Positions 1 through 64,000 of a stretch of 64,000 bases of DNA are shown here, piece after piece. The position numbers and the translations under genes were made by a program. The stretch is taken from IMG/VR virus record IMGVR_UViG_3300006037_000005, positions 32,001 to 96,000 of that record; one strand, 5' to 3'. The notes below the pieces were generated by a model. That model was not told the origin of the DNA and searched no databases. It worked only from the letters and a program-made list of their open reading frames with translations. Positions within the stretch are counted from its first letter, which is position 1, and the number at the start of each line of letters is the position of its first letter. Source of the DNA: a virus.

Positions 1-1164
1 GACCTCAATAGAGTTTGCCACAGGAAGAATGTCTGATAAAAATTTGTCTATATGGATTTCTTCCACTTTGTCAAATTCTGAACGTTTGTGTCTATTGTTT
101 GATGATGTCACCACACCTGCCTTGCCAAATAATCCAACTGGTTTTTCTTTTGAAGCATCAATATTGGAATGTTTAATCTCTGAAACATCTATATCGTCTA
201 TATTAGCAAATATTCTTTCAAAAGAATCTCCATAACCAAGATCTGTGATGGTTTTCTCTGCCTCCTCTATCATAGATTTTGTTACTGGTGATTTTGCTTT
301 ATTGTAGTTGGCCGGATCAACCCTTATATTGAAGTCTTTGCAAACTTTATTAAGTTCTTTACCTTCAACCAATTCTATACAAGTAGTACCTATGAGTTCA
401 TTAGCAAAACGGGCAAAAGGTGTCGATTTAAAATTGTTCCACAACCAATTACCTTGCTGATTTACAGATATTTTATTGAACTCTTTTTTGAGTTTTATTA
501 CATCTAATACTTTGTTTAGGTACATATCTCCTTTCAACAAAGATCCTTGTTGTATCAAATCTCTCACAAGTTCCAAAGTATCAAGAGGAATCCCCATTGT
601 TTTTCCGAACAACTGTCTTGTGGTGTTTAATTCACCAATGATAGATTCACAACTTTCTCTTTTGAAATTTATGAAATTGTTCGGTATGAACACATGGAAA
701 TGGTTAAAGGTATAAGAATAATCTATCTTTTTACCTTTGGCTTCCTCCTCTGTTCTATAAATTTTAAATGTTTTCTCTTTACCCAAACAATAGACACCAG
801 TATTTGTCTTATGTAGATCGATTGGAGATTCTACATAAACTGAATCTATTTCTGAATTTTTTATTCTTTCACGAACATTAATTATTGAATTTTTATATTC
901 ACAATCTGAAATATCAAAATCAAACATTGTTACGATCTCATTGTCAACTATGGCTACAATATTAGCATATCTTTCAAAGAAATGCCTATCATTGTCACAA
1001 TTGTGTACAGAATTCACTCTCCATAAAGGATGAATATCAAAAGAATTCATGTAAATTTCCCACAAATACCCCCCAGGAACATCAGTCTTAAACAGATTCC
1101 CTGTCTTTGTGAGTACGTGGAATTGCTCCTGCATTAGTCTATTTAACTCTAAAAAATTGCTCAT
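1..1164 (-). CDS. Large conserved phage hypothetical protein, truncated by the window edge
   Basis: Not in the ORF track because it runs off the window. ATG at 1164 reads MSNFLELNRLMQEQFHVLTKTGNLFKTDV...HNCDNDRHFFERYANIVAI; only the 5' part was translated by hand. Confidence 0.7.
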   Translation of the reverse strand, partial: MSNFLELNRLMQEQFHVLTKTGNLFKTDVPGGYLWEIYMNSFDIHPLWRVNSVHNCDNDRHFFERYANIVAIVDNEIVTMFDFDISDCEYKNSIINVRERIKNSEIDSVYVESPIDLHKTNTGVYCLGKEKTFKIYRTEEEAKGKKIDYSYTFNHFHVFIPNNFINFKRESCESIIGELNTTRQLFGKTMGIPLDTLELVRDLIQQGSLLKGDMYLNKVLDVIKLKKEFNKISVNQQGNWLWNNFKSTPFARFANELIGTTCIELVEGKELNKVCKDFNIRVDPANYNKAKSPVTKSMIEEAEKTITDLGYGDSFERIFANIDDIDVSEIKHSNIDASKEKPVGLFGKAGVVTSSNNRHKRSEFDKVEEIHIDKFLSDILPVANSIEV

Positions 1165-1616
1165 CTTTCATCTCTTTTTATATTTTATTTTGTTATGATT
1201 CTCTGGTTTCCAAATTTACCCCAGTGGATATTTGATGTGTACCAAACAAAGAGAAATAGGGCGAGAAGAATCTTGGTGGTTTTATAATTTTGTTATATTT
1301 TAAAATATAACAAACAGTGTCGATTATAGAGAATATAGCGTAGAATTAATTGAAAATATATCAGTTAATACATATATGTATCCATAATTCTGTGTGTGGT
1401 TTTAAAAATCTCTTCGGAGATCACAAACGAAGTGACCATTATCTTACCTTTTAGAATTTTGATCACAGAATCGTCTTGATATATTTCATCTCCTCTTAAT
1501 AATCTTTTATATTCGATAAGATAAAAGAAACCGTTCTGTTCTTTATTGAAAAATTTCGTTATGGAAGTTCTTTTGTTTTTAGATTTTATGGTTCTAGTGA
1601 TTGCTTCCATTGTTTT

Positions 1617-2477
1617 TCAAATTTTGTGTAAATTTAAAAATTCTGAACTCTTTAGCCATTTCTTATGTTCAAGACTATACACTTCTTTCTGACTTTCTAT
1701 AAGCGGTACACAATGGGTAGATATAAAAATTTGACAATCATTTGAAACAGCTTTATTTAAAACCTCTATTAATTTAAACTGATTCCTTGGTGACAGAGCC
1801 GATTCTGGTTCATCTAGAAATATTATACAGTCTTGTGCTTTCGACAAAACACCAACCGTGAAATCAACGAGGGTTTCTCCATGTGATCTAAAATGTGACA
1901 TCAAAGCATTGCCCACACCATATCCCTTTGATCCCCCACCTGGCGTTGTATAATTATCAATGCTTGTTGTTCTTGGATTCATTTTCTCTGTATCAAAATA
2001 GAAAGTGTTTATTTCCATTTTGGAGTATTCATCCTTTATCTTAACATCTAGAAATTCTTGGTGTTTTTGCAATCCTAATAACAGTGTTGATTTACCACAA
2101 CCTTGATCTCCAACAATGAGATTTATACCAGATTTTGGTTTTATCACGAATTTTTTATTGAAACATATACCTTTGGATACTGTTATTGATTCAATGTATG
2201 ATACACCAATAGAATCTTCCCTTGATAATCCAGATTCTATTCTTGATATTTTTTCGTCATAAGTTTCTTTCATAATCACAAATTTGACATTATTTTTTAA
2301 AAATTCTTCTCTTACCCATCTTGGTAAATTCTCTTTCGATCCAGATTTTATTTGGATCTGGAGTTGAGATAATGTTTTTCTATATCTAGCACAATGATCC
2401 CAAACAATTTGGTGGGCTTTTTGTGTTTTTGTCATTGGTTTATCTGACCACCATGTTCCGCAACTCGATTTACACAT
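1617..2477 (-). CDS. ABC-type ATPase (AAA_21-like)
   Basis: Walker A GDQGCGKST, signature SHGE, Walker B FLDEPES, H-loop STH. The true start may be the internal MKETYDE. Confidence 0.85.
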   Translation of the reverse strand: MCKSSCGTWWSDKPMTKTQKAHQIVWDHCARYRKTLSQLQIQIKSGSKENLPRWVREEFLKNNVKFVIMKETYDEKISRIESGLSREDSIGVSYIESITVSKGICFNKKFVIKPKSGINLIVGDQGCGKSTLLLGLQKHQEFLDVKIKDEYSKMEINTFYFDTEKMNPRTTSIDNYTTPGGGSKGYGVGNALMSHFRSHGETLVDFTVGVLSKAQDCIIFLDEPESALSPRNQFKLIEVLNKAVSNDCQIFISTHCVPLIESQKEVYSLEHKKWLKSSEFLNLHKI

Positions 2478-3315
2478 AACGTAAGCAATAATTGCACCAG
2501 ATCCATCTTCATATTGTAATAGATGAAAATCTTATTATTTCACAAGTTATTAGATTTTCATCTATTATACATTCAACCAATGCACCTATTCTGTATGGAT
2601 TGGGATTATTATTGTGTTGTGGTATTTCTATATTACCAAAAATGGGTTCTTAAATTTGGTAATTTTGTATGTTTTAGATGGTTTATTTTTGAATATAAAT
2701 TCTTCTTTCTCTTTGTCTGTCAATCCAGAAGAGACAATATCATGTATCAATTGATCAATGTGGCTTGTTTTATCTCTTGATACAACAATTAACATCTTGG
2801 TGTTACCCTCTTCTTTCATCTGATGCTCCATAATTTTGTATTAATTTTTAACAATATTATATTTTGACTTCAAGATCTTGATATCTCCATTTACATATTG
2901 GAAAATAACCATGTGTGCCATTTTGATTTTTGATATGGTTTCTAGATCAAAACAATCAATATTAACATCTTGTATTTGATTTTGTACATCTGTTAAATCA
3001 GCGGTTTCGAGTATTAAAATATCTGAATTTTTCATTTATCATGAAGATTTTTAAATTGTAATTTTTCATGATAGGATTTCCTCTTCTCGGTATTTGCCTG
3101 TCTATTGAATTTCCTTCTATAAAGTTCAATAACACTATATTTTGGTAAGACAGCTTCAACCATTGATTTTACGGCAGAACCAAGGGATCTGTGTTCTGAA
3201 TATTCTTCATTAAGCCTGTCCAAAACAGTAAATCCAAATAATCCAGACTGTTTTTTAACAATAAATCTTTTCCTTATTTTTCTTAACAATTTGACTTTCA
3301 TTTTATCTCTTGTTG

Positions 3316-3389
3316 TGGGGCTTGTAGGATTCGAACCTACCACCTACTGATTATGAGTCAGTTGCTCTAACCTAATGAGCTAAAACCCC
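3316..3389 (-). tRNA. tRNA with CAT anticodon, probably Ile2 (lysidine type), otherwise elongator Met
   Basis: GGGGTTT/AAGCCCC acceptor stem, TAGCTCA..GGTTAGAGCA D-arm, ACTGA-CTCATAA-TCAGT anticodon arm, GTAGG-TTCGAAT-CCTAC T-arm, discriminator A, no encoded CCA. Confidence 0.92.
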
Positions 3390-4694
3390 CTATTTTAAAA
3401 TGTATTTCTTGCTTGTCACATTATCTATATAATAAGCATTAAGTACAGTTTCATCAATTGAATCCAAATATGGCTTCAATTCAGCCATTGATTTGAAATC
3501 TTCTTTTATATCAGAATTTTTAGAGAACCAACCCTTCGATGGGAATTTTATGAATATTGTGTATCTCATACCCAACCCTTTTCTCGGTTTCTCCAGAATT
3601 TACCAAATTTACTATACATACAATAACACAAAAATTGTTTCTCTATTGTTATGGTATCTAAAGTTCTTATAAATATATTGAAATTATCAGCCCATGAGGC
3701 AAATCCTGCAACATTTTTGTTATTCATGATCCCTGATATATCCTCAAATCTTGGTATCCATTTTATAAGTTCTTTCTGTTCTTCAAGAACAAAGATTTTG
3801 ATTTCATCACAATCCTCTGTTAAAAAAGTACCAATGAAATTATTTGAATCATTTGATAAAGAATAACTTGTTACAATATAGACTTCATCTGACCCATTAA
3901 GCCCAATATTTATGAATTTATCACCAAGATAGTATCTTGTTTTCAGATCCTGTATTTCCTGTGCCTTTAAGCACATTTCAATATATTCTTTGTCAACAGC
4001 CATATATTTTTATCAATTTAAACAACCGAGGTTACAATTTTTGTTGTAAATATTTGATTTTAGACCAATAAAATAATGGAGTTGTGATTCTGCAGAATCA
4101 AGTATGATGGCTTTCCTTTCTTCTGATGCTTTTGTATCTGAAATTATATTTAAAATTTCATTTTCCTGTTCCTTTATTCTTGCCTCTATGAAATCGATGT
4201 CTGTTGTTGGATCGTACATTTTCTTTCCATTTTTATTGTTAAAAATTTATTTAATCTGATTTCCATTGATTCCATTTTAACACCACTGTGTTTCATTGAT
4301 ATACCACAACCATTTTGTAATTTTGTGATGGGATGAAAGACATGGGATATCATAGATTTGTGGGCTTTTACAAATCGATATAGAGTTGATTTTGTTATGG
4401 GCATATCTTTTAGGTTCAAATATCTGATTTTGTCACGTATTTCACGTATTATGAGATTCAAATATTCTTGTGGTAAATCAAGCCTAAGATTAACGATATT
4501 TGAATCCTCCTTTATACAAGGGTCAAAAATATAATAACCGTTTGATTCAGATATGATACCAACAAATTTCCTATCAATATAGCATTCTGAAGTTTTTACA
4601 AAATACTCAATATTGAATTCCACCAGAAAATCTGATAACATCTTGTTCCTATCCATTATGGTGTGTGGAATAAAAGATCTAATTCTTCTCATTT

Positions 4695-5225
4695 TTAATC
4701 AAATGATTTTATTAATCCAGTATTATCAATACCCATATTTCCATACCCTATATCTGAATCTACCCCAGCTTTACTGATGAGGCTTTGATATTCATCAAAC
4801 ATAAACAGCAGATTGCTATTAAAGTTATCATATTTTATTTTCTTTCTGTTTAAAAATAGATTGTATATTGGATCAAAATCAGGATCTTTTTCTATATCTA
4901 AAGAATCGATATATGCATCTATATCATATTTGATTTTATCTGATATTGGATTTAGATATTCTTTTATACTGTAATCATAGCCAAATAAAGTTCCACAATC
5001 TATTACTTTGGCTATACATCTGTAATCTTTGTGTATACTAATCTCGTCCATCTTTTTGAAGGAGGTTTCAAAATTCTTGTGAACTGAGATTTTGATCACT
5101 AAGCCACCATATCTATAAGCAATACCCTCAGCACCATGCCCAATCTCTATCGCACCAGAGAATTTTAACCCATCTAAAATTCTCTGGTGCGATAACTTTA
5201 TATTAGCATTATTATAATTTTTCAT
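4695..5225 (-). CDS. Protein kinase-like fold protein
   Basis: Gly-rich loop IGHGAEGIAY, VIKI lysine, catalytic-loop-like DIGYGNMG, terminal KSFD. Confidence 0.6.
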   Translation of the reverse strand: MKNYNNANIKLSHQRILDGLKFSGAIEIGHGAEGIAYRYGGLVIKISVHKNFETSFKKMDEISIHKDYRCIAKVIDCGTLFGYDYSIKEYLNPISDKIKYDIDAYIDSLDIEKDPDFDPIYNLFLNRKKIKYDNFNSNLLFMFDEYQSLISKAGVDSDIGYGNMGIDNTGLIKSFD

Positions 5226-6074
5226 CGCAATATATTTTGTTATGTACCATTTTTAGGCATTCTGATAGATAATACAAAAATTTGATTTATTCATTCTAGA
5301 TGTGAGAATACCATATTATAAATTTCCATTTAAAATAATATATTGAAAATCCACAATTCCCATAATACATACTGTACATGAGAAAAAACAGAACACTAAA
5401 AGTATCACCATGATAAGGAAATCTTTTAGTAATCTATTCATTATTATAGATCTTTGTGACATTATCATTTATCTCTATTGATCTTCTAACAAGGCTTAGT
5501 ATTGATTCTTTTGAGATTATGATATGTTTCAAAATTTGTGTGTGGTAAGAACCATTATGCTCTCTAATAATTGGCATTTTTGTTCTATTTCCATTACCAC
5601 CAATTTTATGTTTTTTCATTATTTTATATTATTTAAATCATAAGCATTCAGAATTGAGTTTTCATCGATTGAGGCATCAAGATAACTTCCTCCGTTTCCA
5701 GATTTATATATCTTGGCTTTTTTACTAGCTTGTACTAAAGCTTCTCGGGTATGTGATTTTGTGAACACAACCAAAGCCTCCTTAAAATCCTCTTTATCCA
5801 TGAGATACTCTGAATCACCTTCTTCAAAACTACATAAGATAGAGTATCTATCAAACAGTTCATCTATTGTTGGTATTTTGTCCATCTTGCTTTGCTTTAT
5901 GATATATCACAAAAATTAATATAAATATTGACAAAAATAGAAATATCATCAGAATGGGCAACCATAAAATACAATAAATGGTTGTTGTGATAATTTCTTG
6001 GATGTCATACCCACATTTGAATTCATTAAACAGAAATCCTGCTATAAATGAATATATAGCAACTATTAAAATTA

Positions 6075-7001
6075 TTAGCATAATGATTTTGCTTTTCTTG
6101 AAATACCTACAACTTTGGATTTTTCAACAAATGATTCTGAAACTGTATTATGTGTACCACCAGACCAATCACCTTTCAATAGGAATCCTCTGTTTGAAAT
6201 ACCAACAATTTCGAATTCAGAATTATTATAATCCAAATGTTTCACATAATCACCAATTTCTATCTTGCTCAATGATGACAATTCATTATATGCTGTCATC
6301 ATATTGCATACAACACCTTTGTAGAAATAGAAAATATCATCATTCTTCAACGCATCTCTCAATCCATCGATATTGTTGGCTATATATTCGATTGGTAATA
6401 TTTGTCTTTCTTTTAAATAAGATCCTAGCAATTTTTTGTCTACCAATACCAATTGTTCCTTTGGTCTTTCTAGCGGATCACCAACATGCTGAAGGGTATA
6501 TGATACTCTGTCTGAATCAGCAATTTTGAATAGACCTTGTATGTTATGGAAATCTCTGTGGTGGTTTTCACCAAATTTAACATATCTTCCAATATTATCA
6601 TCTTTGATGGAAGCTGAGCCATTTCTGTCTGTAAGTTCCGATATGGAAACAATTATTGCTCCATTACCATAGGAATTGGTTTGACTGCTCATTAAACCAT
6701 TGTTAAATCCAACTAAATTACAATCTGTGTTATTAAAAAATTTTGAAATTTTGAAATTTATACCATGTGGTACACCTATTTTTGGTTGGAAATCCTGCCA
6801 ATATATGACATTGTTATTTTCCTCAAAAACATATGACATAGACAGATAAGATTCAATGTCTATGTTTTCTTCTGTGTTATCCTCTTTCGCAATTTCTGTG
6901 GTTTGAACAGATTTCTCCTCTTGGGGAGATGATAAAGATGTAGATCCTCTCTGTATACCACCTGGATGTTTTTTATTACCACCAATTTTGTGTTTCCTCA
7001 T
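6075..7001 (-). CDS. Hypothetical protein
   Basis: 308 aa ORF; N-terminus MRKHKIGGN shared with ORF 5434..5619. Confidence 0.6.
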   Translation of the reverse strand: MRKHKIGGNKKHPGGIQRGSTSLSSPQEEKSVQTTEIAKEDNTEENIDIESYLSMSYVFEENNNVIYWQDFQPKIGVPHGINFKISKFFNNTDCNLVGFNNGLMSSQTNSYGNGAIIVSISELTDRNGSASIKDDNIGRYVKFGENHHRDFHNIQGLFKIADSDRVSYTLQHVGDPLERPKEQLVLVDKKLLGSYLKERQILPIEYIANNIDGLRDALKNDDIFYFYKGVVCNMMTAYNELSSLSKIEIGDYVKHLDYNNSEFEIVGISNRGFLLKGDWSGGTHNTVSESFVEKSKVVGISRKAKSLC

Positions 7002-7118
7002 AATTTTTATTTATCAATTTTTATCGAAATTAGAAAACTATTATATCTGGCTTCTTTATTATCCAATGAAACAAATTTATCACCAAACAGACTTTTGATG
7101 TAATAAATTTCAGATAAT

Positions 7119-7212
7119 TCCAGATTTGATCTATTGTATAATCCAGATTTGATCTATTGTATAATCCAGATTTGATCTATTGTATAATCCAGATTTGATC
7201 TATTGTATAATC
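7119..7212. repeat. Perfect tandem repeat, 4 x 23 bp (TCCAGATTTGATCTATTGTATAA)
   Basis: Units at 7119, 7142, 7165 and 7188, identical and without spacers; interrupts ORF 7200..7511. Confidence 0.95.
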
Positions 7213-8442
7213 TGAATATTATTGTAATATTCTAAAATATCTCTACTTACATATTTCAATATCTTATCTATGAATAAATTCAGAGTTTTGAGTGATTGTG
7301 GATATTCTTCGAAGATTTTTACTTCGTTGGTATCATCATCCATTTTATGGCATCCACAACAATAATGTTTGCCGTTCAATTCAAACCAACCACTGTCAAT
7401 AGAATTTTCTATAGCTGAATTCTTATCATCCCAAAAGGAATGTTCACCATCTTGGTATAATTCACCACAACGATTACATTTTACACCATAAAAAACTTCT
7501 GTTGTTACCATTATTTCATGCTTTTACCAAATGTTTCACCATTTGAAAATTTCAAGATTTTATATGCCTCATCATATGATAGTTTCAAACCACCAACAAA
7601 TACACCGAACTCATCAAAGCCAGTTATCATGTGTTCTGCTGATATGGTTTTTGATCCTCGACCTGTCGCCACTACCCATTCCCCTTTAAAAAGATTTGAA
7701 TCTGAATTTGTAAAAGGTATTGTTACTGTTGGGTTCAAAGATTCAATTTCGAAATAAAATATAGGTTTTTTAACAAAATTCGGGAATTCAATACCAATCA
7801 TATCACCATATGAAATATCCACAACAACTCCAATCTTACCCACTGTTTCATCCATGGATGAATCCCAAGATATAAAATTTTCAGATCTTTTGTGTATGAT
7901 TATGCTACTACCAACTGATATTTTATTTGAAATCAAAAATTTCTTGGTTGCTTCTTGTCTTGTCATTCTGAAATTTTATTTAGCATAATATTTATTCAAT
8001 CATTTTTAAAATTCTACACCATTCCTCGGTTTTGATTTCCATATCCTTAATATACTCTTTTTCTCTGCTGATATCTTTTATGCTTTTACAATTGGTTAAT
8101 GTGGTCCATATTATATCCAATCTATCTTTTGGTATGATAAGATTACCATCACAGTTTTGCTCACAATCATACAATTGGCGATATCTGCTATCTGACTAAA
8201 CACTTCTGAAAGATATAGAAAATGCCAAATCACAATATCTTTCAGAAGTATCGATTGTATCTTCAGAATTTTATTTTCTTCCATTTTCGATCCTGCTTAA
8301 AACATCTTTTATTTCTTTGTGCATGGGCTGTGGTTCGTCACAGCCAGATTCTATATCGGATAATCCTTGATCGAAATACTTCAAAATTAGTAATATTTCA
8401 ATTAGAAGATCTTCATCTATCTTTACACTCTTTTTTGCCATA

Positions 8443-10056
8443 TTAATCAGAATCTTTGTTTATGTATACATAACCCTCAATATCCTTTAGCATATCTAAG
8501 TCTATTGGTTGATCACCATAATATTTTTTGACAAGTTTACAGATATTTTTAATAGATCTACCTGTAATGTTTTTGAAATGTTCTGTTATCAATGGTAATT
8601 GACCATTTTTTATCTCAATATCATAATTATCCAATAAAACATTCCATAACTTTGTGAGTTCTTCATCTTTGGGAACACCATATTCAACAATTGCTGTTGC
8701 TCTTGATAAAATCGCATCATCAACCGAACTTGCTCTGTTGGTGGTCATAAACAATAGACCATTGTAATATTCAAGTGTTCTAAGAAATGTACAGACTACA
8801 GCATTTCTGTGCAGATCTTGATCTCTTGATTGTATATAAACATCGGCTTCATCAATAAGTAAGACAGCACCCCATCTTGATGCTCTTTTTAGAACTGCTT
8901 CAAGATTTTTCTCAAGATCATCTATCTTGATACCAAGCTGATCTGATTGTACTTTATATAGAGGTTTTTCCATTATTTCAGAATAGATTTCTGCAGATAA
9001 TGTTTTACCAGTACCAGGTATACCTTTACAGATGATAATAGTTCCACCTGTTTTACCAGACACAATATCTTCGAAATTATCTTTTGTGTTCAAAGTTAAT
9101 ATCTCTATTAACTTATTGATGTTTGGTGGTAAAACAAGTTTTTCTTTTAACTTTGGGTTATAGACATATTCTTCAAGAGATTCAGTGTGTATCCAAAAAT
9201 CTCTGTGTTTGCTCAAAGAAAACATATAAACAAAAGGATGAGTTGGAACTATATGATCTACATCTGTCTCAATGTCTTTATCCCAAAATACTGAATTAAC
9301 ATAATTGTTCGGTATTTTGTTTGTGATAGTATCCATATTGTTAACAAAATTCATATAAGAACCATCACCAACTGTTTTGTTTATACCACCCCATCTATCA
9401 TATTGTATTATAATTTTGGATTTATATTGTTTACCTATGGATTCAACTATATTCTTATATTTTCCATATTGATTAAAGAAAATCTTTCGGATTTCGGGGT
9501 TTTCTTTATAATAACCTTTTGATTCCAAAATTTCTGATACTGTTTTACCAGATACAATATCAGAAGAATAAAATGTGATATCAGTCTTTCTCTCCTCCAC
9601 GCAAGCAATATGTCTCAATGATATTTGAACATATGCTGGACTTTCTTTTTCCGCTGGTTTGTATATTATGCTATTTACATAATAAGGAAGTGGTATGTCT
9701 ACATCATTTATGTTTTGGATTTTATATAGATAATAGTCCAAAGAATCATTTTTAATATATTGTCTTAACGCATCTCTTAACGCATCAAGTCTTTTGGGTA
9801 CTACCTTATCTACATTTGATTTAATGGACTTCAACATTGATATCTGTTGTAATATTGAATTGAATCCAGATTCGGTAGCAACATTGGCTTTTGCCATTTC
9901 CTGCAATGCATCCATAAAATCATCATCGAGTTTATCAGAATTGATAGATACTACATTGCTATCATTGTTCCATGATATACAGCCATCTAAATATCTTGAT
10001 TGAAATCCTTTTGATTTCAATTCTTTTATAGTCTTTATTGTCAATTTTAATTCCAT
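8443..10056 (-). CDS. AAA+ ATPase
   Basis: Walker A GIPGTGKT, Walker B LLIDEAD, sensor-1 FMTTNR, Arg finger DDAILSR. Confidence 0.9.
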   Translation of the reverse strand: MELKLTIKTIKELKSKGFQSRYLDGCISWNNDSNVVSINSDKLDDDFMDALQEMAKANVATESGFNSILQQISMLKSIKSNVDKVVPKRLDALRDALRQYIKNDSLDYYLYKIQNINDVDIPLPYYVNSIIYKPAEKESPAYVQISLRHIACVEERKTDITFYSSDIVSGKTVSEILESKGYYKENPEIRKIFFNQYGKYKNIVESIGKQYKSKIIIQYDRWGGINKTVGDGSYMNFVNNMDTITNKIPNNYVNSVFWDKDIETDVDHIVPTHPFVYMFSLSKHRDFWIHTESLEEYVYNPKLKEKLVLPPNINKLIEILTLNTKDNFEDIVSGKTGGTIIICKGIPGTGKTLSAEIYSEIMEKPLYKVQSDQLGIKIDDLEKNLEAVLKRASRWGAVLLIDEADVYIQSRDQDLHRNAVVCTFLRTLEYYNGLLFMTTNRASSVDDAILSRATAIVEYGVPKDEELTKLWNVLLDNYDIEIKNGQLPLITEHFKNITGRSIKNICKLVKKYYGDQPIDLDMLKDIEGYVYINKDSD

Positions 10057-10570
10057 CTTTATTTAAATTATTCTTTTAGTTTTACAATTGAATACTGGTG
10101 CTGTATTTTTAATATTGGTCCAAACACCAGTGAATTCACCATTTCTGAAATATAATAGTTGAATTCTCGGATAATAATTTCCAGTGATATGTGTATAATA
10201 TAGTCTGCCTCTGTACATAACAATGAAACAATGGGGGATATTATTAACAGTACGAGTTGGAATATTTCTACCTACGATATATTTTTCTTTTTCATCACCG
10301 AAATTATCAAGTTTTTTATATTCTACATCCTCAAAAACCCATTTATATTTGTTGTTTCTGAACCATTTATTGAGTTCTTCTGAATATTGATTCTTCTTTA
10401 TCCTTATTGGATTGGAAAAATTGAAACTTTCTTCAGATAAGATTTCAAGGTTGTAGCTTGATTTTAAAACGAAACCGCATCGATTTTTGATGACAACACC
10501 AATGTCTGTAATGAAATATTCCACTCTGTTTTCCATAATTTTATTTTAAAATGTTCCTATAACAAGTATA

Positions 10571-10585
10571 GCAAAAACCGTGCCA
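10571..10585 (-). promoter_or_regulatory. Sigma-54 (-24/-12) promoter
   Basis: TGGCACGGTTTTTGC matches TGGCACG-N4-TTGC; intergenic, 35 nt before ATG 10536. Confidence 0.8.
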
Positions 10586-10610
10586 TATCAAAATTTGGTA
10601 TTATGACATA

Positions 10611-12752
10611 TCATATGTTTATTTTAATATTATCTTTTTTAATAGAGTGTATATTTGCACAATTGTGGCATATATAAAACCCATAAGTTATCCCGTTCGG
10701 GCGTTCCTCAGATAATGGATCATACAATCTAAGATATGGGTGTATCTGATCAAGAAGACTATTTCCACTATATGCTTTATGTCCATAATATTTGTAGTTT
10801 TGATAATATGGTGGTAATTGTTTCCTATCAGTAAGATCAAGAAGCCACATAAAACCAGCATAATGCCTTATATTGATTTGGTATGTATGTTTGGCTTTAT
10901 TCTTTCCACAACACTCACATATATCAGCATCCATAAAGTTGTCTGATTTTCCAATACCAACGCCTCTATAAATATCCACACCTTCTTTTTTAGTTCTTCT
11001 ATTTATGATTATGGTCTCGCAATAATCACCATTAATACCATGTGGTGATATTAAATTTGTTACTGATTTGCATATCGAATTAAGTATCTTGTTGTATACA
11101 GTTTTTGAAGAAAATATCATTTTTTCGAATTCTTTTGTATCAGCATAGCTTCTGTTCTTTAGTTGCAATAGCAGTGGTTCTATTGTGTCTACAAATCTGT
11201 TATCTAAAATCAACCATTCAGACAATGATTCAAGATTATCATTTGTGGCAAGCCAATTGGCATCATACATGGGGTTAGACATAATTTCATTATACGATGC
11301 TTTTTCAAGAGATTTATAATTTTTGTTTAAATCGAGACTATTGAGTGTTTCCATAATCTCGTTGAATCTATTTTTATTTTTATCGTTCCAATATTCCATC
11401 TTTGTATTATCATTAAGTAGGATGTTTTCACCAGACAACAATTTGTTGTTAATAAATTTCTTTGCTGTGGTCATTCCTGTTGATATATTGTTATTATCTA
11501 TCGATAAGAAATTTATGATTTCATTTGATAATAACAATATGAAAGCTTTGTTGCTATCGGATAGGGAATTTATATCATACTTAATAAAAATTGGATTTAT
11601 AAAGATAAATTCATCTTTATCCCATCTTACTATAACCTCCCCATTTTTCTTTATTGTACCATAATTTGGTGTATCACTATCAAAGAAATATCTTTCTTTC
11701 CTATCAACATGTATTGATGAGAAATCAACACCTAAAGATGTCAGATATTCTGAGATTTTCTTTTTTGTTATAATTTCAGATGTCTTATGATAAGTCCCAC
11801 TTTTGTGGTTTTTTCTATATAAATCAAATTCTTCCCTAACTTCTTTTAAGATATCATATTTTATAATCTTATTCTTTATTATTTGATTTTGTTGTATTGC
11901 CAATTCTTCTATATTTTCAAATATTTCATATGGCAAATCACAATTTTCTATTTTATCATCGTAATTTCTCCATATTGAAGCCCTCTCCATCCTAAGATGT
12001 GGTTGTCTAGGATTATCAAAATGTATTTGGTCTGATACTATCCATATTGTATCACCTTTATGAATAGTGAACACGAAACTCGATAGTATCGGATTTATAT
12101 TTGACAATTTACCAAATAATGTTATAAATATTTTATCAGAATCGGCTTTTTTAATGAATTCTTTTTGTTTAGACAAAAAATCGAGCCAGCTGTTTATATC
12201 AGATGATATACCTATCTCTGGATAGAAAACATATTTGTCTGATATAAATATTTTGTCTTGACCACCATGGTGCAAATATGTTTTAAAGAATTGTTTAGAA
12301 AAAACCATTTTATTCAATTTTAGAATATCTTGTGGTTTAAACGAAAAATTATCATCAAAATTGAACCCCATGGATTTTATCTGATTCATCCTTGGTATAA
12401 AATAAAACAATTCCCATTCACTATACAAATCTATTATTCCAGAGATTGTGTCTATTAATAGTTTGACCGATTCTATACTTTGTTTTGTGAAATCTTTTTT
12501 ATGTGGTAGGTTTATATAATCTGATAGACAATTATAATAAGAATTGGTTTTAAAGCAAATAGAATGGAGCTTTATTATGCAGATATCCGAATCAAATTCA
12601 TAAGAATTTTTAATATCAAACACTGTTTTTTTGATATTATCAGATGGTAAGATTCTCACAGATTTTGATTTATCTTCAGGAAAAGCATCTGTAAAATCAA
12701 ACTCAAATACCTGTTCTAGATTAGAAACAATCGATATTATTTTATCTTTCAT
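10611..12752 (-). CDS. Large hypothetical protein with C-terminal Cys pairs (possible Zn binding)
   Basis: 713 aa ORF; CECC and CHNC near the C-terminus. Confidence 0.6.
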   Translation of the reverse strand: MKDKIISIVSNLEQVFEFDFTDAFPEDKSKSVRILPSDNIKKTVFDIKNSYEFDSDICIIKLHSICFKTNSYYNCLSDYINLPHKKDFTKQSIESVKLLIDTISGIIDLYSEWELFYFIPRMNQIKSMGFNFDDNFSFKPQDILKLNKMVFSKQFFKTYLHHGGQDKIFISDKYVFYPEIGISSDINSWLDFLSKQKEFIKKADSDKIFITLFGKLSNINPILSSFVFTIHKGDTIWIVSDQIHFDNPRQPHLRMERASIWRNYDDKIENCDLPYEIFENIEELAIQQNQIIKNKIIKYDILKEVREEFDLYRKNHKSGTYHKTSEIITKKKISEYLTSLGVDFSSIHVDRKERYFFDSDTPNYGTIKKNGEVIVRWDKDEFIFINPIFIKYDINSLSDSNKAFILLLSNEIINFLSIDNNNISTGMTTAKKFINNKLLSGENILLNDNTKMEYWNDKNKNRFNEIMETLNSLDLNKNYKSLEKASYNEIMSNPMYDANWLATNDNLESLSEWLILDNRFVDTIEPLLLQLKNRSYADTKEFEKMIFSSKTVYNKILNSICKSVTNLISPHGINGDYCETIIINRRTKKEGVDIYRGVGIGKSDNFMDADICECCGKNKAKHTYQINIRHYAGFMWLLDLTDRKQLPPYYQNYKYYGHKAYSGNSLLDQIHPYLRLYDPLSEERPNGITYGFYICHNCANIHSIKKDNIKINI

Positions 12753-13785
12753 ATTTTTATTTTGTAGATGTCCCCTTCGAGTTCCTCTATCTGTGTTTTT
12801 GTTTTGTTGAAGTATGATTGTTTCACATCATGTTGATATTTCATTCTAAAAATATCAGATTTTTTGTAAAAATCTTCATTAATTCTTTCTATCAGAAATT
12901 CCACTATACCATCGAATTTACACAGATTTTCAAAATAGGCATCATTGTTTGGAATCTCTGTTTGCATCTCTGGCACAGATTTGTATGTTCTTTCCTTTAG
13001 TACTTTCATGTTCCAAATGAAAGATGTCGATAATATACCCAAAAGATATGAATCTTCTTTTGAAATTTTATTAATATTTTCCTTATGATATTGAGAAAAA
13101 TAATAGATTAAGATGTCTATTTCTTGCGAACAAAATGCAAGTAGAGGTTTTATGGTATCTTTGATCCTATTCTCCATATTGTTATGGTATTATTATTTCT
13201 CCAAACACTGATTCTGCAAATTCTGGTGTCATAGAATGCATAAACAATTTTAATGCATCTCTTTTAATTTCATAGCCTTCAGATTTAAATGGTTCTGTTT
13301 CATTTACCCTATTTATGAAAGAAATAGATTTTAGTTCCATCTCTTTAAATACTGCAATAACGGATTCATTAGTTGTTGCTTTTCTTTGTGAGATTATATC
13401 TTTTGCCTCAATAACCATACCACTCAAAGCTATCAACAATCTTTGCTCTGCAGATTTATCTTGATCTTCCTCCTGATAAATTCTAAAATATTCTCTGGCT
13501 TTCAATTTATATGTATTAAAGATTGTATGATATTTTCGTCTTTATTGAACATCATGCCTGTGATAAATTTATCACAGGCATTTTCAACTTTATTCCAGTC
13601 AATGAATTTTGTTGGCATATTACACAAATGTTTATAACCAAGATTAACATCTTCTCTAGATCCTATAATTTCATATGTGTTATCTTTATGCATTGCTATC
13701 ACAAATAAACCATATCCGAAGAAAATTGGTGTATCCTCTTTTTTGGGATCGAATGCTACTAATATAAAAAGATTTTTCATATCTA

Positions 13786-14253
13786 TTAAAAACTTGGATC
13801 CCAGTATTCTTCTTGCATACCAAAAACTATATTTATCTTTGGATAGCTAGTTACAATTTTAGTAATACCATCTATTAATTTCAAGAAACCATTTTCATCA
13901 AAATGATCTGGATTATAAACATTTTCTTTTCCACAGAATTGTATAGATCTTGAGATTTGTCTCCAACAGCCTTGTCTGAATACCAATTCCACAGACTGTT
14001 CTTCAAGTTCCGAATAATCATATTGTTGACCACTATCAGTTAAACCAAGATTATCTATTCTTTTTGCTCTACATCTTCTGATGGTACATTTGGTTTGGTC
14101 TTTTGAAACTTCAACAACTTGATAAGCATGTCTATCTGTCCAAAATAGAACTGTTGCACCTTTACCAACTTCTGGCTTTGCTTGAGACCCAGACATCATA
14201 TGGTTCATTAAACTTCCTGTTTGTGAACCCAATTTTAGCATTGTATTTTTCAT
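13786..14253 (-). CDS. Phage hypothetical protein, first gene after a sigma-54 promoter
   Basis: 155 aa ORF starting 38 nt downstream of the -12 element at 14291. Confidence 0.65.
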   Translation of the reverse strand: MKNTMLKLGSQTGSLMNHMMSGSQAKPEVGKGATVLFWTDRHAYQVVEVSKDQTKCTIRRCRAKRIDNLGLTDSGQQYDYSELEEQSVELVFRQGCWRQISRSIQFCGKENVYNPDHFDENGFLKLIDGITKIVTSYPKINIVFGMQEEYWDPSF

Positions 14254-14290
14254 AATTTTTTATTTTTAAAATGTTCTTATATAAATTATT

Positions 14291-14305
14291 GCAAAAATCG
14301 TGCCA
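14291..14305 (-). promoter_or_regulatory. Sigma-54 (-24/-12) promoter
   Basis: TGGCACGATTTTTGC exact consensus; TGACA cluster upstream at 14326-14365. Confidence 0.82.
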
Positions 14306-14650
14306 AATTTTTCAGATGGATTTTGTGACATGACAATTTGGCAGACATGACACCGTGACATGACAATTTTTAATATGATTATAAAGTTTCTTTGTTCCAA
14401 CAAGACCCCATTGTTTATGTTTTGATATCAAAGCATTAAAGACAAGAAGTTTATCAATGGAATTCTGATCTTTTTGTTTCATTTCGCAATATTTGAAGAC
14501 TGGTGTTCTGTATAGACCATGTATCAATTCAAAATTATCTTTGATTAAAGTTATGTGTTCTTCTGTTAATTCAGATAGCTGTTTTTGGATTTCTTTTGTT
14601 GAATTTGCCATAATTTTTGATTTTAAAAATGTTCTTATATAAAAATTATT

Positions 14651-14665
14651 ACAAAAATCGTACCA
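14651..14665 (-). promoter_or_regulatory. Degenerate sigma-54 promoter
   Basis: TGGTACGATTTTTGT with a downstream leader very similar to the 14291 copy; TGACA-ATC-TGACA at 14689-14701. Confidence 0.6.
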
Positions 14666-14785
14666 AAATTTAGGTGTGCTTCATCGGATGACAATCTGAC
14701 ATGGTTTGTTTCAGTACAGAAGATAGTAGTTCTGAAATAACCTTATTAAACGAGATAGTTTTGATAAATTCTGTATGCTATGGTA

Positions 14786-15202
14786 TTAAACACACAAATG
14801 GTTAGGATTATCATATGGAAGATGTGGTATTATTGAAATGTCTATATAATATTGAGGATCTGTATGTTCTGTTTGTTGAATCACAAGCCCACTATATTTT
14901 AATTTGATACTCCTATTTATGTTTATCACATATGCTTCTCTACCATGGTGTGATTGTTTGAATCTATTAAAATTCTCTTCATCTTCATTGAGTATACTAC
15001 CACCAATAGTGTTTGCTATCTCATCAAGCATTAGAATTTTGTCTCCTATGGTTTTTTGCCAGGGTATAGCTATGAGATCCAAATCTCTGTTCATAGACCC
15101 ATGTAGAACTATATTATATCCATACCTTAATCCTATCTCTTTTATGATCTCGAAATAAAATGCATATAGACTTGGCTTTGCGTGTATTGGTTTATTATTC
15201 AT
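14786..15202 (-). CDS. Putative nucleotidyltransferase-fold protein
   Basis: hG[S]..DxD-type motif LHGSMNRDLDLIAIPW. Confidence 0.45.
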   Translation of the reverse strand: MNNKPIHAKPSLYAFYFEIIKEIGLRYGYNIVLHGSMNRDLDLIAIPWQKTIGDKILMLDEIANTIGGSILNEDEENFNRFKQSHHGREAYVININRSIKLKYSGLVIQQTEHTDPQYYIDISIIPHLPYDNPNHLCV

Positions 15203-17425
15203 TATTATATTAAATTTACAACCATATCAAGATATATGAATCTTTTAATTATAACCTTATTTTGATCTGATATAATAGCTTCAAAAACAGGCTTAAATTT
15301 TATGTATTCCTTGTGTATATTGTATATTTCTTCTGATTCTTTTGTTAGTAGTGTGATATCTGCAAACAATGTTCTATCTTCAACATAAATAGTAGATTCA
15401 AAATGAATAAAATCGTGGTGCGATTCATCCCTATAAATATGATCTATTATATTTCTTATTCTGCCATATATTTTGGTTTTATCTCGCATCATTGACAACA
15501 AGATATCATTCGTCTCATATGGATATATTCTACCAGAATCCAGGATTTCATCAAATCTGAGAATTTGAATCTTTTTAATAATCATTTTATAATCCTCCCA
15601 CATTCGTAACAGTTATCAAAATTTATGTGGTTCATATGCCCACAGTCACATTTGTTTGTACTTAAAATAATATCTGACGATCTGTGTGTTGCAGAAAGAT
15701 CGTGGTGATCTATGAACATTATAACATCAGATAGACCAGGTTTTTTGGGTAAAGATGCTCTGTTTTTATTTAGATATTTTAAAGTATTAATGAATAGATT
15801 AAAATACCTTTCATTGAAAATTATCAATAATATGATATGAATCTTTCTCATGATAAAATAAGAAATAATATGAAAATTTTAGGAAAATAGAATATGATAT
15901 TAAAAAACCAAAATTCAGTATCATTATTATATTGGAAATATTTAATAATAAAAAATCTAAAAATTTCAATGGTCGAATTCAAAAGACTTAAATATAAAGA
16001 GTACATATAAATATTCTGCCATTTATCTTCAATACCAATAATATACAATAATAAGGTATAGAAAACCCACCAAAATGATGTATATATAGCCAATGAATCT
16101 GGGAATTTATTTATATCTGTGTGTGAACCATATAAATCTGATATAAAAATTGTAAGAATTTCAAAAAGAATCACAGACAGAAACAGTATTTCTATTTTAC
16201 TAGTCATTTTTTCTTTTGATGAAATTTTCAACAATATGATCGATGTCACTACTATCAGAATTCATAGATTTAGCTAATTCAAAGAGATCAGATCTAGAAT
16301 AAAGCTTAGAATCATCATTATTGCACATAATACCCAAATCCAAAATTTGCTCTTCTATATTAGATTTTAAATCGAGTTTTATTGATTTAAAACCACAGTT
16401 AGAAAGTATATCAGATTCTGCTTTAGATAAATAATATTTATATGATATAGGTGAATTTGAAGCGAAGATTTTCTTGTTGAAAAAACCAGAATCTTGGTTT
16501 GTTTGTGATACTTGTACTCTACCTATTGATAAATCGAGATAAATCTCAGATTTTTTAATAAGATACATTTGATATAGAAGATAAACCGAAGCACCTATTA
16601 TTTGTATTTGCAATTCTTTTATATCTTGTTCCATTTTGTTTTTATTAACAAAATTAGCTATGGTTACAAAATTTCTAATTTAGAATAATTATATCCAATA
16701 TCTCTGATATTGTTATAGAATATATTATATTACCAAGTTATCAATATTAAGAACCCATTGTTTATCATGGATTTCTGATGTATGAATATCAAAGATTGTG
16801 TTATCACCTTTTGATATTGGAGTTATTATAATTTTTGGTGGTATTGGTGAACTAAAAGGTTTAAAGTGTTCTTTCTCAGGAAAACCAAGTTTCTGAAATT
16901 TTCGCATAATCTCTATAGAAAGTAAATGTGCCTCTCTATCAAGGGGTAAATTGTAATTTTCATAAAAATGAACTTGTTCTTGATCATAGACAAAATCAAA
17001 ATCGAATCTTTGTATAGTATCAATTATATTGAACCCCCAAGAATACATTCTGAGATGTAAAACATCAGTTGATATTGAGCGACTACCACCCAATTTTGAT
17101 ATAAGATCTGATCCAAGATTGAAATATTTCTCTATTATCTCTTGTGTTATGAATTGTTTATTTTTAGTGATGTTCACGTTTGAATCCATTTTTCTCCAAC
17201 ATTTTATCGACTCTATTTAGATCTTTTTTCGATTCATAATTATCCCAAAAACCGTCACTAACAGCAGAAAAAGTATCAAGAATTGATACCAAAGATATCA
17301 ATTCTAAATCTGTTAATTCCAATTTGTGTTTTTTTCGTGCCATAGCATATTTATTATTTAAAACATATTAAGTTACATTAAATTAGTGGTGTGATCCACA
17401 CTAACCACACCAAAATAACGATTGC

Positions 17426-17872
17426 TTAAAAAGGAAATTCCGACTTGTTCATCTCTATACCATTTTTTCGTGTGGGTATTTCTTTTATGTCTTTGTTTTC
17501 ATAGAAATTCTTCAATATGATTCTAATTGCTTCACTAAAAGTACACCCATGGTACATCTGCAAAAAAGATATTGGTGTTGAACCAGAATTTCCACATCTG
17601 TAGCATTTATATCTATCAAGACGTTTAGATACTCTCATGATAGTTCTTGATGAAAAATCTTTACATTTTGGGCAAAAACATTGGAAATTAGAACCTTTTT
17701 TTGTTAACACCAAATATTTAGATAGCACTTCGAATGTTCGGGCGTTTTTTAAAACAATATTTATATCTTCCTGTTTGAAATAAAAATTATCTTTTATCCT
17801 AGATTTTAGACGAGGTTTTCGATTCTTTTGAAAAATTTTAAATTCAGATGTATCAAAAACAGAATTTTTCAT
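17426..17872 (-). CDS. Primase-type (CHC2-like) zinc finger protein without catalytic domain
   Basis: LTKKGSNFQCFCPKC...RYKCYRCGNSG..ISFLQMYHGCTFSEAI resembles the DnaG N-terminal Zn finger. Confidence 0.7.
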   Translation of the reverse strand: MKNSVFDTSEFKIFQKNRKPRLKSRIKDNFYFKQEDINIVLKNARTFEVLSKYLVLTKKGSNFQCFCPKCKDFSSRTIMRVSKRLDRYKCYRCGNSGSTPISFLQMYHGCTFSEAIRIILKNFYENKDIKEIPTRKNGIEMNKSEFPF

Positions 17873-18836
17873 TTTATTAATTCAAATCCTTTTTCTATAG
17901 CACGATTGAGTGCTGTATGATAGTTATACCATTTCTTGTCTGAACTATGCAAAATGACACCATTTTTGAATATAACAAAATCAAAAATATTTCTAAACCC
18001 TTTATCATCATTGATAGTTTTTATTTTTCTTGGTGATATATCGATTTTATGTTTTGTTCTGAACCAATCTATTGCATCTTGATATGTTGGTACTGGTAAA
18101 AGATTTTTCGGATCTTCTGCCTTGCCATATATTGGTTTTTCACCATCATAATACATGGTAAAATCAGCTTTAAAATGTTTAGTTTTAAAGATTTCAGCTA
18201 TGTTTCTATTCACAAATACAGTTTTCATACTTTTGTTATTTTGCACCAATCTTTGCCGTCACCATCGATATTATTAATAAAAAAGAATACCCCATCGCAA
18301 TTAGTTGCGTAAATTTTATATCCAATTCTGTGATGCTGTTGAAGAATATTCATATCAAACTCTAACTCTCTATGATCATTAACATCAAAATTAACTGCTA
18401 CTATTTTGATGTTTTCTTTGCTAATATAAACCCTTTTGCTCTCGATCATTATTAAAACAAATCTTTCTCTATGAACCAAAAATTTTTTAATTGCCCTTTA
18501 GCAGAATTTGGTGCAAGCAATAAGATGTAAGATACAGATCTAACTATTTTTGAAAGAAAATAAAGAATAATACCAATAGAGAATATAAATATGATATAAA
18601 GTATGAAAATTACAAGTCTGAAGTATTTTTGAATTCTGTCTTTCATGTTGGATCATATTGTTGTATTTCTGATTCTGATATGTAATCTATGGTATATCTA
18701 ACATCTGGAACACAAATTGGAGTTCCAAGATATATCCTTGTTTTACCACCAATAGTAACAACTTGTGCTATTGTTGTGTTTTGATTGTAAGTCTTTATTT
18801 TTGCACCTTCTACCAATTTCATAACATATTATTTTG

Positions 18837-18912
18837 AGTTTGAGAGGAGAATTGAACTCCTGTTAAATTAGTTTTGCGGACTAATCCCTATACCAACATT
18901 GGGTACTCAAAC
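18837..18912 (-). tRNA. tRNA-Cys(GCA) with atypical C33
   Basis: GTTTGAG/CTCAAAC acceptor, TTAGT-CCGCAAA-ACTAA anticodon arm, AGGAG-TTCAATT-CTCCT T-arm, U73 discriminator (Cys identity element). Confidence 0.8.
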
Positions 18913-20700
18913 ATATTATTTAGTTTTTAAATGTTGTTCTATTGTATTAGATACCGCAAGTATCATTTTTGATTTGAAAACATTATCATTTTTCAAATCA
19001 TTGTGTACTTTATCAAGTAAACTATCATTAACCTGCACTATATTTTTGGCGAGTTTATGTGAAAATGCTTCTTTTATGGATTGTTTGAAAAAATCAGAAT
19101 CAACAATTTCTGTGAAATGTTCTCTAATGATAGAAGAAATTTGTGGTTCGAATTCAGTTATGACTTTTGAAGTGAGTTGTGAAAGATTATTTTGGTATGA
19201 ATCCTGCAATTTCTTTTTGATCGCTTCTTTTATAGCACCTTGTACCTCAGCAAGAATTGATTTTTCCAAATCCACTGGCTGATAGGTACTAACGACTTTC
19301 TTATCGATCTTTTCTACCAAAGACTTTATATCGCTTCTAAAATTCTGATTCTCCTCTCTCAGAATCTTAACAGTCTCTAATAGATCTTTTATGTGTGCTT
19401 CTTCTTTTTGTGTCATATAATTTTATTAAGAAATTCCATAGAGGTTTCCTAATTTTTAATAGAGGCTATATATTCATAACAGAAGGCTCTGGCTTGAAGC
19501 TCTGCCTCTATAGGTGAATTATCTCGAAAAGATTTTAACACAATATTATCTTTTATGACAGAGCATTCATAATAAGAATTATCATTTATTAGTCTGAACC
19601 AAATGCCATGGTACTGCCACAAATTCATTTTGGTATTCATATTATAAATCCTTTTGGTTATCTAATCCAATTGTTTTAGTATGATATAATATTTTTAATC
19701 TTATGTTCCTTTTATATAAAGGGCAATTTTTATAATTGAAATCCAACACAATTTTTAATCAGAGTACAGTTCCAAATCGAAGTACAGTTTTATTGATTCA
19801 ATCAATGGGGTTTTTGACCATTCACTAACTTTACCACCGCTTATGATATATTCAAGTCTTTGAACTGCACCTTTAATTGAATTATCCACATCCTTCCAGT
19901 CCATGGAAAATAAGAAATTCCATTCTGGTGAAATCGATTTCAATCCAGTAAATTGTTCTGACCATTTATGAAAATCTATCTCGCCTGATAAATCATCAAC
20001 ATAATTTGCTTTCACATTTTCTTTATCAATAATGGTGCAGTGACCTATTATGCACCCAACAGATTCACATTCTGGGTCATAATAATTATATTCCTCCCTG
20101 TATATGGACATATCGAAACTTTGTTGTGGTATGGTTTTGATATAATCAGCCATTTTCTGCAAATTAACTTTGTTCATACTTTATGGTTTTGGTTTTTCTC
20201 TTTTAAATGTATATCTTAATTCAGGAATACTAGGTGGTCTGAAAGTGTCAAACCAATAAGTTCCCAGCCTTCCTCACCGTACTTGTTTAAAATACTATCA
20301 GTAATATTTTCTTTGTTGTTGTTAAGTGTTAAGTATTCAAATTTTTTAGTAGGTTTCAGTTTTTCTTTATTGTCTTTACTTGACTTTAATGATTGGTGAT
20401 TTTTTAAATCATTCAATCAAATACAGTTTAGTTCACTGAGTAATGAGTATTCCTGTTCATTCAGTTCAATAGCCATGACTGTATCAAGGCATTGAGTTAT
20501 AGGGAAGAGTTTTAAAGGTTTTGTTGACTCATTAAAGTCTTTAATAAATTTATTTGCACGCTCCTCAGTTAAACAAACCATATAGTTTTTAATTACAATT
20601 TCTTGACTAGGGTTGCTTATTTCAATTAATGCTACTTTGTATGCTACCATTTTTATTTGTTTAAATTTAATAATTTCTCTTTCATCAATTAGTCATCCAA

Positions 20701-20785
20701 TGGAAAGGTAGGGGGATTCGAACCCCCACTAGAAACCAGTTTTAACATGGATGAAGAACCAATACCCCATTATACTTTACCTTTC
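20701..20785 (-). ncRNA. tRNA-like element with degenerate anticodon arm
   Basis: 8-bp acceptor GAAAGGTA/TACCTTTC and perfect GGGGG-TTCGAAT-CCCCC T-arm; no clean 5-bp anticodon stem. Confidence 0.6.
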
Positions 20786-21417
20786 ATAAAAATATCCAAT
20801 CATCACTTTTCTGATATAAGTGTACCATTATTAATTGCATCTTGATACTCTTCAAAACCCTTTTTAAGTGTATCAGCAATTTTATTTGGAACAACTGTAT
20901 AATCTTGGTCTCTTATTTTGACTATATTTTCAGAGTTTGTCCAAGATGTTTCTATTTCTCCATTTGGATTTTCAAGTTTAAATATAAGACATTTATTGTG
21001 ATCATCAAAAATCACTTTAACAAGTCTATAAAATGTATTTTGCATCCTTTTTATTTCAGAAATGTAGATTACAAAGGGTTTATGAATATATGTACCTTCT
21101 TTCCACTCAATAATGGATTTTACTTTTTCATATTCCTCTAATTTAGTTTCATAAATGGTATAACCATCTATTCCATTAGCTACAACTATCACAAAACATT
21201 CTCCTACATATACAACTGTAAAAATAGTTTCAATTGAACAATGTTTGATCTTATCATTTATGGAAGTTTCACTTATTTTCATATACAAAATGTTTAAAAT
21301 GTGCTTGTCTTTCCAAGCTGTCCAATTGTTTGCAGTACCAACTAAATGTAAAAGAATCTAACTTTTATCGCTTATTTAACCAAACCTCAATCAACGGGCT
21401 GAATAGAAAAGCATTTG

Positions 21418-21537
21418 TAGCAAAGGTAAGATTTGAACTTACAATGGTCATAATAATTAATTTATCGGTCATTCTCACTTCCACATGGATATTACCCTTA
21501 ATTTATTACTAGTGTCTACCAATTCCACCACTTTGCT
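21418..21537 (-). ncRNA. 120-nt tRNA-like RNA with greatly extended anticodon arm
   Basis: AGCAAAG/CTTTGCT acceptor, Leu-like D-arm GTGGAATTGGTAGACAC, GTAAG-TTCAAAT-CTTAC T-arm, ~50 nt in place of the 7-nt anticodon loop. Confidence 0.7.
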
Positions 21538-21540
21538 ATT

Positions 21541-21632
21541 TATTTCTACAGTTGTTGTAATAGTAGTATAATCTCTGTTTGGTAACTACTCTCACTTACT
21601 ACAACAACTTACCATTTAAGGCAGTAGAAATG
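21541..21632 (-). ncRNA. Structured three-way-junction element, copy 1
   Basis: Outer stem ATTTCTAC/GTAGAAAT, inner stem AGTTGTTGTA/TACAACAACT, side hairpin TGCC-TTAAAT-GGTA. Confidence 0.55.
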
Positions 21633-21642
21633 TTTAATGTTT

Positions 21643-22269
21643 TTAAAGATTTTGTTCAATCCAAGTATTAAAATCCTCTATTTCTGATTTAGTTGAAGTC
21701 ATTCCATAATGTTCAGCTAAATTAAATAATAAGATTTCAACTTCATCTCTACTAAAACTATCTTTAACAGCTTTAATATTGATTGTATTGTTTGGATTGG
21801 TTTTTAATTTAAACCTTTCTGGTTGACATTCTCCACATAATGTAGAACAATTATTACCACAACTTCTTCCATACTCAACTAATACATCACTAATAATATT
21901 ACTTTTATTATATTCAGTAACATAGTGTTCTATAAATTGTTGAGGTATTTGAGGCAAATGTTCAAAATAACCAGTACCATCACCAAAACCTAATTCATTA
22001 TCTGTTGTGGCTATAATTTTCTTCCACTGACCATTACACTCATGTTTACCTAAATGTTTTTCAAATTGACCATATAATTTAGAAGTTTTATCAGCCATCA
22101 TTCTCCAATCACCTTCTTTTATTCTATCACATGAAATAATATAAAGATGTTGAAATGATTGTGTACAATTGATAATTTTTACTCTATCTGTAACAAGTTT
22201 GTTAAACTCTAAACAAATTGGTGCTTTATCTTTAGTCGGAAGTAAAATTGCTTTACATTTATTCCACAT
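21643..22269 (-). CDS. Hypothetical phage protein
   Basis: 208 aa ORF embedded in the structured RNA cluster. Confidence 0.65.
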   Translation of the reverse strand: MWNKCKAILLPTKDKAPICLEFNKLVTDRVKIINCTQSFQHLYIISCDRIKEGDWRMMADKTSKLYGQFEKHLGKHECNGQWKKIIATTDNELGFGDGTGYFEHLPQIPQQFIEHYVTEYNKSNIISDVLVEYGRSCGNNCSTLCGECQPERFKLKTNPNNTINIKAVKDSFSRDEVEILLFNLAEHYGMTSTKSEIEDFNTWIEQNL

Positions 22270-22547
22270 GATATTGTTGTTAAAATCTGAATTTCTTTTA
22301 AAATAAAACTATTTGGAAGAATTCTAACTTCATATTATTGACTCAACGCTTAATTTACTCACAACAAGAGCTAAGTGAATTTAATACCTTTACAATAGAC
22401 ACAATCTCTAGTAAGATTTAATAATATGAAGTTTTCTAAGACTTCATGTAACCCCCGTTACAGACTTGTTAATTCAAGCAAATATTATTGCTTATCTTCA
22501 AGCAAGTAATTTTAAATGCTAGTTTTTTACAGAACTAGCAAACTGTT

Positions 22548-22660
22548 AGCATTTATAAAATTGTTGTAACTAACAATACAAGGTTTCAACATCCTAGAAC
22601 TTTCCAATTAAAGTATATTTGTTTACAACAACTTATCCATTTAAGGACAGTAGAAATGCT
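22548..22660 (-). ncRNA. Structured three-way-junction element, copy 2
   Basis: Outer stem AGCATTT/AAATGCT, inner stem TTGTTGTAA/TTACAACAA, side hairpin TGTCC-TTAAAT-GGATA. Confidence 0.55.
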
Positions 22661-23496
22661 TATTTTTTGATGTTAACCATGTCATAAAACCCATTTTGGT
22701 TAACATATTGTGGCATGGGGCATTTGGCATCGATCCATCCCTTGATAGCAATTTCTTTTATATAGAGTTCTTTTTCTTTTAATAAAAGTTCTGTAACACC
22801 CTGTGATCTTGCTCTGTTTGCTTCCGAAGTCAAATTTGCTAAATCAATTTCTTTCTTTGTATTAGCAAGTTTTTTATCCAGAATTTGAGATTCTTGTTCA
22901 ACCTTGTTTCTTTCAGCTATCTTTGCTATCATTGCATCTGTGAAAGAAAGTTGTGATGAATATGTTAGAAGTTCGAATCCTGCTTTTTCAAATATTTTTC
23001 TTAGTGTATCTGTACAAGCCTTCTCATACCTTAATTTACCACCATTGTTCATTAATTGTTCATCAGATAAACTGTTAGAGATCTCTCTTGATATATCTTT
23101 TATCCTTGGTTCTAATATTTGGTCTTCAATCATATCTAAATCAACACCAGTTCCAAGATGTTTATAATCAAACACTATATCTATTGCCCTATTTTTCAAA
23201 GCTTTATAAGTATACATCGGTGAGACATAGTAATTTGTATTATCCGTTGATGAAATTGTCAGTTTATCACCATACTCACCTTTTTGTTCGAATAGAGGAA
23301 CTTGTATGAGTTCAGTTCCCCAAGAAATTGTTGAGACTTTACCAGTAACATTATGGAAATCGTTTTTCCCATCTCTACCATAATTTTCCATCAACACACC
23401 TGCATAATTTGGTTTCACCCAACTGTTACAAGATGTAATACCAATAACTAATGCTAAAATTATAGCACCAAATCCGAGATTTTTGAAATTTTTCAT
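22660..23496 (-). CDS. SPFH/Band 7 domain lipoprotein
   Basis: Signal peptide with lipobox-like ITSC, VKPNYAGVLMENYG, C-terminal coiled coil. Confidence 0.8.
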   Translation of the reverse strand: MKNFKNLGFGAIILALVIGITSCNSWVKPNYAGVLMENYGRDGKNDFHNVTGKVSTISWGTELIQVPLFEQKGEYGDKLTISSTDNTNYYVSPMYTYKALKNRAIDIVFDYKHLGTGVDLDMIEDQILEPRIKDISREISNSLSDEQLMNNGGKLRYEKACTDTLRKIFEKAGFELLTYSSQLSFTDAMIAKIAERNKVEQESQILDKKLANTKKEIDLANLTSEANRARSQGVTELLLKEKELYIKEIAIKGWIDAKCPMPQYVNQNGFYDMVNIKK

Positions 23497-23662
23497 TTGT
23501 TTTTAAAGATTTTTGTTAATATGAAATAAAAGCCTATTATTGTTGCTCCCATAGACAGAAGGGATAGAGGTGGTGAAACATAATTGAATATGTAGACATT
23601 GAGATTTACTAAAATCATAAACAATATTACTAAACCAACTATTATAGATAGATTTTTCATTT

Positions 23663-24130
23663 CTATTCTTCTGTTTTTGTTTCAGTCAATGATTTAGCGA
23701 TCGGTGAAGGTTGTACCCATTTACCACCATTCATCCAACCTATTTGATTTTCAGTATCGAAAACACTCTTTCTATATTCAGTATTGCGAACAAGTCCCAT
23801 AGTAACTGATTTCACAAATTCTGATTTTTCTTTTTCTACAGTTAGTTGTGATTTTAAAATCTCTAACTCTAAATTGAATTGCATTTTATTCAATTCTCTT
23901 TCCCTTTGGTCAAGTTCAGAATTTCTCGCATCATGTTTTCTGTATTCTTCTACAATAGAATTCAATTTTTCCACTTCTTGTGATTTGGTGGCAAGAAGAT
24001 TTTTATATAATTCTAAAGACTTAGCATCTTTATCTGCCTGCTCAAGTCTTACTTTCAAGACATCACCAACATGTGCTGGTAGATTTTTCTTTATGATTTC
24101 TTAAATCTCCTTGTTTGTGTTTGTATCCAT
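23663..24130 (-). pseudogene. Coiled-coil hypothetical protein with an in-frame TAA at codon 10
   Basis: ATG 24130 reads MDTNTNKEI*EIIKKNLPAHVGDVLKVRLEQ, in frame with ORF 23663..24058. Confidence 0.55.
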
Positions 24131-25024
24131 TTTTGTTTATTGTTTAGCTCCTGTTTTGATTAAATATTCTGAATAAAGAATTTCTATCATACCATCAACT
24201 GGTTGAAATTTCTTATTTCCTTTTGTATCAATGAAAAATTCAGAGGTTTCAGAATTTTCATGAACATTAAAAGAACCAAAATATTTTTTACCAATGTTAA
24301 ATGGCTGGAAATTTATTAAAGCATTTAGAGAATCATATGTTATGATCGGTAATGCTTTAATAGCATCTGCAAATTCAGTTCCTTGTTTTGGCATATATCC
24401 AAGTCTAACTTTCTTCCAAATCTTAGAATCTGGATTTTTGTCGAAAGCGATAGCTGATATACCACCACAAACAGCACCCATGGAATCAGATCCATAATAA
24501 TCAACATCCTCCTCTACAAATTTCATGAATAAAGATTTAGATTCAGATACTGCATTTTTGCAAGAATCAGAAAAATCTTTAAATTTTTGGTGTAATTCAG
24601 ATTCTTTATCTATTTTGTAAAACATGTTATATTTTAGTTTCTAGTGTTTTTCTCAATTCTTTTATCTTCTCAAAAATATCTGGATTTTCTTTTTCCATGA
24701 ACAGATCGTGTTCTAGATTCTCTTTCAAGATGTTGTCTTGATTTATATCTTTGATTATCTCATTATCAGAAATTTCCGATAAAATATCTGGATTTTCAAC
24801 AGATTTGTGGCTATATTGTGGTGATCCTCTACCATCAGTTATTTTTAAAAAACCATCACCATTGTGATTATCTATAATAAATGATGTTCCACAATACTTT
24901 ATTTTTATACCTTGTCTCGTAGAACCAACATGTAAATTCTGCCAATGGAGTGGAGTACCAGATGGTGTCACAACATAATTAATACCAACAATTGATACCT
25001 CTTCATTGTTCCAATAATATTTTA

Positions 25025-26140
25025 TCATAGATTAAAAGTTTTAGTTTCAATATACTCTCTTAATTGTATGAAACCTTTATAATTTTTACACCAACCAAAA
25101 TTGTTTGGATCTGTTATCTTACCTCTACAGTAGCTATTATATTCATCAGTAGACATAGATTTGGCACAATGTTGCAAAGGACTATTGTGATTTTGTTTAA
25201 TTAAATTATCAAAAAGTTTAAAATCATTTTCATAATTATGTTTGTCTGGATGGCCAACTGTTGTATAAGAAACCCTTGCACATCTTGCTGTTGCAATCTT
25301 AATTTTTGCTTTCACGAAATTATCTTTTGAAAACTCCGATTTAGATTTTAGGATTTCAACAAGTTTTGTATTATCAATATCATCACCAAAAGGTGTGTGC
25401 CATTCAGATGATTCAAGTATTTTTGGGGTTGAGTTATTGTAAGCATCATACATATCTTCTGCCAAAGATGATATATGTATTTCTGCCATCCCATCATTCA
25501 TAGATAACCAATCTGTATCTGACCATTCGGAAATTTTCTCATAATCGGACAAACCGTTTTTGATACTGGACCAATGTTTTTTAGCCTCTTCCCTACTCTT
25601 ATACCTAAGATCATTTTCTTTACCAACATATTGATAGTATTGTGGACATCTTAGATTATAAAAATTTTTTAAAGCAGATTCAGTGGTTGTACAAATAACT
25701 GTTTGCCACATGAAACTTTCCAATAATCTATTGGAAATCTGCTTGGTAAGACCCATGGAATCAAGATATTTAGCATTTTTAACTGCATCATTTCTTGCTA
25801 TTAACCATCTATCTTGTAATCTTTCGATATCACAAATTGTTTCACCACCAACCAAATTTTCGATACCATCTGATTCAGTGAAATATTCTGAACCCTGCAT
25901 ACCTTTGTGTTGTTTTTGCCAGGCTATTGGTATGAATGGATCTTCCTCTACAACAGATAACATCTTGCTGAATGGTATAGCCCTAGAAGAACTTGAATTC
26001 TTTGAAAACATATTGTGTGTATTGAGTTCAGCAAGAACTATTCTTGGTAAAACACAAACAAAAGATATCAAATCCTCCCCACCAGATATTGATTTACTGT
26101 GCGCTACAATTTTGGCTGAAATTTTTGTTTTATTATTCAT
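25025..26140 (-). CDS. thyX: Flavin-dependent thymidylate synthase (ThyX/Thy1 family, phage type)
   Basis: PRIVLAELNTHNMFSKNSSSSRAIP, KQISNRLLE, NFYNLRC, ARCARVSY, HNSPLQH. Confidence 0.85.
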   Translation of the reverse strand: MNNKTKISAKIVAHSKSISGGEDLISFVCVLPRIVLAELNTHNMFSKNSSSSRAIPFSKMLSVVEEDPFIPIAWQKQHKGMQGSEYFTESDGIENLVGGETICDIERLQDRWLIARNDAVKNAKYLDSMGLTKQISNRLLESFMWQTVICTTTESALKNFYNLRCPQYYQYVGKENDLRYKSREEAKKHWSSIKNGLSDYEKISEWSDTDWLSMNDGMAEIHISSLAEDMYDAYNNSTPKILESSEWHTPFGDDIDNTKLVEILKSKSEFSKDNFVKAKIKIATARCARVSYTTVGHPDKHNYENDFKLFDNLIKQNHNSPLQHCAKSMSTDEYNSYCRGKITDPNNFGWCKNYKGFIQLREYIETKTFNL

Positions 26141-26578
26141 TATTTTATTGTTAGTATAATTTATTTTCCGTTGTGTATTTGGTTTCTGAATTTTATGATA
26201 TCAGAAAGTTTTGAACATTTTTCATATTCTTCAATTTCTATATAATATTTGTGCATATCTTCTATCAAATCAGAATCAAGACCCACCATTCTTTGGTGTC
26301 TTTCAATGTACATTTCAATACTTTTATAATTTGGATACATTAACATTATAGTTTCATATATGTTATCATAAACCACAAAACCACCATTGTTTATCATATG
26401 ATACAATATTGACATGCATATGTTTATGTGTGCACTTCCTATATTGGTCTGATAACCATTGTGCTGTAAATTACTAGAGGCATAATAAAGAATGTAAACA
26501 TCTGATTTCATCATTCTTAGTATGGTATTCATTTTACTGTTGAAAGCCTGTAATCTGTCTTTTATCCTTTTCATGATT

Positions 26579-27571
26579 CTAGCAATACAAATCTATTTTC
26601 CTTTCATCTGATCTGAAACCATGATTAAACGAACATCTGAAAGAATTCGATATTAATTTTTCAATTTGATCATCGCTAACACCACAAAATTCCTTCAAAA
26701 TTTTGAATTCTTTTCTAATAGAGGTCTGTAAAAAAGAAAATCCGTCAGTATTTATAGTATAAAGAATTTTATACTCATTAAGTTTATCAAAAATGTATTT
26801 AAAATCCTCAATGGCAGTAACACAATCAGTTACTATATTTGATGTTGGGCAAATTTCAAGGCAAATACCTTTTTCCGATACAAGTTCCAAATGTTTGTCA
26901 TTATCTACAATACGAATACCATGCCCTATTCTATCAATTTTTATGTTGTTTAGCACAAAATCCAGTTCATCGGAAGAGCCTCTGGTTTCACCAGCATGTA
27001 TTGTTATTCCAATGTCTGTAGATTCTAAAGATTTAAAGACCTCAAGGTGTGTGTCAAAATTTTTATCTTTGAATTCTCCAGACATATCAAATCCAACTAT
27101 ACCCATCTTTGAATATTTATATGCTTTATCTGCTAATATCAAAGAATTTTCTTTGTTGAAATTTCTTGCTGTTTCTATTATGATACCAATTTTTATTGGA
27201 TATATAGATTCTGCTTTCATTTTGCCTTTTATAGCAGATAGTATGATAGCATCTAAATCATAGAGGCCAGAAAAATTCCTAAGCATTGGATTAAATCTGA
27301 ACTCAATATTAGTAACATTGTGGTTTATATAGAGATTAGAGGCTGATCTATAAACGGATAATTCAACACCATATGGTGTTGATTGTATCTTCTGTGTTAG
27401 ATTGAATTTTTCTAGATATTTGCTATGATCTATTTTATCAGAGAGATAAACAATTTTCTCGAATTCATTATAATCCTTGTATGGTAGCGCTATACCCTGT
27501 TCGTGAGCAATTTGCCACAAATCTTCTGCAGAGCATGAAGATCCAAGGTGGCTGTGTAAATCAGAATACAT
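26579..27571 (-). CDS. Adenosine/AMP deaminase family protein
   Basis: Metal-binding DLHSHLG, TIHAGE, RIGHG, EICPTSN, INTDG. Confidence 0.9.
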   Translation of the reverse strand: MYSDLHSHLGSSCSAEDLWQIAHEQGIALPYKDYNEFEKIVYLSDKIDHSKYLEKFNLTQKIQSTPYGVELSVYRSASNLYINHNVTNIEFRFNPMLRNFSGLYDLDAIILSAIKGKMKAESIYPIKIGIIIETARNFNKENSLILADKAYKYSKMGIVGFDMSGEFKDKNFDTHLEVFKSLESTDIGITIHAGETRGSSDELDFVLNNIKIDRIGHGIRIVDNDKHLELVSEKGICLEICPTSNIVTDCVTAIEDFKYIFDKLNEYKILYTINTDGFSFLQTSIRKEFKILKEFCGVSDDQIEKLISNSFRCSFNHGFRSDERKIDLYC

Positions 27572-28209
27572 AAATTATTTGTTATGGTTAATAATTTTAA
27601 AATGTCTGAAATAAGAAAGTGTGGTATCGACTTCAAATGGCATAACACCACAATTTCTATTTATCCATGGTATACACATGGCAAGTTCGAATGTTGTGAT
27701 ATCCTCTTGTGGTTGCCATATCATTTCCAATGGAATTTGTAATTTAAAATTTGAATAATCCACAAAAATCGCTGTATTATCAAATTTAACTATGTTGCCT
27801 TCTGATTTAATTATTGAATTATCATCCATACTAATATTTTTTTAATTCTAATATTTCTTTTGATATTGTTTTAAAAATTATTTTTGATAAAGACAAGAGG
27901 TGAGATCCCTTATTTTTATTATAAATAGATCTTTTTCTCTTTGAAAATTCCTTCATAAAATTCAATACATCACACTGACTCTTATTTTTTAGATAGTTAG
28001 CTTTAAACTCCAAAAAATCATAATGTAATAATATTGCTTTATAGAAGGATAATTGTGGTTTTTCTAAATTTAGAACAAATTCATCAAATTTTATTGAAAA
28101 TTCTTCATCTACCAAATCTTTATACTTGGTGTGAAGAATTTTCAAATAATCATAATTCAAAGTTTTATATATACGTGTTGTTGACATTAAAAAATTTATA
28201 TCTAGAATC

Positions 28210-30606
28210 TTACAAAGTTTCTATATTGATATCTGAGAAATTGCCGTCGTTTGTTACCGAAAGTTTGTAATCGAAATGGTGGCTTGGTATTTCTGAGTGG
28301 TTACAGATAAAAGTATGCATTTTAAGTTCATCACAACATATCTGTTTTATTGTTCCTATAATGTGATCTCTTGATTCGACATCTATAGAAGATAAAACTT
28401 CATCCAAAAATATGACATTGATATCATTATATTTGGATTTTATGGTTTTTATGATTGATATTAAAGTACAGATGTCCATTTTGGCTCTTGTACCATCAGA
28501 AAAACTATCAAAATCAACTGTTATACCATTTCTATAAAATGTTGGTTTGAATTCCGCATTGAATGCTATATTGCCATTGACATCAAATTTCGGTAGATTT
28601 CTAGATACTTCATTGTTTATGGCTGGTATAATTTGTTGTAATATAAACGCTTTTATACCAGAATCAGAAACAATATCCAATAAAATTGAATCTTCGTATT
28701 TTTCAATCAATAATTTGTTTATAGCCTCTTTTTTGGTTGAAATATTGAGTTCTTGGACACTTGAGATTTTTGTCAAATCTTCTACTGCTTTATTTATATC
28801 TGAAATGTCTTCTAAAACAGATATCTTTGAATTCAGATGTGTGATTTCTTTTTGATAAAGATTTTGGGTTGCTAAAGAGGATTCCAGAGTTTGATTTATA
28901 TATTTCAGAGAATTTTGTATATCTATCAATTTCAAGGGATCAACATCTGATTCCAAATTTTTATCCTTTGTTTTATCAGAAAGTATGGATTTCTTTGAAA
29001 CCATACTTGATAATTCAGATCTTTTAATGGTTATTGTTTTTGAAATAGATTCAGAAGCATTTTTTATCTCTGATATATTCGTTTTGATATCAGATTCCAA
29101 AATCTGTTCTGGTAAGGAGGATTTTGATTTTTGGATCAGAATTTCTGTTTGGGAGAAATCAAAATCAGTTGTTGTACCAAGATTGTTGTAGAAATCAAGG
29201 AGATTAGTAGAAATTTCTTCGAAATCAGTTATAGTATCAAGCAAATTTTTGATATCTGAAATCTTGCCTCTCATGTCACGAAGTTTCTCTGAATTCTGTG
29301 ATGATATAAGATATGAATTCTCCTTATCTTTTATCTTGGCTTCCATAAAGTAGTTAACATAAACCAATTTGTCTTCATCTTCTTTTATTGAAAGTTCAAG
29401 ATTTTCTAAATAAGATGTATTTAAACCCGAATGTAAATCCGAATTACAAGTTGGGCATTTATCATTTTTTTCATAAACCTCTTTATATTTCTTGTTTGAA
29501 AATAAACGATTTTTTATGTCAGAGACAGTAGCTAAATTGTTCGCAATGTCTGTATTATAATCTTCAACAAGTTTCGAATGAATTTCAATATTTGATTTTA
29601 TTGCACCGATCGTATTCTGAATAAATTTAGAATAAGCTACAATTTGTTCAAATTTATCAAGTTTAGCTTTAAGAATTTTATTTGATTCGGCAGAAATGAG
29701 TTCCTGATACAACAATTCAATATCTGCCGTATTTTTATTTACAATAGATTCATTTAACTGAATATCTCTTTCAATATTGTGAATCAATTGGTCTATATCA
29801 GAAAGTTCTTTCTTATTAAGAAATAACTCTATATCAAGCAAATCATTTGATAATTTTAAACGATCAGCTTCTTTTGAAAGTGCTTCAGATTTTAAATTCT
29901 CTAATTCCAGACTATATTTATCCACATATGCTTTACATTCAGAGATCTCTAAATTTCTCTTAGAAAGCATATCGGTTCTGATCTCCTCAATTTTTGCTTT
30001 ATTGGATTCAACACTATGCTCTAGACCAGATATTTCATCATTCAATATATCAATATTGTCTGATTTCTCTTTATAAGATAGCTTAATTTTAGTAAGCATC
30101 AAATTCAAAACATAGAAATTGAAAAGTCTATCTCTAATTTGTCTTGCATCCTCTGGCTTCATAGACAAGAAAGATTTGAAAGATCTTATATTTAGAGATA
30201 TTGTGTTTCTGAATATGTGGATAGGTATGTCTGAAACTTGATTTTTGATGAAATCCTTTAATGAATCAAGAGAACCCAGATCTTCAGCCTCTTGGGAATC
30301 ATTTTTATATAATTTTATGAAATCTGGAGAATAACCCATATGGATTCTCCATTTCGTATTGTTGGATACGATCTGGATATCAATTTCAGCACCTTTCTTG
30401 TTGATTTCGTTTACAATCTGTTTTTTTGTTTTACCACCAAGATCAAAATATAATACTATTTTTAAAATATCAAGTATGGTGGTTTTACCAGTTCCGTTTC
30501 TTCCTTTTAGTAGCCATAGACCAGTTGGTAATGCTTTGAAGTCTATCTCTTGCCATTTGTCACCATAGATTTTAATATTCTTGAATCTTAAACTCTCAAT
30601 TACCAT
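28210..30606 (-). CDS. SbcC/Rad50-like recombination nuclease ATPase subunit (T4 gp46-like)
   Basis: Walker A GRNGTGKTT, coiled coils with CPTC zinc hook, FSDG signature, FLDE Walker B. Confidence 0.92.
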   Translation of the reverse strand: MVIESLRFKNIKIYGDKWQEIDFKALPTGLWLLKGRNGTGKTTILDILKIVLYFDLGGKTKKQIVNEINKKGAEIDIQIVSNNTKWRIHMGYSPDFIKLYKNDSQEAEDLGSLDSLKDFIKNQVSDIPIHIFRNTISLNIRSFKSFLSMKPEDARQIRDRLFNFYVLNLMLTKIKLSYKEKSDNIDILNDEISGLEHSVESNKAKIEEIRTDMLSKRNLEISECKAYVDKYSLELENLKSEALSKEADRLKLSNDLLDIELFLNKKELSDIDQLIHNIERDIQLNESIVNKNTADIELLYQELISAESNKILKAKLDKFEQIVAYSKFIQNTIGAIKSNIEIHSKLVEDYNTDIANNLATVSDIKNRLFSNKKYKEVYEKNDKCPTCNSDLHSGLNTSYLENLELSIKEDEDKLVYVNYFMEAKIKDKENSYLISSQNSEKLRDMRGKISDIKNLLDTITDFEEISTNLLDFYNNLGTTTDFDFSQTEILIQKSKSSLPEQILESDIKTNISEIKNASESISKTITIKRSELSSMVSKKSILSDKTKDKNLESDVDPLKLIDIQNSLKYINQTLESSLATQNLYQKEITHLNSKISVLEDISDINKAVEDLTKISSVQELNISTKKEAINKLLIEKYEDSILLDIVSDSGIKAFILQQIIPAINNEVSRNLPKFDVNGNIAFNAEFKPTFYRNGITVDFDSFSDGTRAKMDICTLISIIKTIKSKYNDINVIFLDEVLSSIDVESRDHIIGTIKQICCDELKMHTFICNHSEIPSHHFDYKLSVTNDGNFSDINIETL

Positions 30607-31262
30607 CTGATTTTCTTTTGTATATTCCTTGGTTTTTCTGTGTTTGATTTGGATATAAGTTCCACTTTATCATACAATCTTGTTGCACAGATTTGTTGGA
30701 AATCTTTGAATATCTTATCTTTAAAATCACTAAAAATATCAAAATAAGAACAGAAACCATAACCATAAATTTCACCCACCTGATTAAAAATATAAACTGC
30801 CACATTATTATCTCTCAATTTAACAAAAACAAATAGGTGAAAATTGGCAAAAAGTACTCCTTGCTCATAGAAAATCTCGTCAAGGATTTTATGTTGTTCT
30901 ATAGAATGTATCTCTCCCATGTTGGTGATGATATCAAGATTGTAATGAAGTCGTGACTTTTTCTGCAATCTTATCTGCAAATTCTTCTATTTTCTTACCA
31001 ATTTTTTCAGAAACCATTTTCTCGATCTTATTTTGGGTTTCAAAACTAAATACTGCTTTGTTTACAATCTTGGCAAGTTCTAATTTGGTTGCTTCACGAA
31101 CAGATTGAACGAAATTATCACCCTCACACAAATCATTTAAGGCAAGTTCAATCCCTTTACCAATTTGTTCCTCAATAGTTCCGTGATGTAATTGAACCTC
31201 CTGGATAAATTTTTGTGCGTTGATTCCTAACTCTAGTCTAATTGTTGCTAATTCTCCCATCT

Positions 31263-32405
31263 CTATAAGTTAATCTCATTTTGTTTAAGTTCCATTTTGC
31301 ATTCATCATACAAAATTTTTAACCTATCAATAATTTTTGGTTTCAAATCGTTCTCTATCAAAGATTGGTTTACATATGCTGGTATTGTAAATTCTACATC
31401 GACATTTGAATTGAATTCTATATCCTTGTTGGAAATTGTGATTTCTTGTGTTTCTGTATCAATTCTAACAAATTCAAGTTTGATGTATCCAACAAGAAGT
31501 TCCTTTATTAGATTCAAATTGAATTTTTCAAAAATATAACCCTCAACATAAATTTGAACAAAAGAATTTCTGACGTATTCATTAGCTTTTTCTTGATTGA
31601 ATTCTATAAATTCTTTCAATTTTATCTGTTTGAAATCGAAAGAATAAGGGTTTCTAAAAAACGTTTCAGATTCATCGGCAAAATCTAAAAGAACAATACC
31701 TCTATCCTCTGTATTAGCATCGGTGAAATTGAGTTTATTATATGCACCAACAAATCTTATATTGGCTTTTTCTTGTGGATTATGAATATGACCAGATAAA
31801 ACCCTTTTGAATTTTTTAAAATCTTCTATATCGTTGGCTTTCTTTTTTGTATTGGGTATATGTTTTGGATTGTACTGGCCATTGTACCAGAATCCATACA
31901 TAAAAGTATGACAAAACAAAAAAGAATCTTCTTTGAATTTATCAATAACAGAAATTTCAAGTTCTGCAGAATGATTCCAAGGCATCAAAGATAATGTTTG
32001 ACCCCAAATACTTGAGATTTCTGTTGGGTGTTCTACCACGAAGATATTTGGAGTATTCTTTAGGTCTCTTAGAGCATTTTTGGTGTTATCATATCTTTCA
32101 TAAATGTCATGATTTCCAACGAGTATTATGACAGTACAGATTTCTGCAACATCATTAAAAATATCACAAACATCATTATAAAGTTTGGATCTATTGAATT
32201 CTGGATTGTCAAACAGATCACCAAAAAATAAAATTGAATCCCCCTTTTTAAAATTGTGTTTTATTGTTGGTATTAAATGATTTGTTATTGAATGTTTGAT
32301 TTGATCAAACCAAAATTCTGAAGAGGAATGAACTCCGAAATGAATATCACCAATCAACCATAATCTAGATGGCTGTAAATTTTTAATATCGTTTTGTTTT
32401 ACCAT
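31263..32405 (-). CDS. SbcD/Mre11-like nuclease subunit (T4 gp47-like)
   Basis: GDIHFG, GDLFD, GNHD, CH, SGHIH metallophosphoesterase motifs close to gp46. Confidence 0.92.
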   Translation of the reverse strand: MVKQNDIKNLQPSRLWLIGDIHFGVHSSSEFWFDQIKHSITNHLIPTIKHNFKKGDSILFFGDLFDNPEFNRSKLYNDVCDIFNDVAEICTVIILVGNHDIYERYDNTKNALRDLKNTPNIFVVEHPTEISSIWGQTLSLMPWNHSAELEISVIDKFKEDSFLFCHTFMYGFWYNGQYNPKHIPNTKKKANDIEDFKKFKRVLSGHIHNPQEKANIRFVGAYNKLNFTDANTEDRGIVLLDFADESETFFRNPYSFDFKQIKLKEFIEFNQEKANEYVRNSFVQIYVEGYIFEKFNLNLIKELLVGYIKLEFVRIDTETQEITISNKDIEFNSNVDVEFTIPAYVNQSLIENDLKPKIIDRLKILYDECKMELKQNEINL

Positions 32406-33760
32406 AAAGGTTTTATATTGTTCTTATTGAAACAACCAGTAGAACTGTTTAGTTCTTTTAGTATGGCTTCTTGATAGAAAGTTTCAATCGAATTGAACAA
32501 ATCCTTTGTGTGGATTTTAAAATAATCGCAAAAAATATCAAAATAAAAAACATTATAAAGATTTTTTATTGACATATTCAACATTATATCTGAATAGAGT
32601 TTGGATTTTACATCAACAGATACCTTATAAAGAACATCATCAAGAGGTATGATGTTTATTGATCTTTCTTCTCTTGTTATAGAATTTTGTGTTATGGTAA
32701 AGATTTCATTGTTAATATCAAGTATAGTCCATTGATTTTGTACAGATCTTGATATTTTTTTAGATCCATCTCCGATTAGAATTATATCACCAGATTTCAA
32801 AAGATCTTTGTCTATAATTCTAAAAACATCATAAGCTGGATTTTTTTCTATCGAAGTTTTGAAAGCCTGTTTGAAATCATTTCTTATATTTTGGTATTCG
32901 TTGTATTTTTCTGGCTCATAAACAGAATCAAGATAGGTAGCAGAGTATGAAACATCTGGCCTGTAAGAAACAGTTGAGGGTCTTATCATCTCAATTTCAT
33001 CCTCATTTATATCATTCTGTTCACAAGTGTCCTCAATTTCGTCTTCAAAAAGCATAAAATAATCCGTTTCCTTGTTTAATATAACAATAAAATAAGTTAC
33101 ATTTAATATAATTTATTTTCTAAAATTCCATGGTTGATTTGGATCATCAATTTTCTCTTGTCTTTTAGCCATTACGCAAAGCATGTGGTATCTTATGCTG
33201 GTCACCAATCTTTGTTGTTCCATATTAAATTCAATCTGTTGGCATTTAATATGGCTTCCATTGAGAAAATCACAAATATTATTAGCCAGATGTTTATATT
33301 TCTTGTTTAGTACAGTGACTTCATCACCATTTTTAAGGATCGCTCTTTTTTGTCTCCTGCCAACAGAATATTGATTTGATAATTCTGCTATAGATTTCCT
33401 TTCAAATTTAATCATTACCCAAATCGTGAAATTCCTCAGAAAGATCCGAAGGATATTTTTGTTGTTTGATGTTTTTCAATTTCTGTTCCTCGAATTTCTG
33501 TTGTGTAAGTTCAGATAAAGATTTAACAATAAAACGCTGTGTTGGAACAGTAAAAATTGAATAGCTACCATTACATTTTTTATTAATATCCAAAGAAGAG
33601 GCAAATTCAAAAGGGATTGATATTCCAATCTCTTTCTGGTTTTGGATAAATTTTAAATCTTCCTCAAGTTCTTTTCTTCGGTCACAAATGTGTGTATCAA
33701 AACCAGTACCATCACTTGTTGCCCATTTGATTAGAAATTCATCTTTTGTCATAATGTTTA

Positions 33761-35152
33761 TTATCTAGAACCACCGAAAGCACTAGCCATTGGTAACATT
33801 TCAAGATTTGTGTCTATAAGTCTTGCATATGTCCAATCTGCTCTCAATTTCATTTTATAATTTTTATATTCAGAATCCCTTGCTTTTAAATTTTTGAGTT
33901 GGTATTCCCCATTTGAATGCATCATATCATCTTGGATTATACCGAAAATATTGTCTGCTCTATGATTTAAGCCAGATGATTCAGCAAGAGCATCCATTCC
34001 ATAATCAGATAGACCATAAGCCTGCTGTTTTAATTGATGAGCGGTGATAACAGCCCAATCATCTTTTACTGATGATCTAAACATATCGTTGGCATTTTGT
34101 TTGTGGTATTGATACATTTCGTTAGACATTGTACCATTGGCGTTAGCCATTTCACCAAGATAATCAACCACACAAGCGTGGAATTTGATTTTTAATTCTG
34201 ATTCTTTTTTCCTTTTATAGGCTATAACATCATCCATTGTTGCCGATGCAAATCTTTTCACAATGAGTTCGCCAAGTGGTGTCATATCATTGTTATAACC
34301 ATCAACAAAATCTTTGATCTTATTTCCAACATACATTTCATCCTGTGATTTGCTGTTATATTCAGAAATTGGAATATTGAAAGCATTTGAACCCATTCTT
34401 TTCAAAATCTTTGGTGTACCCATTTCAAGACTAACCAAAAGAACATTGTAACCAAATTTGTACATATTTAGTGCAATATTGGAGAGAAATAGTGATTTAC
34501 CAACGTTTGGTGCACCAAGAAAAATTGAAAGAGTACCTGGCTCAAAACCACCACCAAGCCATTTATTCATAATGGGCCAGCCAGTGTTGAATAGATTTGA
34601 TGGATCTATTTGTCTATGGGCTGAAGCATCTGTGAAGGAAACACCATCATCACTATCTATTAGAACAGAAGATCCATCAACAACAAAGTCTTTGGCTTTC
34701 CTTATGATTTCTTTTACCGTGGCTGGAGTAACTTTAACAGACTTTTGGTAAAGTATGGATTGTTGTTGTGCCTTTTGGAATTTTTCCCATTCAATCCAAG
34801 GTTCGACATTTTCTTTTATCCAATCTTCATTATATTTTGTATAAGAGAATTCTATGACATTTCTAACCGTGGTATAGAAAAGTGTTTTATTATCATCTAA
34901 ACTTTTATCTCTATCTAATTTAGATACAACATCAAGTATATTTCTTTCAGCATATTCAATGAGTTGTTCTGCAGATGGAGATGAAACATTGAAAGGTAAT
35001 TCCTTGAAGTGGAAATACCATCTTTTTGTTAAAAGATAAGTGTTTGCCAGATAGATGTTTTTGAAAAAAGATTCTTCAACTATGGGAAAAAGATTTGTAT
35101 TTCTACAAATATAATGGTAACATATTTGATCAAAATTCGGTATTCCATTCAT
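33761..35152 (-). CDS. DnaB-like replicative helicase (T4 gp41-like)
   Basis: GAPNVGKS, SLEM, VVDYLG, TAHQ, LAESSGL, LKARD. Confidence 0.92.
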   Translation of the reverse strand: MNGIPNFDQICYHYICRNTNLFPIVEESFFKNIYLANTYLLTKRWYFHFKELPFNVSSPSAEQLIEYAERNILDVVSKLDRDKSLDDNKTLFYTTVRNVIEFSYTKYNEDWIKENVEPWIEWEKFQKAQQQSILYQKSVKVTPATVKEIIRKAKDFVVDGSSVLIDSDDGVSFTDASAHRQIDPSNLFNTGWPIMNKWLGGGFEPGTLSIFLGAPNVGKSLFLSNIALNMYKFGYNVLLVSLEMGTPKILKRMGSNAFNIPISEYNSKSQDEMYVGNKIKDFVDGYNNDMTPLGELIVKRFASATMDDVIAYKRKKESELKIKFHACVVDYLGEMANANGTMSNEMYQYHKQNANDMFRSSVKDDWAVITAHQLKQQAYGLSDYGMDALAESSGLNHRADNIFGIIQDDMMHSNGEYQLKNLKARDSEYKNYKMKLRADWTYARLIDTNLEMLPMASAFGGSR

Positions 35153-35369
35153 TTAGCAAAAATAATATCTGTTGTTTTCCTCTCTTATTATTTTCTGTGA
35201 CGCAAGTTTTTTTAAAGATAAATCAGTTACAATCTTTTTATCTTTTCCAAAAAGATCCTCAATATCTGAATCTGTGAAATATTCTTTCCCTTTGAAACAG
35301 ATTTGTATATCCTCTGGGGTTGGTGATTCTTTCAAGATTTTAAAAATGCCACTTTTGTATTTTATTGAA

Positions 35370-36260
35370 TCACCAGAGTTTGAATTCTTCTTTGCCATCT
35401 TTTATATTTTTAAATATATGTGCTATAACATCAACAGTCCATGAATCACCGATAACATGGGCAGATTTACACCAAGAATTTAATATTTTTGTATAACCTA
35501 TCGGTAGAGTTTGGGCAATCTCCATTTCCTCTATGGTTGGATATCTGTAAATGTCTTTATCTTTTATTATAATAGAATCGGATGGTTTCTTGTGCATAGC
35601 TTTCATTATGCAAGGTATCTTCAATGATTCTGTTGTAATTATTCTTATCCTTGGCCTTTTCAGCTTGTTCAATTGTGTTCCTTTTAAAACCAAAGATTCA
35701 TCATATTGTTTGGAAACATTATCTTTAAAAAGGATATTCCTATCTTTAGGAATATCTATTCCAGGGATATTAGTCCAATAAAGTCTCCCTCTCGTCTGAC
35801 AAGAAACCAAAGAAGAACATATCCTAATTGGCTCGACACCAAGTATGCTTGTTATATGATCTTTCCATTGTGTTTTCATCACAACATTTTCAAGAAAGAA
35901 ATATTTTGGCTTCGTTTCTTCAAGAATTCTAACATACTGATAAAACAAACCAGATTTTCCATCAAAGCCAGTCATATCACCAGAGAAACTGAAACTTTGG
36001 CAAGGAGAGCCACCGATCAAAAGATCTATTTTTGGTAAATCTTGACCTTTCACTCCCCTCACATCGCCAAGTTGTATTGTATTAGGATGGTGGTGTTGAG
36101 TTACTTTGATTGAATCCTTGTGGATTTCCGAAGCAAAATAATTCTTAAATCTAATATGTGCTTTCAATAAAGCAAGTTGCCCAACTGATATACCATCAAA
36201 TAAAGAAACAACATTTTCTATATCATATTGCATCATGAGTACCCATGTGTCTAATTTCAT
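35370..36260 (-). CDS. DNA (cytosine-5) methyltransferase
   Basis: Motif I SLFDG, IV GGSPCQ, VI LENV, VIII QTRGRLYW, X IGDSW. Confidence 0.9.
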   Translation of the reverse strand: MKLDTWVLMMQYDIENVVSLFDGISVGQLALLKAHIRFKNYFASEIHKDSIKVTQHHHPNTIQLGDVRGVKGQDLPKIDLLIGGSPCQSFSFSGDMTGFDGKSGLFYQYVRILEETKPKYFFLENVVMKTQWKDHITSILGVEPIRICSSLVSCQTRGRLYWTNIPGIDIPKDRNILFKDNVSKQYDESLVLKGTQLNKLKRPRIRIITTESLKIPCIMKAMHKKPSDSIIIKDKDIYRYPTIEEMEIAQTLPIGYTKILNSWCKSAHVIGDSWTVDVIAHIFKNIKDGKEEFKLW

Positions 36261-36699
36261 CCTTCAAGAAAGGTAAGACCATCCTTATTTTCGAAAACCC
36301 AATTGCTTCCTCTTTTTCTATGGCTTCTATCCATTCGAACCATTTTCCATCAAGCATTCTGATGAAATTTTCATCACTTCCACGTTCTTTATATCTATCC
36401 AAAAATTCATTCTTTCTTGTTATTTCTGGATATACTAGATAGAAGAATATACATTCATCAAGTAGAGCATCTCTGACTTCTTTGTGTGATGAAACGAAAA
36501 TGATCTTGTACTTTCCTATATTGGCTTTTATGTGATCAATATAATTCTTTGGAAATTCTGAATTTCTTGTCTTTTTGCCATTTTCGTCTACAGACCAACT
36601 AAATTCAGAGGAATCTGAATCAAGTGTTGTCTCTTTGTTTTCATTATAATATGACGTTTTACCACATCCAGGAAATGCTGAAATTATCTTTGTTCTCAT
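36223..36699 (-). CDS. P-loop nucleotide kinase-like protein
   Basis: Likely start MRTKIISAFPGCGKT at 36699; LDSDSS and RYKERG lid-like motif. Confidence 0.7.
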   Translation of the reverse strand: MRTKIISAFPGCGKTSYYNENKETTLDSDSSEFSWSVDENGKKTRNSEFPKNYIDHIKANIGKYKIIFVSSHKEVRDALLDECIFFYLVYPEITRKNEFLDRYKERGSDENFIRMLDGKWFEWIEAIEKEEAIGFSKIRMVLPFLKDEIRHMGTHDAI

Positions 36700-36700
36700 T

Positions 36701-38149
36701 TTAGATATTTTGTTCAAATTTAGATATTTGATCCATGAAGGATTCAGATTCTTTTTCAAGTTCAGCATCTTCCATAAAATAACCCTCATCGCCAGTATTT
36801 TCAAATCCAGAAGATAGTGTGAAATTCGGTTTTATTGTAACCTCATCAAGTTTCTCAAGGATTTCTTTTGTGAATACTTTAGCCGAAAAGAAAGTTTTCA
36901 AATCAACAGCAGATCTAAGATGTTTCACTATGAATTGACCAGAGGCTTTGTTAACGATACCAACCTTATCTTCTATCTTTTCATATTTTCCATTTTCATC
37001 AAACCTTGTCAGTATTTTATCTGTGAAATAATAACTTTGCTTTCCTTTACCATCTATGTCTGTGAAAGGTTTGATATATTCCTCCTCTATCATAAATTTG
37101 AGAGATTCAGACAAGGCTTCTTGCTTACCTTTTGCGGTTTGACCCTGTAAGAAATCGAAGTCGAATTTGTATCCAACCACTGAATCTTTTGTTATGATTT
37201 TTTTGAAGTAGAATTCATAAGCTATGTCGACAAGTTCAGCGAATTTACCTCTATCGATACCACAAACATCCCATGATACATGTTCTTCAAGACCAATATA
37301 TGGGTTCATACCCTCGCCTTGTTTGATATAGATGTGAACTTCATTATATCTAGCGTACCTAGATTCAAAGGTGTTTGCCGTGATATCAATACCAGAATAA
37401 TCTTCTCTCTCAATTCTCTTTTTAAGCATATCAACAACAGAAGCCATGTAGATGACACCCATACCACCAGATGGTGTTTTCTTTTTGTAATGACCCATAT
37501 CTTTGTCGTATGTGTGCGCAGTACAGATCACGGGAATACCAAGTTTACCTGCTCTTTTTGAAAGCATGTTCCAAAGGATTTTCCATTGTTTTGCAACCGT
37601 TCCTTGATCTGCTTTCAAATCACCAGATAAAGCATCATTGTATTGTTTCTGTGAATTAACACCAGAAATTGAATCTATACAAATCATAAGTTTTGGTATC
37701 GGTTTACCTGCCTTAAAATCTTTCATCATAGGTTCAGTTATCTGAATTATCTTCACAATAATTTCATCAACTGTCTCTGGCTGATAGATTCTGCAACCAG
37801 CCATGTCTATACCTTGTTTCACAAATCTTTCTCTGTCTGGTGAGTTCTCTGTCTCAAAGAATAGACAGAAATAGCCCTCCTTTTGTGATTCTCTTATGCC
37901 ATTCATCAAAAGATAAGATTTCCCTGTTTTCGGGTCACCTGCTATCAAATGGATCTTACCACAGGCATACCCTCTCATAAGAGAGCCAGATATATGAGCA
38001 TTGTAAATATAAGAACCTGTATGAATCCAATTTGAAATTTCCATTGGTTCATAAGATTCGATAAGTTCACCCTCTGTATCAAATTGTTGGAGATAACTGT
38101 TAATATCTGCAAAGCTGTCAGATTTTACTACCGAATGTTGTTTTGCCAT
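36701..38149 (-). CDS. uvsX: RecA-like recombinase (T4 UvsX-like)
   Basis: HTGSYIYNAHISGS, Walker A AGDPKTGKS, IDSI, KADQG, SGGMG. Confidence 0.9.
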   Translation of the reverse strand: MAKQHSVVKSDSFADINSYLQQFDTEGELIESYEPMEISNWIHTGSYIYNAHISGSLMRGYACGKIHLIAGDPKTGKSYLLMNGIRESQKEGYFCLFFETENSPDRERFVKQGIDMAGCRIYQPETVDEIIVKIIQITEPMMKDFKAGKPIPKLMICIDSISGVNSQKQYNDALSGDLKADQGTVAKQWKILWNMLSKRAGKLGIPVICTAHTYDKDMGHYKKKTPSGGMGVIYMASVVDMLKKRIEREDYSGIDITANTFESRYARYNEVHIYIKQGEGMNPYIGLEEHVSWDVCGIDRGKFAELVDIAYEFYFKKIITKDSVVGYKFDFDFLQGQTAKGKQEALSESLKFMIEEEYIKPFTDIDGKGKQSYYFTDKILTRFDENGKYEKIEDKVGIVNKASGQFIVKHLRSAVDLKTFFSAKVFTKEILEKLDEVTIKPNFTLSSGFENTGDEGYFMEDAELEKESESFMDQISKFEQNI

Positions 38150-38954
38150 GTTTTGATTTTAAAAATTTATTATGATTTTTTATTTAAAAAGTTACAGAGG
38201 TTTAAATTTTGCTGTTAGAATATTTGTTATATTATCATACAAAATTTCACAATCGAATTCTGATAATATCTTGTGAAATTTTGTATAATCAATGGGATAG
38301 TTCACACCATGGATTTCGATTTTCTGATTTTCATCTTCAAATCTAACTGGTGCTGATATAATTTCACCCATGCAACAGGCTTTTTTATAATCAGAAATTT
38401 TTACGTTGTGTGTTTTATCTATCCGCAAATGGCTTGGATCAAATATTGGATTTTCAATTTTAACAATTTTGTAACCCTCTTTTTCCAATGTTGAATTTAA
38501 AAATTCCCACCCCATATTTGATCCAAGCCATTGTACAATGGTGGCTACTGAAACTCTTATTTCATTTGTGATTTTTATTCCAAATTTGAATTTGTTGTTA
38601 AAAAGTAATGATTCAAGTATGTTTGCTTTTTGACACCACGAAAAAGCAAAGGTTTTTTCCGCATTATTCCAATCATATTCCTTCATCAGCAAATTCTCTT
38701 CAATTCTATCGTGGTGCAATCCTTTATTTTGTTTACCTAAATAATCTATTGCTGAGCATTTGTTCTCAAGTTCTGTTATATGATCCAATAATGATTGAAT
38801 ATCTCTTGTATGGAATTCAGTTGTTCCATCACCAAATTCTGCTATTTCGTCTGATATTTTCTCTATTGTATGTTTCATAGATTTTTATTCTGATATTGTT
38901 TTGTTCGGTTGGGGTTTCTTTTAACATTGATAAATACTAAAAGCATATTTACAT

Positions 38955-40580
38955 ATGGATCAATTTATAAAAAAGAATGAGATAAGGGCTATAGATATGT
39001 TCAATAGCACCACATCATATCTTGTTAGAAAATTTAATCAGGCAAGACAAATGTTTAGCTATAGTACTGCCTATGGTCAAATATTGCTTGTCTTACAAAA
39101 TCATTTTCAACTCATTTTATATTATATACAAGATTCAATTTCAGAATCAGTCATAAGCCAAGCCACAAGGGTTAACAACATTTATGGTTTAGCGGCCTTA
39201 GCTGGTCATGATGCTCAAAGGATGAGAACTGCAGTTGGCGAAATATCTTTGTCACCAAAATCTGCAACGATAAATTTGAAAGGCAATTCTGTCGTTATAC
39301 CAAATTTAACAAGAGTTAAATGTGTTAACAATGGTTTAACTTATATCATACACCTTGCACAAGATGAAAAATTGATAAATATAAATAACACAAGAACAAC
39401 GAACTTCAAAATTCTTGAGGGCAAATTTGACTACCAGATTCTTTATGGTACTGGGGAAGATATTCAATCAATAAACCTAAATATTGAACTTGGTAAAATG
39501 GTTGACAATGATATTTTTGATATAGAAGTCAATGGTGTGAAAGCATCCAAATTTGATTCTCTATATGATATACCATATGGTGTACTTGGTTATATCACAA
39601 GAAATTCAAACAATGGTATTTCATTTATTTTTGGTAATTCTTTGCAACACAAAATACCACAAGATGGGGAAGAAATCAGAATAGATTATCTTTTGAGTTC
39701 TGGTGTATCTGGTAATATTTATCAATCCGAAAATTTAACTTTCATATTTGTGGATTCTGGTATAGATACCGATGGTAATGATGTTGATTTGAATGATCTT
39801 TTCAATATAACTTGTACACTACCTCCAAGCCTTGGTGCTAATATGGAATCACCAGAACTAACAAAGGTTTTAGTACAATCTTTTTCAAGAAATCTAACAA
39901 TACATGATAGAGAAAGTTTGGAATATCATGTTAAAAAATTGAATTATTTTGCAAATGTTAAAGTTTTCAAAGTTTTAAACCAAACAACAAAAACTACCAA
40001 TGAATTCTCCATATTGTTATTTCCAAATATTAAAAACAAATTAACAGTAGATGATTATTTCTCAATGCCAATTTCCAATTTTTTGGTCTCGGAAGCGGAA
40101 ACCACAAGATTGAATGATTATTTTGATGAATCTGGTATAAAATCAACAAATCTTGCGATTTCTTATATAAGACCAACAATAAAAAGATATTCAATCATTA
40201 TACAGATTGATGCTTATAGATCTTTTAGAGGTGTTACAGTTACTAAAGAACTTATAAAAGAGAGAATAAAGGAGATTCTTGCTGATTATATGATTAACAA
40301 TACAAGATATAACAAAATACCAAATTCAGATATTGTTAAGATCTTAACAGAAAAAATTGATTATATCGATGCTGTTAAAGTAATCTTTAAATCAGAGGAT
40401 GGTAATGGTTTAGATAAAATGGGTAACATAAATGTTTCTTATGATCAAATCGCTGTAATAAGAGGTGGTTGGACCGATCAGGTTTCAAACATTTTCTATG
40501 AGGATTCTTTTAATATAGAAAATGATAAACCATCTGCAGTAAACTGTTATATCAACTTCATTAACGAATTTTTCATATGA
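38955..40580 (+). CDS. Baseplate wedge subunit (T4 gp6-like)
   Basis: SESVISQATRVNNIYGLAALAGH, IFGN..KIP..GEEIRIDYLLSSGVSGN, GANMES; preceded by GATAAATA at ~38929. Confidence 0.8.
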   Translation: MDQFIKKNEIRAIDMFNSTTSYLVRKFNQARQMFSYSTAYGQILLVLQNHFQLILYYIQDSISESVISQATRVNNIYGLAALAGHDAQRMRTAVGEISLSPKSATINLKGNSVVIPNLTRVKCVNNGLTYIIHLAQDEKLININNTRTTNFKILEGKFDYQILYGTGEDIQSINLNIELGKMVDNDIFDIEVNGVKASKFDSLYDIPYGVLGYITRNSNNGISFIFGNSLQHKIPQDGEEIRIDYLLSSGVSGNIYQSENLTFIFVDSGIDTDGNDVDLNDLFNITCTLPPSLGANMESPELTKVLVQSFSRNLTIHDRESLEYHVKKLNYFANVKVFKVLNQTTKTTNEFSILLFPNIKNKLTVDDYFSMPISNFLVSEAETTRLNDYFDESGIKSTNLAISYIRPTIKRYSIIIQIDAYRSFRGVTVTKELIKERIKEILADYMINNTRYNKIPNSDIVKILTEKIDYIDAVKVIFKSEDGNGLDKMGNINVSYDQIAVIRGGWTDQVSNIFYEDSFNIENDKPSAVNCYINFINEFFI

Positions 40581-40819
40581 TAGTAGAATCTAGATACAAA
40601 GCCAAAAAAACAAGAAATATACTTGTTGAAAACACAGGATATAATTACAAGGGTAGAATGCTATTGGATTCTCTAAATAACAATCTTTTTAAAAATCAAA
40701 ATCTTCTAGAATTTCTACAAAAAATCGAGGGTATATTAAATGAGGCTGTATATCAGGTTAAAACTATAAGAAAATTTTATAACCCCCTTGTAGATAAAGA
40801 CTCAGATTTAATAAATTAG
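40577..40819 (+). CDS. Small protein coupled to the baseplate gene
   Basis: ATGA overlap with the gp6-like gene, 80 aa. Confidence 0.6.
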   Translation: MIVESRYKAKKTRNILVENTGYNYKGRMLLDSLNNNLFKNQNLLEFLQKIEGILNEAVYQVKTIRKFYNPLVDKDSDLIN

Positions 40820-41567
40820 AAAGATTTTATATCACCTTTATCTACAGAATTTTCTTATAATTCTAAACACAGTCTGTTCGGATTCATATCAAATTTTTGC
40901 GTTTAAAATATTCAATCACTGTCTTCGTTCTTAATAAATTACATCTATCTGACCAATGACTAAAATCTATTCCATCGGAAATGTGACCATCAATATAGGA
41001 CAAATCATCATCACTGGGTTCAAAATCTTTGAACCCTCTTTTATAAAACAGCTCTGTTAGTCTTTTAGCGTCTTTAGATAGAATAATACCATCAGATTGT
41101 TCTATATTACACATCAAATTAATAACTTTACTAGAAAAAGCAAAATATTTTTTAGATGATTTAGATATTTTTGGTGGCTTACTAACATATTTCCTACCCC
41201 TGAAATATGATTGCCTTAACTCTATTTTTAATTTAGCACCATTATTATATGCTTTTTGATTGTACCAAACAAACCATCGGCGTAATGTCATAGAACCACC
41301 AAAACTTCGTTCGCATTTTGATATAACACCACCCAAAGCACCCTCAAAATTATTATTAAGAAATTCCATCAAATATGATTTATATTTAAAAATATATAAA
41401 TGTTTTTTTAAAGATGAAGTTTCGTGTGGTCTAAACCAATATTCTGTATTTCTATGATTTCTTATTTTCATATTAATTTTTCTTTAGATTTTATATCATT
41501 AAACTACAATTTACCCCAACCACCTCTTTAACAACAACCGAAATCATCAGATAGAAATTTATTGCGT

Positions 41568-42590
41568 TTACCATAGAGGATCTTTGTGTCCATGAATAAT
41601 ACCATTGAATATATGTGCTATCACATCAACGGTCCAGCCATTACCTAGCATTTTATATCTTTGGTTGTCTGAGACACCCTGTGTGTATCCATCTTCAACT
41701 GTCTGTAGTCTTTCACATTCTGTTGGTGTTAATTTTCTTATAAAATTATCTGTTAAAACACCATGCCTATCGACAGCAGTTAATGTATAGAATTTTGATT
41801 TTGGTGGTTTAAATCTACCTCCATTGTGCCTAGATTTCAATTTGTCTGGTACTAAGCAAGGTATGGCATATAAACCTGTTTTTGCACCAAGACCACCACC
41901 ATTTGCTGATAATGTTACAGATTTATAATGTATGTTATACACTCTATTCCCTTGTGAATCTGTTCCAATAAAAGCAATCTTTCTTCTATCAACTTCATTA
42001 TCACAAATTATTATAGATCTTTCAGTATTTATGATATATTTTTGATCAACTTCCTCCTCAAGTATATCCTCCACTGTTAGTTTCGATTTTTCATATTCAA
42101 GATTCACTGGTATGTTCGTCCAATACCACCTTATTCTTTCCTGTGCTGAAAAATCTGTAGAATCTATTCTGATTGGATAAACTCCGACCAACTTTGTTAT
42201 GACATCCAAATACTCCTCTTTCATATTAACATTTTCAAGAAAGAAATATTTTGGTTGAAGTTCGTTCTTTAATCTCAGAAATTCAAAAAACAATTTACTC
42301 CTAGGATCATCAAAGTTTAACTGCTTACCAGCAAAACTAAAACCTTGGCATGGGCTTCCTCCCATCAAAAGGTCTATTTTTGGCAGATCTGTTGTCTTTA
42401 TATTTCTAACGTCACCAAGTTGTATTGTATTAGGAAAATTCTTTTGTGTGATAAAAATAGAAGATCTGCAAATTTCTGAGGCAAAGTATTGTTTGTATTT
42501 GATACCAATTTTGTTTAGTGCTATCTGCCCACACGACATACCATCAAAACATGATAAAACATTTTCTATTCCAAAATTCTGTTGCTCCAT
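41568..42590 (-). CDS. DNA (cytosine-5) methyltransferase (second paralog)
   Basis: SCFDGMSCGQ, GGSPCQGFS, LENV, QERIRWYW, RKLTPTECERLQ, LGNGW. Confidence 0.93.
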   Translation of the reverse strand: MEQQNFGIENVLSCFDGMSCGQIALNKIGIKYKQYFASEICRSSIFITQKNFPNTIQLGDVRNIKTTDLPKIDLLMGGSPCQGFSFAGKQLNFDDPRSKLFFEFLRLKNELQPKYFFLENVNMKEEYLDVITKLVGVYPIRIDSTDFSAQERIRWYWTNIPVNLEYEKSKLTVEDILEEEVDQKYIINTERSIIICDNEVDRRKIAFIGTDSQGNRVYNIHYKSVTLSANGGGLGAKTGLYAIPCLVPDKLKSRHNGGRFKPPKSKFYTLTAVDRHGVLTDNFIRKLTPTECERLQTVEDGYTQGVSDNQRYKMLGNGWTVDVIAHIFNGIIHGHKDPLW

Positions 42591-42603
42591 AAAATAGCTG
42601 ATT

Positions 42604-43059
42604 CTATATTTTCTTTTTTATGGTTATGTTCTTATACAAACCATAAAATCCTGTCTTTGGATGTTGTAAAAAATCTATGCCATTTTTTCTTGATGGTAAA
42701 ACATCCTTAACTATCCACTCACCATTTATTTCTTTAAATTCAGATTTCACTATAACAATATCATTAAACTTGAATTCACCACCATTCTTTTTGAAAAGAT
42801 TTAATGATAGTGCGACCCATCTTATCTTGTTTAATCTCAATTTAATGGTATCAATAACAGATTGATTTGCCGTAACAGTTGGTGTTGGATCTGTTTGGCT
42901 TGTCGTTGGATGATATACTGAGCCAATCATCTGAACCTCTTTTTGAATTTCTTTTTTCTCTTGTGGATTAATGTTCTTCAGATTTTTGTTTACAGCCATA
43001 TTGTAAAAACCGAATTTTATTGCCACGAGAAAAATTATTAAAATATAGAATTTTTGCAT
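42604..43059 (-). CDS. 3D-domain / double-psi barrel putative peptidoglycan-active protein with N-terminal anchor
   Basis: Hydrophobic N-terminus; YHP..SQTDPTPTVTA, WVALS, VKD, IDFL. Confidence 0.7.
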   Translation of the reverse strand: MQKFYILIIFLVAIKFGFYNMAVNKNLKNINPQEKKEIQKEVQMIGSVYHPTTSQTDPTPTVTANQSVIDTIKLRLNKIRWVALSLNLFKKNGGEFKFNDIVIVKSEFKEINGEWIVKDVLPSRKNGIDFLQHPKTGFYGLYKNITIKKKI

Positions 43060-44033
43060 GATAATGTTTTTATTTTGTTATACTTATTATATCTTTAACA
43101 CAAACATATGGCGGCTCGGATATTTTTAATGATCTCGATGAATATTTAATAAAGATACCATCAACTTGAACAAGACCATCAAAGAAAGATATCTCTGAAC
43201 AATCCCTTGTGGTTTTTATGGTAGCAACACCATCACCAGTATCAATTTTATCATTATATTCAAATTTCATAGTAGAAGATTCTTAAGTTCTTTTATGGAT
43301 TTTTCTGATGTTTCGAAAGACAAAGCCCTGTTTATGGCTGATTTTATATTAACTGGACACCATGCCCAATCACCGAAATCTTCTTTGCTTGGCAATTTCT
43401 CCCTAGCAGGCATTATTACACCATTTGGTAGTTTTTGCTCTTTTGCTCTCTTAATTTTAAAAATTTCGTACACATTCGGATCATTGCTGTACTCACCATT
43501 TGCTTCATATATTGCAACAACTTCGCCTCTAAATATTTGTTTGAAATTGTATCCAGAATTTTTGTATTCTTCTGGTAATGGCTTATATTCTAAACTCTCT
43601 TCTGTCATAATACTTTATATTTCAAAAAAATTTTCTTCATTTCATTGTTCAGACCATATCCACACAAAATTGATATGTAATCTCTGATTTTATCAACTGT
43701 TTTCATCTTGTCAAGAACTGATAAAATTTTGTCTGTGTAAAAATTTGTACGAATTCTGTTGTCTTGTATAAAACAAAGTATTTCAAATTCACACAATGTT
43801 TTCAAACCTTTGTTATATGGTTCAGAGTTTAAAGTTTCTAACCATTTCAATATCAAAATTTTCAATTCTTCTTGTAAAACACAAAAATATTCATTATCTA
43901 TAGAAATTGTGTTATTGTCAATGTAAATGTGACAATTTTTTATAAATGAAAGTTTTATATCTAATGAACCAATGGATTTTTTAAAAGATTGTGATCTTTT
44001 GCACTCTGCTATGAAATCTTTAATCATTTATTA

Positions 44034-45053
44034 TTAATCAAAAATGCCATATTCCTCAACAACACCATTTTCATCAAAGATTTCATAATAGCCTTTTTGG
44101 CCTTCATAATAGTCTATCGTTTCGAAGATTATGTGATTAGAATTATCATCAAATCCATATGTTTTGAAAATACCATGTTTCAGACCATTTTTGTAAACAC
44201 CAGATATTTTGATTTCTCCAGAATTGAAATAGACAGTGTTCCTTCCATCAAGAACACCGTTGTTGTAAGTCATGCTTGAAACAATGCAACCATCTTCATC
44301 AAATTTCTTTGCTACACCGTGTATTTTCGAATTCTCATTCAAAACGAATTCAAATTTCAATTCACCATTTGTGTGATAAAGTCTGATTGTTCCCTTTACA
44401 TTGTGGTTACCATCTTCAAAATCAGATGATGCCAATTCTTCTTTATACGCTGTACGTATTTTGTCACGAATCCTGTGTACCCTTGTTTTTACAGCACCTT
44501 CGGTATTAAGTTCGTATTTTTCTTTTATCTGAGTATAATCATTTTGTGAGAAAATCGCATCTTTAAAAAATGTTAATTTATCTTCCTCAAGATTTTCAAC
44601 AATGTTAAGAACTCTATTGTATTGTTTATCGAAACTGTTATGTAAAAGTTCACAACACTCCACAGAATTCATTGAATCATCTTTATCTTTATTGATGATG
44701 TCTAGTAGATCATTCGAATCTTCAATATCATCGAAGACGTTTAATTTTGAGATTGCTACAACTTTAGCTTTTGCAGATTTGTTGTAAAGCATTTTAGAAA
44801 AATTTTGCGAAAGAGTGTAGATGTAAGATAAGAAAGATTTATCATCTACGAAAGTGTAATTTTTGTTGGAATGGACCTTTATGAAGACCGTCTGTGCGAT
44901 TTCTTCAACCAAGGCTGAATTTCTAAGAATGTTGTTTGAGGCTGACTTTACTATCGGTAGACATATTTTGTAAAGTTCATTGAAATTTTTTTCACTACGG
45001 TTTTCGAAATATTGTTTTGCAACAGCCTGGATTTTTAAAGATTTTGGGTTCAT
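44034..45053 (-). CDS. ECF-type sigma factor fused to C-terminal MORN-variant repeats
   Basis: Region 2 VEEIAQTVFIKV..SFLSYIYTLSQN; region 4 EGAVKTRVHRIRDKIR; repeats YHTNGELK, YNNGVLDG..YFNSGEIK, YKNGLKHG. Confidence 0.8.
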   Translation of the reverse strand: MNPKSLKIQAVAKQYFENRSEKNFNELYKICLPIVKSASNNILRNSALVEEIAQTVFIKVHSNKNYTFVDDKSFLSYIYTLSQNFSKMLYNKSAKAKVVAISKLNVFDDIEDSNDLLDIINKDKDDSMNSVECCELLHNSFDKQYNRVLNIVENLEEDKLTFFKDAIFSQNDYTQIKEKYELNTEGAVKTRVHRIRDKIRTAYKEELASSDFEDGNHNVKGTIRLYHTNGELKFEFVLNENSKIHGVAKKFDEDGCIVSSMTYNNGVLDGRNTVYFNSGEIKISGVYKNGLKHGIFKTYGFDDNSNHIIFETIDYYEGQKGYYEIFDENGVVEEYGIFD

Positions 45054-45126
45054 AAAATGCTCTCGTTTAAAATGTTTCTATTAAACAAAGAAAGCATATC
45101 TGTGTTAAAATCTTGTAAAAATTGTA

Positions 45127-46251
45127 TTAAGAATTTGTTAAGAAATCAGCTGGAGTATAAACTTCATATCCAATGGAGAAAATATCTTTTATGATAGATT
45201 TGAATTTGTTGTATCCAAGTTTTTGTATTTCATCTGAATAGACGTGATATAAAGGGTTTTCAAAATATTTTTCGGCATTAGAATATCTAAGTATATCTTC
45301 TTTTTTATCTGAAAGTATTTTATTGGATTTCAATATATCAAAACGTTTTTCAGTCAAAAAATCATCGATATTTGATATAAAGAAACCGAATTTTTCTTTT
45401 ACCTTATCAACATTTGCCTTGCTAGTAGTCATACCGAACAACAAGTAATAATCCTTGTTATAGGATGTTCTAGAGATCTGAATGCTATAGCAAAGATTTT
45501 CGTCATATCTGAATATTTTGTAAAGTGGACTATTTAAGCCATCAGAAAAATAATCACAAATGAAAGATGAGAGATAATGATAACTTGATATTTTGTTGGT
45601 TAAAAATAATATTGGATAGAGGTCATCTGATTCTCCGATTCTAATGAAATCCGATTCATTAGATGGCCTTCTATCAGAAAGATCAAATTCGGTGAAGGAT
45701 TTTTTCTCAAAATTGGTCTCTAAATTTTTTGAAACATTTACTACTGAAGATGGATTTTCAAATATTGTTTTTAACCATTCATCGATTTTTGGTTTTGTGC
45801 AAGATCTTATATCTTCTATAGAACCTATTGGCATGTAATCACTAAAAACCTTCCTGTGAACATTCATCAACAGATTACCAAATGGTGAATCTGTTGAATC
45901 ATAATATTCTTGAATTATTATGTTCTTTTCTTTTTCTATAACTTCCTGAGAGAATTCTAGATTCAATATCCTTTTAAGAATTTCTTCTTTATGAAATGAT
46001 AGTTTATCTTCGAAACCTTTAAAATGGAAAACTATCTGTTCAGGAGAGGTGTAAGCATTCCATTCTATAAAATCTTTTTGTAAATCATCAAAGATATCAT
46101 TGAGGCTTTCACATATCAAATGTTCACAGATGTGAGAATATCCTCTAAAACCATAATACTCAACAGAGGAAGAACCATTATAAACTATCCAAAGAGAAGA
46201 TAGATCATTATTAGATTTTATGTTTATGATATTAGAAAGAGCAGAATCCAT
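45127..46251 (-). CDS. M16 (insulinase) family zinc peptidase
   Basis: Inverted zincin HxxEH (GYSHICEHL), NAYT, EKNIIIQE, YDENLCY. Confidence 0.88.
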   Translation of the reverse strand: MDSALSNIINIKSNNDLSSLWIVYNGSSSVEYYGFRGYSHICEHLICESLNDIFDDLQKDFIEWNAYTSPEQIVFHFKGFEDKLSFHKEEILKRILNLEFSQEVIEKEKNIIIQEYYDSTDSPFGNLLMNVHRKVFSDYMPIGSIEDIRSCTKPKIDEWLKTIFENPSSVVNVSKNLETNFEKKSFTEFDLSDRRPSNESDFIRIGESDDLYPILFLTNKISSYHYLSSFICDYFSDGLNSPLYKIFRYDENLCYSIQISRTSYNKDYYLLFGMTTSKANVDKVKEKFGFFISNIDDFLTEKRFDILKSNKILSDKKEDILRYSNAEKYFENPLYHVYSDEIQKLGYNKFKSIIKDIFSIGYEVYTPADFLTNS

Positions 46252-48246
46252 GTTTTTCTATATATAACAAAAATCTATCTTTGAATAGGTATGAATTGTG
46301 GTTCACCATTTTCTATGGTGAAAGAACCATATGGTAAAGCGAATTCTTTCACATCTTTTACATCTTCATACTTCACTGGTATGCCAAATTGTAAAAGTAA
46401 AGTATAAAGATTCGTAGCTGTTACATCAATAAGTGTTCTATCTTCCTTATATTCCACCTTGAATGCTATTTTATCTTCATCTATATCAACACCAGAATTG
46501 TGTAAAGCAAGGAATACATCTCTTACAGCTAAACAGAATTTTTGTTTGTCTGTTTTATCACCATCTTTCTCGATATCAAATATATCTTTTATAATAAGTG
46601 AAACGGTTGCATTGAGTTTTTCTATATCAAAATTGGCTATGATCTTCTGTTGGTGAAAATTTCTAGCATCTTCAATATTATCAAAATTTGTTGATAACAC
46701 TGGATATATTTTAACTATATGAGATTCTTTATATTTAGCAACTTTATCCACAAGATCTTTAAAATCTTGGCAGATTGTTATAAGATTTTTCGTTGCACTA
46801 TCAGATGTCTGATCAGATAAAATAAGACTTGTTTTTTTCGTGAAATAAACTACGTATTCTGGTTCTTTAAATTCCATTTTAAATATTATTTTCTATTTCT
46901 TCAATAATTATATCGAGATCGTAATCATTATCGAGATCGTAATGGTATTTCTTCTTTGTGGCATCTGGTATTTGATAGACTTCAAAATTCTCTACATCTA
47001 TGCAGATGGATTCAGATTCCGAGTCCTCATCATCAAAGAAGCTAAAACAATCTCTGTTAAATCCAATGTTTATAAGTCTATCTTTTAATTTGATTAAAAG
47101 ATTTGGATCTGCCTCTTTTATTAGAACGAACAATTTTTGTGCCATATTTTATTGGAGAGTGTTATTTAAATCACAATTGGTTTTAATTAAAGAATCTAAA
47201 CTTGAAATCTGATCAAGTTTCTTTTGTTCATACATTTCCTTTATTCTAACCATAGCATAACCACCAAGGTTCAATCTCTCTTTTATGGAGAAAGATGGTG
47301 AAGTTTCTATGAAATTTACTGAAACATCTCTACCATTTAGAACACCTATTTTGACATGGATGAATGAATCAGATTTCTTGGTTGATATAACAAAAGTGTC
47401 GTTTGTTTGTATTATGGTTGAATCTGGATCATTAACAAGGCTCAATATTTTAAGGAATATTGAGTAATCCTCCTTGTTTGTGGTTCTTTGGAAGTCTGTT
47501 TTTTGCAATCTTTTTTCATTGAACAGCTGATACCAAAGTTTGACAAAATTCAATTTTATTTTTCTAAACATTTTCTTTTTTGTTTATTTATATTTTGTAA
47601 CACAAATGGTTACAGAATTGCGTCAGATATATCGTAAACAATCAATATCGTGCGTACTGAGATATGCTTTGAAGGATGGATCATTATCTATTACAAAAAT
47701 TATATCATTCTTATCAAAAAGAGAAAATTGCCCAAGGAAATATGTGTTCAATATTAATATTTTTGATTCTATATATGATATTCCGTTTCTCAAGAAATGT
47801 ATATCATCAAAAGGTATATTATTATCTTTCAGTATGAATTTGAATTTATGCTTTAATTCAACATTGAATTCTGACAACATTATTATGTTGAATTTTTTAT
47901 ATAATTCTATCAGCAACGATTTGAATTTCTTATTTATATCATAAAAAAATTCTCCACTTTCTAATATTATATGTTTAAACACAATATTAGAATCAACAAC
48001 AAGCAACATAAAAATTCTTTTAGGCTATTTTTTCTTTATTTTGGCATAAACCTCTTTCTTGGAATGAGAAAGCCCATTGCTAACAATTGTACATTTGTCT
48101 AGGTGAAGGTGTGGTTTTATCTCTCTATATTTTGTGTCGGCATCTTTGTCTGAGCTAAGTAATTTTACAATATTCTTAAATTCATCTTCTGAAATTTCAG
48201 AAGATATTTCCAACAATAATTTATACATCATTTTTATTTATGTAAT

Positions 48247-48279
48247 AAAGCCACCAATGAATAATTCATTGGTGGCTTT
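48247..48279 (-). terminator. Putative intrinsic terminator
   Basis: AAAGCCACCAATGAAT-A-ATTCATTGGTGGCTTT just after the vWA gene stop. Confidence 0.7.
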
Positions 48280-48285
48280 GATTTA

Positions 48286-50592
48286 TTATAATTTTATTTG
48301 TTTTTCTGATAATACGAAATTCATATCAAGATCTAGACCATCAATCCTCATAGAAAGTTTAGAATTTTCGATTTCTGAGAATTCTGGAAACCATTTCCTT
48401 GAGAGGATCTGAGAAAATTTCATAACAGATATTTCATTCATTAGTTCCTTCTTCATGATGTTTACATCTTTCCTATAAAGATTTATCCAATCACCAAGAA
48501 TTTGGCTCTTGGTTTTTTCATCAAATTTAGATAAGACTTCCGAAGTGGATTCTTTTTTAAACGAATCTATAGTGGGCTTCATCAAAGATTCAGTTATTTT
48601 TAATGATTTACCATCTTCTATGCTTTTCATAACATCCTCAACTTTTGGCAAACTTGAGCATTTTGCTATTTTAACCTCCAAAGAAAGTGCTGTGTAAGTA
48701 TCCTTAGTTTCCTCTTTAATGGTTTCTGGACTATATCCATTGAATTGGGTAACACCAATTGATTCTAACCACACCTCTGCATCAGCACCATACTCTTTAA
48801 TAAAAGATTCTGAAATCTTCTTGTTATCAAAAACTACTTTGTCGTAATAACCAAGAACTTTATTCATTGCCTGCATTTTCAGTAATTCATAAGAAAGCTG
48901 GCCCAATTTTGTGGCTGAAATTGAATTGACTTGTTTCCTGTTTACTATCGGCAGAGATTCTAAATCCAATATAATAAAAAATGTTCCTGTTTCAAAATCA
49001 GTATCTTTCTCTGTATCTGATTTATATTCAACACCATTTGAGGTCAAGAATTTGAGATCATTAGCTGTACAAGAAATAGGTAATTTCTGAACATTCAAAA
49101 GACCATCTTTCAAAATGGTGTAATTTCTGTAGATAAAAGAGGGTAACTGAATTAAACCAAAATCGTTTTTTGGTAATTTAACCACACCATCATATCTTAC
49201 CCTAACAGAAATATTGGCTCTATCTTCGTTGTATACAAAATCTTTTACATTGTGGCCAACAGTTTTATCATAGACAAATTCAGCTTTAGAATCTGCGATT
49301 TCATCCATTGTGGCTTTCATATCTGAAAGATTCTTAACATCTTTCAATTTAGAAATATCAGATTCAGTTACTTTTGTATTAACATCAGATCTTTTTGCAC
49401 CAATTCTGTTGTATACAAAGTCTTTATGCCCAGGATAAAATAAAATCGTTTCTGAATCAGAGAGATAATTCAACAATGATAAAACAGAAAATTGATCCGC
49501 TTTGATCTGAATCTTTTCTTTTGTTACAAAAGGCAAGACCTCGTTCCCAAAAAGTATAGATTTTAAACGATCTCTGAATTCATTGAGTTTCTGTTTACCA
49601 TATGAATTTGTATAAGATTTCAACAATTCCTCACAACGAAGTTCCATAAGCAAATCATCAACTTCATCCGTTCTAAATTTATCAGATAGAACATAAGAGG
49701 CTAGCAACAATTGCTCATTCGTAATTTTACCAATTTCTATCGGTGCTTCAAAATCATTAACAATTTCAATAAAATCGATGAAATCGACATTTGATGGTAA
49801 TAGAACTTCAGAATTTTGAACAGAATAAATTAGAATTTGGTCATCAATCATAGTCCAAGCTATACCGAATTTTGGTTGTGTGCCGATATTGATGAGCGTT
49901 TTTGAACTTGATAAATTTGAATTTGAAAGTTTTGCATCAAATTCTGGTTCAAAACTTTCAAAATTGGAAGAAAATATTTTATCTCCACCACAAATTTCAG
50001 CCATTTCCTGCATAGCTTTTGTATCAGCATAATAGCCATATTCAACAAAAGTAGAAGATTGTAAAATTGGTACTAGAGATTTCAAGTTATCTCTAACATC
50101 AGACCAAGAACCTTGGTTATGATAACCATCAGACAAGAAAACCATCGAAAATAGGGAATTCGGTCTATTAACTGAGATTCTTTCAATTATTTCCTTTGCT
50201 ATCTTCAAAGGTGAATCAAATGAAGTCAGACCAACTGGTTTTAACCATCTATCAACTGCATCATTAAAATCTTTAAGATCTTTCAATGATTTAATTTCAA
50301 CTTCTTCTTTTAGAACACCTGCTTCATTTTTACCAGAAAACCAAACAACGGAAATTGTGTGACCATCTTTCATAACAGATGAAAGTTTGTTTTTCAAATG
50401 TCTTCTTATGTTAGAAAGTTCTGATGACATAGAACCAGAGACATCGACAACAAAGATGTGATTGATTGGTAAAACATTTGGTTCTGATTTTTGTAATTGA
50501 ATTCTCGTTAGAGAGAAATTACTAATTTGTTTTCTTACTACCACTGTTTGCATATTTAAAAATTTGATTTCTTGCTTTATCAAAACTGACAT
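48286..50592 (-). CDS. von Willebrand factor A domain protein
   Basis: MIDAS DVSGSMS, GLTSF, FLSDG, EYG. Confidence 0.85.
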   Translation of the reverse strand: MSVLIKQEIKFLNMQTVVVRKQISNFSLTRIQLQKSEPNVLPINHIFVVDVSGSMSSELSNIRRHLKNKLSSVMKDGHTISVVWFSGKNEAGVLKEEVEIKSLKDLKDFNDAVDRWLKPVGLTSFDSPLKIAKEIIERISVNRPNSLFSMVFLSDGYHNQGSWSDVRDNLKSLVPILQSSTFVEYGYYADTKAMQEMAEICGGDKIFSSNFESFEPEFDAKLSNSNLSSSKTLINIGTQPKFGIAWTMIDDQILIYSVQNSEVLLPSNVDFIDFIEIVNDFEAPIEIGKITNEQLLLASYVLSDKFRTDEVDDLLMELRCEELLKSYTNSYGKQKLNEFRDRLKSILFGNEVLPFVTKEKIQIKADQFSVLSLLNYLSDSETILFYPGHKDFVYNRIGAKRSDVNTKVTESDISKLKDVKNLSDMKATMDEIADSKAEFVYDKTVGHNVKDFVYNEDRANISVRVRYDGVVKLPKNDFGLIQLPSFIYRNYTILKDGLLNVQKLPISCTANDLKFLTSNGVEYKSDTEKDTDFETGTFFIILDLESLPIVNRKQVNSISATKLGQLSYELLKMQAMNKVLGYYDKVVFDNKKISESFIKEYGADAEVWLESIGVTQFNGYSPETIKEETKDTYTALSLEVKIAKCSSLPKVEDVMKSIEDGKSLKITESLMKPTIDSFKKESTSEVLSKFDEKTKSQILGDWINLYRKDVNIMKKELMNEISVMKFSQILSRKWFPEFSEIENSKLSMRIDGLDLDMNFVLSEKQIKL

Positions 50593-50621
50593 CTCCCATT
50601 GATATATAAAGAAATATTGTT

Positions 50622-51056
50622 ATGTTTTATTCTTTAATACCTTTATTGTTATCAGCCATTTGTTGTTCTGTTATGGATATATGTGTTCATAAATTCAAAG
50701 TTTCAATATTTAGTAAGATAAAAAACGGATTTTGGTATCAATGGTTTGATGGGGGTGATTCTTGGAAAAACAAATATGTTGATAGAATCCCCAAAAATGG
50801 TTTTGTCAAAATGAAAATTCTCGGTATTATTTTCAACAAACCTGTTCAACTATCAGATTCTTGGCATTTCTTCAAGATGTTGTTTGTCTGTTTCTTTATT
50901 TTATCGACAATTCTTGAAGGTTATTTTATGTACAATTGTTTCCGACCTGTTGATAATCAATTTTTATATTTTTCAGTCAAATATACCATCTATGGTGTTC
51001 TTTGGAACATTGTTTTTAGCGTATTTTATCGCCACATCCTTAAACTCAGATCTTAA
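50622..51056 (+). CDS. Membrane protein
   Basis: Three hydrophobic segments; SWKNKY and SDSWHFFK motifs. Confidence 0.65.
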   Translation: MFYSLIPLLLSAICCSVMDICVHKFKVSIFSKIKNGFWYQWFDGGDSWKNKYVDRIPKNGFVKMKILGIIFNKPVQLSDSWHFFKMLFVCFFILSTILEGYFMYNCFRPVDNQFLYFSVKYTIYGVLWNIVFSVFYRHILKLRS

Positions 51057-51092
51057 TAATTTATTTTGTAGGAAGACTTTAATCTTGAAAAC

Positions 51093-51539
51093 TCAGCCTT
51101 TAACAGTCCCTTCTGGTACATCATATTCATCAGCAAGTTCTTTATATTTATAGCCATCAATTATCTTAAAAAAGATTTCTGAATGTGTTTTGTTTGGATA
51201 GGATTTTATAAAATCTTCAAGCATTTTGGTGTCGAAATTGTTAACTGTTACACAAGATAGATCCATGGAATTTTCTTGATATGAGATATCAGAACATATT
51301 GGTGTTTTTGAAGACTTTCTATATCTATCAACAGACATATTTTTCATAACAGTAAAATACCAAGATTTGAAATACCCTTTCTCATCAACATAAGTATCAA
51401 GATATGACAAACATTTCAAGTTGGTATCCTGTATTAAATCTTCTGCTTGATCCCTATCGAAATTGCAAAGTTTAGATGCATATCTTTTAATATAATCTTT
51501 ATGGATCTTTACATTTGACACAAATTCTTCTTTCGTCAT
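51093..51539 (-). CDS. ECF sigma factor, truncated by TGA within the region 4.2 recognition helix
   Basis: AEDLIQDTNLK, FKSWYFTVMKN, GYKYKELADEYDVPEGTVKG*VFKIK. Confidence 0.85.
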   Translation of the reverse strand: MTKEEFVSNVKIHKDYIKRYASKLCNFDRDQAEDLIQDTNLKCLSYLDTYVDEKGYFKSWYFTVMKNMSVDRYRKSSKTPICSDISYQENSMDLSCVTVNNFDTKMLEDFIKSYPNKTHSEIFFKIIDGYKYKELADEYDVPEGTVKG

Positions 51540-51856
51540 GATTTCGTAAAATGTGTAAATTCAGACAAATAGTTATTGAATTCAATTTTTATGCACAATT
51601 CTTCATCCTTTGAAACAAAAATAAAAAGAAATGTTCCATCCAAACGATTAAATTCACAATCTTCGTGGCATATATCATATAATTCTAATTCATATTGATC
51701 AAGGAAATCATCCAAATTTCTGTAAACATCTGATTCATATTTAAATTTTTTTATGGATTCTTGCTCTTGCTTTATAATATCCTTGAACAATTTTTCAAAA
51801 TTGAAATATCTGTTGATATTCATCATGATGTTTTTATTTCAAAATTCTTAAATAAA

Positions 51857-51883
51857 GATTTGGCTACCATTGGTAGCCAAATC
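51857..51883 (-). terminator. Putative intrinsic terminator downstream of purZ
   Basis: GATTTGGCTACCA-T-TGGTAGCCAAATC inverted repeat ~30 nt after the purZ stop. Confidence 0.7.
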
Positions 51884-51915
51884 AATAAAAATCAAATTAA
51901 CTACTAAACTAAATC

Positions 51916-53151
51916 TCAAATCTCAAATCTATCCTCTGTATATTTACCAGTTCCAATCCAACGCATTTTAACATTGGAGAATTCTTTTGAAGATTTTATG
52001 ACAGAATAAATATTTTCTTCTAACCAATCTTTGAATTTATCGGTAATAATATCTGTTCTCTCATTCATATTCCAATCCACATGGTTAGCAAAATTTACTG
52101 ATATGAATATTTTATGTGGTGTTTGATTGAAGATTATTGAATCTTCCAAATTTTTTTTAGAAAATGTTGCAACTCTTCTTGGTAATTTTGTTAAAGTTGT
52201 TAATGATGTTAAATCTTCGTCTGCACCACAACCAAGTCTAACATCTTCCCAAGTTATTTCTTTTTGATCATCATACCAATCACCAGAATATGAATCAACC
52301 TCCTGATAGTCGTAGTTACCAGATTGAACTTCAGCCCAAGTCAAGAATTTTCTTGAAACAATATCAATATATTTCTTGCTATTGATACGAATCGGAAATG
52401 TTCTAGTATTTAATGCTATATTGCCAACAACTGTGACAGGCAAAAACATATCATCAAGACCAGCAGAAACAGTCACATTTCTTGATGTGGTATTCGTACC
52501 AAACAAACCATAGCCATTAGAAAGAGGAAATCCTTGAGCAAGTTCCAACAAACCAGACTGACCTTGGGAAAGTCTCGTTAAAATTTCCCTTGGAACATCA
52601 CAGATAAACTCAGCAAGTTCTGGGACATCTTTAGCCAAAAGTTGATTTTTATCTCTCAGCACACGTCTTGCTCTAGTGCATCCAACACCACTTGATGTGC
52701 TACCAGTTGCATAAGTACCCTTGTGTTCTTCAATGGCTGGTTTACCATCAAAACCATATTTACCTTCTTCATAGAGTCTGTCGATATCTTGAACAATAGC
52801 TGTCATTGGAGAGATACCAATTTTGTTACGAGGGATACCTGTAATTTCAATTTCATTGAAAAATGCTTTCAAATCTATGATGCCACCTTGACCAATATAC
52901 ATTTTTTCGAATTCGTAATGGCGATGTGCATTTGAATTAAATTGTTTATAAACAATTTCTTTGCTACCATTGGCTCTATCGATTACAGTATGTGATGCTT
53001 GTGGTGCAAATGTATTACAAACAAATTGGAATTTACCAACATTTTGCATCGTAATAAAAGAGCCAAGGCTACCTTTGCCTGCAGAACCAGCACATGAATC
53101 GAGTATTACCGATAATTTACCTGATAAGAAAAATTCGTCTTCTTTTTTCAT
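51916..53151 (-). CDS. purZ: PurZ-like N6-succino-2-amino-deoxyadenylate synthase (PurA paralog)
   Basis: DSCAGSAGKG (Ser in place of PurA catalytic Asp13), ASHT, GST, AQG, TSRNVT, RTFPIR, TTLTKLPRR, VNFAN; likely start MKKEDEFF at 53151. Confidence 0.85.
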   Translation of the reverse strand: MKKEDEFFLSGKLSVILDSCAGSAGKGSLGSFITMQNVGKFQFVCNTFAPQASHTVIDRANGSKEIVYKQFNSNAHRHYEFEKMYIGQGGIIDLKAFFNEIEITGIPRNKIGISPMTAIVQDIDRLYEEGKYGFDGKPAIEEHKGTYATGSTSSGVGCTRARRVLRDKNQLLAKDVPELAEFICDVPREILTRLSQGQSGLLELAQGFPLSNGYGLFGTNTTSRNVTVSAGLDDMFLPVTVVGNIALNTRTFPIRINSKKYIDIVSRKFLTWAEVQSGNYDYQEVDSYSGDWYDDQKEITWEDVRLGCGADEDLTSLTTLTKLPRRVATFSKKNLEDSIIFNQTPHKIFISVNFANHVDWNMNERTDIITDKFKDWLEENIYSVIKSSKEFSNVKMRWIGTGKYTEDRFEI

Positions 53152-53263
53152 TTCTAATTTTTTTGGTGTTTCTTCTATTATTGCTTTACTACATGGGGGT
53201 TTCAATATAAATGGTGTCAAGAAACTTCAGACGTTCCAATGGTAAATAAAGAAAAGGAACAGC

Positions 53264-55099
53264 ATGAACACCAATGATATTAAAATAGGAAAAGAATTTA
53301 TTGAAATTATACCGAACCAAGAATATTCCTTGAAGAAAGCATATCTTGGTTTTTATTGCCCCAAATGTTTAAAAGAAAAAACCATATGTTTATTGTCTGT
53401 TTTAAAAGATTATACCAATTCTGTTGGTTGTGGTTGTAGAAAGAAAATAGGGAAGCCTTTTATAAAATCAAAACCATTATCTGAATCAGAATGGGAAGAA
53501 ATATTTTCAAAAATACCCATACAGCCTTTGAATTTTAATGATCTTCTTGGTTTTACAATATCGGCTAAAAAACAAATCCCTTTTATTTGTGGTTGTGGTA
53601 AGATTTTTGAATATAATATTGGAAAGATAACAAGTTCCCATACAAAAACTTGTGGTAAATGCAATATAGTAAATCCAAAAGAAATCTCTTACAGCAACGG
53701 CATTTTGTATAATGGTACTTCTGATTCGATATCTTCAACTTTATCAAAAAATGAAGATTTTATTTGTGGTTGTGGTAATCAATTTAAAGCACCCTTTAAT
53801 TGTGTTGTTTCGGGGAAACAAAAATCTTGTGGTAAATGCAAAATTCTTTCATACCCATCATATATCGGAAAAACATTTGGTAGACTTAAAATTTTAGAAT
53901 TCATTGGATCAAAAGGCAGAATAAATGATCCAAAGAAATCGGAGAATTTCTTCAAATGTGAATGTTCGTGTGGCAATGTAAAAGAAATAACAACATCTGC
54001 AATATTAAGAAATGGATCAAAAGGAAAAATTTCTTGTGGTAAATGTTCAAATGTTGCAAAAGAAATTAGAATGGCTAATCCTTTTCCAGGTTTGCATGAT
54101 TACAAAAAATTGGAACTTTGGTTTGAAACACAATTCATAAAACCAATTGTTCCTATCAATGAATACACAATAAACAAAAACAAAATACCAATGCACTGTA
54201 AATTGTGCGGTGACGATTTTGATACATCTTTATATGATATTAAAAGAGGCAAAATTTTGAGTTGTGGTTGTTTATCAAACAGAATATCTCAAATGAACAC
54301 CGAAGTTGGAACATTTATAAAAGAACTTGGCTTTGAAATCCAATATGAACATTATCTTGGTGAAAATTTACATTCTGATATTTTTGTTAAGAATAAAAAC
54401 CTTGTGATAGAAATGAACGGAATTTATTATCACAAAGAGGCTACAAGATTAAGTGAGATTAAAAAATTCAATAAAGCAAAAGAAATTGGATATGATTTTT
54501 TAATGTTCTATGAAGATGAATGGAGAGATAAGAGAGATATTTGCAAAAATCTCATTAAACAAAAACTTGGTATAAATTCTGATATTATAAAATTAAGACC
54601 AAAGGATTGTGAAGTTAGAATTGTGAAATCACCATTGGTTAAAGAATTGTTTGAAAAATTCCATATACAAGGTTACAGACCATCAAGTTTTAATATAGCT
54701 GTCTATCATAAAGATAATCTAATAGCCTGTATGGCAATTAATAGACCATCAAGACAAAATATAAAAGAAGATTATGAAATTTCAAGAATGGTTTGTGATA
54801 CGAAATATAGGGTGAACGGACTTTGGTCTTTTTTGTTCAAATATATTGAAAGAACAAATCTGTTTACTGGAACTATTACAACATTTTCTGAAAACAGAAT
54901 ATCAAACGGAAACATATATTTAAATATAGGAATGGTGCATTGTGGTAATGTGAAATCAGATTATTATTGGTGTGACACAAGGAACAGATTCCACAAATCT
55001 ATGATGAGAGGTAAAAATGAAACTTTGATTAACAAAGAAAAAGGCTACCACAAGATTTTTGATTTGGGAAAGAAGAAATTCTCAACAGAGATCTTGTGA
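53264..55099 (+). CDS. Hef-like free-standing endonuclease: Zn-ribbon repeats + Vsr/DUF559-type nuclease + C-terminal Mom-like GNAT domain
   Basis: Repeated CxCG...SCGxC; DIFVKNKNLVIEMNGIYYH..EDEW; HIQG, YEISRM, SENRISNGNIY, IFDLGKKKF. Confidence 0.75.
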   Translation: MNTNDIKIGKEFIEIIPNQEYSLKKAYLGFYCPKCLKEKTICLLSVLKDYTNSVGCGCRKKIGKPFIKSKPLSESEWEEIFSKIPIQPLNFNDLLGFTISAKKQIPFICGCGKIFEYNIGKITSSHTKTCGKCNIVNPKEISYSNGILYNGTSDSISSTLSKNEDFICGCGNQFKAPFNCVVSGKQKSCGKCKILSYPSYIGKTFGRLKILEFIGSKGRINDPKKSENFFKCECSCGNVKEITTSAILRNGSKGKISCGKCSNVAKEIRMANPFPGLHDYKKLELWFETQFIKPIVPINEYTINKNKIPMHCKLCGDDFDTSLYDIKRGKILSCGCLSNRISQMNTEVGTFIKELGFEIQYEHYLGENLHSDIFVKNKNLVIEMNGIYYHKEATRLSEIKKFNKAKEIGYDFLMFYEDEWRDKRDICKNLIKQKLGINSDIIKLRPKDCEVRIVKSPLVKELFEKFHIQGYRPSSFNIAVYHKDNLIACMAINRPSRQNIKEDYEISRMVCDTKYRVNGLWSFLFKYIERTNLFTGTITTFSENRISNGNIYLNIGMVHCGNVKSDYYWCDTRNRFHKSMMRGKNETLINKEKGYHKIFDLGKKKFSTEIL

Positions 55100-55116
55100 T
55101 AACCTTTCTGATGTTT

Positions 55117-55821
55117 TTATTGTCTGAATTTTGAAAGTCTCGATTCTGAAATAGATTTCTTTGGTTTTATCTCTCCGTTATATTCATCTATGGTAATATC
55201 TGTCTTACTACCAAAATCCCCAATAAATGTTTCTTTATCGAAATCCCAATAGCAAACATCGGCATTGTTGATGAAATTATAGAGTGTTCCATCATCGTAT
55301 TTTTGGATGTCAGATTTTTCTATACCACTATATGGTGGTGCATATAGCATAACTTGTTTGTCTGAATTTGTTGATATATTATACCAAACACCATCAGATC
55401 CCATAGCTTCTTCTATATCACGCTTTGAATCAATATTCCAGCCAGTATCATTCTGTTTTCTATATAATAGATGCATTTCATAGAGATCACCAGAATCCTC
55501 CAAATTAGATTCTGATATTTTACCCAAGTATTTTACTTCTTCTTTCGTCAACAATCTTGAAACAATACTGTCATCAATGTAACCATTATCATCAATATAA
55601 TCGTTCATTTTGTTTAATATTGGTTCTGTTATCCTATTAACTGGCATATTTTTTATTTTTTTTACCAAATCTTGTTGAATTTTTGTAAAATTCATTCCAG
55701 AATTTCTTTCTATCTTTATCATCCATAGTTGATTCTTTAATTTTGCCACCATTTTTATATGCTTCAATCTCTTCTTTAGAAAAATCAGAAACGATTTTAG
55801 ACATTTTTGGTGCACCTTCAA
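55117..55821 (-). CDS. Hypothetical protein, probably the frameshifted C-terminal half of the upstream LRR gene
   Basis: 185-bp overlap with 55637..56134; ends ESRLSKFRQ like the paralog at 63006. Confidence 0.5.
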   Translation of the reverse strand: MKVHQKCLKSFLIFLKKRLKHIKMVAKLKNQLWMIKIERNSGMNFTKIQQDLVKKIKNMPVNRITEPILNKMNDYIDDNGYIDDSIVSRLLTKEEVKYLGKISESNLEDSGDLYEMHLLYRKQNDTGWNIDSKRDIEEAMGSDGVWYNISTNSDKQVMLYAPPYSGIEKSDIQKYDDGTLYNFINNADVCYWDFDKETFIGDFGSKTDITIDEYNGEIKPKKSISESRLSKFRQ

Positions 55822-56134
55822 GAGAAGTCAATTGATTATCGGAACAATAGAATCTTTCACATTCTTTTGGTGCACCCTGTAGCGAGGTTAATTCGTTGCG
55901 GTCACAATAAAACCTCCAGGATTCTTTTGGTGAACCTTTTAATGAAGTTAATTTATTGTTAGAACAATAAAAAACCCCATCTACAATTCCGAATTGAACT
56001 GGAATTTCCTTTAATCCTTTATTTGAGATATCAACATACCCATTAACGTCGACTGTTAGATCGTCATTAATTATGTAATTATTGATACCCATTTCATTAA
56101 GCCATACTCGAATCTCTTCTCTGCTTTTTAACAT
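55637..56134 (-). CDS. Leucine-rich repeat protein (FxCSxNxLTSLxGxP repeats)
   Basis: Three 20-aa repeats; paralog of 63006..63557; GATAAATA upstream. Confidence 0.8.
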   Translation of the reverse strand: MLKSREEIRVWLNEMGINNYIINDDLTVDVNGYVDISNKGLKEIPVQFGIVDGVFYCSNNKLTSLKGSPKESWRFYCDRNELTSLQGAPKECERFYCSDNQLTSLEGAPKMSKIVSDFSKEEIEAYKNGGKIKESTMDDKDRKKFWNEFYKNSTRFGKKNKKYAS

Positions 56135-57820
56135 AATATTTCTATTTTTTTATATTTATCTTCTTGCCACTATTTCAAATTCTTGATCAACATAGTTAGT
56201 ACACATACCATGGTTTTTATTAATAAAAATGATCCTATCACCATTGTGTTTATACGGATTTGCATATATACCAGAAGATGCATTCCTGTCTAAATGTCTT
56301 ATATCTAAAACAAGATGCTCTATAGTGTAAAGTTGTTTATTGATCTTATGTTTGTAGATATTCATGGTTTATCATTTTGAACTCACTCTTTTTTAATATC
56401 TCTATAGATACCACCATGTTCCTTGTATTCGTGATCTGTTATGGCACACACCACTTTTCTTACTGTATCAAGATCAACCCCTATTTTTCTGCTCAAATTT
56501 TGCATCTCACTCGTATTGGTTGGTAAATAGACGGGAACAATACCTTTCGAGAAAGCATCCATTGTGTTATTAACTACCATTAACTCCTCTTTGGATAAAC
56601 TAAACAGTGATGTTACACGTTTTGATAGGCCACTTAGTGTGGTAACATATTTTTCATTATGTACGTTCATTGATACCTTTAAGTGTGCTTTGAAAACGTC
56701 TATTAATCGTTCTGTTAAGGAATATAAATCATTAGTCTCTCTAATCCTCTGTTTGAGAGAAACTATATCTTTATCTTTAGATGCTAATTTGCTCTTTGGG
56801 ATTTCTTTATAATCTTCTTTTAACATATACATCTGATTCCTCAGTATGTCTGCTAGTATCATCATGTGAAGCTCGTTGTGAGTCATGTTTTATTCGTTAT
56901 CAATAACTAATTTTATACCAAATAATATTGCTTTTGCACTCCACTAGCAATTTTAGCGGTGGATATATTACTCCTGCAATCTTTCCAACTCATATCTTAC
57001 CAAAGCCATTTCATCAATAGCCCTAATATGTTCTTCAATTTTTTCACGTTCTTTAATCAATTTGATTACTTCTTCGTTGTTTGTTGCTTTTGTCCAATCT
57101 ATCATATCCGTAAATTTTACTATCTGCTAACAGTTCATATAACCCCCCAATTGATATAATATTTTGACTTTTTATGAAATTTACTTGATACGAAATCATA
57201 CTCAATTTTATAAACAAGATTATTACCGAAATCAATATCATATACATTACACACATCTACGAGTCTTTTAAAATCATCATCTATATAAAAATCGTTCAAA
57301 GTGTCCAATAAGGTATCATGGGAATTAATGAACAAATTAATACCAAGAGTCCATCTGAAAACATTTTTTGCTATCAATTCAAACTGTTTTTTGTTTGAAA
57401 ATGTAGAATCTATGAAAACATTTTTTATTTTATTTTCTTTTATATAGTTATACAAATATTTATCATATCCATCTTTATCTGAAGATTTCGAAAGATGTAA
57501 AAATGGTTGTAAGATATTTGGTAAATTGCCCATGACACCCATGGATTGGGCAAATTTAGAGGCAATATCTATTTCATTGGGAATGATGGAATCGTTTTCC
57601 AAAATAATCGTGTGTGATTTACCATGGATATTTAAAAAATATCTGTTATCAAAGCATTCGATTATTTTATTGTTATTCAAGAATATTTCCCAATCATAGT
57701 AAGTACCAAAATAAATCCCATCATTTTGGCGTATCAAAATACCACAATCTCCATTAAAATTTTTTTGGCAATAAGCATTTATGATGCTAAGATCCTGTTC
57801 CTTTATAAATGTTTTTAATT

Positions 57821-58267
57821 TCATATCACTCCATGATTTAATTTTGTGAAAATGTGTGGTTTCCTTATCATGGTGTTGTTTGCAACACCTTTGATTTTAT
57901 CAAAACCAAATTTCCTATATAATTTTATAAGAGCATCTATATCAGTACCAAAAGAAGAATCTGGCTTTATAAAAGATTTCAATTTATGTTTATCGCAAAA
58001 ATCAGAAATTTCTTCCAAAACTTTAGTACCAAACCCCTGTCTTCTATATTCTTCTTTTATTTCTATTAAGCAGATATTTAGAAAATCAGATTTCACAGAA
58101 CAATTCAAACACAATGATTGAATAGGATATTTGTTCAAGAGATTGTTCTTTAAGCAAATAGTAGCAAGTTGTATATCATCACCATTATAAAGCATATTGT
58201 ATTTCTGCTCTGATTCAGTATGGATGATATTTTCTATTTTCTTTGTCATTGTCTTATGGATTTTCAA
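57821..58267 (-). CDS. GNAT family acetyltransferase
   Basis: IEIKEEYRRQGFGTKVL motif A and LYRKFGF. Confidence 0.8.
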   Translation of the reverse strand: MKIHKTMTKKIENIIHTESEQKYNMLYNGDDIQLATICLKNNLLNKYPIQSLCLNCSVKSDFLNICLIEIKEEYRRQGFGTKVLEEISDFCDKHKLKSFIKPDSSFGTDIDALIKLYRKFGFDKIKGVANNTMIRKPHIFTKLNHGVI

Positions 58268-58475
58268 TAATGGCTGTCAAATTTTGTTCAAACCATATGG
58301 ACATCTTATCTCGTGTTGGTGTGTCGTGCACACTAAATTTTATTGCATCATATTTTATATGATCTGGTAGTTTATTATAGCAAGCAACTATACCCTCATC
58401 GCTTTTTATATTTAAACCAGTTGCATCAAAAATCACATCATGCAATCTATTTAGTGAATCTCTATCAAATTTTGT

Positions 58476-58523
58476 TACCATTTTTTATATTTTGACTGCT
58501 ACCATTTTTTATATTTTGACTGT
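58476..58523. repeat. Tandem duplication, 2 x 24 bp, covering the start of ORF 58254..58481
   Basis: TACCATTTTTTATATTTTGACTG(C/T) twice. Confidence 0.85.
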
Positions 58524-58574
58524 TACTACTTCTATATAAGGCACTAAATATACCTGCGGACGTTAGCCGTAATG

Positions 58575-58907
58575 TTAAGAACGTCTGTGCTTAATATCTC
58601 CTGACATAGTAGAAATAGAACCACCAACCATATTGCAATCAACATCACCAGACATTGTAGAAATAGAGCCATCAACATCGCCAGTAACTTCAACATCACC
58701 ACTTTGAGTTGAAATTGATTTTACACTTCCTTCAACTGATACCTTGTTGCAAGCGTCTACCTTCAATTGTTCAATATTACCAACAACTGAAATATTAATT
58801 TCTTTGCTGTCAGGCGTTACATCTTTGCCGTTAATTATGACTTTGCCATTTGTTACTACAATACTATTACCTGAATATGTATTGCCATTAATTGTAATTG
58901 TACTCAT
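58575..58907 (-). CDS. Small beta-solenoid repeat protein (DUF4097-like)
   Basis: Repeats of GSISTMSGDV. Confidence 0.6.
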   Translation of the reverse strand: MSTITINGNTYSGNSIVVTNGKVIINGKDVTPDSKEINISVVGNIEQLKVDACNKVSVEGSVKSISTQSGDVEVTGDVDGSISTMSGDVDCNMVGGSISTMSGDIKHRRS

Positions 58908-58914
58908 TTTTATA

Positions 58915-59538
58915 TCAAAATTTTCTTGATCCTATATTAAACACTTCTAACTCACCCAGAGATTTAAAAATTGTATTACCAACTTCTACGCTTTTTGATA
59001 TACCATAATGAGAAAATATGAACATCGATGGTATATGTATCTCTAACAGTCTATCAAGAAATTTATTGGTTGGAGTAAGTTGCGTGGTATCTGCGAAATG
59101 GTGCGATACTGACGAAGGACATTCATGGCTTATAACAACATATGGTTTGTGGGTAGCATAAGATACAGAACATTGTTGCATGTCATAAAATGATAATTCT
59201 TCTCTTTCAAAATAATCAACATCCAATGTTCTAAATATCCTATCTCTTGATTGTGCACCTCTTACGAAGAACATCCCGTTGTGCATACCAAAATCACCAA
59301 GACTGTACTTCGAACCAAGATAATTCAAATCATCATTATTTCCAAACAAAATTTTATTCTTGCTGTTGTTAGTACAATTTTCATGCCATTCATGATCTTC
59401 TCTAAAACCAAAATCACCAAGTTGTACAGTATCAACTCTTTGGTTAGAATGTAGAATATCTTTATAACTTTCTATTGATGAATGACATGATCCTATCAAT
59501 ATTGTTTTTTTAATTTCCTTGTATAATCTACCTCCCAT
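58915..59538 (-). CDS. Metallophosphoesterase-like protein with degenerate metal ligands
   Basis: IGSCH, QLGDFG, GNND, SHECP, SHY in place of GDxH/GD/GNHD/H/GHxH. Confidence 0.7.
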   Translation of the reverse strand: MGGRLYKEIKKTILIGSCHSSIESYKDILHSNQRVDTVQLGDFGFREDHEWHENCTNNSKNKILFGNNDDLNYLGSKYSLGDFGMHNGMFFVRGAQSRDRIFRTLDVDYFEREELSFYDMQQCSVSYATHKPYVVISHECPSSVSHHFADTTQLTPTNKFLDRLLEIHIPSMFIFSHYGISKSVEVGNTIFKSLGELEVFNIGSRKF

Positions 59539-60171
59539 TTTGTATCAAAAAATCTAAATCTTTTATCATGTCTTTTTCCAAATCAGCCCATGTGCTCCAA
59601 TTGTGTGCTGGATTCTTTAATTCGAGATTTGGATAAGTACCTTTGTACTTTTTGATAAAATCTTCCTTTGAAAATCTTGGTTTATGTATATTGTAATAGA
59701 TTTTAAGTTTTCTAATATCATCGTTTGATGCATATTCTGATATTTTATTACAAACATCATCAAAATCAAATTCTACAATGTGGCGAAAACCAGGATCTAC
59801 AACCATATTTGTATCTTTCACAAAATTCTGTGAGATTTCCCCATTGTAATATAACAGGATTTTATGATTTCCAATACCCAAATCAAGATAAGATCTAAAG
59901 AATTTCATATTGAATCTATCCTTTTTGTGTTCTTTTTCCATCTCTTTGGCTTTAATATAACAATTCAAAAGCGATTGATCTTGTTCAGATAAGATACCAG
60001 AATTTGCTCCACAACAGAAATATGAAAAACCAAAATCTTCTAAAGGCAGATATGATACTGGTGGTTTTATATCAGATTCAAGCGATATCACATGGTTTGA
60101 ATTGTAGTATAAACTAAAATTTTTGTTAGAATTCCAATATTCAAGATTCATTGATAAGCATCTCATATTGC

Positions 60172-61671
60172 TCATTTAGAATTTATTATTTTTGTGATTT
60201 CATTGTCTATTTTAACAATATAAACACCTTGTTGTTCTATGAACATTTTGTTATCAAAAATTTTGTAATCCACATCATATCCTTGTATATTTTTAACAAA
60301 ACCTATTTGGCCTTTTATATTAAAATAACCATCTTGGCTAGGATTCGGATAGATCATATCATTTTGTATAGTATATTCATCTATAACGTTCACTATGGCT
60401 TGATTACCTATTGTGATTCTATGAAATGAATAATATCTTTGTTCATAAAATGTTATGCTACCATCTGTGTATTGAATATTATCAGATAAAACAGAACCCC
60501 CATCAATTGTTATATTATCATCATATTTTATGGTTTTCATACTAGACAAATCATCACTGATTCTCACTAAATATCTACCATCATTGCTATATCCTACAAA
60601 ATCTAAATCACCATTGTTGCTTGCCAAGAATTTTTTAATATACAATTGTGAGTTAGATGCAGTGCTTATGTTCATAAGATTACCGATAGCACCAGTAGTT
60701 CCATCCATTGTCGTCAGAAATTGGATTTCTGGTCTATCCATGTCTCTGCCAAGTAAATATATTTTGTTGGATTTTGAGAAAATCGGTTGTGGACCAACAC
60801 CATAAGAATAAAAATTTGTACTAAAATTTTTAATATTTAGATTTGTATCAAGTTTTATCATACGTGGATTAAGTCGATAGGTATCAGAACCAGATAGATA
60901 GATATCAGAATCATTTATGAATATTGAGAAATTATATTGTTTATCTTGGTAGAGTGCTATAACAGATCCAACACTGTCTATTTTATAATTTTGTAGTATT
61001 CTATATTTTGTTAAAATGTGTTTATACATTGTAACAGTTTTGTTGTTGACAATTTTATATTCAGATGTTGTACTTTGAACATATAAAGAATTTTTGTATT
61101 TGGTAGATTTCAATTCAGAATTTTCAAAATAGCCATAACCATAATCATATGGTAAAAATTTGTTATTGGCTTTGTTGGTTGAAATTATATCACCATTTAG
61201 TGGATTTATTACCATATTTTTCACACAACGTTCATTGGGCTTTGTAACAATTTTACCTGAGTCAATAAGAACCCAATTTACCATCACATAGTTTTGTATG
61301 GTATCAACCATATACATCAAATTCAATTTACCATTATTGTATGAGAAATCAACGAGATCGCAATTTTGGTAATATTTGTCTGTTCTTTGTACCTTCAGAA
61401 TATTTGTATTCCAGACTGTAACCCCATCAACGATTTTAAATATTGAGAAATTATAAAGACTGTCTTTTTCAGAGATTACTGTGTTGTTGAAAATACCACC
61501 CCTATACTTGGCTTTTGATAGATAATATCTTTCGTTGCCAACTTCTATGACTTTCTGAATGTTGATACCCAAATAATCTTTTTGAATCGATTCATTAGAA
61601 ACTTGTGAGAACATCTGATTTGATACCATAATTGATATCAAGATTGCGATTACTTTAGAGAGATTTTTCAT
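60172..61671 (-). CDS. Secreted protein with T9SS type A C-terminal sorting domain
   Basis: Sec signal ending FSQ; C-terminal IYPNP...NIQG...GVYIVKI...KII. Confidence 0.8.
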   Translation of the reverse strand: MKNLSKVIAILISIMVSNQMFSQVSNESIQKDYLGINIQKVIEVGNERYYLSKAKYRGGIFNNTVISEKDSLYNFSIFKIVDGVTVWNTNILKVQRTDKYYQNCDLVDFSYNNGKLNLMYMVDTIQNYVMVNWVLIDSGKIVTKPNERCVKNMVINPLNGDIISTNKANNKFLPYDYGYGYFENSELKSTKYKNSLYVQSTTSEYKIVNNKTVTMYKHILTKYRILQNYKIDSVGSVIALYQDKQYNFSIFINDSDIYLSGSDTYRLNPRMIKLDTNLNIKNFSTNFYSYGVGPQPIFSKSNKIYLLGRDMDRPEIQFLTTMDGTTGAIGNLMNISTASNSQLYIKKFLASNNGDLDFVGYSNDGRYLVRISDDLSSMKTIKYDDNITIDGGSVLSDNIQYTDGSITFYEQRYYSFHRITIGNQAIVNVIDEYTIQNDMIYPNPSQDGYFNIKGQIGFVKNIQGYDVDYKIFDNKMFIEQQGVYIVKIDNEITKIINSK

Positions 61672-61698
61672 TTTATCTTTGTTTATATAAATAATATA

Positions 61699-61713
61699 GC
61701 AAAAATCGTGCCA
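61699..61713 (-). promoter_or_regulatory. Sigma-54 (-24/-12) promoter
   Basis: TGGCACGATTTTTGC, 28 nt before ATG 61671; five TGTCA/TGACA boxes at 61747-61780. Confidence 0.82.
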
Positions 61714-62473
61714 AAATAATTTAATTTAATTTAGTTATTATCAACATGTCAAATTGTCATGACAAACTGTCAATCTGTCATGCTGTGGGAATTATTTTGT
61801 CGTGACAGATTTGTTGTTATCATATCCAACCATAGCAATTTCTTGCAAGAATTGCTTAATGTTTTTATATAGCTGTGATTCGGTATTGAAATGTAAAACG
61901 ACAGTAGCATCTATTCTACAATATGTGTAGCCAGTTGTGCAATTGGTGATAAATTCTATATCCGTGTCTTCTATTGAAAAAATATTTGTTGTCACTGAAA
62001 AATCTGTTGCGTTTTCTATATTAATATCATGTTCGTGTGATATCAATCTCTCGATCAAAGTCTGAATTCTTGTTATCTTTGGTTTCATATTTCTATTTTG
62101 ACATTTTGGAAATAAACAACGGAATCGTCAATTATTCTGAGAAGAGATTGTTTCTTTTTATCGGGGAGTTCTGATTCTTTAACAAGCTTTATTGAGAGTT
62201 CAAATTGTTCCTGTTCTACCAAGCCTTCATAATCGGAGGTGTTTGGAGATGATAAAAATTGTAAATTTATATCGTGTTCTATATAAAATTTATTAGCTAC
62301 AGCTTTTATAATAGGGATATGGGCTTCGTTTGTTGTTATGAAATTGACATATTTATAATTTTCAAATTTCAAGCTTTCTATGCAGATCTGGATTTGTTTA
62401 TTTGTATTAAATGATACATCGAAATGTAAATTTATCTTTGGTACTTTGTGTGATTTTTTAGCCATATAAAAAC

Positions 62474-62505
62474 AATTTTGACCAAACAATTGTTTGGTCA
62501 AAATT
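62474..62505. terminator. Perfect 32-bp palindrome (terminator or operator)
   Basis: AATTTTGACCAAACAA|TTGTTTGGTCAAAATT; related to 63942..63977. Confidence 0.55.
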
Positions 62506-63005
62506 TTATATTAGGAAATTGTTATGGTTTCTTATAACAATCTATATGAATCTCTATCATAAGAATTCTGAGTAACCGATACAGATTTATTTAAATTACT
62601 AATAAGTTGTGATATAGTTTTAGGGTTTTTATTTATCTTACTATCATATTCATTACCTGTTAAAAGAGTATAACTAAAATGATTAATCAGTTCATCCAAT
62701 GTACCAGTTGTTTCCCTGTCCCTATCTTTTCGTGTTTTAACAATAGTATATGTTGATTGTGTCTTTGATTCTTATACTCTAAATTTTGAAAGTCTTGTTG
62801 GTTTCAAAGATTCAACAATTTTAAGAAAATATTCCATTCTAATTCTATCTATATTTTCTTTTTTATCGAAAGTGTCTATATAATCTCTCAATTCTGATAT
62901 TGAGACATCAGCATCTTTATAATATTTCAAATCTCCAGATTTATCACAATAATCCATAGATATAAATGATATTTCTGTGTTGTCTTCCAAATTGTCTATA
63001 TGTTT

Positions 63006-63557
63006 TTAATCTTTCCTAAATTTTGAAAGTCTTGATTCTTTGATTTTTCCACCATTTTTATAAGCTTCAATTTCTTCTTTAGAAAAATCCGATATTATAT
63101 CAGAAGATTTTGGTGCACCTTCAAGGGAAGTTAATTTATTATTATAACAATGAATCTCTCTACATTCTTTTGGTACAAATTTCAATGTGGTCAATTTATT
63201 GTTGTAACAATCAAATTCTGTGCATTCTTTTGGTGCAAATTCTAATGAAGTTAATTTATTGTTGGAACAATTGAAATACCAACATTTTTGTGGTGCACCC
63301 ACTAGCGAAGTCAATTTATTATGTGAACAATAAAACCCAACACATTCTCTTGGTGATCCTTTTAATGAAGTTAATTTATTTCTTGAACAATCAAAATCAC
63401 GTACCACAATTCCAAATTGAACTGGAATTTCTACTAATTTTTTGTTTGATATTTTTACAGTACCATCAACATCAACTGTTAGATCATCATTGATTGTGTA
63501 ATTTTTGATTCTCATTTCGTCAAGCCATGCTTGAATTTCTTCTTTGGTTTTTAACAT
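63006..63557 (-). CDS. Leucine-rich repeat protein (paralog of 55637..56134)
   Basis: Five FxCxxNKLTSLxxxP repeats; ends GGKIKESRLSKFRKD. Confidence 0.82.
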   Translation of the reverse strand: MLKTKEEIQAWLDEMRIKNYTINDDLTVDVDGTVKISNKKLVEIPVQFGIVVRDFDCSRNKLTSLKGSPRECVGFYCSHNKLTSLVGAPQKCWYFNCSNNKLTSLEFAPKECTEFDCYNNKLTTLKFVPKECREIHCYNNKLTSLEGAPKSSDIISDFSKEEIEAYKNGGKIKESRLSKFRKD

Positions 63558-63580
63558 AATGTTTTTGGTTTCTATTTTAT

Positions 63581-63931
63581 TTAATACAAATCATCAACAC
63601 CAACACCTTTCATATTTTCATGGAATTGCGATGGATCAAAGAATGTTTGAATTCTTGTTGTGTCATCGAAATATCTACCAAGAACTTCTGAATCTGTCAT
63701 CAAAATTCTATCCTCTGATTCTTCATTCAAGAAATAAACACCAGAATATTGAGTAAAAAATATTCTATCTCCAACCTTGAGGCTTTTAACATTGTCACCG
63801 ATTGATTCTATTGTACCAGAATTTGGTCTGTGTTGTCTTTGTGAACCAAATATATTTATGAAAATACCAGATTTTGTTGTGATTGGTTGACCGTCTTGAA
63901 CAACAATTATATTATTTTTGAGAGGCTTCAT
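63581..63931 (-). CDS. groES: Co-chaperonin GroES-like protein
   Basis: MKPLKNNIIV, TKSGIFI, GTIESIG, LKVGDRIFFTQYSG, SEVLG; likely start at 63931. Confidence 0.88.
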   Translation of the reverse strand: MKPLKNNIIVVQDGQPITTKSGIFINIFGSQRQHRPNSGTIESIGDNVKSLKVGDRIFFTQYSGVYFLNEESEDRILMTDSEVLGRYFDDTTRIQTFFDPSQFHENMKGVGVDDLY

Positions 63932-63941
63932 ATTGTGAAAA

Positions 63942-63977
63942 ACAATTTTGACCAAGTAATTACTTAGTCAAAATTGT
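63942..63977 (-). terminator. 36-bp near-perfect palindrome upstream of groES
   Basis: ACAATTTTGACCAAGTAA|TTACTTAGTCAAAATTGT; the single mismatch is a U-G pair on the minus strand, followed by a T run. Confidence 0.55.
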
Positions 63978-64000
63978 AATAAAGATTATTTTAAAAGTTT

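What the first reader, a model, noticed from the sequence alone, without database searches (positions are those of the whole stretch)
10571..61713. A phage sigma-54 regulon: four -24/-12 promoters
Seen: TGGCACG-N4-TTGC at 10571-10585, 14291-14305 and 61699-61713, plus a degenerate TGGTACG-ATTT-TTGT at 14651-14665. All are intergenic, all on the coding strand and all 28-40 nt before an ATG; three share a downstream GAACATTTT leader. Such a GC-containing motif recurring in this AT-rich DNA at fixed spacing is unlikely by chance. Established: this is the RpoN consensus, and RpoN holoenzyme needs an ATP-hydrolysing enhancer-binding protein. Inference: the phage transcribes a gene class with host (or its own) sigma-54, which I do not know as a described lytic-phage strategy. 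Speculatively, ATP-driven opening could help on harder-to-melt Z:T DNA.
Basis: partly seen in the sequence, partly recalled or inferred. Interest (0 to 1): 0.8.

Follow-up and report, generated by a model that had tools for sequence, protein, structure and literature searches.

The report
Phage sigma-54 promoters with enhancer boxes
A large uncultured phage, probably of Bacteroidota bacteria, heads at least eight gene blocks with near-perfect copies of the bacterial sigma-54 promoter, each preceded by the same short boxes that stand before its hosts' heat-shock genes, so it probably borrows the host's stress switch to turn these genes on.

Summary
The three exact TGGCACG-N4-TTGC sites and the degenerate one lie where stated. 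All are on the coding (-) strand, 27-39 nt before an ATG, and none is expected by chance. The whole 126.6-kb virus record holds six exact and two degenerate cores.

Each core is preceded by TGACA/TGTCA boxes. All 6 box clusters and all 10 box pairs spaced by 3 nt in the record lie upstream of a core.

The core is 14 of 15 identical to the nifH sigma-54 promoter used for cryo-EM. I found no sigma-54 or activator gene in the held 60% of the genome.

The host is probably Bacteroidota. There, sigma-54 runs the chaperone regulon. In that phylum, dnaK sigma-54 promoters carry the same boxes, 2.86 per 120 nt against 0.31 in controls.

Best reading: host sigma-54 promoters with a copied heat-shock-type enhancer. 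No RNA data exist.

A distant relative keeps the module. An unrelated viral contig has 68 such cores. This scan noted phage sigma-54 regulons before, on at least 14 other genomes. Ten paper searches found none in print.

The parts
10571..10585 (-). Sigma-54-type core P5 (TGGCACG-GTTT-TTGC). Predicted start near 10558.
   Evidence: Exact match. Lies 34 nt before the ATG of ORF 10063-10536. The start is predicted from the nifH numbering, 13 nt after the C of TTGC.
10604..10608 (-). Single TGTCA box upstream of P5.
14291..14305 (-). Sigma-54-type core P4 (TGGCACG-ATTT-TTGC). Predicted start near 14278.
   Evidence: Exact match. Lies 37 nt before the ATG of ORF 13786-14253.
14326..14365 (-). Array of 5 TGTCA boxes upstream of P4.
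   Evidence: One of the 6 genome-wide clusters of at least 3 boxes, all of which lie upstream of cores.
14651..14665 (-). Degenerate core P3 (TGGTACG-ATTT-TTGT). Predicted start near 14638.
   Evidence: 2-mismatch match. Lies 39 nt before the ATG of ORF 14312-14611.
14689..14701 (-). Two boxes spaced by 3 nt upstream of P3.
   Evidence: One of the 10 genome-wide TGWCA-N3-TGWCA pairs, all upstream of cores.
61699..61713 (-). Sigma-54-type core P2 (TGGCACG-ATTT-TTGC). Predicted start near 61686.
   Evidence: Exact match. Lies 27 nt before the ATG of ORF 60172-61671.
61747..61807 (-). Six TGACA/TGTCA boxes upstream of P2: five at 61747-61780 and one at 61803-61807.
10537..10570 (-). Shared leader with GAACATTTTAAAA before ORF 10063-10536. 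The same leader lies at 14254-14290 and 14612-14650.
   Evidence: Read directly.
8443..10536 (-). Block behind P5: a 157-aa unknown protein and a 537-aa AAA ATPase.
   Evidence: PF00004 at 53.7 bits and phrog_29662. Relatives at 35-43% identity sit on contigs of up to 2.25 Mb, many of them 150-550 kb. It is not a sigma-54 activator, because the genome-wide PF00158 search found nothing there.
10611..14253 (-). Block behind P4: ORFs of 155, 92, 107, 142 and 713 aa, all without family.
   Evidence: No PHROG, Pfam or NCBIfam match.
14312..14611 (-). 99-aa ORF behind P3.
   Evidence: No family match.
60172..61671 (-). 499-aa protein behind P2, with an N-terminal signal-peptide-like start and a C-terminal T9SS-type sorting domain below threshold.
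   Evidence: Translation. The last 80 aa match PF18962 Por_Secre_tail at E 3e-4 and 21.5 bits, below the cut-off of 27.
51093..51539 (-). Phage sigma-70-family gene (148 aa), a rival reader of the cassettes. Its region 4.2 is cut by an in-frame TGA.
   Evidence: PF04542 at 44.6-46 bits and PF08281 at 16-19 bits across a TGA. TGA is an ordinary stop here, ending 40 of 134 ORFs of at least 100 aa.

Best explanation
These are enhancer-dependent sigma-54 (-24/-12) promoters that the phage offers to the host's RNA polymerase-sigma-54 holoenzyme. Each cassette has three parts. The first is one to six TGACA/TGTCA boxes, 14-95 nt upstream of the TGG. The second is a core that is almost the strongest known sigma-54 binding sequence. 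The third is a conserved start region and an A-rich leader without a Shine-Dalgarno sequence, 27-68 nt before the first gene. The holoenzyme would sit on the core as a closed complex. An ATP-hydrolysing activator bound to the boxes would open it, about 13 nt after the C of TTGC.

Shown: the motif, its excess, its position, its link to the boxes, its retention in a relative, and the presence of the same core and the same boxes at dnaK and hsp20 sigma-54 promoters of Bacteroidota genomes.

Inferred: the host's sigma-54 reads the core (my odds about 0.75-0.8). Also inferred: the boxes recruit the host activator of the sigma-54 heat-shock and protein-quality-control regulon, so that these eight gene blocks fire when infection stresses the cell (about 0.45). 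Otherwise a phage protein binds the boxes.
For: (1) There are 3 exact cores in the window against 0 in 100 shuffles. The 126.6-kb record has 6 exact and 2 degenerate cores, all on the - strand.
(2) The core TGGCACGATTTTTGC is 14 of 15 identical to the nifH sigma-54 promoter oligonucleotide of PMC5505868 (passages read).
(3) All 6 of 6 clusters of at least 3 boxes lie upstream of cores (200 shuffles: mean 0.23, maximum 2). So do 10 of 10 TGWCA-N3-TGWCA pairs. The 6 exact cores have 4.33 boxes per 120 nt upstream, against 0.23 in random windows.
(4) The relative G005 (TerL 43%, sheath 48%, next gene 55% amino-acid identity) keeps the identical 15-mer with TGACAG boxes, 35 nt before an ORF.
(5) Host phylum: 25 of 25 phage records matching the 209-aa protein are Bacteroidota phages or gut and faecal phages. 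13 of 13 records matching the 154-aa protein are Flavobacterium or Cellulophaga phages. The P2 gene has a T9SS-tail-like end.
(6) Bacteroidota genomes use this core. G036 has 19 exact cores against 0 in the control, and 6 of them are the phage's 15-mer.
(7) The composite of boxes plus core gives 15 hits in 301 Bacteroidota genomes against 2 in the control. Ten of the 15 stand before Hsp70 (8) or Hsp20 (2) genes (3 Hsp70 and 2 Hsp20 checked by Pfam).
(8) I chose 14 dnaK sigma-54 promoters without regard to boxes (14 of 151 genomes). They have 2.86 boxes per 120 nt upstream against 0.31 in 140 control windows. All 14 have at least one box, and 6 of 14 have an N3 pair.
(9) In F. psychrophilum a -24/-12 motif heads groESL, lon, dnaK, grpE-dnaJ and htpG, and its genome has three PF00158 proteins (PMC9723704, passages). 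The sigma-54 heat-shock cluster is most enriched in Flavobacteriia (PMC12316311, passages).
(10) In the unrelated contig G001, a profile anchored on TGGCAC alone shows information only at the -24 and -12 blocks, and little where a -10 box would lie.
Against: There is no expression data at all, because no RNA run holds the DNA. No start site, sigma-54 dependence or activator is shown.

The phage encodes sigma-70-family proteins that could read some promoter class.

I found no activator gene, and the host is not identified to genus.

The boxes lie closer to the core (14-95 nt) than I recall for typical enhancers.

The cassettes are so alike that shared descent, not selection, explains much of their identity within this genome.

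The control windows were coding DNA, not intergenic DNA. Two intergenic comparisons are 19 sigma-54 cores of G036 with 1 box in 19 x 150 nt and 68 sites of G001 with 0.16 boxes per 120 nt.

Only 14 of 151 sampled genomes matched my strict dnaK pattern.

G001 has many cores but no boxes, so boxes are not needed for the phenomenon in general.

None of the 7 named Bacteroidota phages tested has the core, and only 1 of 30 sheath relatives has an exact one. The strategy is therefore rare.
Confidence: 0.65

Rival explanations
1. The cores are sigma-54 promoters, but a phage protein binds the TGACA/TGTCA boxes, not a host heat-shock activator. One candidate is the 128-aa protein with a C-terminal helix-turn-helix encoded directly behind the cassette with the largest, palindromic array. 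Another is a protein in the missing 40% of the genome. It would act as activator, adaptor or repressor and set the timing.
For: The P1 cassette (genome 108388-108402) has a 6-box palindrome. It drives a 128-aa protein with weak HTH matches: NF040595 at 26.6 bits, phrog_3855 at E 4e-4, PF13542 at 15.8 bits. That layout is typical of autoregulation. Sigma-54 cores of G036 and G001 lack the boxes, so the boxes are not a general partner of sigma-54. The record is only 60% complete.
Against: The same boxes, with the same 3-nt spacing, stand before dnaK and hsp20 sigma-54 promoters in Bacteroidota genomes. A small HTH protein has no ATPase, so it cannot open a sigma-54 complex alone. I found no GAFTGA-like loop in the record.
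Confidence: 0.25
2. A phage-encoded factor reads the cassettes, and the likeness to sigma-54 promoters is convergent or accidental. The factor could be the 148-aa sigma-70-family protein at window 51093-51539, the 339-aa protein with a weak region-2 match at 44034-45053, or an unknown factor.
For: The phage has a Sigma70_r2 protein at 44.6-46 bits. G001 has two, at 62.6 and 65 bits. The cassettes can be read as TTGGCA, 19 nt, TATAAG (my reading). In G001 they can be read as TTGGCA, 16 nt, TATAGT.
Against: The match covers 11 of 11 specified positions of the -24/-12 pattern. It recurs in two unrelated phages whose downstream sequences differ. The -35/-10 reading fails at P2 (spacer 21) and at P5 (ATGGCA and TATAGG). 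In G001 the information lies in TGGCAC-R and TTG-C/T, 4-5 nt apart, and is low at positions 16-30. Two blocks one helical turn apart do not fit what is known of sigma-70-family geometry (my knowledge). The 148-aa gene is cut by a stop in region 4.2. No G000 sigma homologue was found in G001 by tblastn at E 1e-3. The sigma-70 consensus scan shows no excess, 67 against 60.1.
Confidence: 0.1
3. The cores are docking sites rather than working promoters. As the phage genome multiplies they would soak up sigma-54 holoenzyme, and the boxes would soak up the heat-shock activator. This would blunt the host's stress response.
For: Sigma-54 holoenzyme forms stable closed complexes without an activator (PMC5505868 abstract and passages). 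The cores are near-optimal. Core density is 6 per 0.127 Mb, against 19 per 4.3 Mb in G036. Earlier notes of this scan describe arrays read as sponges on other DNA (unchecked).
Against: Every core faces a gene on the coding strand at a fixed 27-68 nt, with a conserved start region and leader. A sponge has no need for this. In G001, 60 of 68 sites precede an ORF at a modal 33-35 nt.
Confidence: 0.07
4. The cassette is a selfish or recombination repeat that spread in the genome and has no role in transcription.
For: The copies are nearly identical over about 45 nt, and assemblies break at them.
Against: All copies are co-oriented with the genes, intergenic, and at a fixed distance from start codons. 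The flanking arrays differ in number and order of boxes. The core survives in a relative at 43-55% protein identity, where the rest of the spacer has diverged.
Confidence: 0.03

Closest known systems
Bacterial enhancer-dependent sigma-54 (RpoN) promoters, for example the nifH promoter used for the closed and intermediate complex structures (PMC5505868)
   Same: Same bipartite core with GG and GC ten bases apart. 14 of 15 bases are identical to that oligonucleotide. There are upstream repeated boxes, as expected of an enhancer.
   Different: The promoters lie in a phage genome, in eight near-identical copies, at about ten times the density of a Bacteroidota genome. The boxes start only 14 nt from the core. 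No start site or activator is shown.
Sigma-54 chaperone, quality-control and envelope regulon of Bacteroidota (motif SM4 of Flavobacterium psychrophilum, PMC9723704; comparative study PMC12316311)
   Same: Same phylum as the probable host. Same -24/-12 type. The TGACA/TGTCA boxes, often spaced by 3 nt, stand before dnaK and hsp20 sigma-54 promoters in that phylum as they do before the phage cores. Exported proteins of unknown function are in both sets.
   Different: The host dnaK cores I saw end in TTGA or TTGT and read TGGCACA. The phage cores are the full TGGCACG...TTGC. The phage arrays hold up to six boxes and one is a perfect palindrome. I did not see the SM4 logo or the site list, because supplements are closed and figures are not held.
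Phage T4 late transcription (gp55, gp33 and the sliding clamp as a mobile enhancer)
   Same: A phage gene class that needs an activator besides a promoter-recognition factor (PMC2988020, abstract seen in the listing). This phage is T4-like in parts, with an RFC-type clamp loader, a UvsX-like recombinase and a tail sheath. It has TATATATA motifs enriched between genes near structural genes (8 of 12 intergenic).
   Different: The cassettes carry a -24/-12 core, not a single -10-type box. The recognition factor would be the host's sigma-54, not a phage protein. The T4 late motif itself is recalled, not taken from a call.
Phage-encoded sigma factors that redirect host polymerase (SPO1, phiEco32-like phages)
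   Same: The phage has sigma-70-family genes of its own. Such phages are listed (abstracts only).
   Different: The motif here does not have -35/-10 geometry.
   Same: G001 has 28 exact and 40 one-mismatch cores against 0 and 1 in the control. 60 of 68 stand before ORFs. Like G000 it has no sigma-54 DNA-binding domain, and its only PF00158 match is a Clp-type double AAA protein.
   Different: G001 has no TGACA/TGTCA boxes (0.16 per 120 nt against 0.28 at random). It shares only 3 proteins with G000 by tblastn. The scan's other notes are unchecked by me.

Membership tests
Sigma-54 (RpoN)-dependent -24/-12 promoter | Conserved GG and GC doublets exactly ten bases apart within TGGCAC-N5-TTGC | tested here: met
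   6 exact cores and 2 degenerate cores that keep the GG and the TTG. 14 of 15 identical to the nifH promoter oligonucleotide.
Sigma-54 (RpoN)-dependent -24/-12 promoter | Transcript start about 12-13 nt downstream of the GC | not testable with these tools
   No RNA holder is listed for this DNA. The runs laid are DNA contigs.
Sigma-54 (RpoN)-dependent -24/-12 promoter | Activity depends on sigma-54 being available in the infected cell | tested here: inconclusive
   No PF04552 match in the phage, so sigma-54 must come from the host. The probable host phylum has it: Bacteroides thetaiotaomicron rings in the control, and there are 4-19 cores per genome in four Bacteroidota genomes. The host itself is unknown.
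Sigma-54 (RpoN)-dependent -24/-12 promoter | Upstream enhancer bound by an AAA+ activator with a GAFTGA loop | tested here: inconclusive
   Box arrays are linked to every core. No activator gene is in the held 60% of the phage: PF00158 scores 12.3-16.7 bits in an ABC/SMC-type ATPase only, and there is no GAFTGA-like motif. F. psychrophilum has three PF00158 proteins.
Bacteroidota sigma-54 heat-shock / quality-control promoters | TGACA/TGTCA boxes within about 120 nt upstream of the core | tested here: met
   Phage: 4.33 boxes per 120 nt against 0.23 at random. Host dnaK promoters: 2.86 against 0.31. That these boxes define the family is my inference, not a published definition.
Bacteroidota sigma-54 heat-shock / quality-control promoters | Induction by heat or protein-folding stress through a specific activator | not testable with these tools
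   There is no expression data. The activator is not identified in any call.
Sigma-70-type -35/-10 promoter | TTGACA-like and TATAAT-like hexamers 16-18 nt apart | tested here: not met
   The best reading needs a 19-nt spacer, or 21 nt at P2, and it decays at P5. No excess of such sites (67 against 60.1).
Bacteroidota primary-sigma promoter (-7 box TAnnTTTG, as in PMC9723704) | TAnnTTTG about 7 nt before the start | tested here: not met
   The cassettes contain no TAnnTTTG. The motif is not enriched between genes in this phage: 20 of 248 are intergenic, against 7% intergenic DNA.
T4-type late promoter | A single TATAAATA-like box as the only element | tested here: not met
   TATAAATA: 0 of 38 occurrences lie within 80 nt upstream of a same-strand gene. 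The cassettes carry a TATA(A/G)(G/T/A) stretch at the predicted start, but its offset shifts by 2 nt at P2 while the -24/-12 blocks stay fixed. The motif is recalled.

The most novel reading that the evidence does not exclude
A lytic, probably 2-aminoadenine-containing, T4-like large phage of Bacteroidota has copied both halves of its host's sigma-54 heat-shock promoter: the -24/-12 core and the TGTCA enhancer boxes of dnaK-type genes. It has placed the copy before eight blocks of accessory genes. The cell's own protein-folding alarm, set off by the infection, would then become the phage's timer for a separate gene class. As the genome multiplies, the same sites would also drain the activator and sigma-54 away from the host's chaperone genes.
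Probability: 0.4. Interest if true: 0.85.

Novelty: new variant of a known kind. Interest (0 to 1): 0.74.

Why it matters
Phage transcription programmes described so far rest on the host's primary sigma factor, phage sigma factors, phage polymerases or polymerase-modifying proteins. In ten searches of the held library I found no paper on a phage that runs a gene class on sigma-54, the one bacterial sigma that needs an ATP-driven activator.

If true, this gives three things. First, a new way for a virus to read the state of its host, because expression would be tied to a stress pathway. Second, a compact, strong, tightly switchable promoter module for Bacteroidota, a phylum with few genetic tools. 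Third, a testable proposal for the enhancer of the Bacteroidota heat-shock regulon, whose activator site I did not find described. I ran no search aimed at that site alone.

It also suggests that sigma-54-null or activator-null hosts may resist such phages in part.

Tried and rejected
Expression evidence: the look-up of sequencing runs listed no RNA holder. Read laying on the two DNA runs gave contigs only. These break at the cassette, and the second run's pieces (151-412 nt) did not cover a promoter usefully.

Close relatives:
- The 713-aa protein found none in viral contigs.
- TerL found only relatives at 23-35% identity.
- A 38-position cassette pattern found nothing in metagenome contigs.
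- The HTH protein alignment found nothing in metagenome or viral contigs.

Phage activator or sigma-54: none found. The weak PF00158 match is an ABC/SMC-type ATPase. The 537-aa AAA protein has relatives at 35-43% identity on many contigs. The clamp-loader-like AAA is RFC-type.

Profiling for a shared activator: G000 and G001 share three proteins, of phrog_14949 and phrog_12005. Both families also occur in named Bacteroidota phages that lack the core, 0 of 7 at up to 1 mismatch. I therefore rejected them as activators.

Spread in the sheath clade: 1 of 30 relatives has any exact core.

Boxes as a general partner of sigma-54: rejected, see G036 and G001.

Generalising the boxes to other heat-shock genes: a search of two genomes with a stricter core gave 4 matches, of which I recognised only the two dnaK promoters, and I looked at no downstream gene.

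T9SS tail of the 499-aa protein: not found by NCBIfam or by Pfam on the whole protein. It appeared only on the last 80 aa, below the cut-off.

Rfam on the ORF-less stretch behind the cassette at genome 26956: nothing meaningful.

Literature: ten searches found no phage sigma-54 regulon. I could not find that report. The SI of PMC9723704 (site lists for motif SM4) may bear on the box claim.

Full report
WHAT IS THERE. The window is bases 32001-96000 of a 126,598-base IMG/VR virus record (G000). The record is linear and CheckV rates it 60% complete. GC content is 30%. It is a myovirus with a tail sheath, large terminase, prohead protease, SbcC-like nuclease, UvsX-like recombinase and RFC-type clamp loader. 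By my rough gene call, 156 of its 198 ORFs lie on the - strand.

The pattern TGGCACG-N4-TTGC occurs three times in the window, at the stated coordinates, all on the - strand. There were no matches in 100 dinucleotide-preserving shuffles. The degenerate site is also there. Over the whole record there are six exact cores and two degenerate ones, TGGTACG-ATTT-TTGT and TGGAACT-ATTT-TTGT. All eight are on the - strand and all lie between genes.

Seven of the eight are followed by an ATG-led ORF at 27, 34, 35, 37, 39, 56 or 68 nt. The eighth, at genome 26956, is followed by a 144-codon open frame with no ATG, GTG or TTG start until 82 codons into the frame, where the 62-aa ORF listed begins. The cassettes share about 45 nt, including a TATA(A/G) stretch at the predicted start and the leader GAACATTTTAAAA.

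THE BOXES. Upstream of every core lie TGACA/TGTCA pentamers: 6, 3, 6, 2, 5, 1, 5 and 3 of them within 130 nt. They are often spaced by 0 or 3 nt. At genome 108444-108484 they form a perfect 19-nt inverted repeat of three boxes per arm.

The link between boxes and cores is absolute in this record. All 6 clusters of at least three boxes are upstream of cores, while 200 shuffles gave a mean of 0.23 clusters and a maximum of 2. All 10 pairs of the form TGWCA-N3-TGWCA are upstream of cores too. So the unit is a composite: box array, core, start region and leader.

IS IT A SIGMA-54 PROMOTER? The core TGGCACGATTTTTGC differs at one of 15 positions from the nifH promoter used to solve the sigma-54 closed complex (PMC5505868, key-resources and methods passages). 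The numbering in that paper places the start 13 nt after the C of TTGC. In the phage this falls on the A that follows the conserved TATA, and gives leaders of 14 to 55 nt.

A reading as a -35/-10 promoter needs a 19-nt spacer. It fails at P2, where the spacer is 21 nt, and at P5. The Bacteroidota primary-sigma box TAnnTTTG (PMC9723704) is absent from the cassettes and is not enriched between genes. A generic sigma-70 scan shows no excess.

The phage does encode sigma-70-family proteins. One is a 148-aa protein with region 2 at 44.6-46 bits, whose region 4.2 is cut by an in-frame TGA. TGA is an ordinary stop in this genome. The other is a 339-aa protein with a weak region-2 match. They keep the rival reading alive, at low odds.

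RELATED SEQUENCES. A pattern scan of IMG/VR for the core plus four following bases gave 24 loci. One of them, G005 (16.6 kb, GC 33%), is a true relative. Its TerL is 43% identical, its sheath 48% and the next gene 55%. It carries the identical 15-mer 35 nt before a 136-aa ORF, with TGACAG boxes upstream, while the rest of the spacer differs. Retention of core and boxes at that distance argues for function.

The strategy is not general in the wider clade. Only 1 of 30 further sheath relatives (30-44% identity, 29-434 kb) has any exact core.

An unrelated contig, G001 (216,910 bases, 61% complete, GC 42%), has 28 exact and 40 one-mismatch cores, against 0 and 1 for the reversed pattern. Sixty of the 68 are followed by an ORF of at least 40 aa, with a modal distance of 33-35 nt, against 24% of random positions. 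A profile anchored on TGGCAC alone covers 139 sites, about 70 of which are expected by chance. It shows information at the T two bases before, the G/A after, the TTG and C/T of the -12 block and the A after it. Positions 16-30, where a -10 hexamer would be, show little. That is the sigma-54 architecture, found without forcing it.

G001 has no sigma-54 DNA-binding domain. Its only PF00158 match is a Clp-type protein with two AAA domains. It has two sigma-70-family genes and no TGACA boxes.

HOST.
- The 209-aa protein next to the cassette at genome 29871 matches 25 phage records. All are Prevotella, Cellulophaga or Tenacibaculum phages, a crAss-like phage, or gut and faecal phages.
- The 154-aa protein in that cassette's operon matches 13 records, all Flavobacterium or Cellulophaga phages.
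- The 499-aa protein behind P2 starts like a signal peptide. It ends in a Por_Secre_tail-like domain at E 3e-4 and 21.5 bits, which is below the cut-off.
- A gene behind P1 carries DUF4884.

I take the host to be a member of Bacteroidota, perhaps Flavobacteriia. One DNA run that holds the sequence is labelled freshwater. None of seven named Bacteroidota phages has the core, even at one mismatch.

THE HOST'S OWN SIGMA-54 PROMOTERS. Four Bacteroidota genomes reached through the pattern scan have 4-19 exact cores against 0-2 in the control. In G036, 6 of the 19 are the phage's exact 15-mer. That 15-mer was not found in 60 other genomes of the phylum sample. G036's cores stand mostly before exported proteins and have no boxes.

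Notes of earlier agents pointed me to a heat-shock role of sigma-54 in this phylum, and I checked the papers. In F. psychrophilum a -24/-12 motif (SM4) heads groESL, lon, dnaK, grpE-dnaJ, htpG, skp and a gliding operon. Mutation of its conserved bases lowered reporter activity. The genome has one sigma-54 and three PF00158 proteins (PMC9723704, passages). A comparative study finds the sigma-54-linked GroEL/GroES/DnaK/DnaJ/GrpE/IbpA cluster most enriched in Flavobacteriia (PMC12316311, passages).

I then asked whether the phage's boxes occur at such promoters. The composite TGWCA-N0-3-TGWCA-N8-38-TGGCAC-N5-TTG gave 15 hits in 301 Bacteroidota genomes against 2 for the reversed control. The genes behind the 15 hits were:
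- Hsp70 in eight cases and Hsp20 in two (3 and 2 of these confirmed by Pfam);
- inside a cas gene and inside an EF-G gene in two cases, which I take as chance;
- before other genes in three cases.

Two of the dnaK hits carry the same 14-base double box as the phage's P1 array.

As a test blind to boxes, I collected dnaK genes preceded by a sigma-54 core. This gave 14 of 151 genomes, with 0 in the control. Their 120 nt upstream hold 2.86 boxes on average, against 0.31 in 140 control windows of the same loci. All 14 have at least one box, and 6 of 14 have a pair spaced by 3 nt. The control windows are coding DNA. Intergenic comparisons are G036's cores with 1 box in 19 x 150 nt and G001's with 0.16 per 120 nt.

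HOW IT MOST LIKELY WORKS. The phage presents host sigma-54 holoenzyme with near-optimal cores. The closed complex waits until an AAA+ activator bound at the boxes opens it.

Because the boxes match those at host dnaK and hsp20 promoters, the simplest activator is the host's heat-shock sigma-54 activator. Infection loads the cell with foreign protein and should switch that pathway on. The eight blocks would then form a stress-gated class, separate from the likely late class. TATATATA is enriched between genes near structural genes, 8 of 12 occurrences being intergenic.

The eight blocks hold small unknown proteins, an AAA ATPase, a secreted T9SS-type protein, an LRR-like protein, a small HTH protein and a lipoprotein-like DUF4884 protein.

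The steps that are shown are the sequence features and their statistics. Everything about binding, opening, timing and the identity of the activator is inferred.

COMPARISON AND NOVELTY. The promoter type is textbook. Its use as a phage regulon, with a copied host enhancer, is not in any paper that my ten searches reached. Papers on phage proteins that inhibit sigma-54 polymerase exist (listing). This scan has noted phage sigma-54 regulons on at least 14 other genomes. What this report adds is the tight box-core coupling, its match to the host dnaK and hsp20 enhancer, and the relative G005.

I class it as a new variant of a known kind.

VERDICT. The sigma-54 reading is well supported by sequence but unproven by experiment, at about 0.75-0.8. 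The heat-shock enhancer reading is at about 0.45. Interest is 0.74.

Noticed in passing
L158-L168 (viral contig G001, 216,910 bases), densest at 30-58 kb: An unrelated viral contig carries 28 exact and 40 one-mismatch sigma-54-type cores (reversed control 0 and 1). 60 of 68 are followed by an ORF, most often 33-35 nt downstream. It has no TGACA boxes, no sigma-54 gene, two sigma-70-family genes and a Clp-type double AAA protein. Several cores follow a hairpin containing GGGGTATATTAAA.
   Followed up: partly
window 50976-51539 (- strand): The phage's 148-aa sigma-70-family gene stops at a TGA inside the conserved region 4.2 helix, and the frame stays open for 39 more codons. TGA is a normal stop in this genome (40 of 134 ORFs), so this is a truncation, an error or a read-through site.
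   Followed up: partly
L003 6464-6898 (- strand; genome 26464-26898): Behind the cassette at genome 26956 lies a 144-codon open frame with no ATG, GTG or TTG until codon 83. It is either an unusual start codon, a frameshift, or a long leader with mini-ORFs.
   Followed up: partly
Bacteroidota genome loci L322-L330, L335-L349: dnaK and hsp20 sigma-54 promoters in Bacteroidota genomes carry TGACA/TGTCA boxes upstream, often spaced by 3 nt. This may be the enhancer of the phylum's heat-shock activator. I ran no paper search aimed at this site alone, so I cannot say whether it is described.
   Followed up: partly
G037:C75:296784-344466 (Chitinophagales-labelled genome): Eight exact sigma-54 cores lie within 48 kb of one contig, seven on one strand. 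The density is phage-like and might mark a prophage or island with the same strategy.
   Followed up: no
L008, L009, L010, L017, L019, L022, L026 (viral contigs of 43-55% GC, up to 355 kb): A single sigma-54-type core sits right after a terminator-like hairpin and before a gene with a Shine-Dalgarno sequence, in several large viral contigs. Three loci are identical over the stretch shown.
   Followed up: no
genome 2400-16600 (L002), for example before TerL and the prohead protease: TATATATA is strongly intergenic (8 of 12 occurrences, against 7% intergenic DNA) and stands near structural genes. It is probably the late promoter of this T4-like phage.
   Followed up: partly
window 14259-14311: Contigs of both DNA runs end or branch at the promoter cassette, which behaves as a dispersed repeat in assembly.
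   Followed up: no
L003 9932-10561 (genome 29932-30561) and L003 8475-8939: Two proteins of unknown function (phrog_14949 and phrog_12005) are confined to phages of Bacteroidota in the phage collection (25 of 25 and 13 of 13 records). They are useful host markers.
   Followed up: partly
window 51916-53220 (- strand): The candidate PurZ matches adenylosuccinate synthetase only partly (34.6 bits, residues 73-190). I did not test the residues said to mark PurZ.
   Followed up: no

Follow-up and report, generated by a model that had tools for sequence, protein, structure and literature searches.

A PF00962 deaminase gene in a large phage with a PurZ-type gene: a candidate adenine sink for the Z pathway

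A large uncultured phage (record of 126,598 bp, about 60% complete) encodes both an adenosine deaminase (ADA) family protein and a PurZ-type protein. It is a T4-like phage of the Bacteroidota type and has a genome G+C content of 29%. Because viral ADAs of the types described below are found mostly with PurZ, the deaminase most likely helps to purge adenine. The reading toward which we lean is that it is an adenine (deoxy)nucleoside/nucleotide sink that serves the Z pathway. In this lineage the gene is an optional add-on. Positions given here are those of the window, i.e., the whole 64,000 nt stretch of this record that was analyzed. The two genes of primary concern are as follows:

26579..27571, minus strand: ADA-family (PF00962) deaminase gene of the "DG" clade, 330 aa, ATG start
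51916..53220, minus strand: PurZ-type adenylosuccinate synthetase homolog, 434 aa, with P-loop GSAGKG

Identity and predicted fold of the deaminase

The protein encoded at 26579-27571(-) matches the Pfam A_deaminase family PF00962 with an E value of 1.2e-45 and a score of 156.5 bits (gathering score 27), which is far beyond chance. The match is full length; residues 4-316 align with profile positions 4-315 of 330. The score against TIGR01430, the NCBIfam Add equivalog, is 169.3 bits and is below the cut-off of 216.55. No PHROG family was matched by the deaminase. Modeling with AlphaFold2 (pLDDT 93.8, pTM 0.91) predicts a (beta/alpha)8 amidohydrolase fold, and a Foldseek comparison of this model gives 243 PDB matches at E <= 0.001, with a TM of 0.88 to the pentostatin-bound Salmonella ADA 6n9m. 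The conserved segments of the protein are:

27548..27556, minus strand: HxH zinc ligands, HSH, residues 6-8 (motif scan and alignment)
27275..27295, minus strand: FNPMLRN clade signature, residues 93-99 (invariant columns in the clade alignments)
26987..26998, minus strand: HAGE, residues 192-195, with zinc ligand His192 and catalytic Glu195 (ADA H214 and E217)
26918..26932, minus strand: RIGHG, residues 214-218, with catalytic His217 (ADA H238)
26741..26752, minus strand: NTDG, residues 274-277, in which Asp276 (ADA D295, zinc ligand) is kept

The first-pass annotation had described an open reading frame with HxH, HAGE, RIGHG and NTDG motifs, the last in place of the classical NTDD or NSDD. 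The motif scan and the PF00962 match confirm all four motifs, and alignment to bovine, Vibrio and Plasmodium ADAs confirms the replacement. All of 15 phage proteins of the ADA family that were compared have H6, H8, H192, E195, H217 and D276. Two other positions differ from ADA proper. Gly277 of NTDG stands where ADA has D296 (the same place reads "SLNTDDP" in the solved bovine structure, "INTDDP" in Vibrio and "SVNSDDP" in Plasmodium), and ADA D19 is also replaced by Gly, i.e., "HSHLGS" in the phage protein vs. "HVHLDG" in ADA. In the mouse enzyme, D296 contacts purine N7 and D19 a ribose hydroxyl. The mouse D296A mutant is reportedly strongly impaired; its structure (PDB 1fkx) is among the structure and profile matches of the phage deaminase. 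The zinc and catalytic set is complete, with Gly at the two substrate-contact Asp positions, and the protein is a predicted zinc-dependent purine 6-aminohydrolase of the ADA family.

Canonical ADA (Add/ADA1; Salmonella 6n9m, Vibrio 6n91, mouse 1a4l, bovine 1krm) has the same TIM barrel (TM 0.87-0.88), zinc ligands, catalytic Glu/His/Asp, length and single-domain organization as the phage protein. However, the identity is about 21%, D19 and D296 are both Gly in the phage protein, and FNPxxRN with its invariant Arg is present only in the clade of the phage protein. This Arg (R98) does not vary within the clade, and a column count in a profile alignment to bovine ADA puts it close to L106/L107 of that enzyme.

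Relation to a cellular clade

The NTDG motif is not specific to phages. The entire clade that includes the deaminase has it as its consensus (alignment consensus "INTDG"). There are 2171 homologs of the deaminase at E <= 1e-5, and at least 595 DG clade loci are confirmed in cells, out of at least 600 pattern matches with an FNPMLRN-type signature. The cellular loci are found in Chloroflexota, Nitrososphaerales and CPR genomes, some of them on megabase chromosomes. The xxDG motif (NTDG, GTDG or NSDG) is present in 61 of 80 cellular loci, with no match to the regular expression in 18 and another reading in one. The phage deaminase has HxHLG, FNPxxRN and xTDG and is 35-49% identical to clade members. 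A quick tree places it within the cellular DG clade with an SH-aLRT of 98.

The DG clade, an unnamed one, is cellular, housekeeping-like and widespread, and the phage probably took its deaminase gene from it. Since the clade is common in cells, the Gly substitutions do not represent an adaptation to Z phages. The surroundings of cellular DG genes show Chloroflexia synteny only and give no functional hint. The two most common cellular neighbors read, from their N-termini, as lipoyl synthase-like and E2 acyltransferase-like proteins.

Gene neighborhood

The genes that flank the deaminase gene are all on the same strand:

25025..26140, minus strand: ThyX-type thymidylate synthase (PHROG 85 at 2.1e-47; Pfam Thy1, 27.6 bits)
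26161..26574, minus strand: 137-aa ORF, 4 nt downstream of the deaminase gene, with no Pfam, PHROG or PADLOC match
27575..27829, minus strand: 84-aa ORF that ends 3 nt upstream of the deaminase start, with no Pfam, PHROG or PADLOC match

The thyX gene is in the same gene string as the deaminase gene and is separated from it by the 137-aa ORF. Closeness to thyX and a distance of ~25 kb to purZ had both been noted at first pass, and both hold; the measured distance to purZ is 24.3 kb. The mazG/gmk genes are ~64 kb away. These distances count against the sink reading, as does the lack of a known family for the immediate neighbors of the deaminase gene. A promoter and terminator scan of positions 23500-31000 shows 53 promoter-like sites, where 50.9 are expected, and no convincing terminator on the minus strand. 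The spacing of the genes is the basis on which co-transcription of the deaminase gene with thyX may be proposed.

A different arrangement is found in G099 and G101, two UvsX relatives of this phage. In these, a guanylate kinase gene (PF00625; 76.9 and 71.3 bits, respectively) is 7 nt and 4 nt after the ADA gene. The ADA neighbors in 13 related loci are mostly without a Pfam family. There is an AAA_33 kinase-like gene near the ADA of G048, and the other family matches are unrelated (LAGLIDADG, peptidase M24, TauE, glucosaminidase).

DatZ and the DatZ-like HD gene

The deaminase had been suggested at first pass to deplete dA nucleotides in place of DatZ. Taken fully, the suggestion makes the deaminase the only means by which the phage removes dATP/dA. 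Several observations are in keeping with it. No canonical DatZ is found in the record, at its ~60% completeness, by phmmer with S-2L DatZ or by PF12917 at E <= 1. In a search of 48 PurZ-positive records, canonical DatZ (PF12917 over the cut-off) is present in six, all of which are ADA-negative (0/13 ADA-positive vs. 6/35 ADA-negative). DatZ and the lineage HD gene are both missing from three complete jumbo genomes (G008, G040 and G048) and one 91%-complete genome (G022) in which ADA and PurZ are present. There is, however, a DatZ-like gene in the same record as the deaminase:

G000:15874-16473, outside the window: distant DatZ/YfbR-like HD gene with the motif order QH..H[D/E]..E..GD..P.K

The HD homolog of this phage has "HE" instead of "HD" and two small insertions, which also speaks for the suggestion. 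Against this, homologs with an intact HD coexist with ADA in G001, G042, G098 and G101 and are limited to PurZ-positive records (0/9 in PurZ-negative relatives). The incompleteness of the record, alongside which a fuller 204-kb contig of this phage exists, also weakens the suggestion, as does the chemistry, in that direct deamination of dATP would yield mutagenic dITP. KomA, the PF00962 enzyme of Kongming, prefers the conversion of dAMP to dIMP and leaves dATP untouched (bioRxiv 10.1101/2024.12.20.629578).

The deaminase itself has the ADA fold and is not an HD phosphohydrolase, and its relation to DatZ is a functional analogy at most. Because ADA coexists with the HD gene and is missing in complete PurZ-positive relatives (G043-G047), it represents an optional add-on and not a DatZ replacement. 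The claim that it acts in place of DatZ is therefore not supported in this genome, and an exclusive role in dATP/dA removal is unlikely. The anti-correlation of ADA with datZ that had been put forward as a check is seen for canonical DatZ in the 48 records and not for the lineage HD gene.

Co-occurrence of ADA and PurZ

In viral records selected by ADA (DG-type or type 2), a PurZ-type gene is present in 19 of 29, and in 11 of the 12 that are at least 70% complete. The records with type-1/1b ADA have PurZ in five of six cases; the sixth is a 16-kb fragment that is 5% complete. Further ADA-positive records, selected by ADA patterns alone, have PurZ in 4/13, including both of those at >=90% completeness. 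Two ADA-positive records, G133 (89% complete) and G132 (51% complete), have no PurZ seen.

UvsX was used as a marker of relatedness for a lineage control. Among 32 UvsX-related records, ADA is present in 3/6 that are PurZ-positive and in 0/26 that are PurZ-negative (Fisher p = 0.004, uncorrected for relatedness); the PurZ-positive records are also the closest relatives, and the 2x2 table is thus confounded by descent. The 26 ADA-negative, PurZ-negative relatives include genomes of 413 kb and 388 kb. The link to purZ, which had been offered as hypothetical, gains support from the more complete records, and the equal frequency in related phages without purZ that would have spoken against it is not what is found. 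Of the original reading, the purZ link is supported and the replacement of DatZ in this genome is not. The co-occurrence is non-random, with phylogeny uncorrected, and the PurZ of the same genome carries the Ser described below.

The association is also found with different ADAs. PurZ is accompanied by ADAs of at least four lineages, as compared in a quick tree, and the phages concerned have unrelated backbones. The types found with PurZ are type 1 ("NTDG"), type 1b ("CTDS/CTDA"), type 2 ("HVGE..DDP") and type 3, and type-3 proteins pass TIGR01430 (227.2 bits in G008, 218.5 bits in G076). The UvsX of the window has no homolog in the complete ADA-positive genomes G008, G040, G042 and G048. Over about 20 kb, locus L012 has only ADA and PurZ in common with this phage, and locus L011 has ADA, PurZ and a weak helicase match.

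These data bear on a second explanation, that the deaminase gene is an auxiliary one for generic purine salvage in large phages and that its co-occurrence with PurZ comes from shared descent or genome size. The ordinary cellular origin of the enzyme clade would fit, as would the absence of purZ adjacency here. The gene is also optional among PurZ-positive relatives: 68 of 80 PurZ-positive records are without ADA, most of them fragments, and so are 12 of the 17 that are at least 90% complete. The relatives G043-G047 are among those without it, and ADA is also missing from a cultured relative, Flavobacterium phage MaF61. In addition, 13 of the 20 ADA-positive viral records of one search have other ADA types and no PurZ, and these are mostly proviruses. 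On the other hand, generic salvage does not account for the absence of ADA in all 26 PurZ-negative UvsX relatives, large genomes included, nor for several ADA lineages on unrelated PurZ-positive backbones, the high proportion of PurZ in the more complete ADA-positive records, and the ADA-gmk coupling in two relatives. A genome of 71% A+T that uses A would also pay a high price for a drain on adenine. This explanation is quite unlikely.

Both genes were also searched for more widely. PurZ relatives amount to 364 confirmed stretches in a viral collection that has 2.9 million contigs by its own description. ADA is present in 7 of 50,697 GenBank phage records, with no known PurZ phage among the matches listed.

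The PurZ-type gene and other Z-pathway genes

The best PDB matches of the PurZ-type protein are 6fm1, 6fko and 6tnh (6.4e-16), which are labeled "Adenylosuccinate synthetase" and which we take to be phiVC8 PurZ. It also matches PDB 7odx, which is named PurZ, at 4.4e-13 and PHROG 1211, "2-aminooxy adenylosuccinate synthetase", at 9.1e-19. The protein has a Ser at the position of the PurA Asp and retains both the TLTK Thr and NF; the roles of these residues are described in bioRxiv 10.1101/2025.10.22.683976. A comparison of 87 PurZ-like ORFs shows Ser at this position in 82 and Asp in none, with five unmatched by the regular expression. The sequence is divergent, however, and is only 25-28% identical to characterized PurZ, with F12 changed to Ala and Y298 to His. 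The ORF at 53264-55099(+) was considered as a large terminase and rejected; it is an HNH homing endonuclease, and no relatives were found by search.

The record also has a PurB-like gene (457 aa; PF00206, 94.6 bits) and a MazG-like gene (214 aa) that adjoins a guanylate kinase-like gene (198 aa). IMPDH was not found in the record, which leaves the phage-encoded A-to-G funnel incomplete here. NDT (PF05014) was not found in the record, nor was DUF550 (PF04447), although the latter is a weak negative as the PF04447 control matched 0/14 genomes. From this set of genes we infer that the DNA of the phage would contain Z.

A deaminase, an adenylosuccinate synthetase and a lyase together make up the purine nucleotide cycle. 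The same three genes could accordingly be read as a PurA, mislabeled here as PurZ, that runs IMP/AMP interconversion with PurB and the deaminase and does not synthesize Z, and the divergence of the synthetase is compatible with this. It is nevertheless very unlikely, given the Ser in place of the PurA Asp, the retained TLTK Thr and NF, best PDB and PHROG matches that are PurZ, and the co-occurrence of MazG-like, Gmk-like and DatZ-like genes.

Other possible substrates

ADA enzymes deaminate 2,6-diaminopurine nucleosides to guanine nucleosides. If the phage deaminase did so, ribo-Z or stray Z nucleosides would be turned into guanine forms and Z would be kept out of RNA or recycled, and a role specific to PurZ phages would fit the co-occurrence. 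But DG-clade proteins are common among cells that lack PurZ, deamination of dZ/dZMP would form a futile cycle against PurZ, ribo-Z formation is without evidence, and the sequence has no sign of 2-amino recognition. Its probability is similarly very low.

Counter-defense by deamination of adenine-based immune signals (cyclic oligoadenylates, ADPR-derived signals) is the least probable role and can be given almost no weight: ADA domains do occur in defense systems (PADLOC CARF_ADA matches at 2.2e-25 and NCBIfam RdrB weakly at 0.0006), but the match is confined to the catalytic domain, Pfam and PADLOC show no sensor or binding domain (CARF or other) in this single-domain ADA, the tie is to PurZ and not to any defense context, and the neighbors are thyX and, in relatives, gmk. 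Cad1/CAAD and RADAR RdrB, the ATP/dATP deaminases of defense systems, have the same ADA catalytic domain (PDB 9c67, 3.7e-11) but are large, multidomain, oligomeric and signal-activated, whereas the phage protein is a single domain of 330 aa.

Proposed role of the deaminase

The adenine sink remains the preferred reading, with the substrate and the direction of flux as we infer them. The deaminase would most likely be part of a dispersed nucleotide-pool set built around PurZ. In this scheme, the MazG-like pyrophosphatase would convert (d)NTP to (d)NMP, PurZ would convert dGMP to dSMP, the PurB-like lyase of the phage dSMP to dZMP, and the guanylate kinase-like enzyme dZMP to dZDP. The DatZ-like HD hydrolase would convert dATP to dA. 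The deaminase may then act on dA and/or dAMP, coming from these hydrolases and from the breakdown of host DNA, to give the hypoxanthine form. By deamination, the loss of adenine from the dNTP pool would become irreversible, and the purine ring could be returned via hypoxanthine/IMP to guanine nucleotides, i.e., to the substrate of PurZ. At a genome G+C content of 29%, draining adenine by deamination would work against the phage itself if its DNA were made with A.

A more specific proposal can be made tentatively. The DG and "HVGE..DDP" ADAs may be dAMP/dA-specific deaminases and represent a third route by which Z-genome phages exclude adenine, one that was recruited independently, with a net recycling of A to Z (host dAMP/dA to hypoxanthine to dGMP to dZMP).

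Published Z pathways remove adenine by phosphohydrolases (DatZ, MazZ/DUF550, DutZ, DUF5664) or by a glycosidase/transferase (DmtZ). DatZ of S-2L, phiVC8 and other PurZ phages is like the deaminase in being found with PurZ and in the proposed purpose of keeping adenine out of DNA. It is a phosphohydrolase, however, unrelated to the deaminase in fold and chemistry, and canonical DatZ and ADA are never together in the 48 records. DutZ, DUF5664 and DmtZ of the PurZ0 phages are likewise accessory nucleotide-pool enzymes in PurZ genomes, but they belong to families (dUTPase-like, NDT) other than that of ADA. The independent recruitment of accessory enzymes to PurZ genomes has been termed "functional convergence", and DmtZ is stated to destroy dAMP, in Poubanne et al. 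(NAR 2026, PMC12884076). KomA is a precedent for the action of an ADA fold on deoxynucleotides; it is a PF00962 protein, and it differs in being a host defense component with HAM1 and SIR2 as partners.

A literature search found no paper in which an adenosine deaminase is connected to PurZ or to Z genomes. Neither the main text of bioRxiv 10.1101/2025.10.22.683976 nor that of PMC12884076 contains the word "deaminase"; their supplementary tables (116 associated Pfam domains, presence/absence) could list PF00962. A term search of a paper that mentions MaF61 (PMC13269007) found nothing on DNA modification.

If the sink reading is true, the deaminase arm would be a new chemistry for adenine removal in Z-genome pathways, and functional convergence would also cover large and jumbo phages from soil and freshwater habitats, in which PurZ is very divergent. 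The sink would further account for the way in which an AT-rich phage rebalances an adenine-rich host pool while guanine-derived nucleotides are needed for half of its bases. The enzyme could be of use in producing Z-DNA that retains less A. If the more specific dAMP/dA proposal is true, the deaminase would be the only adenine-exclusion route seen in the jumbo genomes G008, G040 and G048.

The deaminase and its cellular relatives

The match of the window deaminase to Pfam A_deaminase is full-length (E 1.2e-45). The protein scores 169.3 bits against TIGR01430, the NCBIfam adenosine-deaminase equivalog, which is below the cut-off of 216.55, and the PHROG search assigned it no family. An AlphaFold2 model (pLDDT 93.8, pTM 0.91; 44-sequence alignment as input) superposes on bacterial, Plasmodium and mammalian adenosine deaminases (ADAs) with TM values of 0.85-0.89. 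All four motifs named in the first-pass annotation are present in the protein:

26579-27571 (-), ADA-family deaminase ORF, 330 aa
residues 6-8, HSH motif
residues 192-195, HAGE motif
residues 214-218, RIGHG motif
residues 274-277, NTDG motif

Aligned by profile with the bovine and Vibrio ADAs, the protein retains every zinc ligand and also the catalytic Glu, His and Asp. Gly is found at the position of ADA D296 (NTDD to NTDG) and also at that of D19 (HLDG to HLGS), a change missing from the earlier annotation. From the mouse ADA literature, we take D296 and D19 to be purine-N7 and ribose contacts, respectively.

The departure of NTDG from the classical NTDD is thus real, but it is no phage novelty, as it is the consensus of a cellular clade. 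There are 2171 proteins that match the deaminase at E <= 1e-5, and 44 of these give the consensus HxHLG...FNPMxRN...INTDG. A scan of one genome per species confirmed at least 595 loci of the clade among prokaryotes; among the matches listed the main carriers are Chloroflexota, Nitrososphaerales and CPR bacteria, some loci being on chromosomes of 2-3.6 Mb. A regular expression finds NTDG, GTDG or NSDG in 61 of the 80 best cellular loci (18 without a match, one with another reading). The shared consensus and the cellular loci with the same motif therefore place the phage gene, as judged by sequence, in an ordinary though uncharacterised cellular ADA-like clade.

Genome and gene neighbourhood

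The window covers bases 32001-96000 of an IMG/VR record of 126,598 bp, approximately 60% complete (CheckV), with a G+C content of ~29%. The deaminase is close to thyX, as had been noted, and both are in one tightly packed minus-strand string with gaps of 3, 4 and 20 nt. Genes of nucleotide metabolism in the full record (G000) include:

window 25025-26140 (-), ThyX homologue, 371 aa
outside the window, PurB-type lyase, 457 aa (PF00206, 94.6 bits)
outside the window, MazG-like gene directly adjoining a guanylate-kinase-like gene
G000:C1:25054-25635 = L005:1348-1929 (-), outside the window, small alarmone ((p)ppGpp) hydrolase-like HD protein, 193 aa (PDB 6yvc, 3.4e-4; PHROG 990, 1.5e-21)

The ThyX homologue appears divergent or rearranged, because its Pfam Thy1 match is weak and short (27.6 bits, residues 284-329 only) while its PHROG 85 match is strong. 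A family search of the 126,598-bp record, ~60% complete, found no IMPDH, NDT or DUF550.

The window also has two C5 cytosine DNA methyltransferase homologues, at 35370-36260 (-), where the match is confined to the N-terminal third of the Pfam profile (positions 2-112 of 324), and at 41568-42590 (-). There are two tRNA genes, tRNA-Met (CAT) at 3315-3389 (-) and tRNA-Cys (GCA) at 18836-18912 (-).

The PurZ-type synthetase

An adenylosuccinate-synthetase homologue of 434 aa is 24.3 kb from the deaminase, in agreement with the ~25 kb estimated for purZ. In the PDB it is closest to 6fm1/6fko/6tnh, which we take to be phiVC8 PurZ, and to S-2L PurZ (7odx), and its PHROG is annotated as 2-aminooxy adenylosuccinate synthetase. 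The PurA catalytic Asp is replaced by Ser (GSAGKG) and the TLTK Thr and NF Phe are retained; the positions of phiVC8 F12 and Y298 are Ala and His (residue roles from section 8 of bioRxiv 10.1101/2025.10.22.683976). The Ser P-loop is present in 82 of 87 PurZ-like ORFs and Asp in none (regular expression; the other five unmatched).

An HNH homing endonuclease of 611 aa (53264-55099 (+); PHROG 559, 4.9e-48; PHROG 3339, 1.3e-45) is divergent from purZ. Its homologues adjoin PurZ at five other viral loci, L057 (G003), L097 (G008), L069 (G050), L080 and L086, suggesting that mobile endonucleases move together with purZ. The PurZ of viral record G003 is a single 794-aa open frame (L009:3509-5890 / G003:C1:13293-15638) whose N- and C-terminal PurZ halves (query 21-257 and 230-431) are split by a large in-frame insertion of intein-like appearance.

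Co-occurrence of deaminase and PurZ

At least four ADA lineages are found among PurZ-positive records, and cellular and other sequences separate them in a quick tree:

type 1, NTDG, plus the C[ST]DG variants of G098, G099 and G101
type 1b, CTDS/CTDA
type 2, HxHxGG ... DLVGDE ... HVGE ... [NG][TS]DDP
type 3, CTDN, passing TIGR01430

The six catalytic and zinc residues are kept in 15 of 15 aligned ADAs. Such genes are very rare in isolated phages, with matches in 7 of 50,697 records for the window protein, 6 for a type-2 query and none for the G101 query.

Pattern scans for the DG clade found 22 loci in viruses; 20 of the records were searchable, and 6 of those have a PurZ-type gene. Sorted by ADA motif, five of six type-1/1b records are PurZ-positive; the exception, G004, is a fragment of 16 kb, and its ADA groups with a Kuenenbacteria protein in the quick tree. 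The other 13 PurZ-negative records, mostly proviruses, have C[TSC]DN-type ADAs. Two more scans by ADA only added 13 records. Four are PurZ-positive, the two complete genomes of the set (408 and 395 kb) among them, and nine, at 14-89% completeness, are PurZ-negative. The most complete of these, G133 (L331; 233,959 bp, 89%), has a type-2 ADA with no PurZ-type gene detected, and is the one serious, near-complete exception to the pairing among the records searched.

Selection by PurZ gave 364 viral relatives, the best 80 of which were kept for a PF00962 census. Where PurZ shares 37% identity or more with that of the window, PF00962 turns up in 9 of 37 records, versus 3 of 43 where PurZ is more distant; at >=90% completeness the figures are 4 of 9 versus 1 of 8. 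The five complete ADA-negative records of the close group (G043-G047, ~150 kb) seem to belong to a single species group.

UvsX was used as a marker of relatedness. Homologues of the window UvsX are in just 2 of 18 large PurZ-positive records (G035, G043), and none was found in the complete ADA-positive genomes G008, G040, G042 and G048; the ADA-PurZ combination thus sits on unrelated backbones. Locus L012 shares only ADA and PurZ with the window phage over ~20 kb, and L011 shares additionally one weak helicase match. A UvsX-alignment scan gave 80 loci, and 32 were searched (all contigs >=40 kb and seven shorter, hand-picked). Six are PurZ-positive and three ADA-positive; all three of the latter, again of xxDG types, have PurZ, and ADA is in 0 of 26 PurZ-negative records. 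The proposed co-occurrence is therefore seen (Fisher p = 0.004; 0.035 at >=50% completeness), uncorrected for kinship: the PurZ-positive records double as the closest relatives, which makes this control phylogenetically non-independent.

DatZ and the lineage HD protein

Searches of the source record with S-2L DatZ and MazZ (phmmer) and with PF12917, the canonical DatZ family (E <= 1), gave no match. A lineage-specific HD protein was reached via weak YfbR-like matches in related records:

G000:C1:15874-16473 = L311:1375-1974 (-), outside the window, DatZ/YfbR-like HD protein, 199 aa

In alignment it has the motif order QH ... H[D/E] ... E ... GD ... P.K in common with S-2L DatZ. The HD dyad is HE, in the context LHHE, against L[LYFW]HD in its relatives (HD in G001, G035, G042 and G043), and there are two one-residue insertions before GD. 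The neighbours, a clamp-loader-like AAA gene and a 682-aa gene, are conserved in order. The profile of this protein matches ADA-positive G001, G042, G098 and G101 and ADA-negative G043 and G035, with no match in 9 PurZ-negative UvsX relatives or in G005, G006, G008, G022, G040, G048, G052, G059 and G076.

The anti-correlation with DatZ proposed in the first-pass annotation holds for canonical DatZ (PF12917 over cut-off), found in 6 of 48 PurZ-positive records, all ADA-negative, but does not extend to the DatZ-like HD gene. Since ADA and this HD gene coexist in the window phage's lineage, the idea that ADA stands in for DatZ fails there, but it may apply in the jumbo lineages.

Possible role of the deaminase

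A functional tie of ADA to the PurZ pathway is considerably likelier than its absence. The comparisons also show that ADA is an accessory gene of optional occurrence rather than a core component of the pathway, and that in this lineage it does not replace DatZ. The deaminase, synthetase and lyase are also exactly the trio of the purine nucleotide cycle, a reading that deserves mention; the Ser P-loop of the synthetase and the companion MazG, Gmk and HD genes argue against it. In the most economical mechanism for a PurZ-linked deaminase, dA and dAMP would arise from host-DNA breakdown and from the action of the HD hydrolase and the MazG-like enzyme, and the deaminase would convert them to dI or dIMP, so that they could not return to dATP. 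The hypoxanthine ring would then pass through IMP and GMP to dGMP, and PurZ, PurB and Gmk would lead to dZDP.

A nucleotide substrate is plausible on three counts: the Asp that would contact ribose is missing, an Arg in type 1 or a Lys in type 2 (manual reading) is invariant near ADA L106/L107, and there is the analogy of KomA of the Kongming defence system, described as a PF00962 enzyme that deaminates dAMP (bioRxiv 10.1101/2024.12.20.629578). A deaminase in Z-genome biosynthesis is not mentioned in the literature searched, including the main texts of bioRxiv 10.1101/2025.10.22.683976 and PMC12884076.

Guanylate kinase is directly 3' of ADA in G099 (7 nt) and G101 (4 nt). A LAGLIDADG endonuclease gene is beside the type-2 ADA of G022 (L120:230-1159), and a TauE/SafE-type membrane exporter gene, an odd phage neighbour, is directly 3' of the G005 ADA (L119:620-1447).

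Follow-up and report, generated by a model that had tools for sequence, protein, structure and literature searches.

Does the phage analysed here make its own 2-aminoadenine (Z) for its DNA? The DNA under study (the window; 64,000 nucleotides, C1:32001-96000 of the viral record) has a GC content of 28-32% and carries one gene that raises this question:

51916..53151, minus strand: P0001, PurZ-type (Ser13, ATP-pocket) succino-amino-deoxyadenylate synthetase homologue, 411 aa

Judged from its sequence, the source phage may be a candidate for a new kind of modified-DNA phage, and Z-DNA in it is plausible. With a probability of roughly 0.6, P0001 is a diverged PurZ-type enzyme for dGMP whose lineage supplies its own later steps to dZTP and removes adenine by means other than DatZ.

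Protein fold and active site

The reading frame is intact and stop-free over 51919-53151 on the minus strand (411 aa by translation), with the stop codon at 51916-51918. The longest ORF opens at a TTG codon at 53220; the ATG start at 53151 agrees with the N-termini of 17 homologues. The adenylosuccinate-synthetase fold proposed in the original prediction was recovered with Pfam PF00709 (35 bits, cut-off 27), with an AlphaFold2 model (pLDDT 90.9, pTM 0.89) and with Foldseek; P0001 also matched phrog_1211 (7e-19). Foldseek returned 43 chains at E<=0.001, those listed being adenylosuccinate synthetases, PurZ or PurZ0. The top matches were phiVC8 PurZ/DgsS (6tnh; 1e-22, TM 0.85) and Pyrococcus horikoshii PurA (5k7x; 1.6e-22, TM 0.86), followed by S-2L PurZ (7odx; TM 0.81), and PurZ and archaeal PurA were not separable for P0001 by this search.

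Residue states were read off an alignment with E. coli PurA (E. coli numbering). All substitutions listed in the original prediction are present: Asp13 is replaced by Ser (motif GSAGKG), Thr271 by Ile (RTFPIRI), Arg303 by Leu (TLTKLPRR), and K331 and D333 by F and N, respectively, with VNFAN in place of TKLDV. Further PurZ character states are T300L, G302K and 'TSR' after T239-S240, and the TKLPRR stretch is identical in S-2L PurZ. The insertion of ~30 aa noted after RTFPIRI is likewise there, comprising ~31 aa after RTFPIRIN relative to phiVC8 PurZ (query 257 to 288, chain 257 to 259); its length is variable across the clade of P0001. When the P-loop was searched by regular expression in P0001 and its 150 best relatives, it was found in 121 sequences and contained Ser in 121/121. 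In passages of PMC12884076, conservation of Asp13 is put at 99% within the PurA group and that of Ser at 100% in 147 phage PurZ/PurZ0 sequences; P0001 has the Ser of the latter.

Twelve phiVC8 positions were compared, most of which are named in passages of bioRxiv 10.1101/2025.10.22.683976. P0001 equals phiVC8 PurZ at S14, P233, Y244, W252, T262 and F295, has the S-2L residues T and C at S273 and I34, respectively, and carries H for Y298, as do three other relatives in that alignment. Its donor pocket is of the ATP type (K331F, D333N, F295=F, Y298=H; NFxN[YH]). While S14 and T262 are kept in the phiVC8 alignment, the pocket departs from that of characterised PurZ by F12->A (Ala), N38->Q, G40->S and V273->I. 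According to passages of PMC8342488 on S-2L, the backbone of the Tyr equivalent to F12 lines the pocket, and the loop is tied to exclusion of the 2'-OH. Deoxyribose selectivity in PurZ goes with the absence of R303 and with a Val loop that an insert pushes towards C2'; the corresponding features of P0001 are R303->L, a loop residue that is Ile, not Val, and an insert that is much longer than that of S-2L and lies beside the loop reading the 2' position.

Family assignment

P0001 scored 101.9 bits with the NCBIfam PurZ model NF038379 (residues 14-342), under its 300-bit cut-off, and 91.9 bits with the archaeal PurA model NF003295, whose match spans only residues 13-257. Against PDB sequences, phmmer gave 5e-16 for phiVC8 PurZ, 1.6e-15 (60.2 bits) for P. 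horikoshii PurA, 4e-13 for S-2L PurZ and 0.91 for PurZ0 (7vf6). BLASTP bit scores were 77-103 to five PurZ, 37-38 to PurZ0 and 27-30 to bacterial PurA. Pairwise identity was 25-29% between P0001 or its clade and PurZ, 32-37% between PurZ0 and PurZ, and 23% between P0001 and PurZ0.

In a maximum-likelihood tree, P0001 fell into a 23-row clade (SH-aLRT 99) within a 37-row group (97) that also contains the PurZ proteins of S-2L, phiVC8 and SH-Ab 15497, and PurZ0 formed a separate clade (support 100). The tree nests the P0001 clade among PurZ, but a basal position of this clade next to the PurA outgroup was not rejected by the AU test (delta lnL 16.1, p 0.315), and the outgroup consisted of bacterial PurA only, archaeal Asp13 PurA being absent from both the tree and the direct alignment. 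A profile built from Glu-containing relatives to reach archaeal Asp13 PurA yielded 120 listed matches, all PurZ-like.

On its sequence, P0001 is classed as PurZ-type, as had been predicted, in view of Ser13, the ATP-type NFxN[YH] pocket and the six residues in common with phiVC8 PurZ. It is neither a PurA (EC 6.3.4.4), having Ser, Phe and Asn at Asp13, K331 and D333, nor a PurZ0, in which Ser13 is combined with a retained Asp333 GTP pocket (D333->N in P0001).

The substrate may still differ from that of PurZ. P0001 could act on another 6-oxopurine nucleotide (GMP that is later reduced by a phage reductase, dIMP or a modified dGMP) and produce no dZMP in the manner of PurZ. The four pocket departures would suit such an enzyme, as would the position of the 31-aa insert after the loop that passages of PMC8342488 tie to 2'-OH exclusion in S-2L, the greater distance of the clade from PurZ compared with that of PurZ0, and the ribonucleotide reductase subunits encoded by the related phage MaF61. 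We nevertheless regard a different substrate as unlikely, given that Ser13, T262, the loss of R303 and an Ile, bulkier than Val, facing the 2' position fit the dGMP/deoxy pattern, and that the partner genes described below are those that a dZ pathway needs.

Genome context and clade distribution

The record comprises 126,598 bp and is ~60% complete according to CheckV; its closest complete relatives measure 129-167 kb, and the description of the source phage as jumbo was not upheld. Its assignment to a large T4-like phage was borne out by genes for a recombinase resembling UvsX, a helicase resembling DnaB and a family-B polymerase in split form, together with a T4-type terminase carried by a relative. 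The polymerase type, which the original prediction had left to be established, is thereby family B; there was no match to family-A polymerase (PF00476) in the record, and a split family-B enzyme stands in place of the DpoZ/PrimPol replicase. For the proposed Bacteroidota host, the one indication was that P0001 is 37% identical to a protein of a Flavobacterium phage, and this proposal was not supported. Among viral contigs, no relatives of the major capsid protein of the record were found.

Nearly all members of the P0001 clade come from large phage contigs, which reach 341 kb, or from MaF61, a cultured myovirus of Flavobacterium. A scan of genome contigs gave one clade member; it lies on a 441-kb contig of a metagenome-assembled genome assigned to Pirellulales and gives no host clue. 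Inteins interrupt three clade homologues of P0001; inteins are usual in conserved, important phage genes.

The following genes of the window lie near P0001 or concern DNA modification:

53264..55099, plus strand: free-standing HNH/homing endonuclease, head-to-head with P0001 (phrog_559 4.9e-48, phrog_3339 1.3e-45)
51536-51826: 96-aa ORF between P0001 and the sigma factor
51093..51539, minus strand: small factor of the sigma-70 family, two ORFs downstream of P0001 (Sigma70_r2 1.2e-11; phrog_1740 1.4e-19)
35370..36260, minus strand: C5-cytosine DNA methyltransferase, which adds a second DNA-modification function (Pfam DNA_methylase 2.4e-33)
41568..42590, minus strand: second C5-cytosine DNA methyltransferase (Pfam DNA_methylase 1.1e-44; phrog_116 7.5e-66)

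The endonuclease, for which Pfam gave only a weak match to REase_MTES_1575 (0.006), is probably a mobile element outside the pathway. Dam-type (PF02086) and N6/N4 (PF01555) methyltransferases were absent from the record.

Helper genes and proposed pathway

Linkage of helper genes was scored in 10-kb flanks of 40 clade loci and 40 canonical purZ loci. DatZ was found beside canonical purZ at 38/40 loci and beside the clade genes at 0/40, bearing out the predicted lack of the usual linked datZ/mazZ. In a tblastn search of the whole record with DatZ, MazZ, DpoZ and PrimPol of S-2L and phiVC8, nothing below E 0.39 was obtained except PurZ itself. The families DUF550, DatZ/YfbR-like (PF12917), dUTPase, DUF5664 and NDT had no match in the record at E<=10, and the PurZ0-type partners DutZ, DmtZ and DUF5664 were not found in it either. 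The full-record search called for originally thus revealed neither DatZ nor DUF550, at a completeness of ~60%. The claim that an HD dATPase and a MazG-like gene are lacking held within the window but not for the 126.6-kb record, which contains a MazG-like gene and two HD genes elsewhere (HD/MazG matches only at C1:25207-25476 and C1:123302-123499). The MazG-domain protein (Pfam 6.7e-5, phrog_229 2.4e-15) is encoded 38 kb from purZ, has no tblastn similarity to S-2L MazZ, and its gene is translationally coupled to that of one guanylate kinase. A 193-aa HD protein (C1:25054-25635) was considered as DatZ but set aside, its matches being to small alarmone hydrolases (6yvc 3.4e-4; phrog_990).

Further genes of the record code for PurB, a pair of guanylate kinases, an HD nucleotidase of the Dmp-like type and an adenosine deaminase; most of them lie outside the window. 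The different accessory enzymes that had been anticipated are these, together with the MazG-like enzyme. PurB lay within 10 kb at 13/40 clade loci (0/40 canonical purZ loci) and was present in 9/22 searched records; among those at least 90% complete, it was present in 5/8 and absent from 3/8. PurB homologues gave tblastn matches in only 8/50,697 phage records; those that are bona fide phages are MaF61 and, of the PurZ0 type, Galactica and Hiyaa (the latter with two records). In a relative with a 150.6-kb terminal-repeat genome, a 6.1-kb stretch holds the purZ-like gene, purB and a MazG gene, all three on the same strand, and the MazG gene is 4 kb from the purZ-like gene. Guanylate kinase was detected by tblastn in 29/50,697 phage records, mostly large phages outside the PurZ matches, and is not specific to PurZ phages. 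The Dmp-like copy of the record reads LHHE, where its relatives read LLHD.

Two genes of the window concern nucleotide metabolism:

26579..27571, minus strand: adenosine-deaminase-family gene, 330 aa, proposed adenine-removal partner (Pfam A_deaminase 1.2e-45)
25025..26140, minus strand: thymidylate synthase (ThyX-like), one ORF from the deaminase (phrog_85 2.1e-47; Pfam Thy1 2.9e-6)

The best PDB matches of the deaminase were adenosine deaminases (3e-19), with Cad1-type chains among the weaker matches; its metal ligands are kept and its motif reads NTDGF. The family occurs in 10/23 clade records but in only 7/50,697 phage records (tblastn), none of which is a PurZ phage. PurB and/or the deaminase were found in 7/7 clade genomes at least 90% complete. 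Adenosine deaminases also convert 2,6-diaminopurine nucleosides to guanosine, and the window deaminase could therefore work against Z.

From the observed fold, active-site states, gene co-occurrence and gene clustering, we infer the substrate of every step below, as well as whether and how fully Z would replace A. The sequencing runs located consist of assembled contigs, a form of data in which a base modification does not show. P0001 would condense dGMP and aspartate, with ATP or dATP and not GTP, to N6-succino-2-amino-dAMP (dSMP), the first committed step to dZTP. The later steps, given in passages of bioRxiv 10.1101/2025.10.22.683976 as those of host PurB and GMP kinase, would be phage-encoded instead of borrowed from the host as in the known small Z-phages. 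Phage PurB would convert dSMP to dZMP, the two guanylate-kinase paralogues would convert dZMP to dZDP, the MazG-like pyrophosphohydrolase would supply dGMP from dGTP and/or remove dATP, and the split T4-type family-B polymerase would place Z opposite T. The lineage lacks DatZ, and adenine nucleotides would be drained in another way, with the Dmp-like HD 5'-deoxynucleotidase and then the window deaminase taking dAMP to dA and dI.

Alternatively, dZ nucleotides or altered purine pools might be made without Z becoming the bulk base of the genome, serving counter-defence, supply or a low partial substitution. Such a role would be in line with the record yielding no dATP-specific hydrolase, with its alarmone-hydrolase-like HD protein (6yvc 3.4e-4), with the deaminase belonging to a family that defence systems use (its weaker PDB matches include Cad1-type chains) and with the family-B polymerase, a type that is not known to prefer Z. 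The near confinement of PurB to PurZ-type phages and the purZ-purB-MazG clustering, which resembles a dedicated biosynthetic route, speak against it, and we consider it quite improbable. Less probable still is that P0001 is an ordinary adenylosuccinate synthetase forming with PurB, as the two steps of the AMP branch, an auxiliary pair that raises IMP to AMP flux for a very AT-rich genome (70% A+T): archaeal PurA equals PurZ in fold and sequence scores, but Ser stands in place of the catalytic Asp13, F and N replace the K331/D333 pair that specifies GTP, bacterial PurA reaches only 27-30 bits, and the distribution of Asp and Ser in passages of PMC12884076 (99% and 100%, respectively) sets P0001 with the phage enzymes.

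Implications

If P0001 is the diverged PurZ-type enzyme that we favour, a wider proposal can be put forward tentatively and remains doubtful: that a large T4-like myovirus/jumbo lineage including MaF61 writes 2-aminoadenine by a largely host-independent route, excluding adenine through dephosphorylation and deamination, as a third, independently assembled and family-B-replicated solution to Z-DNA. Seven phage groups are described among Z-genome phages in passages of PMC12884076; in the papers considered here, the proven Z-genomes are those of small sipho-/podoviruses whose helpers are DatZ/MazZ or DutZ/DmtZ and whose replicases are of the family-A or PrimPol type. Our literature search found no paper on PurZ jumbo phages, diaminopurine myoviruses or phage PurZ combined with adenylosuccinate lyase; the supplements of PMC12884076 and PMC13269007 may bear on a prior sighting. 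The proposal, if true, would widen the range of Z-DNA to include T4-like replication machinery and very AT-rich genomes (clade phages of 110-340 kb with PurB, a recurrent deaminase and no DatZ); in such genomes, a third hydrogen bond per A:T pair would alter DNA stability most. It would also add a new mode of adenine exclusion and provide enzymes useful for Z-DNA in cells (phage PurB, kinase, family-B polymerase). With the clade member MaF61 in culture (passages of PMC13269007), the question can be tested directly.

Comparison with known systems

P0001 has the fold, the Ser at Asp13, the ATP-type pocket and the loss of R303 in common with PurZ (DgsS) of Vibrio phage phiVC8, cyanophage S-2L and Acinetobacter phage SH-Ab 15497, but is only 25-29% identical to these proteins, falls under the NCBIfam PurZ cut-off and contains the 31-aa insert. 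The three phages are sipho- or podoviruses of 38-47 kb with DpoZ or PrimPol, whereas the clade genes are carried by jumbo phages or large T4-like ones, whose polymerases are family B or of other types; canonical purZ phages have linked DatZ/MazZ, and the clade has not.

PurZ0 of the actinophages Wayne, Frizzle, Hiyaa and Benry (7vf6 = Archimedes) resembles P0001 in its fold and in Ser at Asp13, but keeps Asp333 of the GTP pocket (MLD/FAD) where P0001 has FAN. The PurZ0 phages Hiyaa and Galactica (Streptomyces) also carry a PurB-like gene, as do members of the P0001 clade. The archaeal short adenylosuccinate synthetase of P. horikoshii (5k7x) gives scores equal to those for PurZ; PurA has Asp13 (E. 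coli and Staphylococcus rows of the alignment, which holds no archaeal sequence, and the group statement in passages of PMC12884076), in contrast to the Ser of P0001.

A cultured counterpart is ORF141 of MaF61 (PQ858689, 'putative adenosuccinate synthetase'), a member of the P0001 clade with 37% identity over 98% of the query. It is annotated as an ordinary synthetase, and passages of PMC13269007 make no mention of DNA modification. MaF61 differs from the record in having no deaminase match at E<=1e-5, and resembles it in encoding adenylosuccinate lyase, guanylate kinase, a nucleotide pyrophosphohydrolase and the Dmp-like hydrolase ORF97.

Gene model, family assignment and fold

The PurZ-type gene is carried by one linear IMG/VR virus record of 126,598 bp, with a completeness of ~60% (CheckV) and a GC content of 28–32% across the whole window; the label of jumbo phage in the original prediction is not borne out, as this length stays short of >200 kb. 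The window spans C1:32001-96000 of this record. The longest ORF around the gene starts with a TTG at window position 53220. The ATG at 53151 was aligned with the N-termini of 17 homologues, so that the predicted gene (51916-53151) is the right gene model. Translation of window 51919-53151 (minus strand) gave a stop-free protein of 411 residues (P0001).

P0001 matched Pfam family PF00709 with 35 bits (cut-off 27) over residues 50-167 only, the NCBIfam PurZ model NF038379 with 101.9 bits over residues 14-342 (well under its cut-off of 300), the NCBIfam archaeal PurA model NF003295 with 91.9 bits over residues 13-257 only, and phrog_1211, the PurZ family of PHROGs, with 7e-19. Searches against PDB sequences returned the phiVC8 PurZ chains 6fm1/6fko/6tnh (5e-16), Pyrococcus horikoshii PurA (1.6e-15), S-2L PurZ (4e-13) and PurZ0 7vf6 (0.91). 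An AlphaFold2 model generated from an 18-sequence alignment (pLDDT 90.9, pTM 0.89) was compared using Foldseek, which placed phiVC8 PurZ/DgsS (1e-22, TM 0.85), P. horikoshii PurA (1.6e-22, TM 0.86), S-2L PurZ (2.8e-22) and PurZ0 (3.7e-19) in the same rank group. PurZ and archaeal PurA are thus not separable for P0001 by fold or raw similarity, so that residues, phylogeny and context have to decide.

Relatives

A HMMER scan of 1.84 billion representatives yielded 913 proteins at E<=1e-3, of which 55 passed E<=1e-30. A P-loop was detected by regular expression in 121 of the query and the 150 matches listed of these 913, with Ser in 121/121 and Asp in none. P0001 had matches in 63 of 50,697 phage records, the best being Flavobacterium phage MaF61 (37% identity), described in PMC13269007 as a cultured myovirus with a 167,814-bp genome; the others were canonical PurZ phages (25-29%). 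A pattern scan of IMG/VR gave 209 relatives; 80 of them were retained. Half of these (40) showed at least 36% identity and lay on contigs of up to 341 kb (L031 reached 67% in a partial match); with MaF61, such large phage contigs are referred to here as the clade. The other 40 showed ~26-31% identity and were located on contigs of <=57 kb, except for one (L055) on a 307-kb contig.

Several clade homologues, among them P0002, P0008 and P0010, comprise 750-800 aa and are split by inteins (Intein_splicing/Hint). Two or more insertion sites are used, around query residues ~150-160 and ~232, and P0002 and P0010 also contain LAGLIDADG endonucleases. The sole clade member found in 185,579 species genomes (L110, 52% identity over query residues 8-279) lies on a 441-kb contig of a Pirellulales MAG (CAVTYW010000027.1); this may represent either a prophage or a giant phage assigned to the wrong bin.

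Active-site residues

Residues were read from a 75-sequence alignment including E. coli PurA (NC_000913.3), whose numbering is used. P0001 carries D13S, T271I, V273I, T300L, G302K, R303L, K331F and D333N as well as 'TSR' after T239-S240. Apart from V273I, which sets the pocket off from characterised PurZ, these states are shared with the PurZ proteins of phiVC8, S-2L and SH-Ab 15497; TKLPRR is identical in S-2L PurZ, whereas Asp333 is retained in PurZ0. Further pocket changes are N38Q and G40S. At phiVC8 residues mostly named in 10.1101/2025.10.22.683976 as distinguishing PurZ on dZ contigs from PurA, P0001 equals phiVC8 PurZ at S14, P233, Y244, W252, T262 and F295, has T at S273 and C at I34 (both as in S-2L) and H at Y298, but differs by Ala at F12, Lys at P144 and Arg at G256. 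A 31-aa insert follows RTFPIRIN, is far longer in some relatives and adjoins the loop to which 2'-hydroxyl exclusion is attributed in S-2L PurZ (PMC8342488). The four substitutions and the insert originally reported are therefore all real.

Phylogeny

A tree was calculated by IQ-TREE quick search (LG+C20+F+G4) from 75 rows: the query, MaF61, 17 full-length clade representatives, four intermediate sequences, 40 randomly sampled representatives of 330-420 aa, five named PurZ, four named PurZ0, one Nanoarchaeota protein, and E. coli and Staphylococcus PurA as the outgroup. Rows with inteins, long or fragmentary rows and representatives not drawn in the sampling were excluded. PurZ0 formed one clade (support 100) separate from the other 67 rows (98), and the 23-row clade of the query (99) was nested in a 37-row group (97) with the PurZ proteins of S-2L, phiVC8 and SH-Ab 15497. 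Against this nesting in the maximum-likelihood tree, the best tree constrained to unite the clade with the PurA outgroup was not rejected by an AU test (p 0.315, delta lnL 16.1). By BLASTP, the clade shows 25-29% identity (77-103 bits) to PurZ, to which PurZ0 is nearer (32-37%, 103-121 bits). With an outgroup of bacterial PurA only, the clade can fairly be described, as judged from its sequences, as a third, deeply diverged subfamily of Ser-type enzymes with the ATP-pocket states of PurZ.

Candidate partner genes in the record

Within the window no HD or MazG match was obtained, as originally noted, but elsewhere in the record a MazG-domain protein and two HD proteins are encoded. Candidate partners and other genes of note, in coordinates of the record's contig (C1) or of the window, are:

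C1:108795-110168, plus strand: PurB (adenylosuccinate lyase), 457 aa; ASL_C 2e-28, Lyase_1 1.9e-26, SSTMPQKINP signature
C1:123840-124436, minus strand: guanylate kinase; PF00625 3.3e-16
C1:123203-123847, minus strand: MazG-domain protein, 214 aa; start overlapped by the guanylate kinase end
C1:22783-23475, minus strand: second guanylate kinase; phrog_1815 1.1e-31
C1:15874-16473, minus strand, outside the window: Dmp-like HD protein (L107); phrog_318 'deoxyribonucleoside 5' monophosphate phosphatase' 2.3e-23
C1:25054-25635 (L001:1348-1929), outside the window: HD protein, 193 aa; small alarmone (ppGpp/ppApp) hydrolases, 6yvc 3.4e-4; HDxxED motif
C1:118901-121642, outside the window: family-B DNA polymerase in two adjacent ORFs (514 + 397 aa)
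Window 26579-27571, minus strand: adenosine-deaminase-family gene; PF00962 1.2e-45, PDB adenosine deaminases 3e-19
Window 35370-36260, minus strand: C5-cytosine DNA methyltransferase
Window 41568-42590, minus strand: second C5-cytosine DNA methyltransferase

The Dmp-like family shows the pattern H...HD...E..GD.P.P.K and was aligned with the DatZ profile over 30 columns only (hhalign probability 90%). Its motif in this record is LHHESFTEAMGFGD, with LHHE in place of the LLHD of relatives (LLHDA.EAY.GD in six of them); a substitution or displacement of the HD-pair Asp is possible, which makes the activity of this copy uncertain. A stringent-response or counter-defence function is possible for the 193-aa HD protein, judging from its similarities. 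No family-A polymerase match was found in this record; the family-B halves lie tens of kb apart in relatives G012-G015. The deaminase-family gene is one ORF away from thymidylate synthase. No Dam-type or N6/N4 methyltransferase was detected in the 126.6-kb record, which, together with the two C5-cytosine enzymes, is weakly suggestive of a genome whose adenines are otherwise handled. The window also encodes, on the minus strand, an ATP-dependent-protease-like protein (8443-10056, phrog_29662 7.7e-91), an M16 (insulinase-type) peptidase (45127-46251) and a protein of 768 aa that starts with a von Willebrand A domain (48286-50592).

Candidate partner genes across the clade

The proposed lack of a linked DatZ gene extended to the 10-kb flanks of all clade loci analysed.

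Genes in the 10-kb flanks of purZ-type genes (40 canonical and 40 clade loci)
DatZ homologue: canonical 38/40, clade 0/40
PurB: canonical 0/40, clade 13/40
Guanylate kinase: canonical 0/40, clade 6/40
MazG of this record's type: canonical 0/40, clade 6/40
Adenosine deaminase: canonical 0/40, clade 2/40

Twenty-two large records (21 of the clade and G019, which has a canonical-type gene) were searched over their full length. PurB was found in nine of the 22 (five of the eight that are at least 90% complete), guanylate kinase in eight and MazG in seven. YfbR-like matches also occurred in seven, with only that of G019 exceeding the Pfam cut-off; five of the weak YfbR-like ORFs (in G006, G007, G011, G012 and G015) proved homologous to the Dmp-like gene. 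The deaminase family was present in 10/23 records, including those of 246-341 kb without PurB, and all seven clade genomes at least 90% complete encode PurB and/or deaminase. In G013, a 150.6-kb terminal-repeat genome, purZ-like, purB and MazG genes lie on the same strand within 6.1 kb. As read from window 26579-27571 and loci L116-L124, the deaminase TDD(P) motif is TDG in the T4-like subgroup (this record, G006, G011, G014, G015), and TDS in G020; G001, G010, G016 and G017, which form the jumbo subgroup, have the canonical TDDP.

Among 50,697 phage records, PurB was matched in eight. Apart from MaF61 and two PurZ0 phages, Galactica and Hiyaa (the latter with two records), these matches look like host DNA. 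The deaminase was matched in seven, with no PurZ phage among them. Guanylate kinase was matched in 29, mostly large phages outside the PurZ match sets, and is therefore given little weight as pathway evidence.

Proposed route and comparison with known Z-phages

The PurZ-type gene is confirmed, and its original interpretation is partly supported. The genes are most simply read as a self-sufficient dZ route, in which dGTP would be converted via dGMP, dSMP and dZMP to dZDP and the product would be incorporated by the family-B polymerase. From co-occurrence only, we propose that adenine would be excluded by the Dmp-like nucleotidase and the adenosine-deaminase-family enzyme. Adenosine-deaminase-family enzymes can also attack 2,6-diaminopurine nucleosides. 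With MaF61 in culture, the question of Z-DNA is directly testable.

PurZ in large myoviruses was not the subject of any paper retrieved by literature search; clade members may already stand in published lists. Seven groups of Z-phages are described in PMC12884076, which makes no mention of PurB, adenylosuccinate lyase, guanylate kinase, 'myovir-', 'jumbo' or 'Flavobacter-'. The 307-kb contig of L055 (G019, 98% complete) encodes a canonical-type PurZ with 28% identity to the query and a YfbR-like/DatZ-like ORF, and it strongly matches family-A polymerase, with PurB and deaminase absent in whole-record searches; canonical Z-clusters therefore seem to extend to very large phages. The steps after PurZ are assigned in known Z-phages to host PurB and GMP kinase (10.1101/2025.10.22.683976; PMC12783734), whereas in this record PurB and guanylate kinase are encoded by the phage. 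A PurB-like lyase is also annotated in the Streptomyces phages Hiyaa (MK279841/NC_048139), together with a PurA-like (PurZ0-type) synthetase, and Galactica (MT316461), so that a lyase encoded by the phage itself has a precedent in a Z-pathway.
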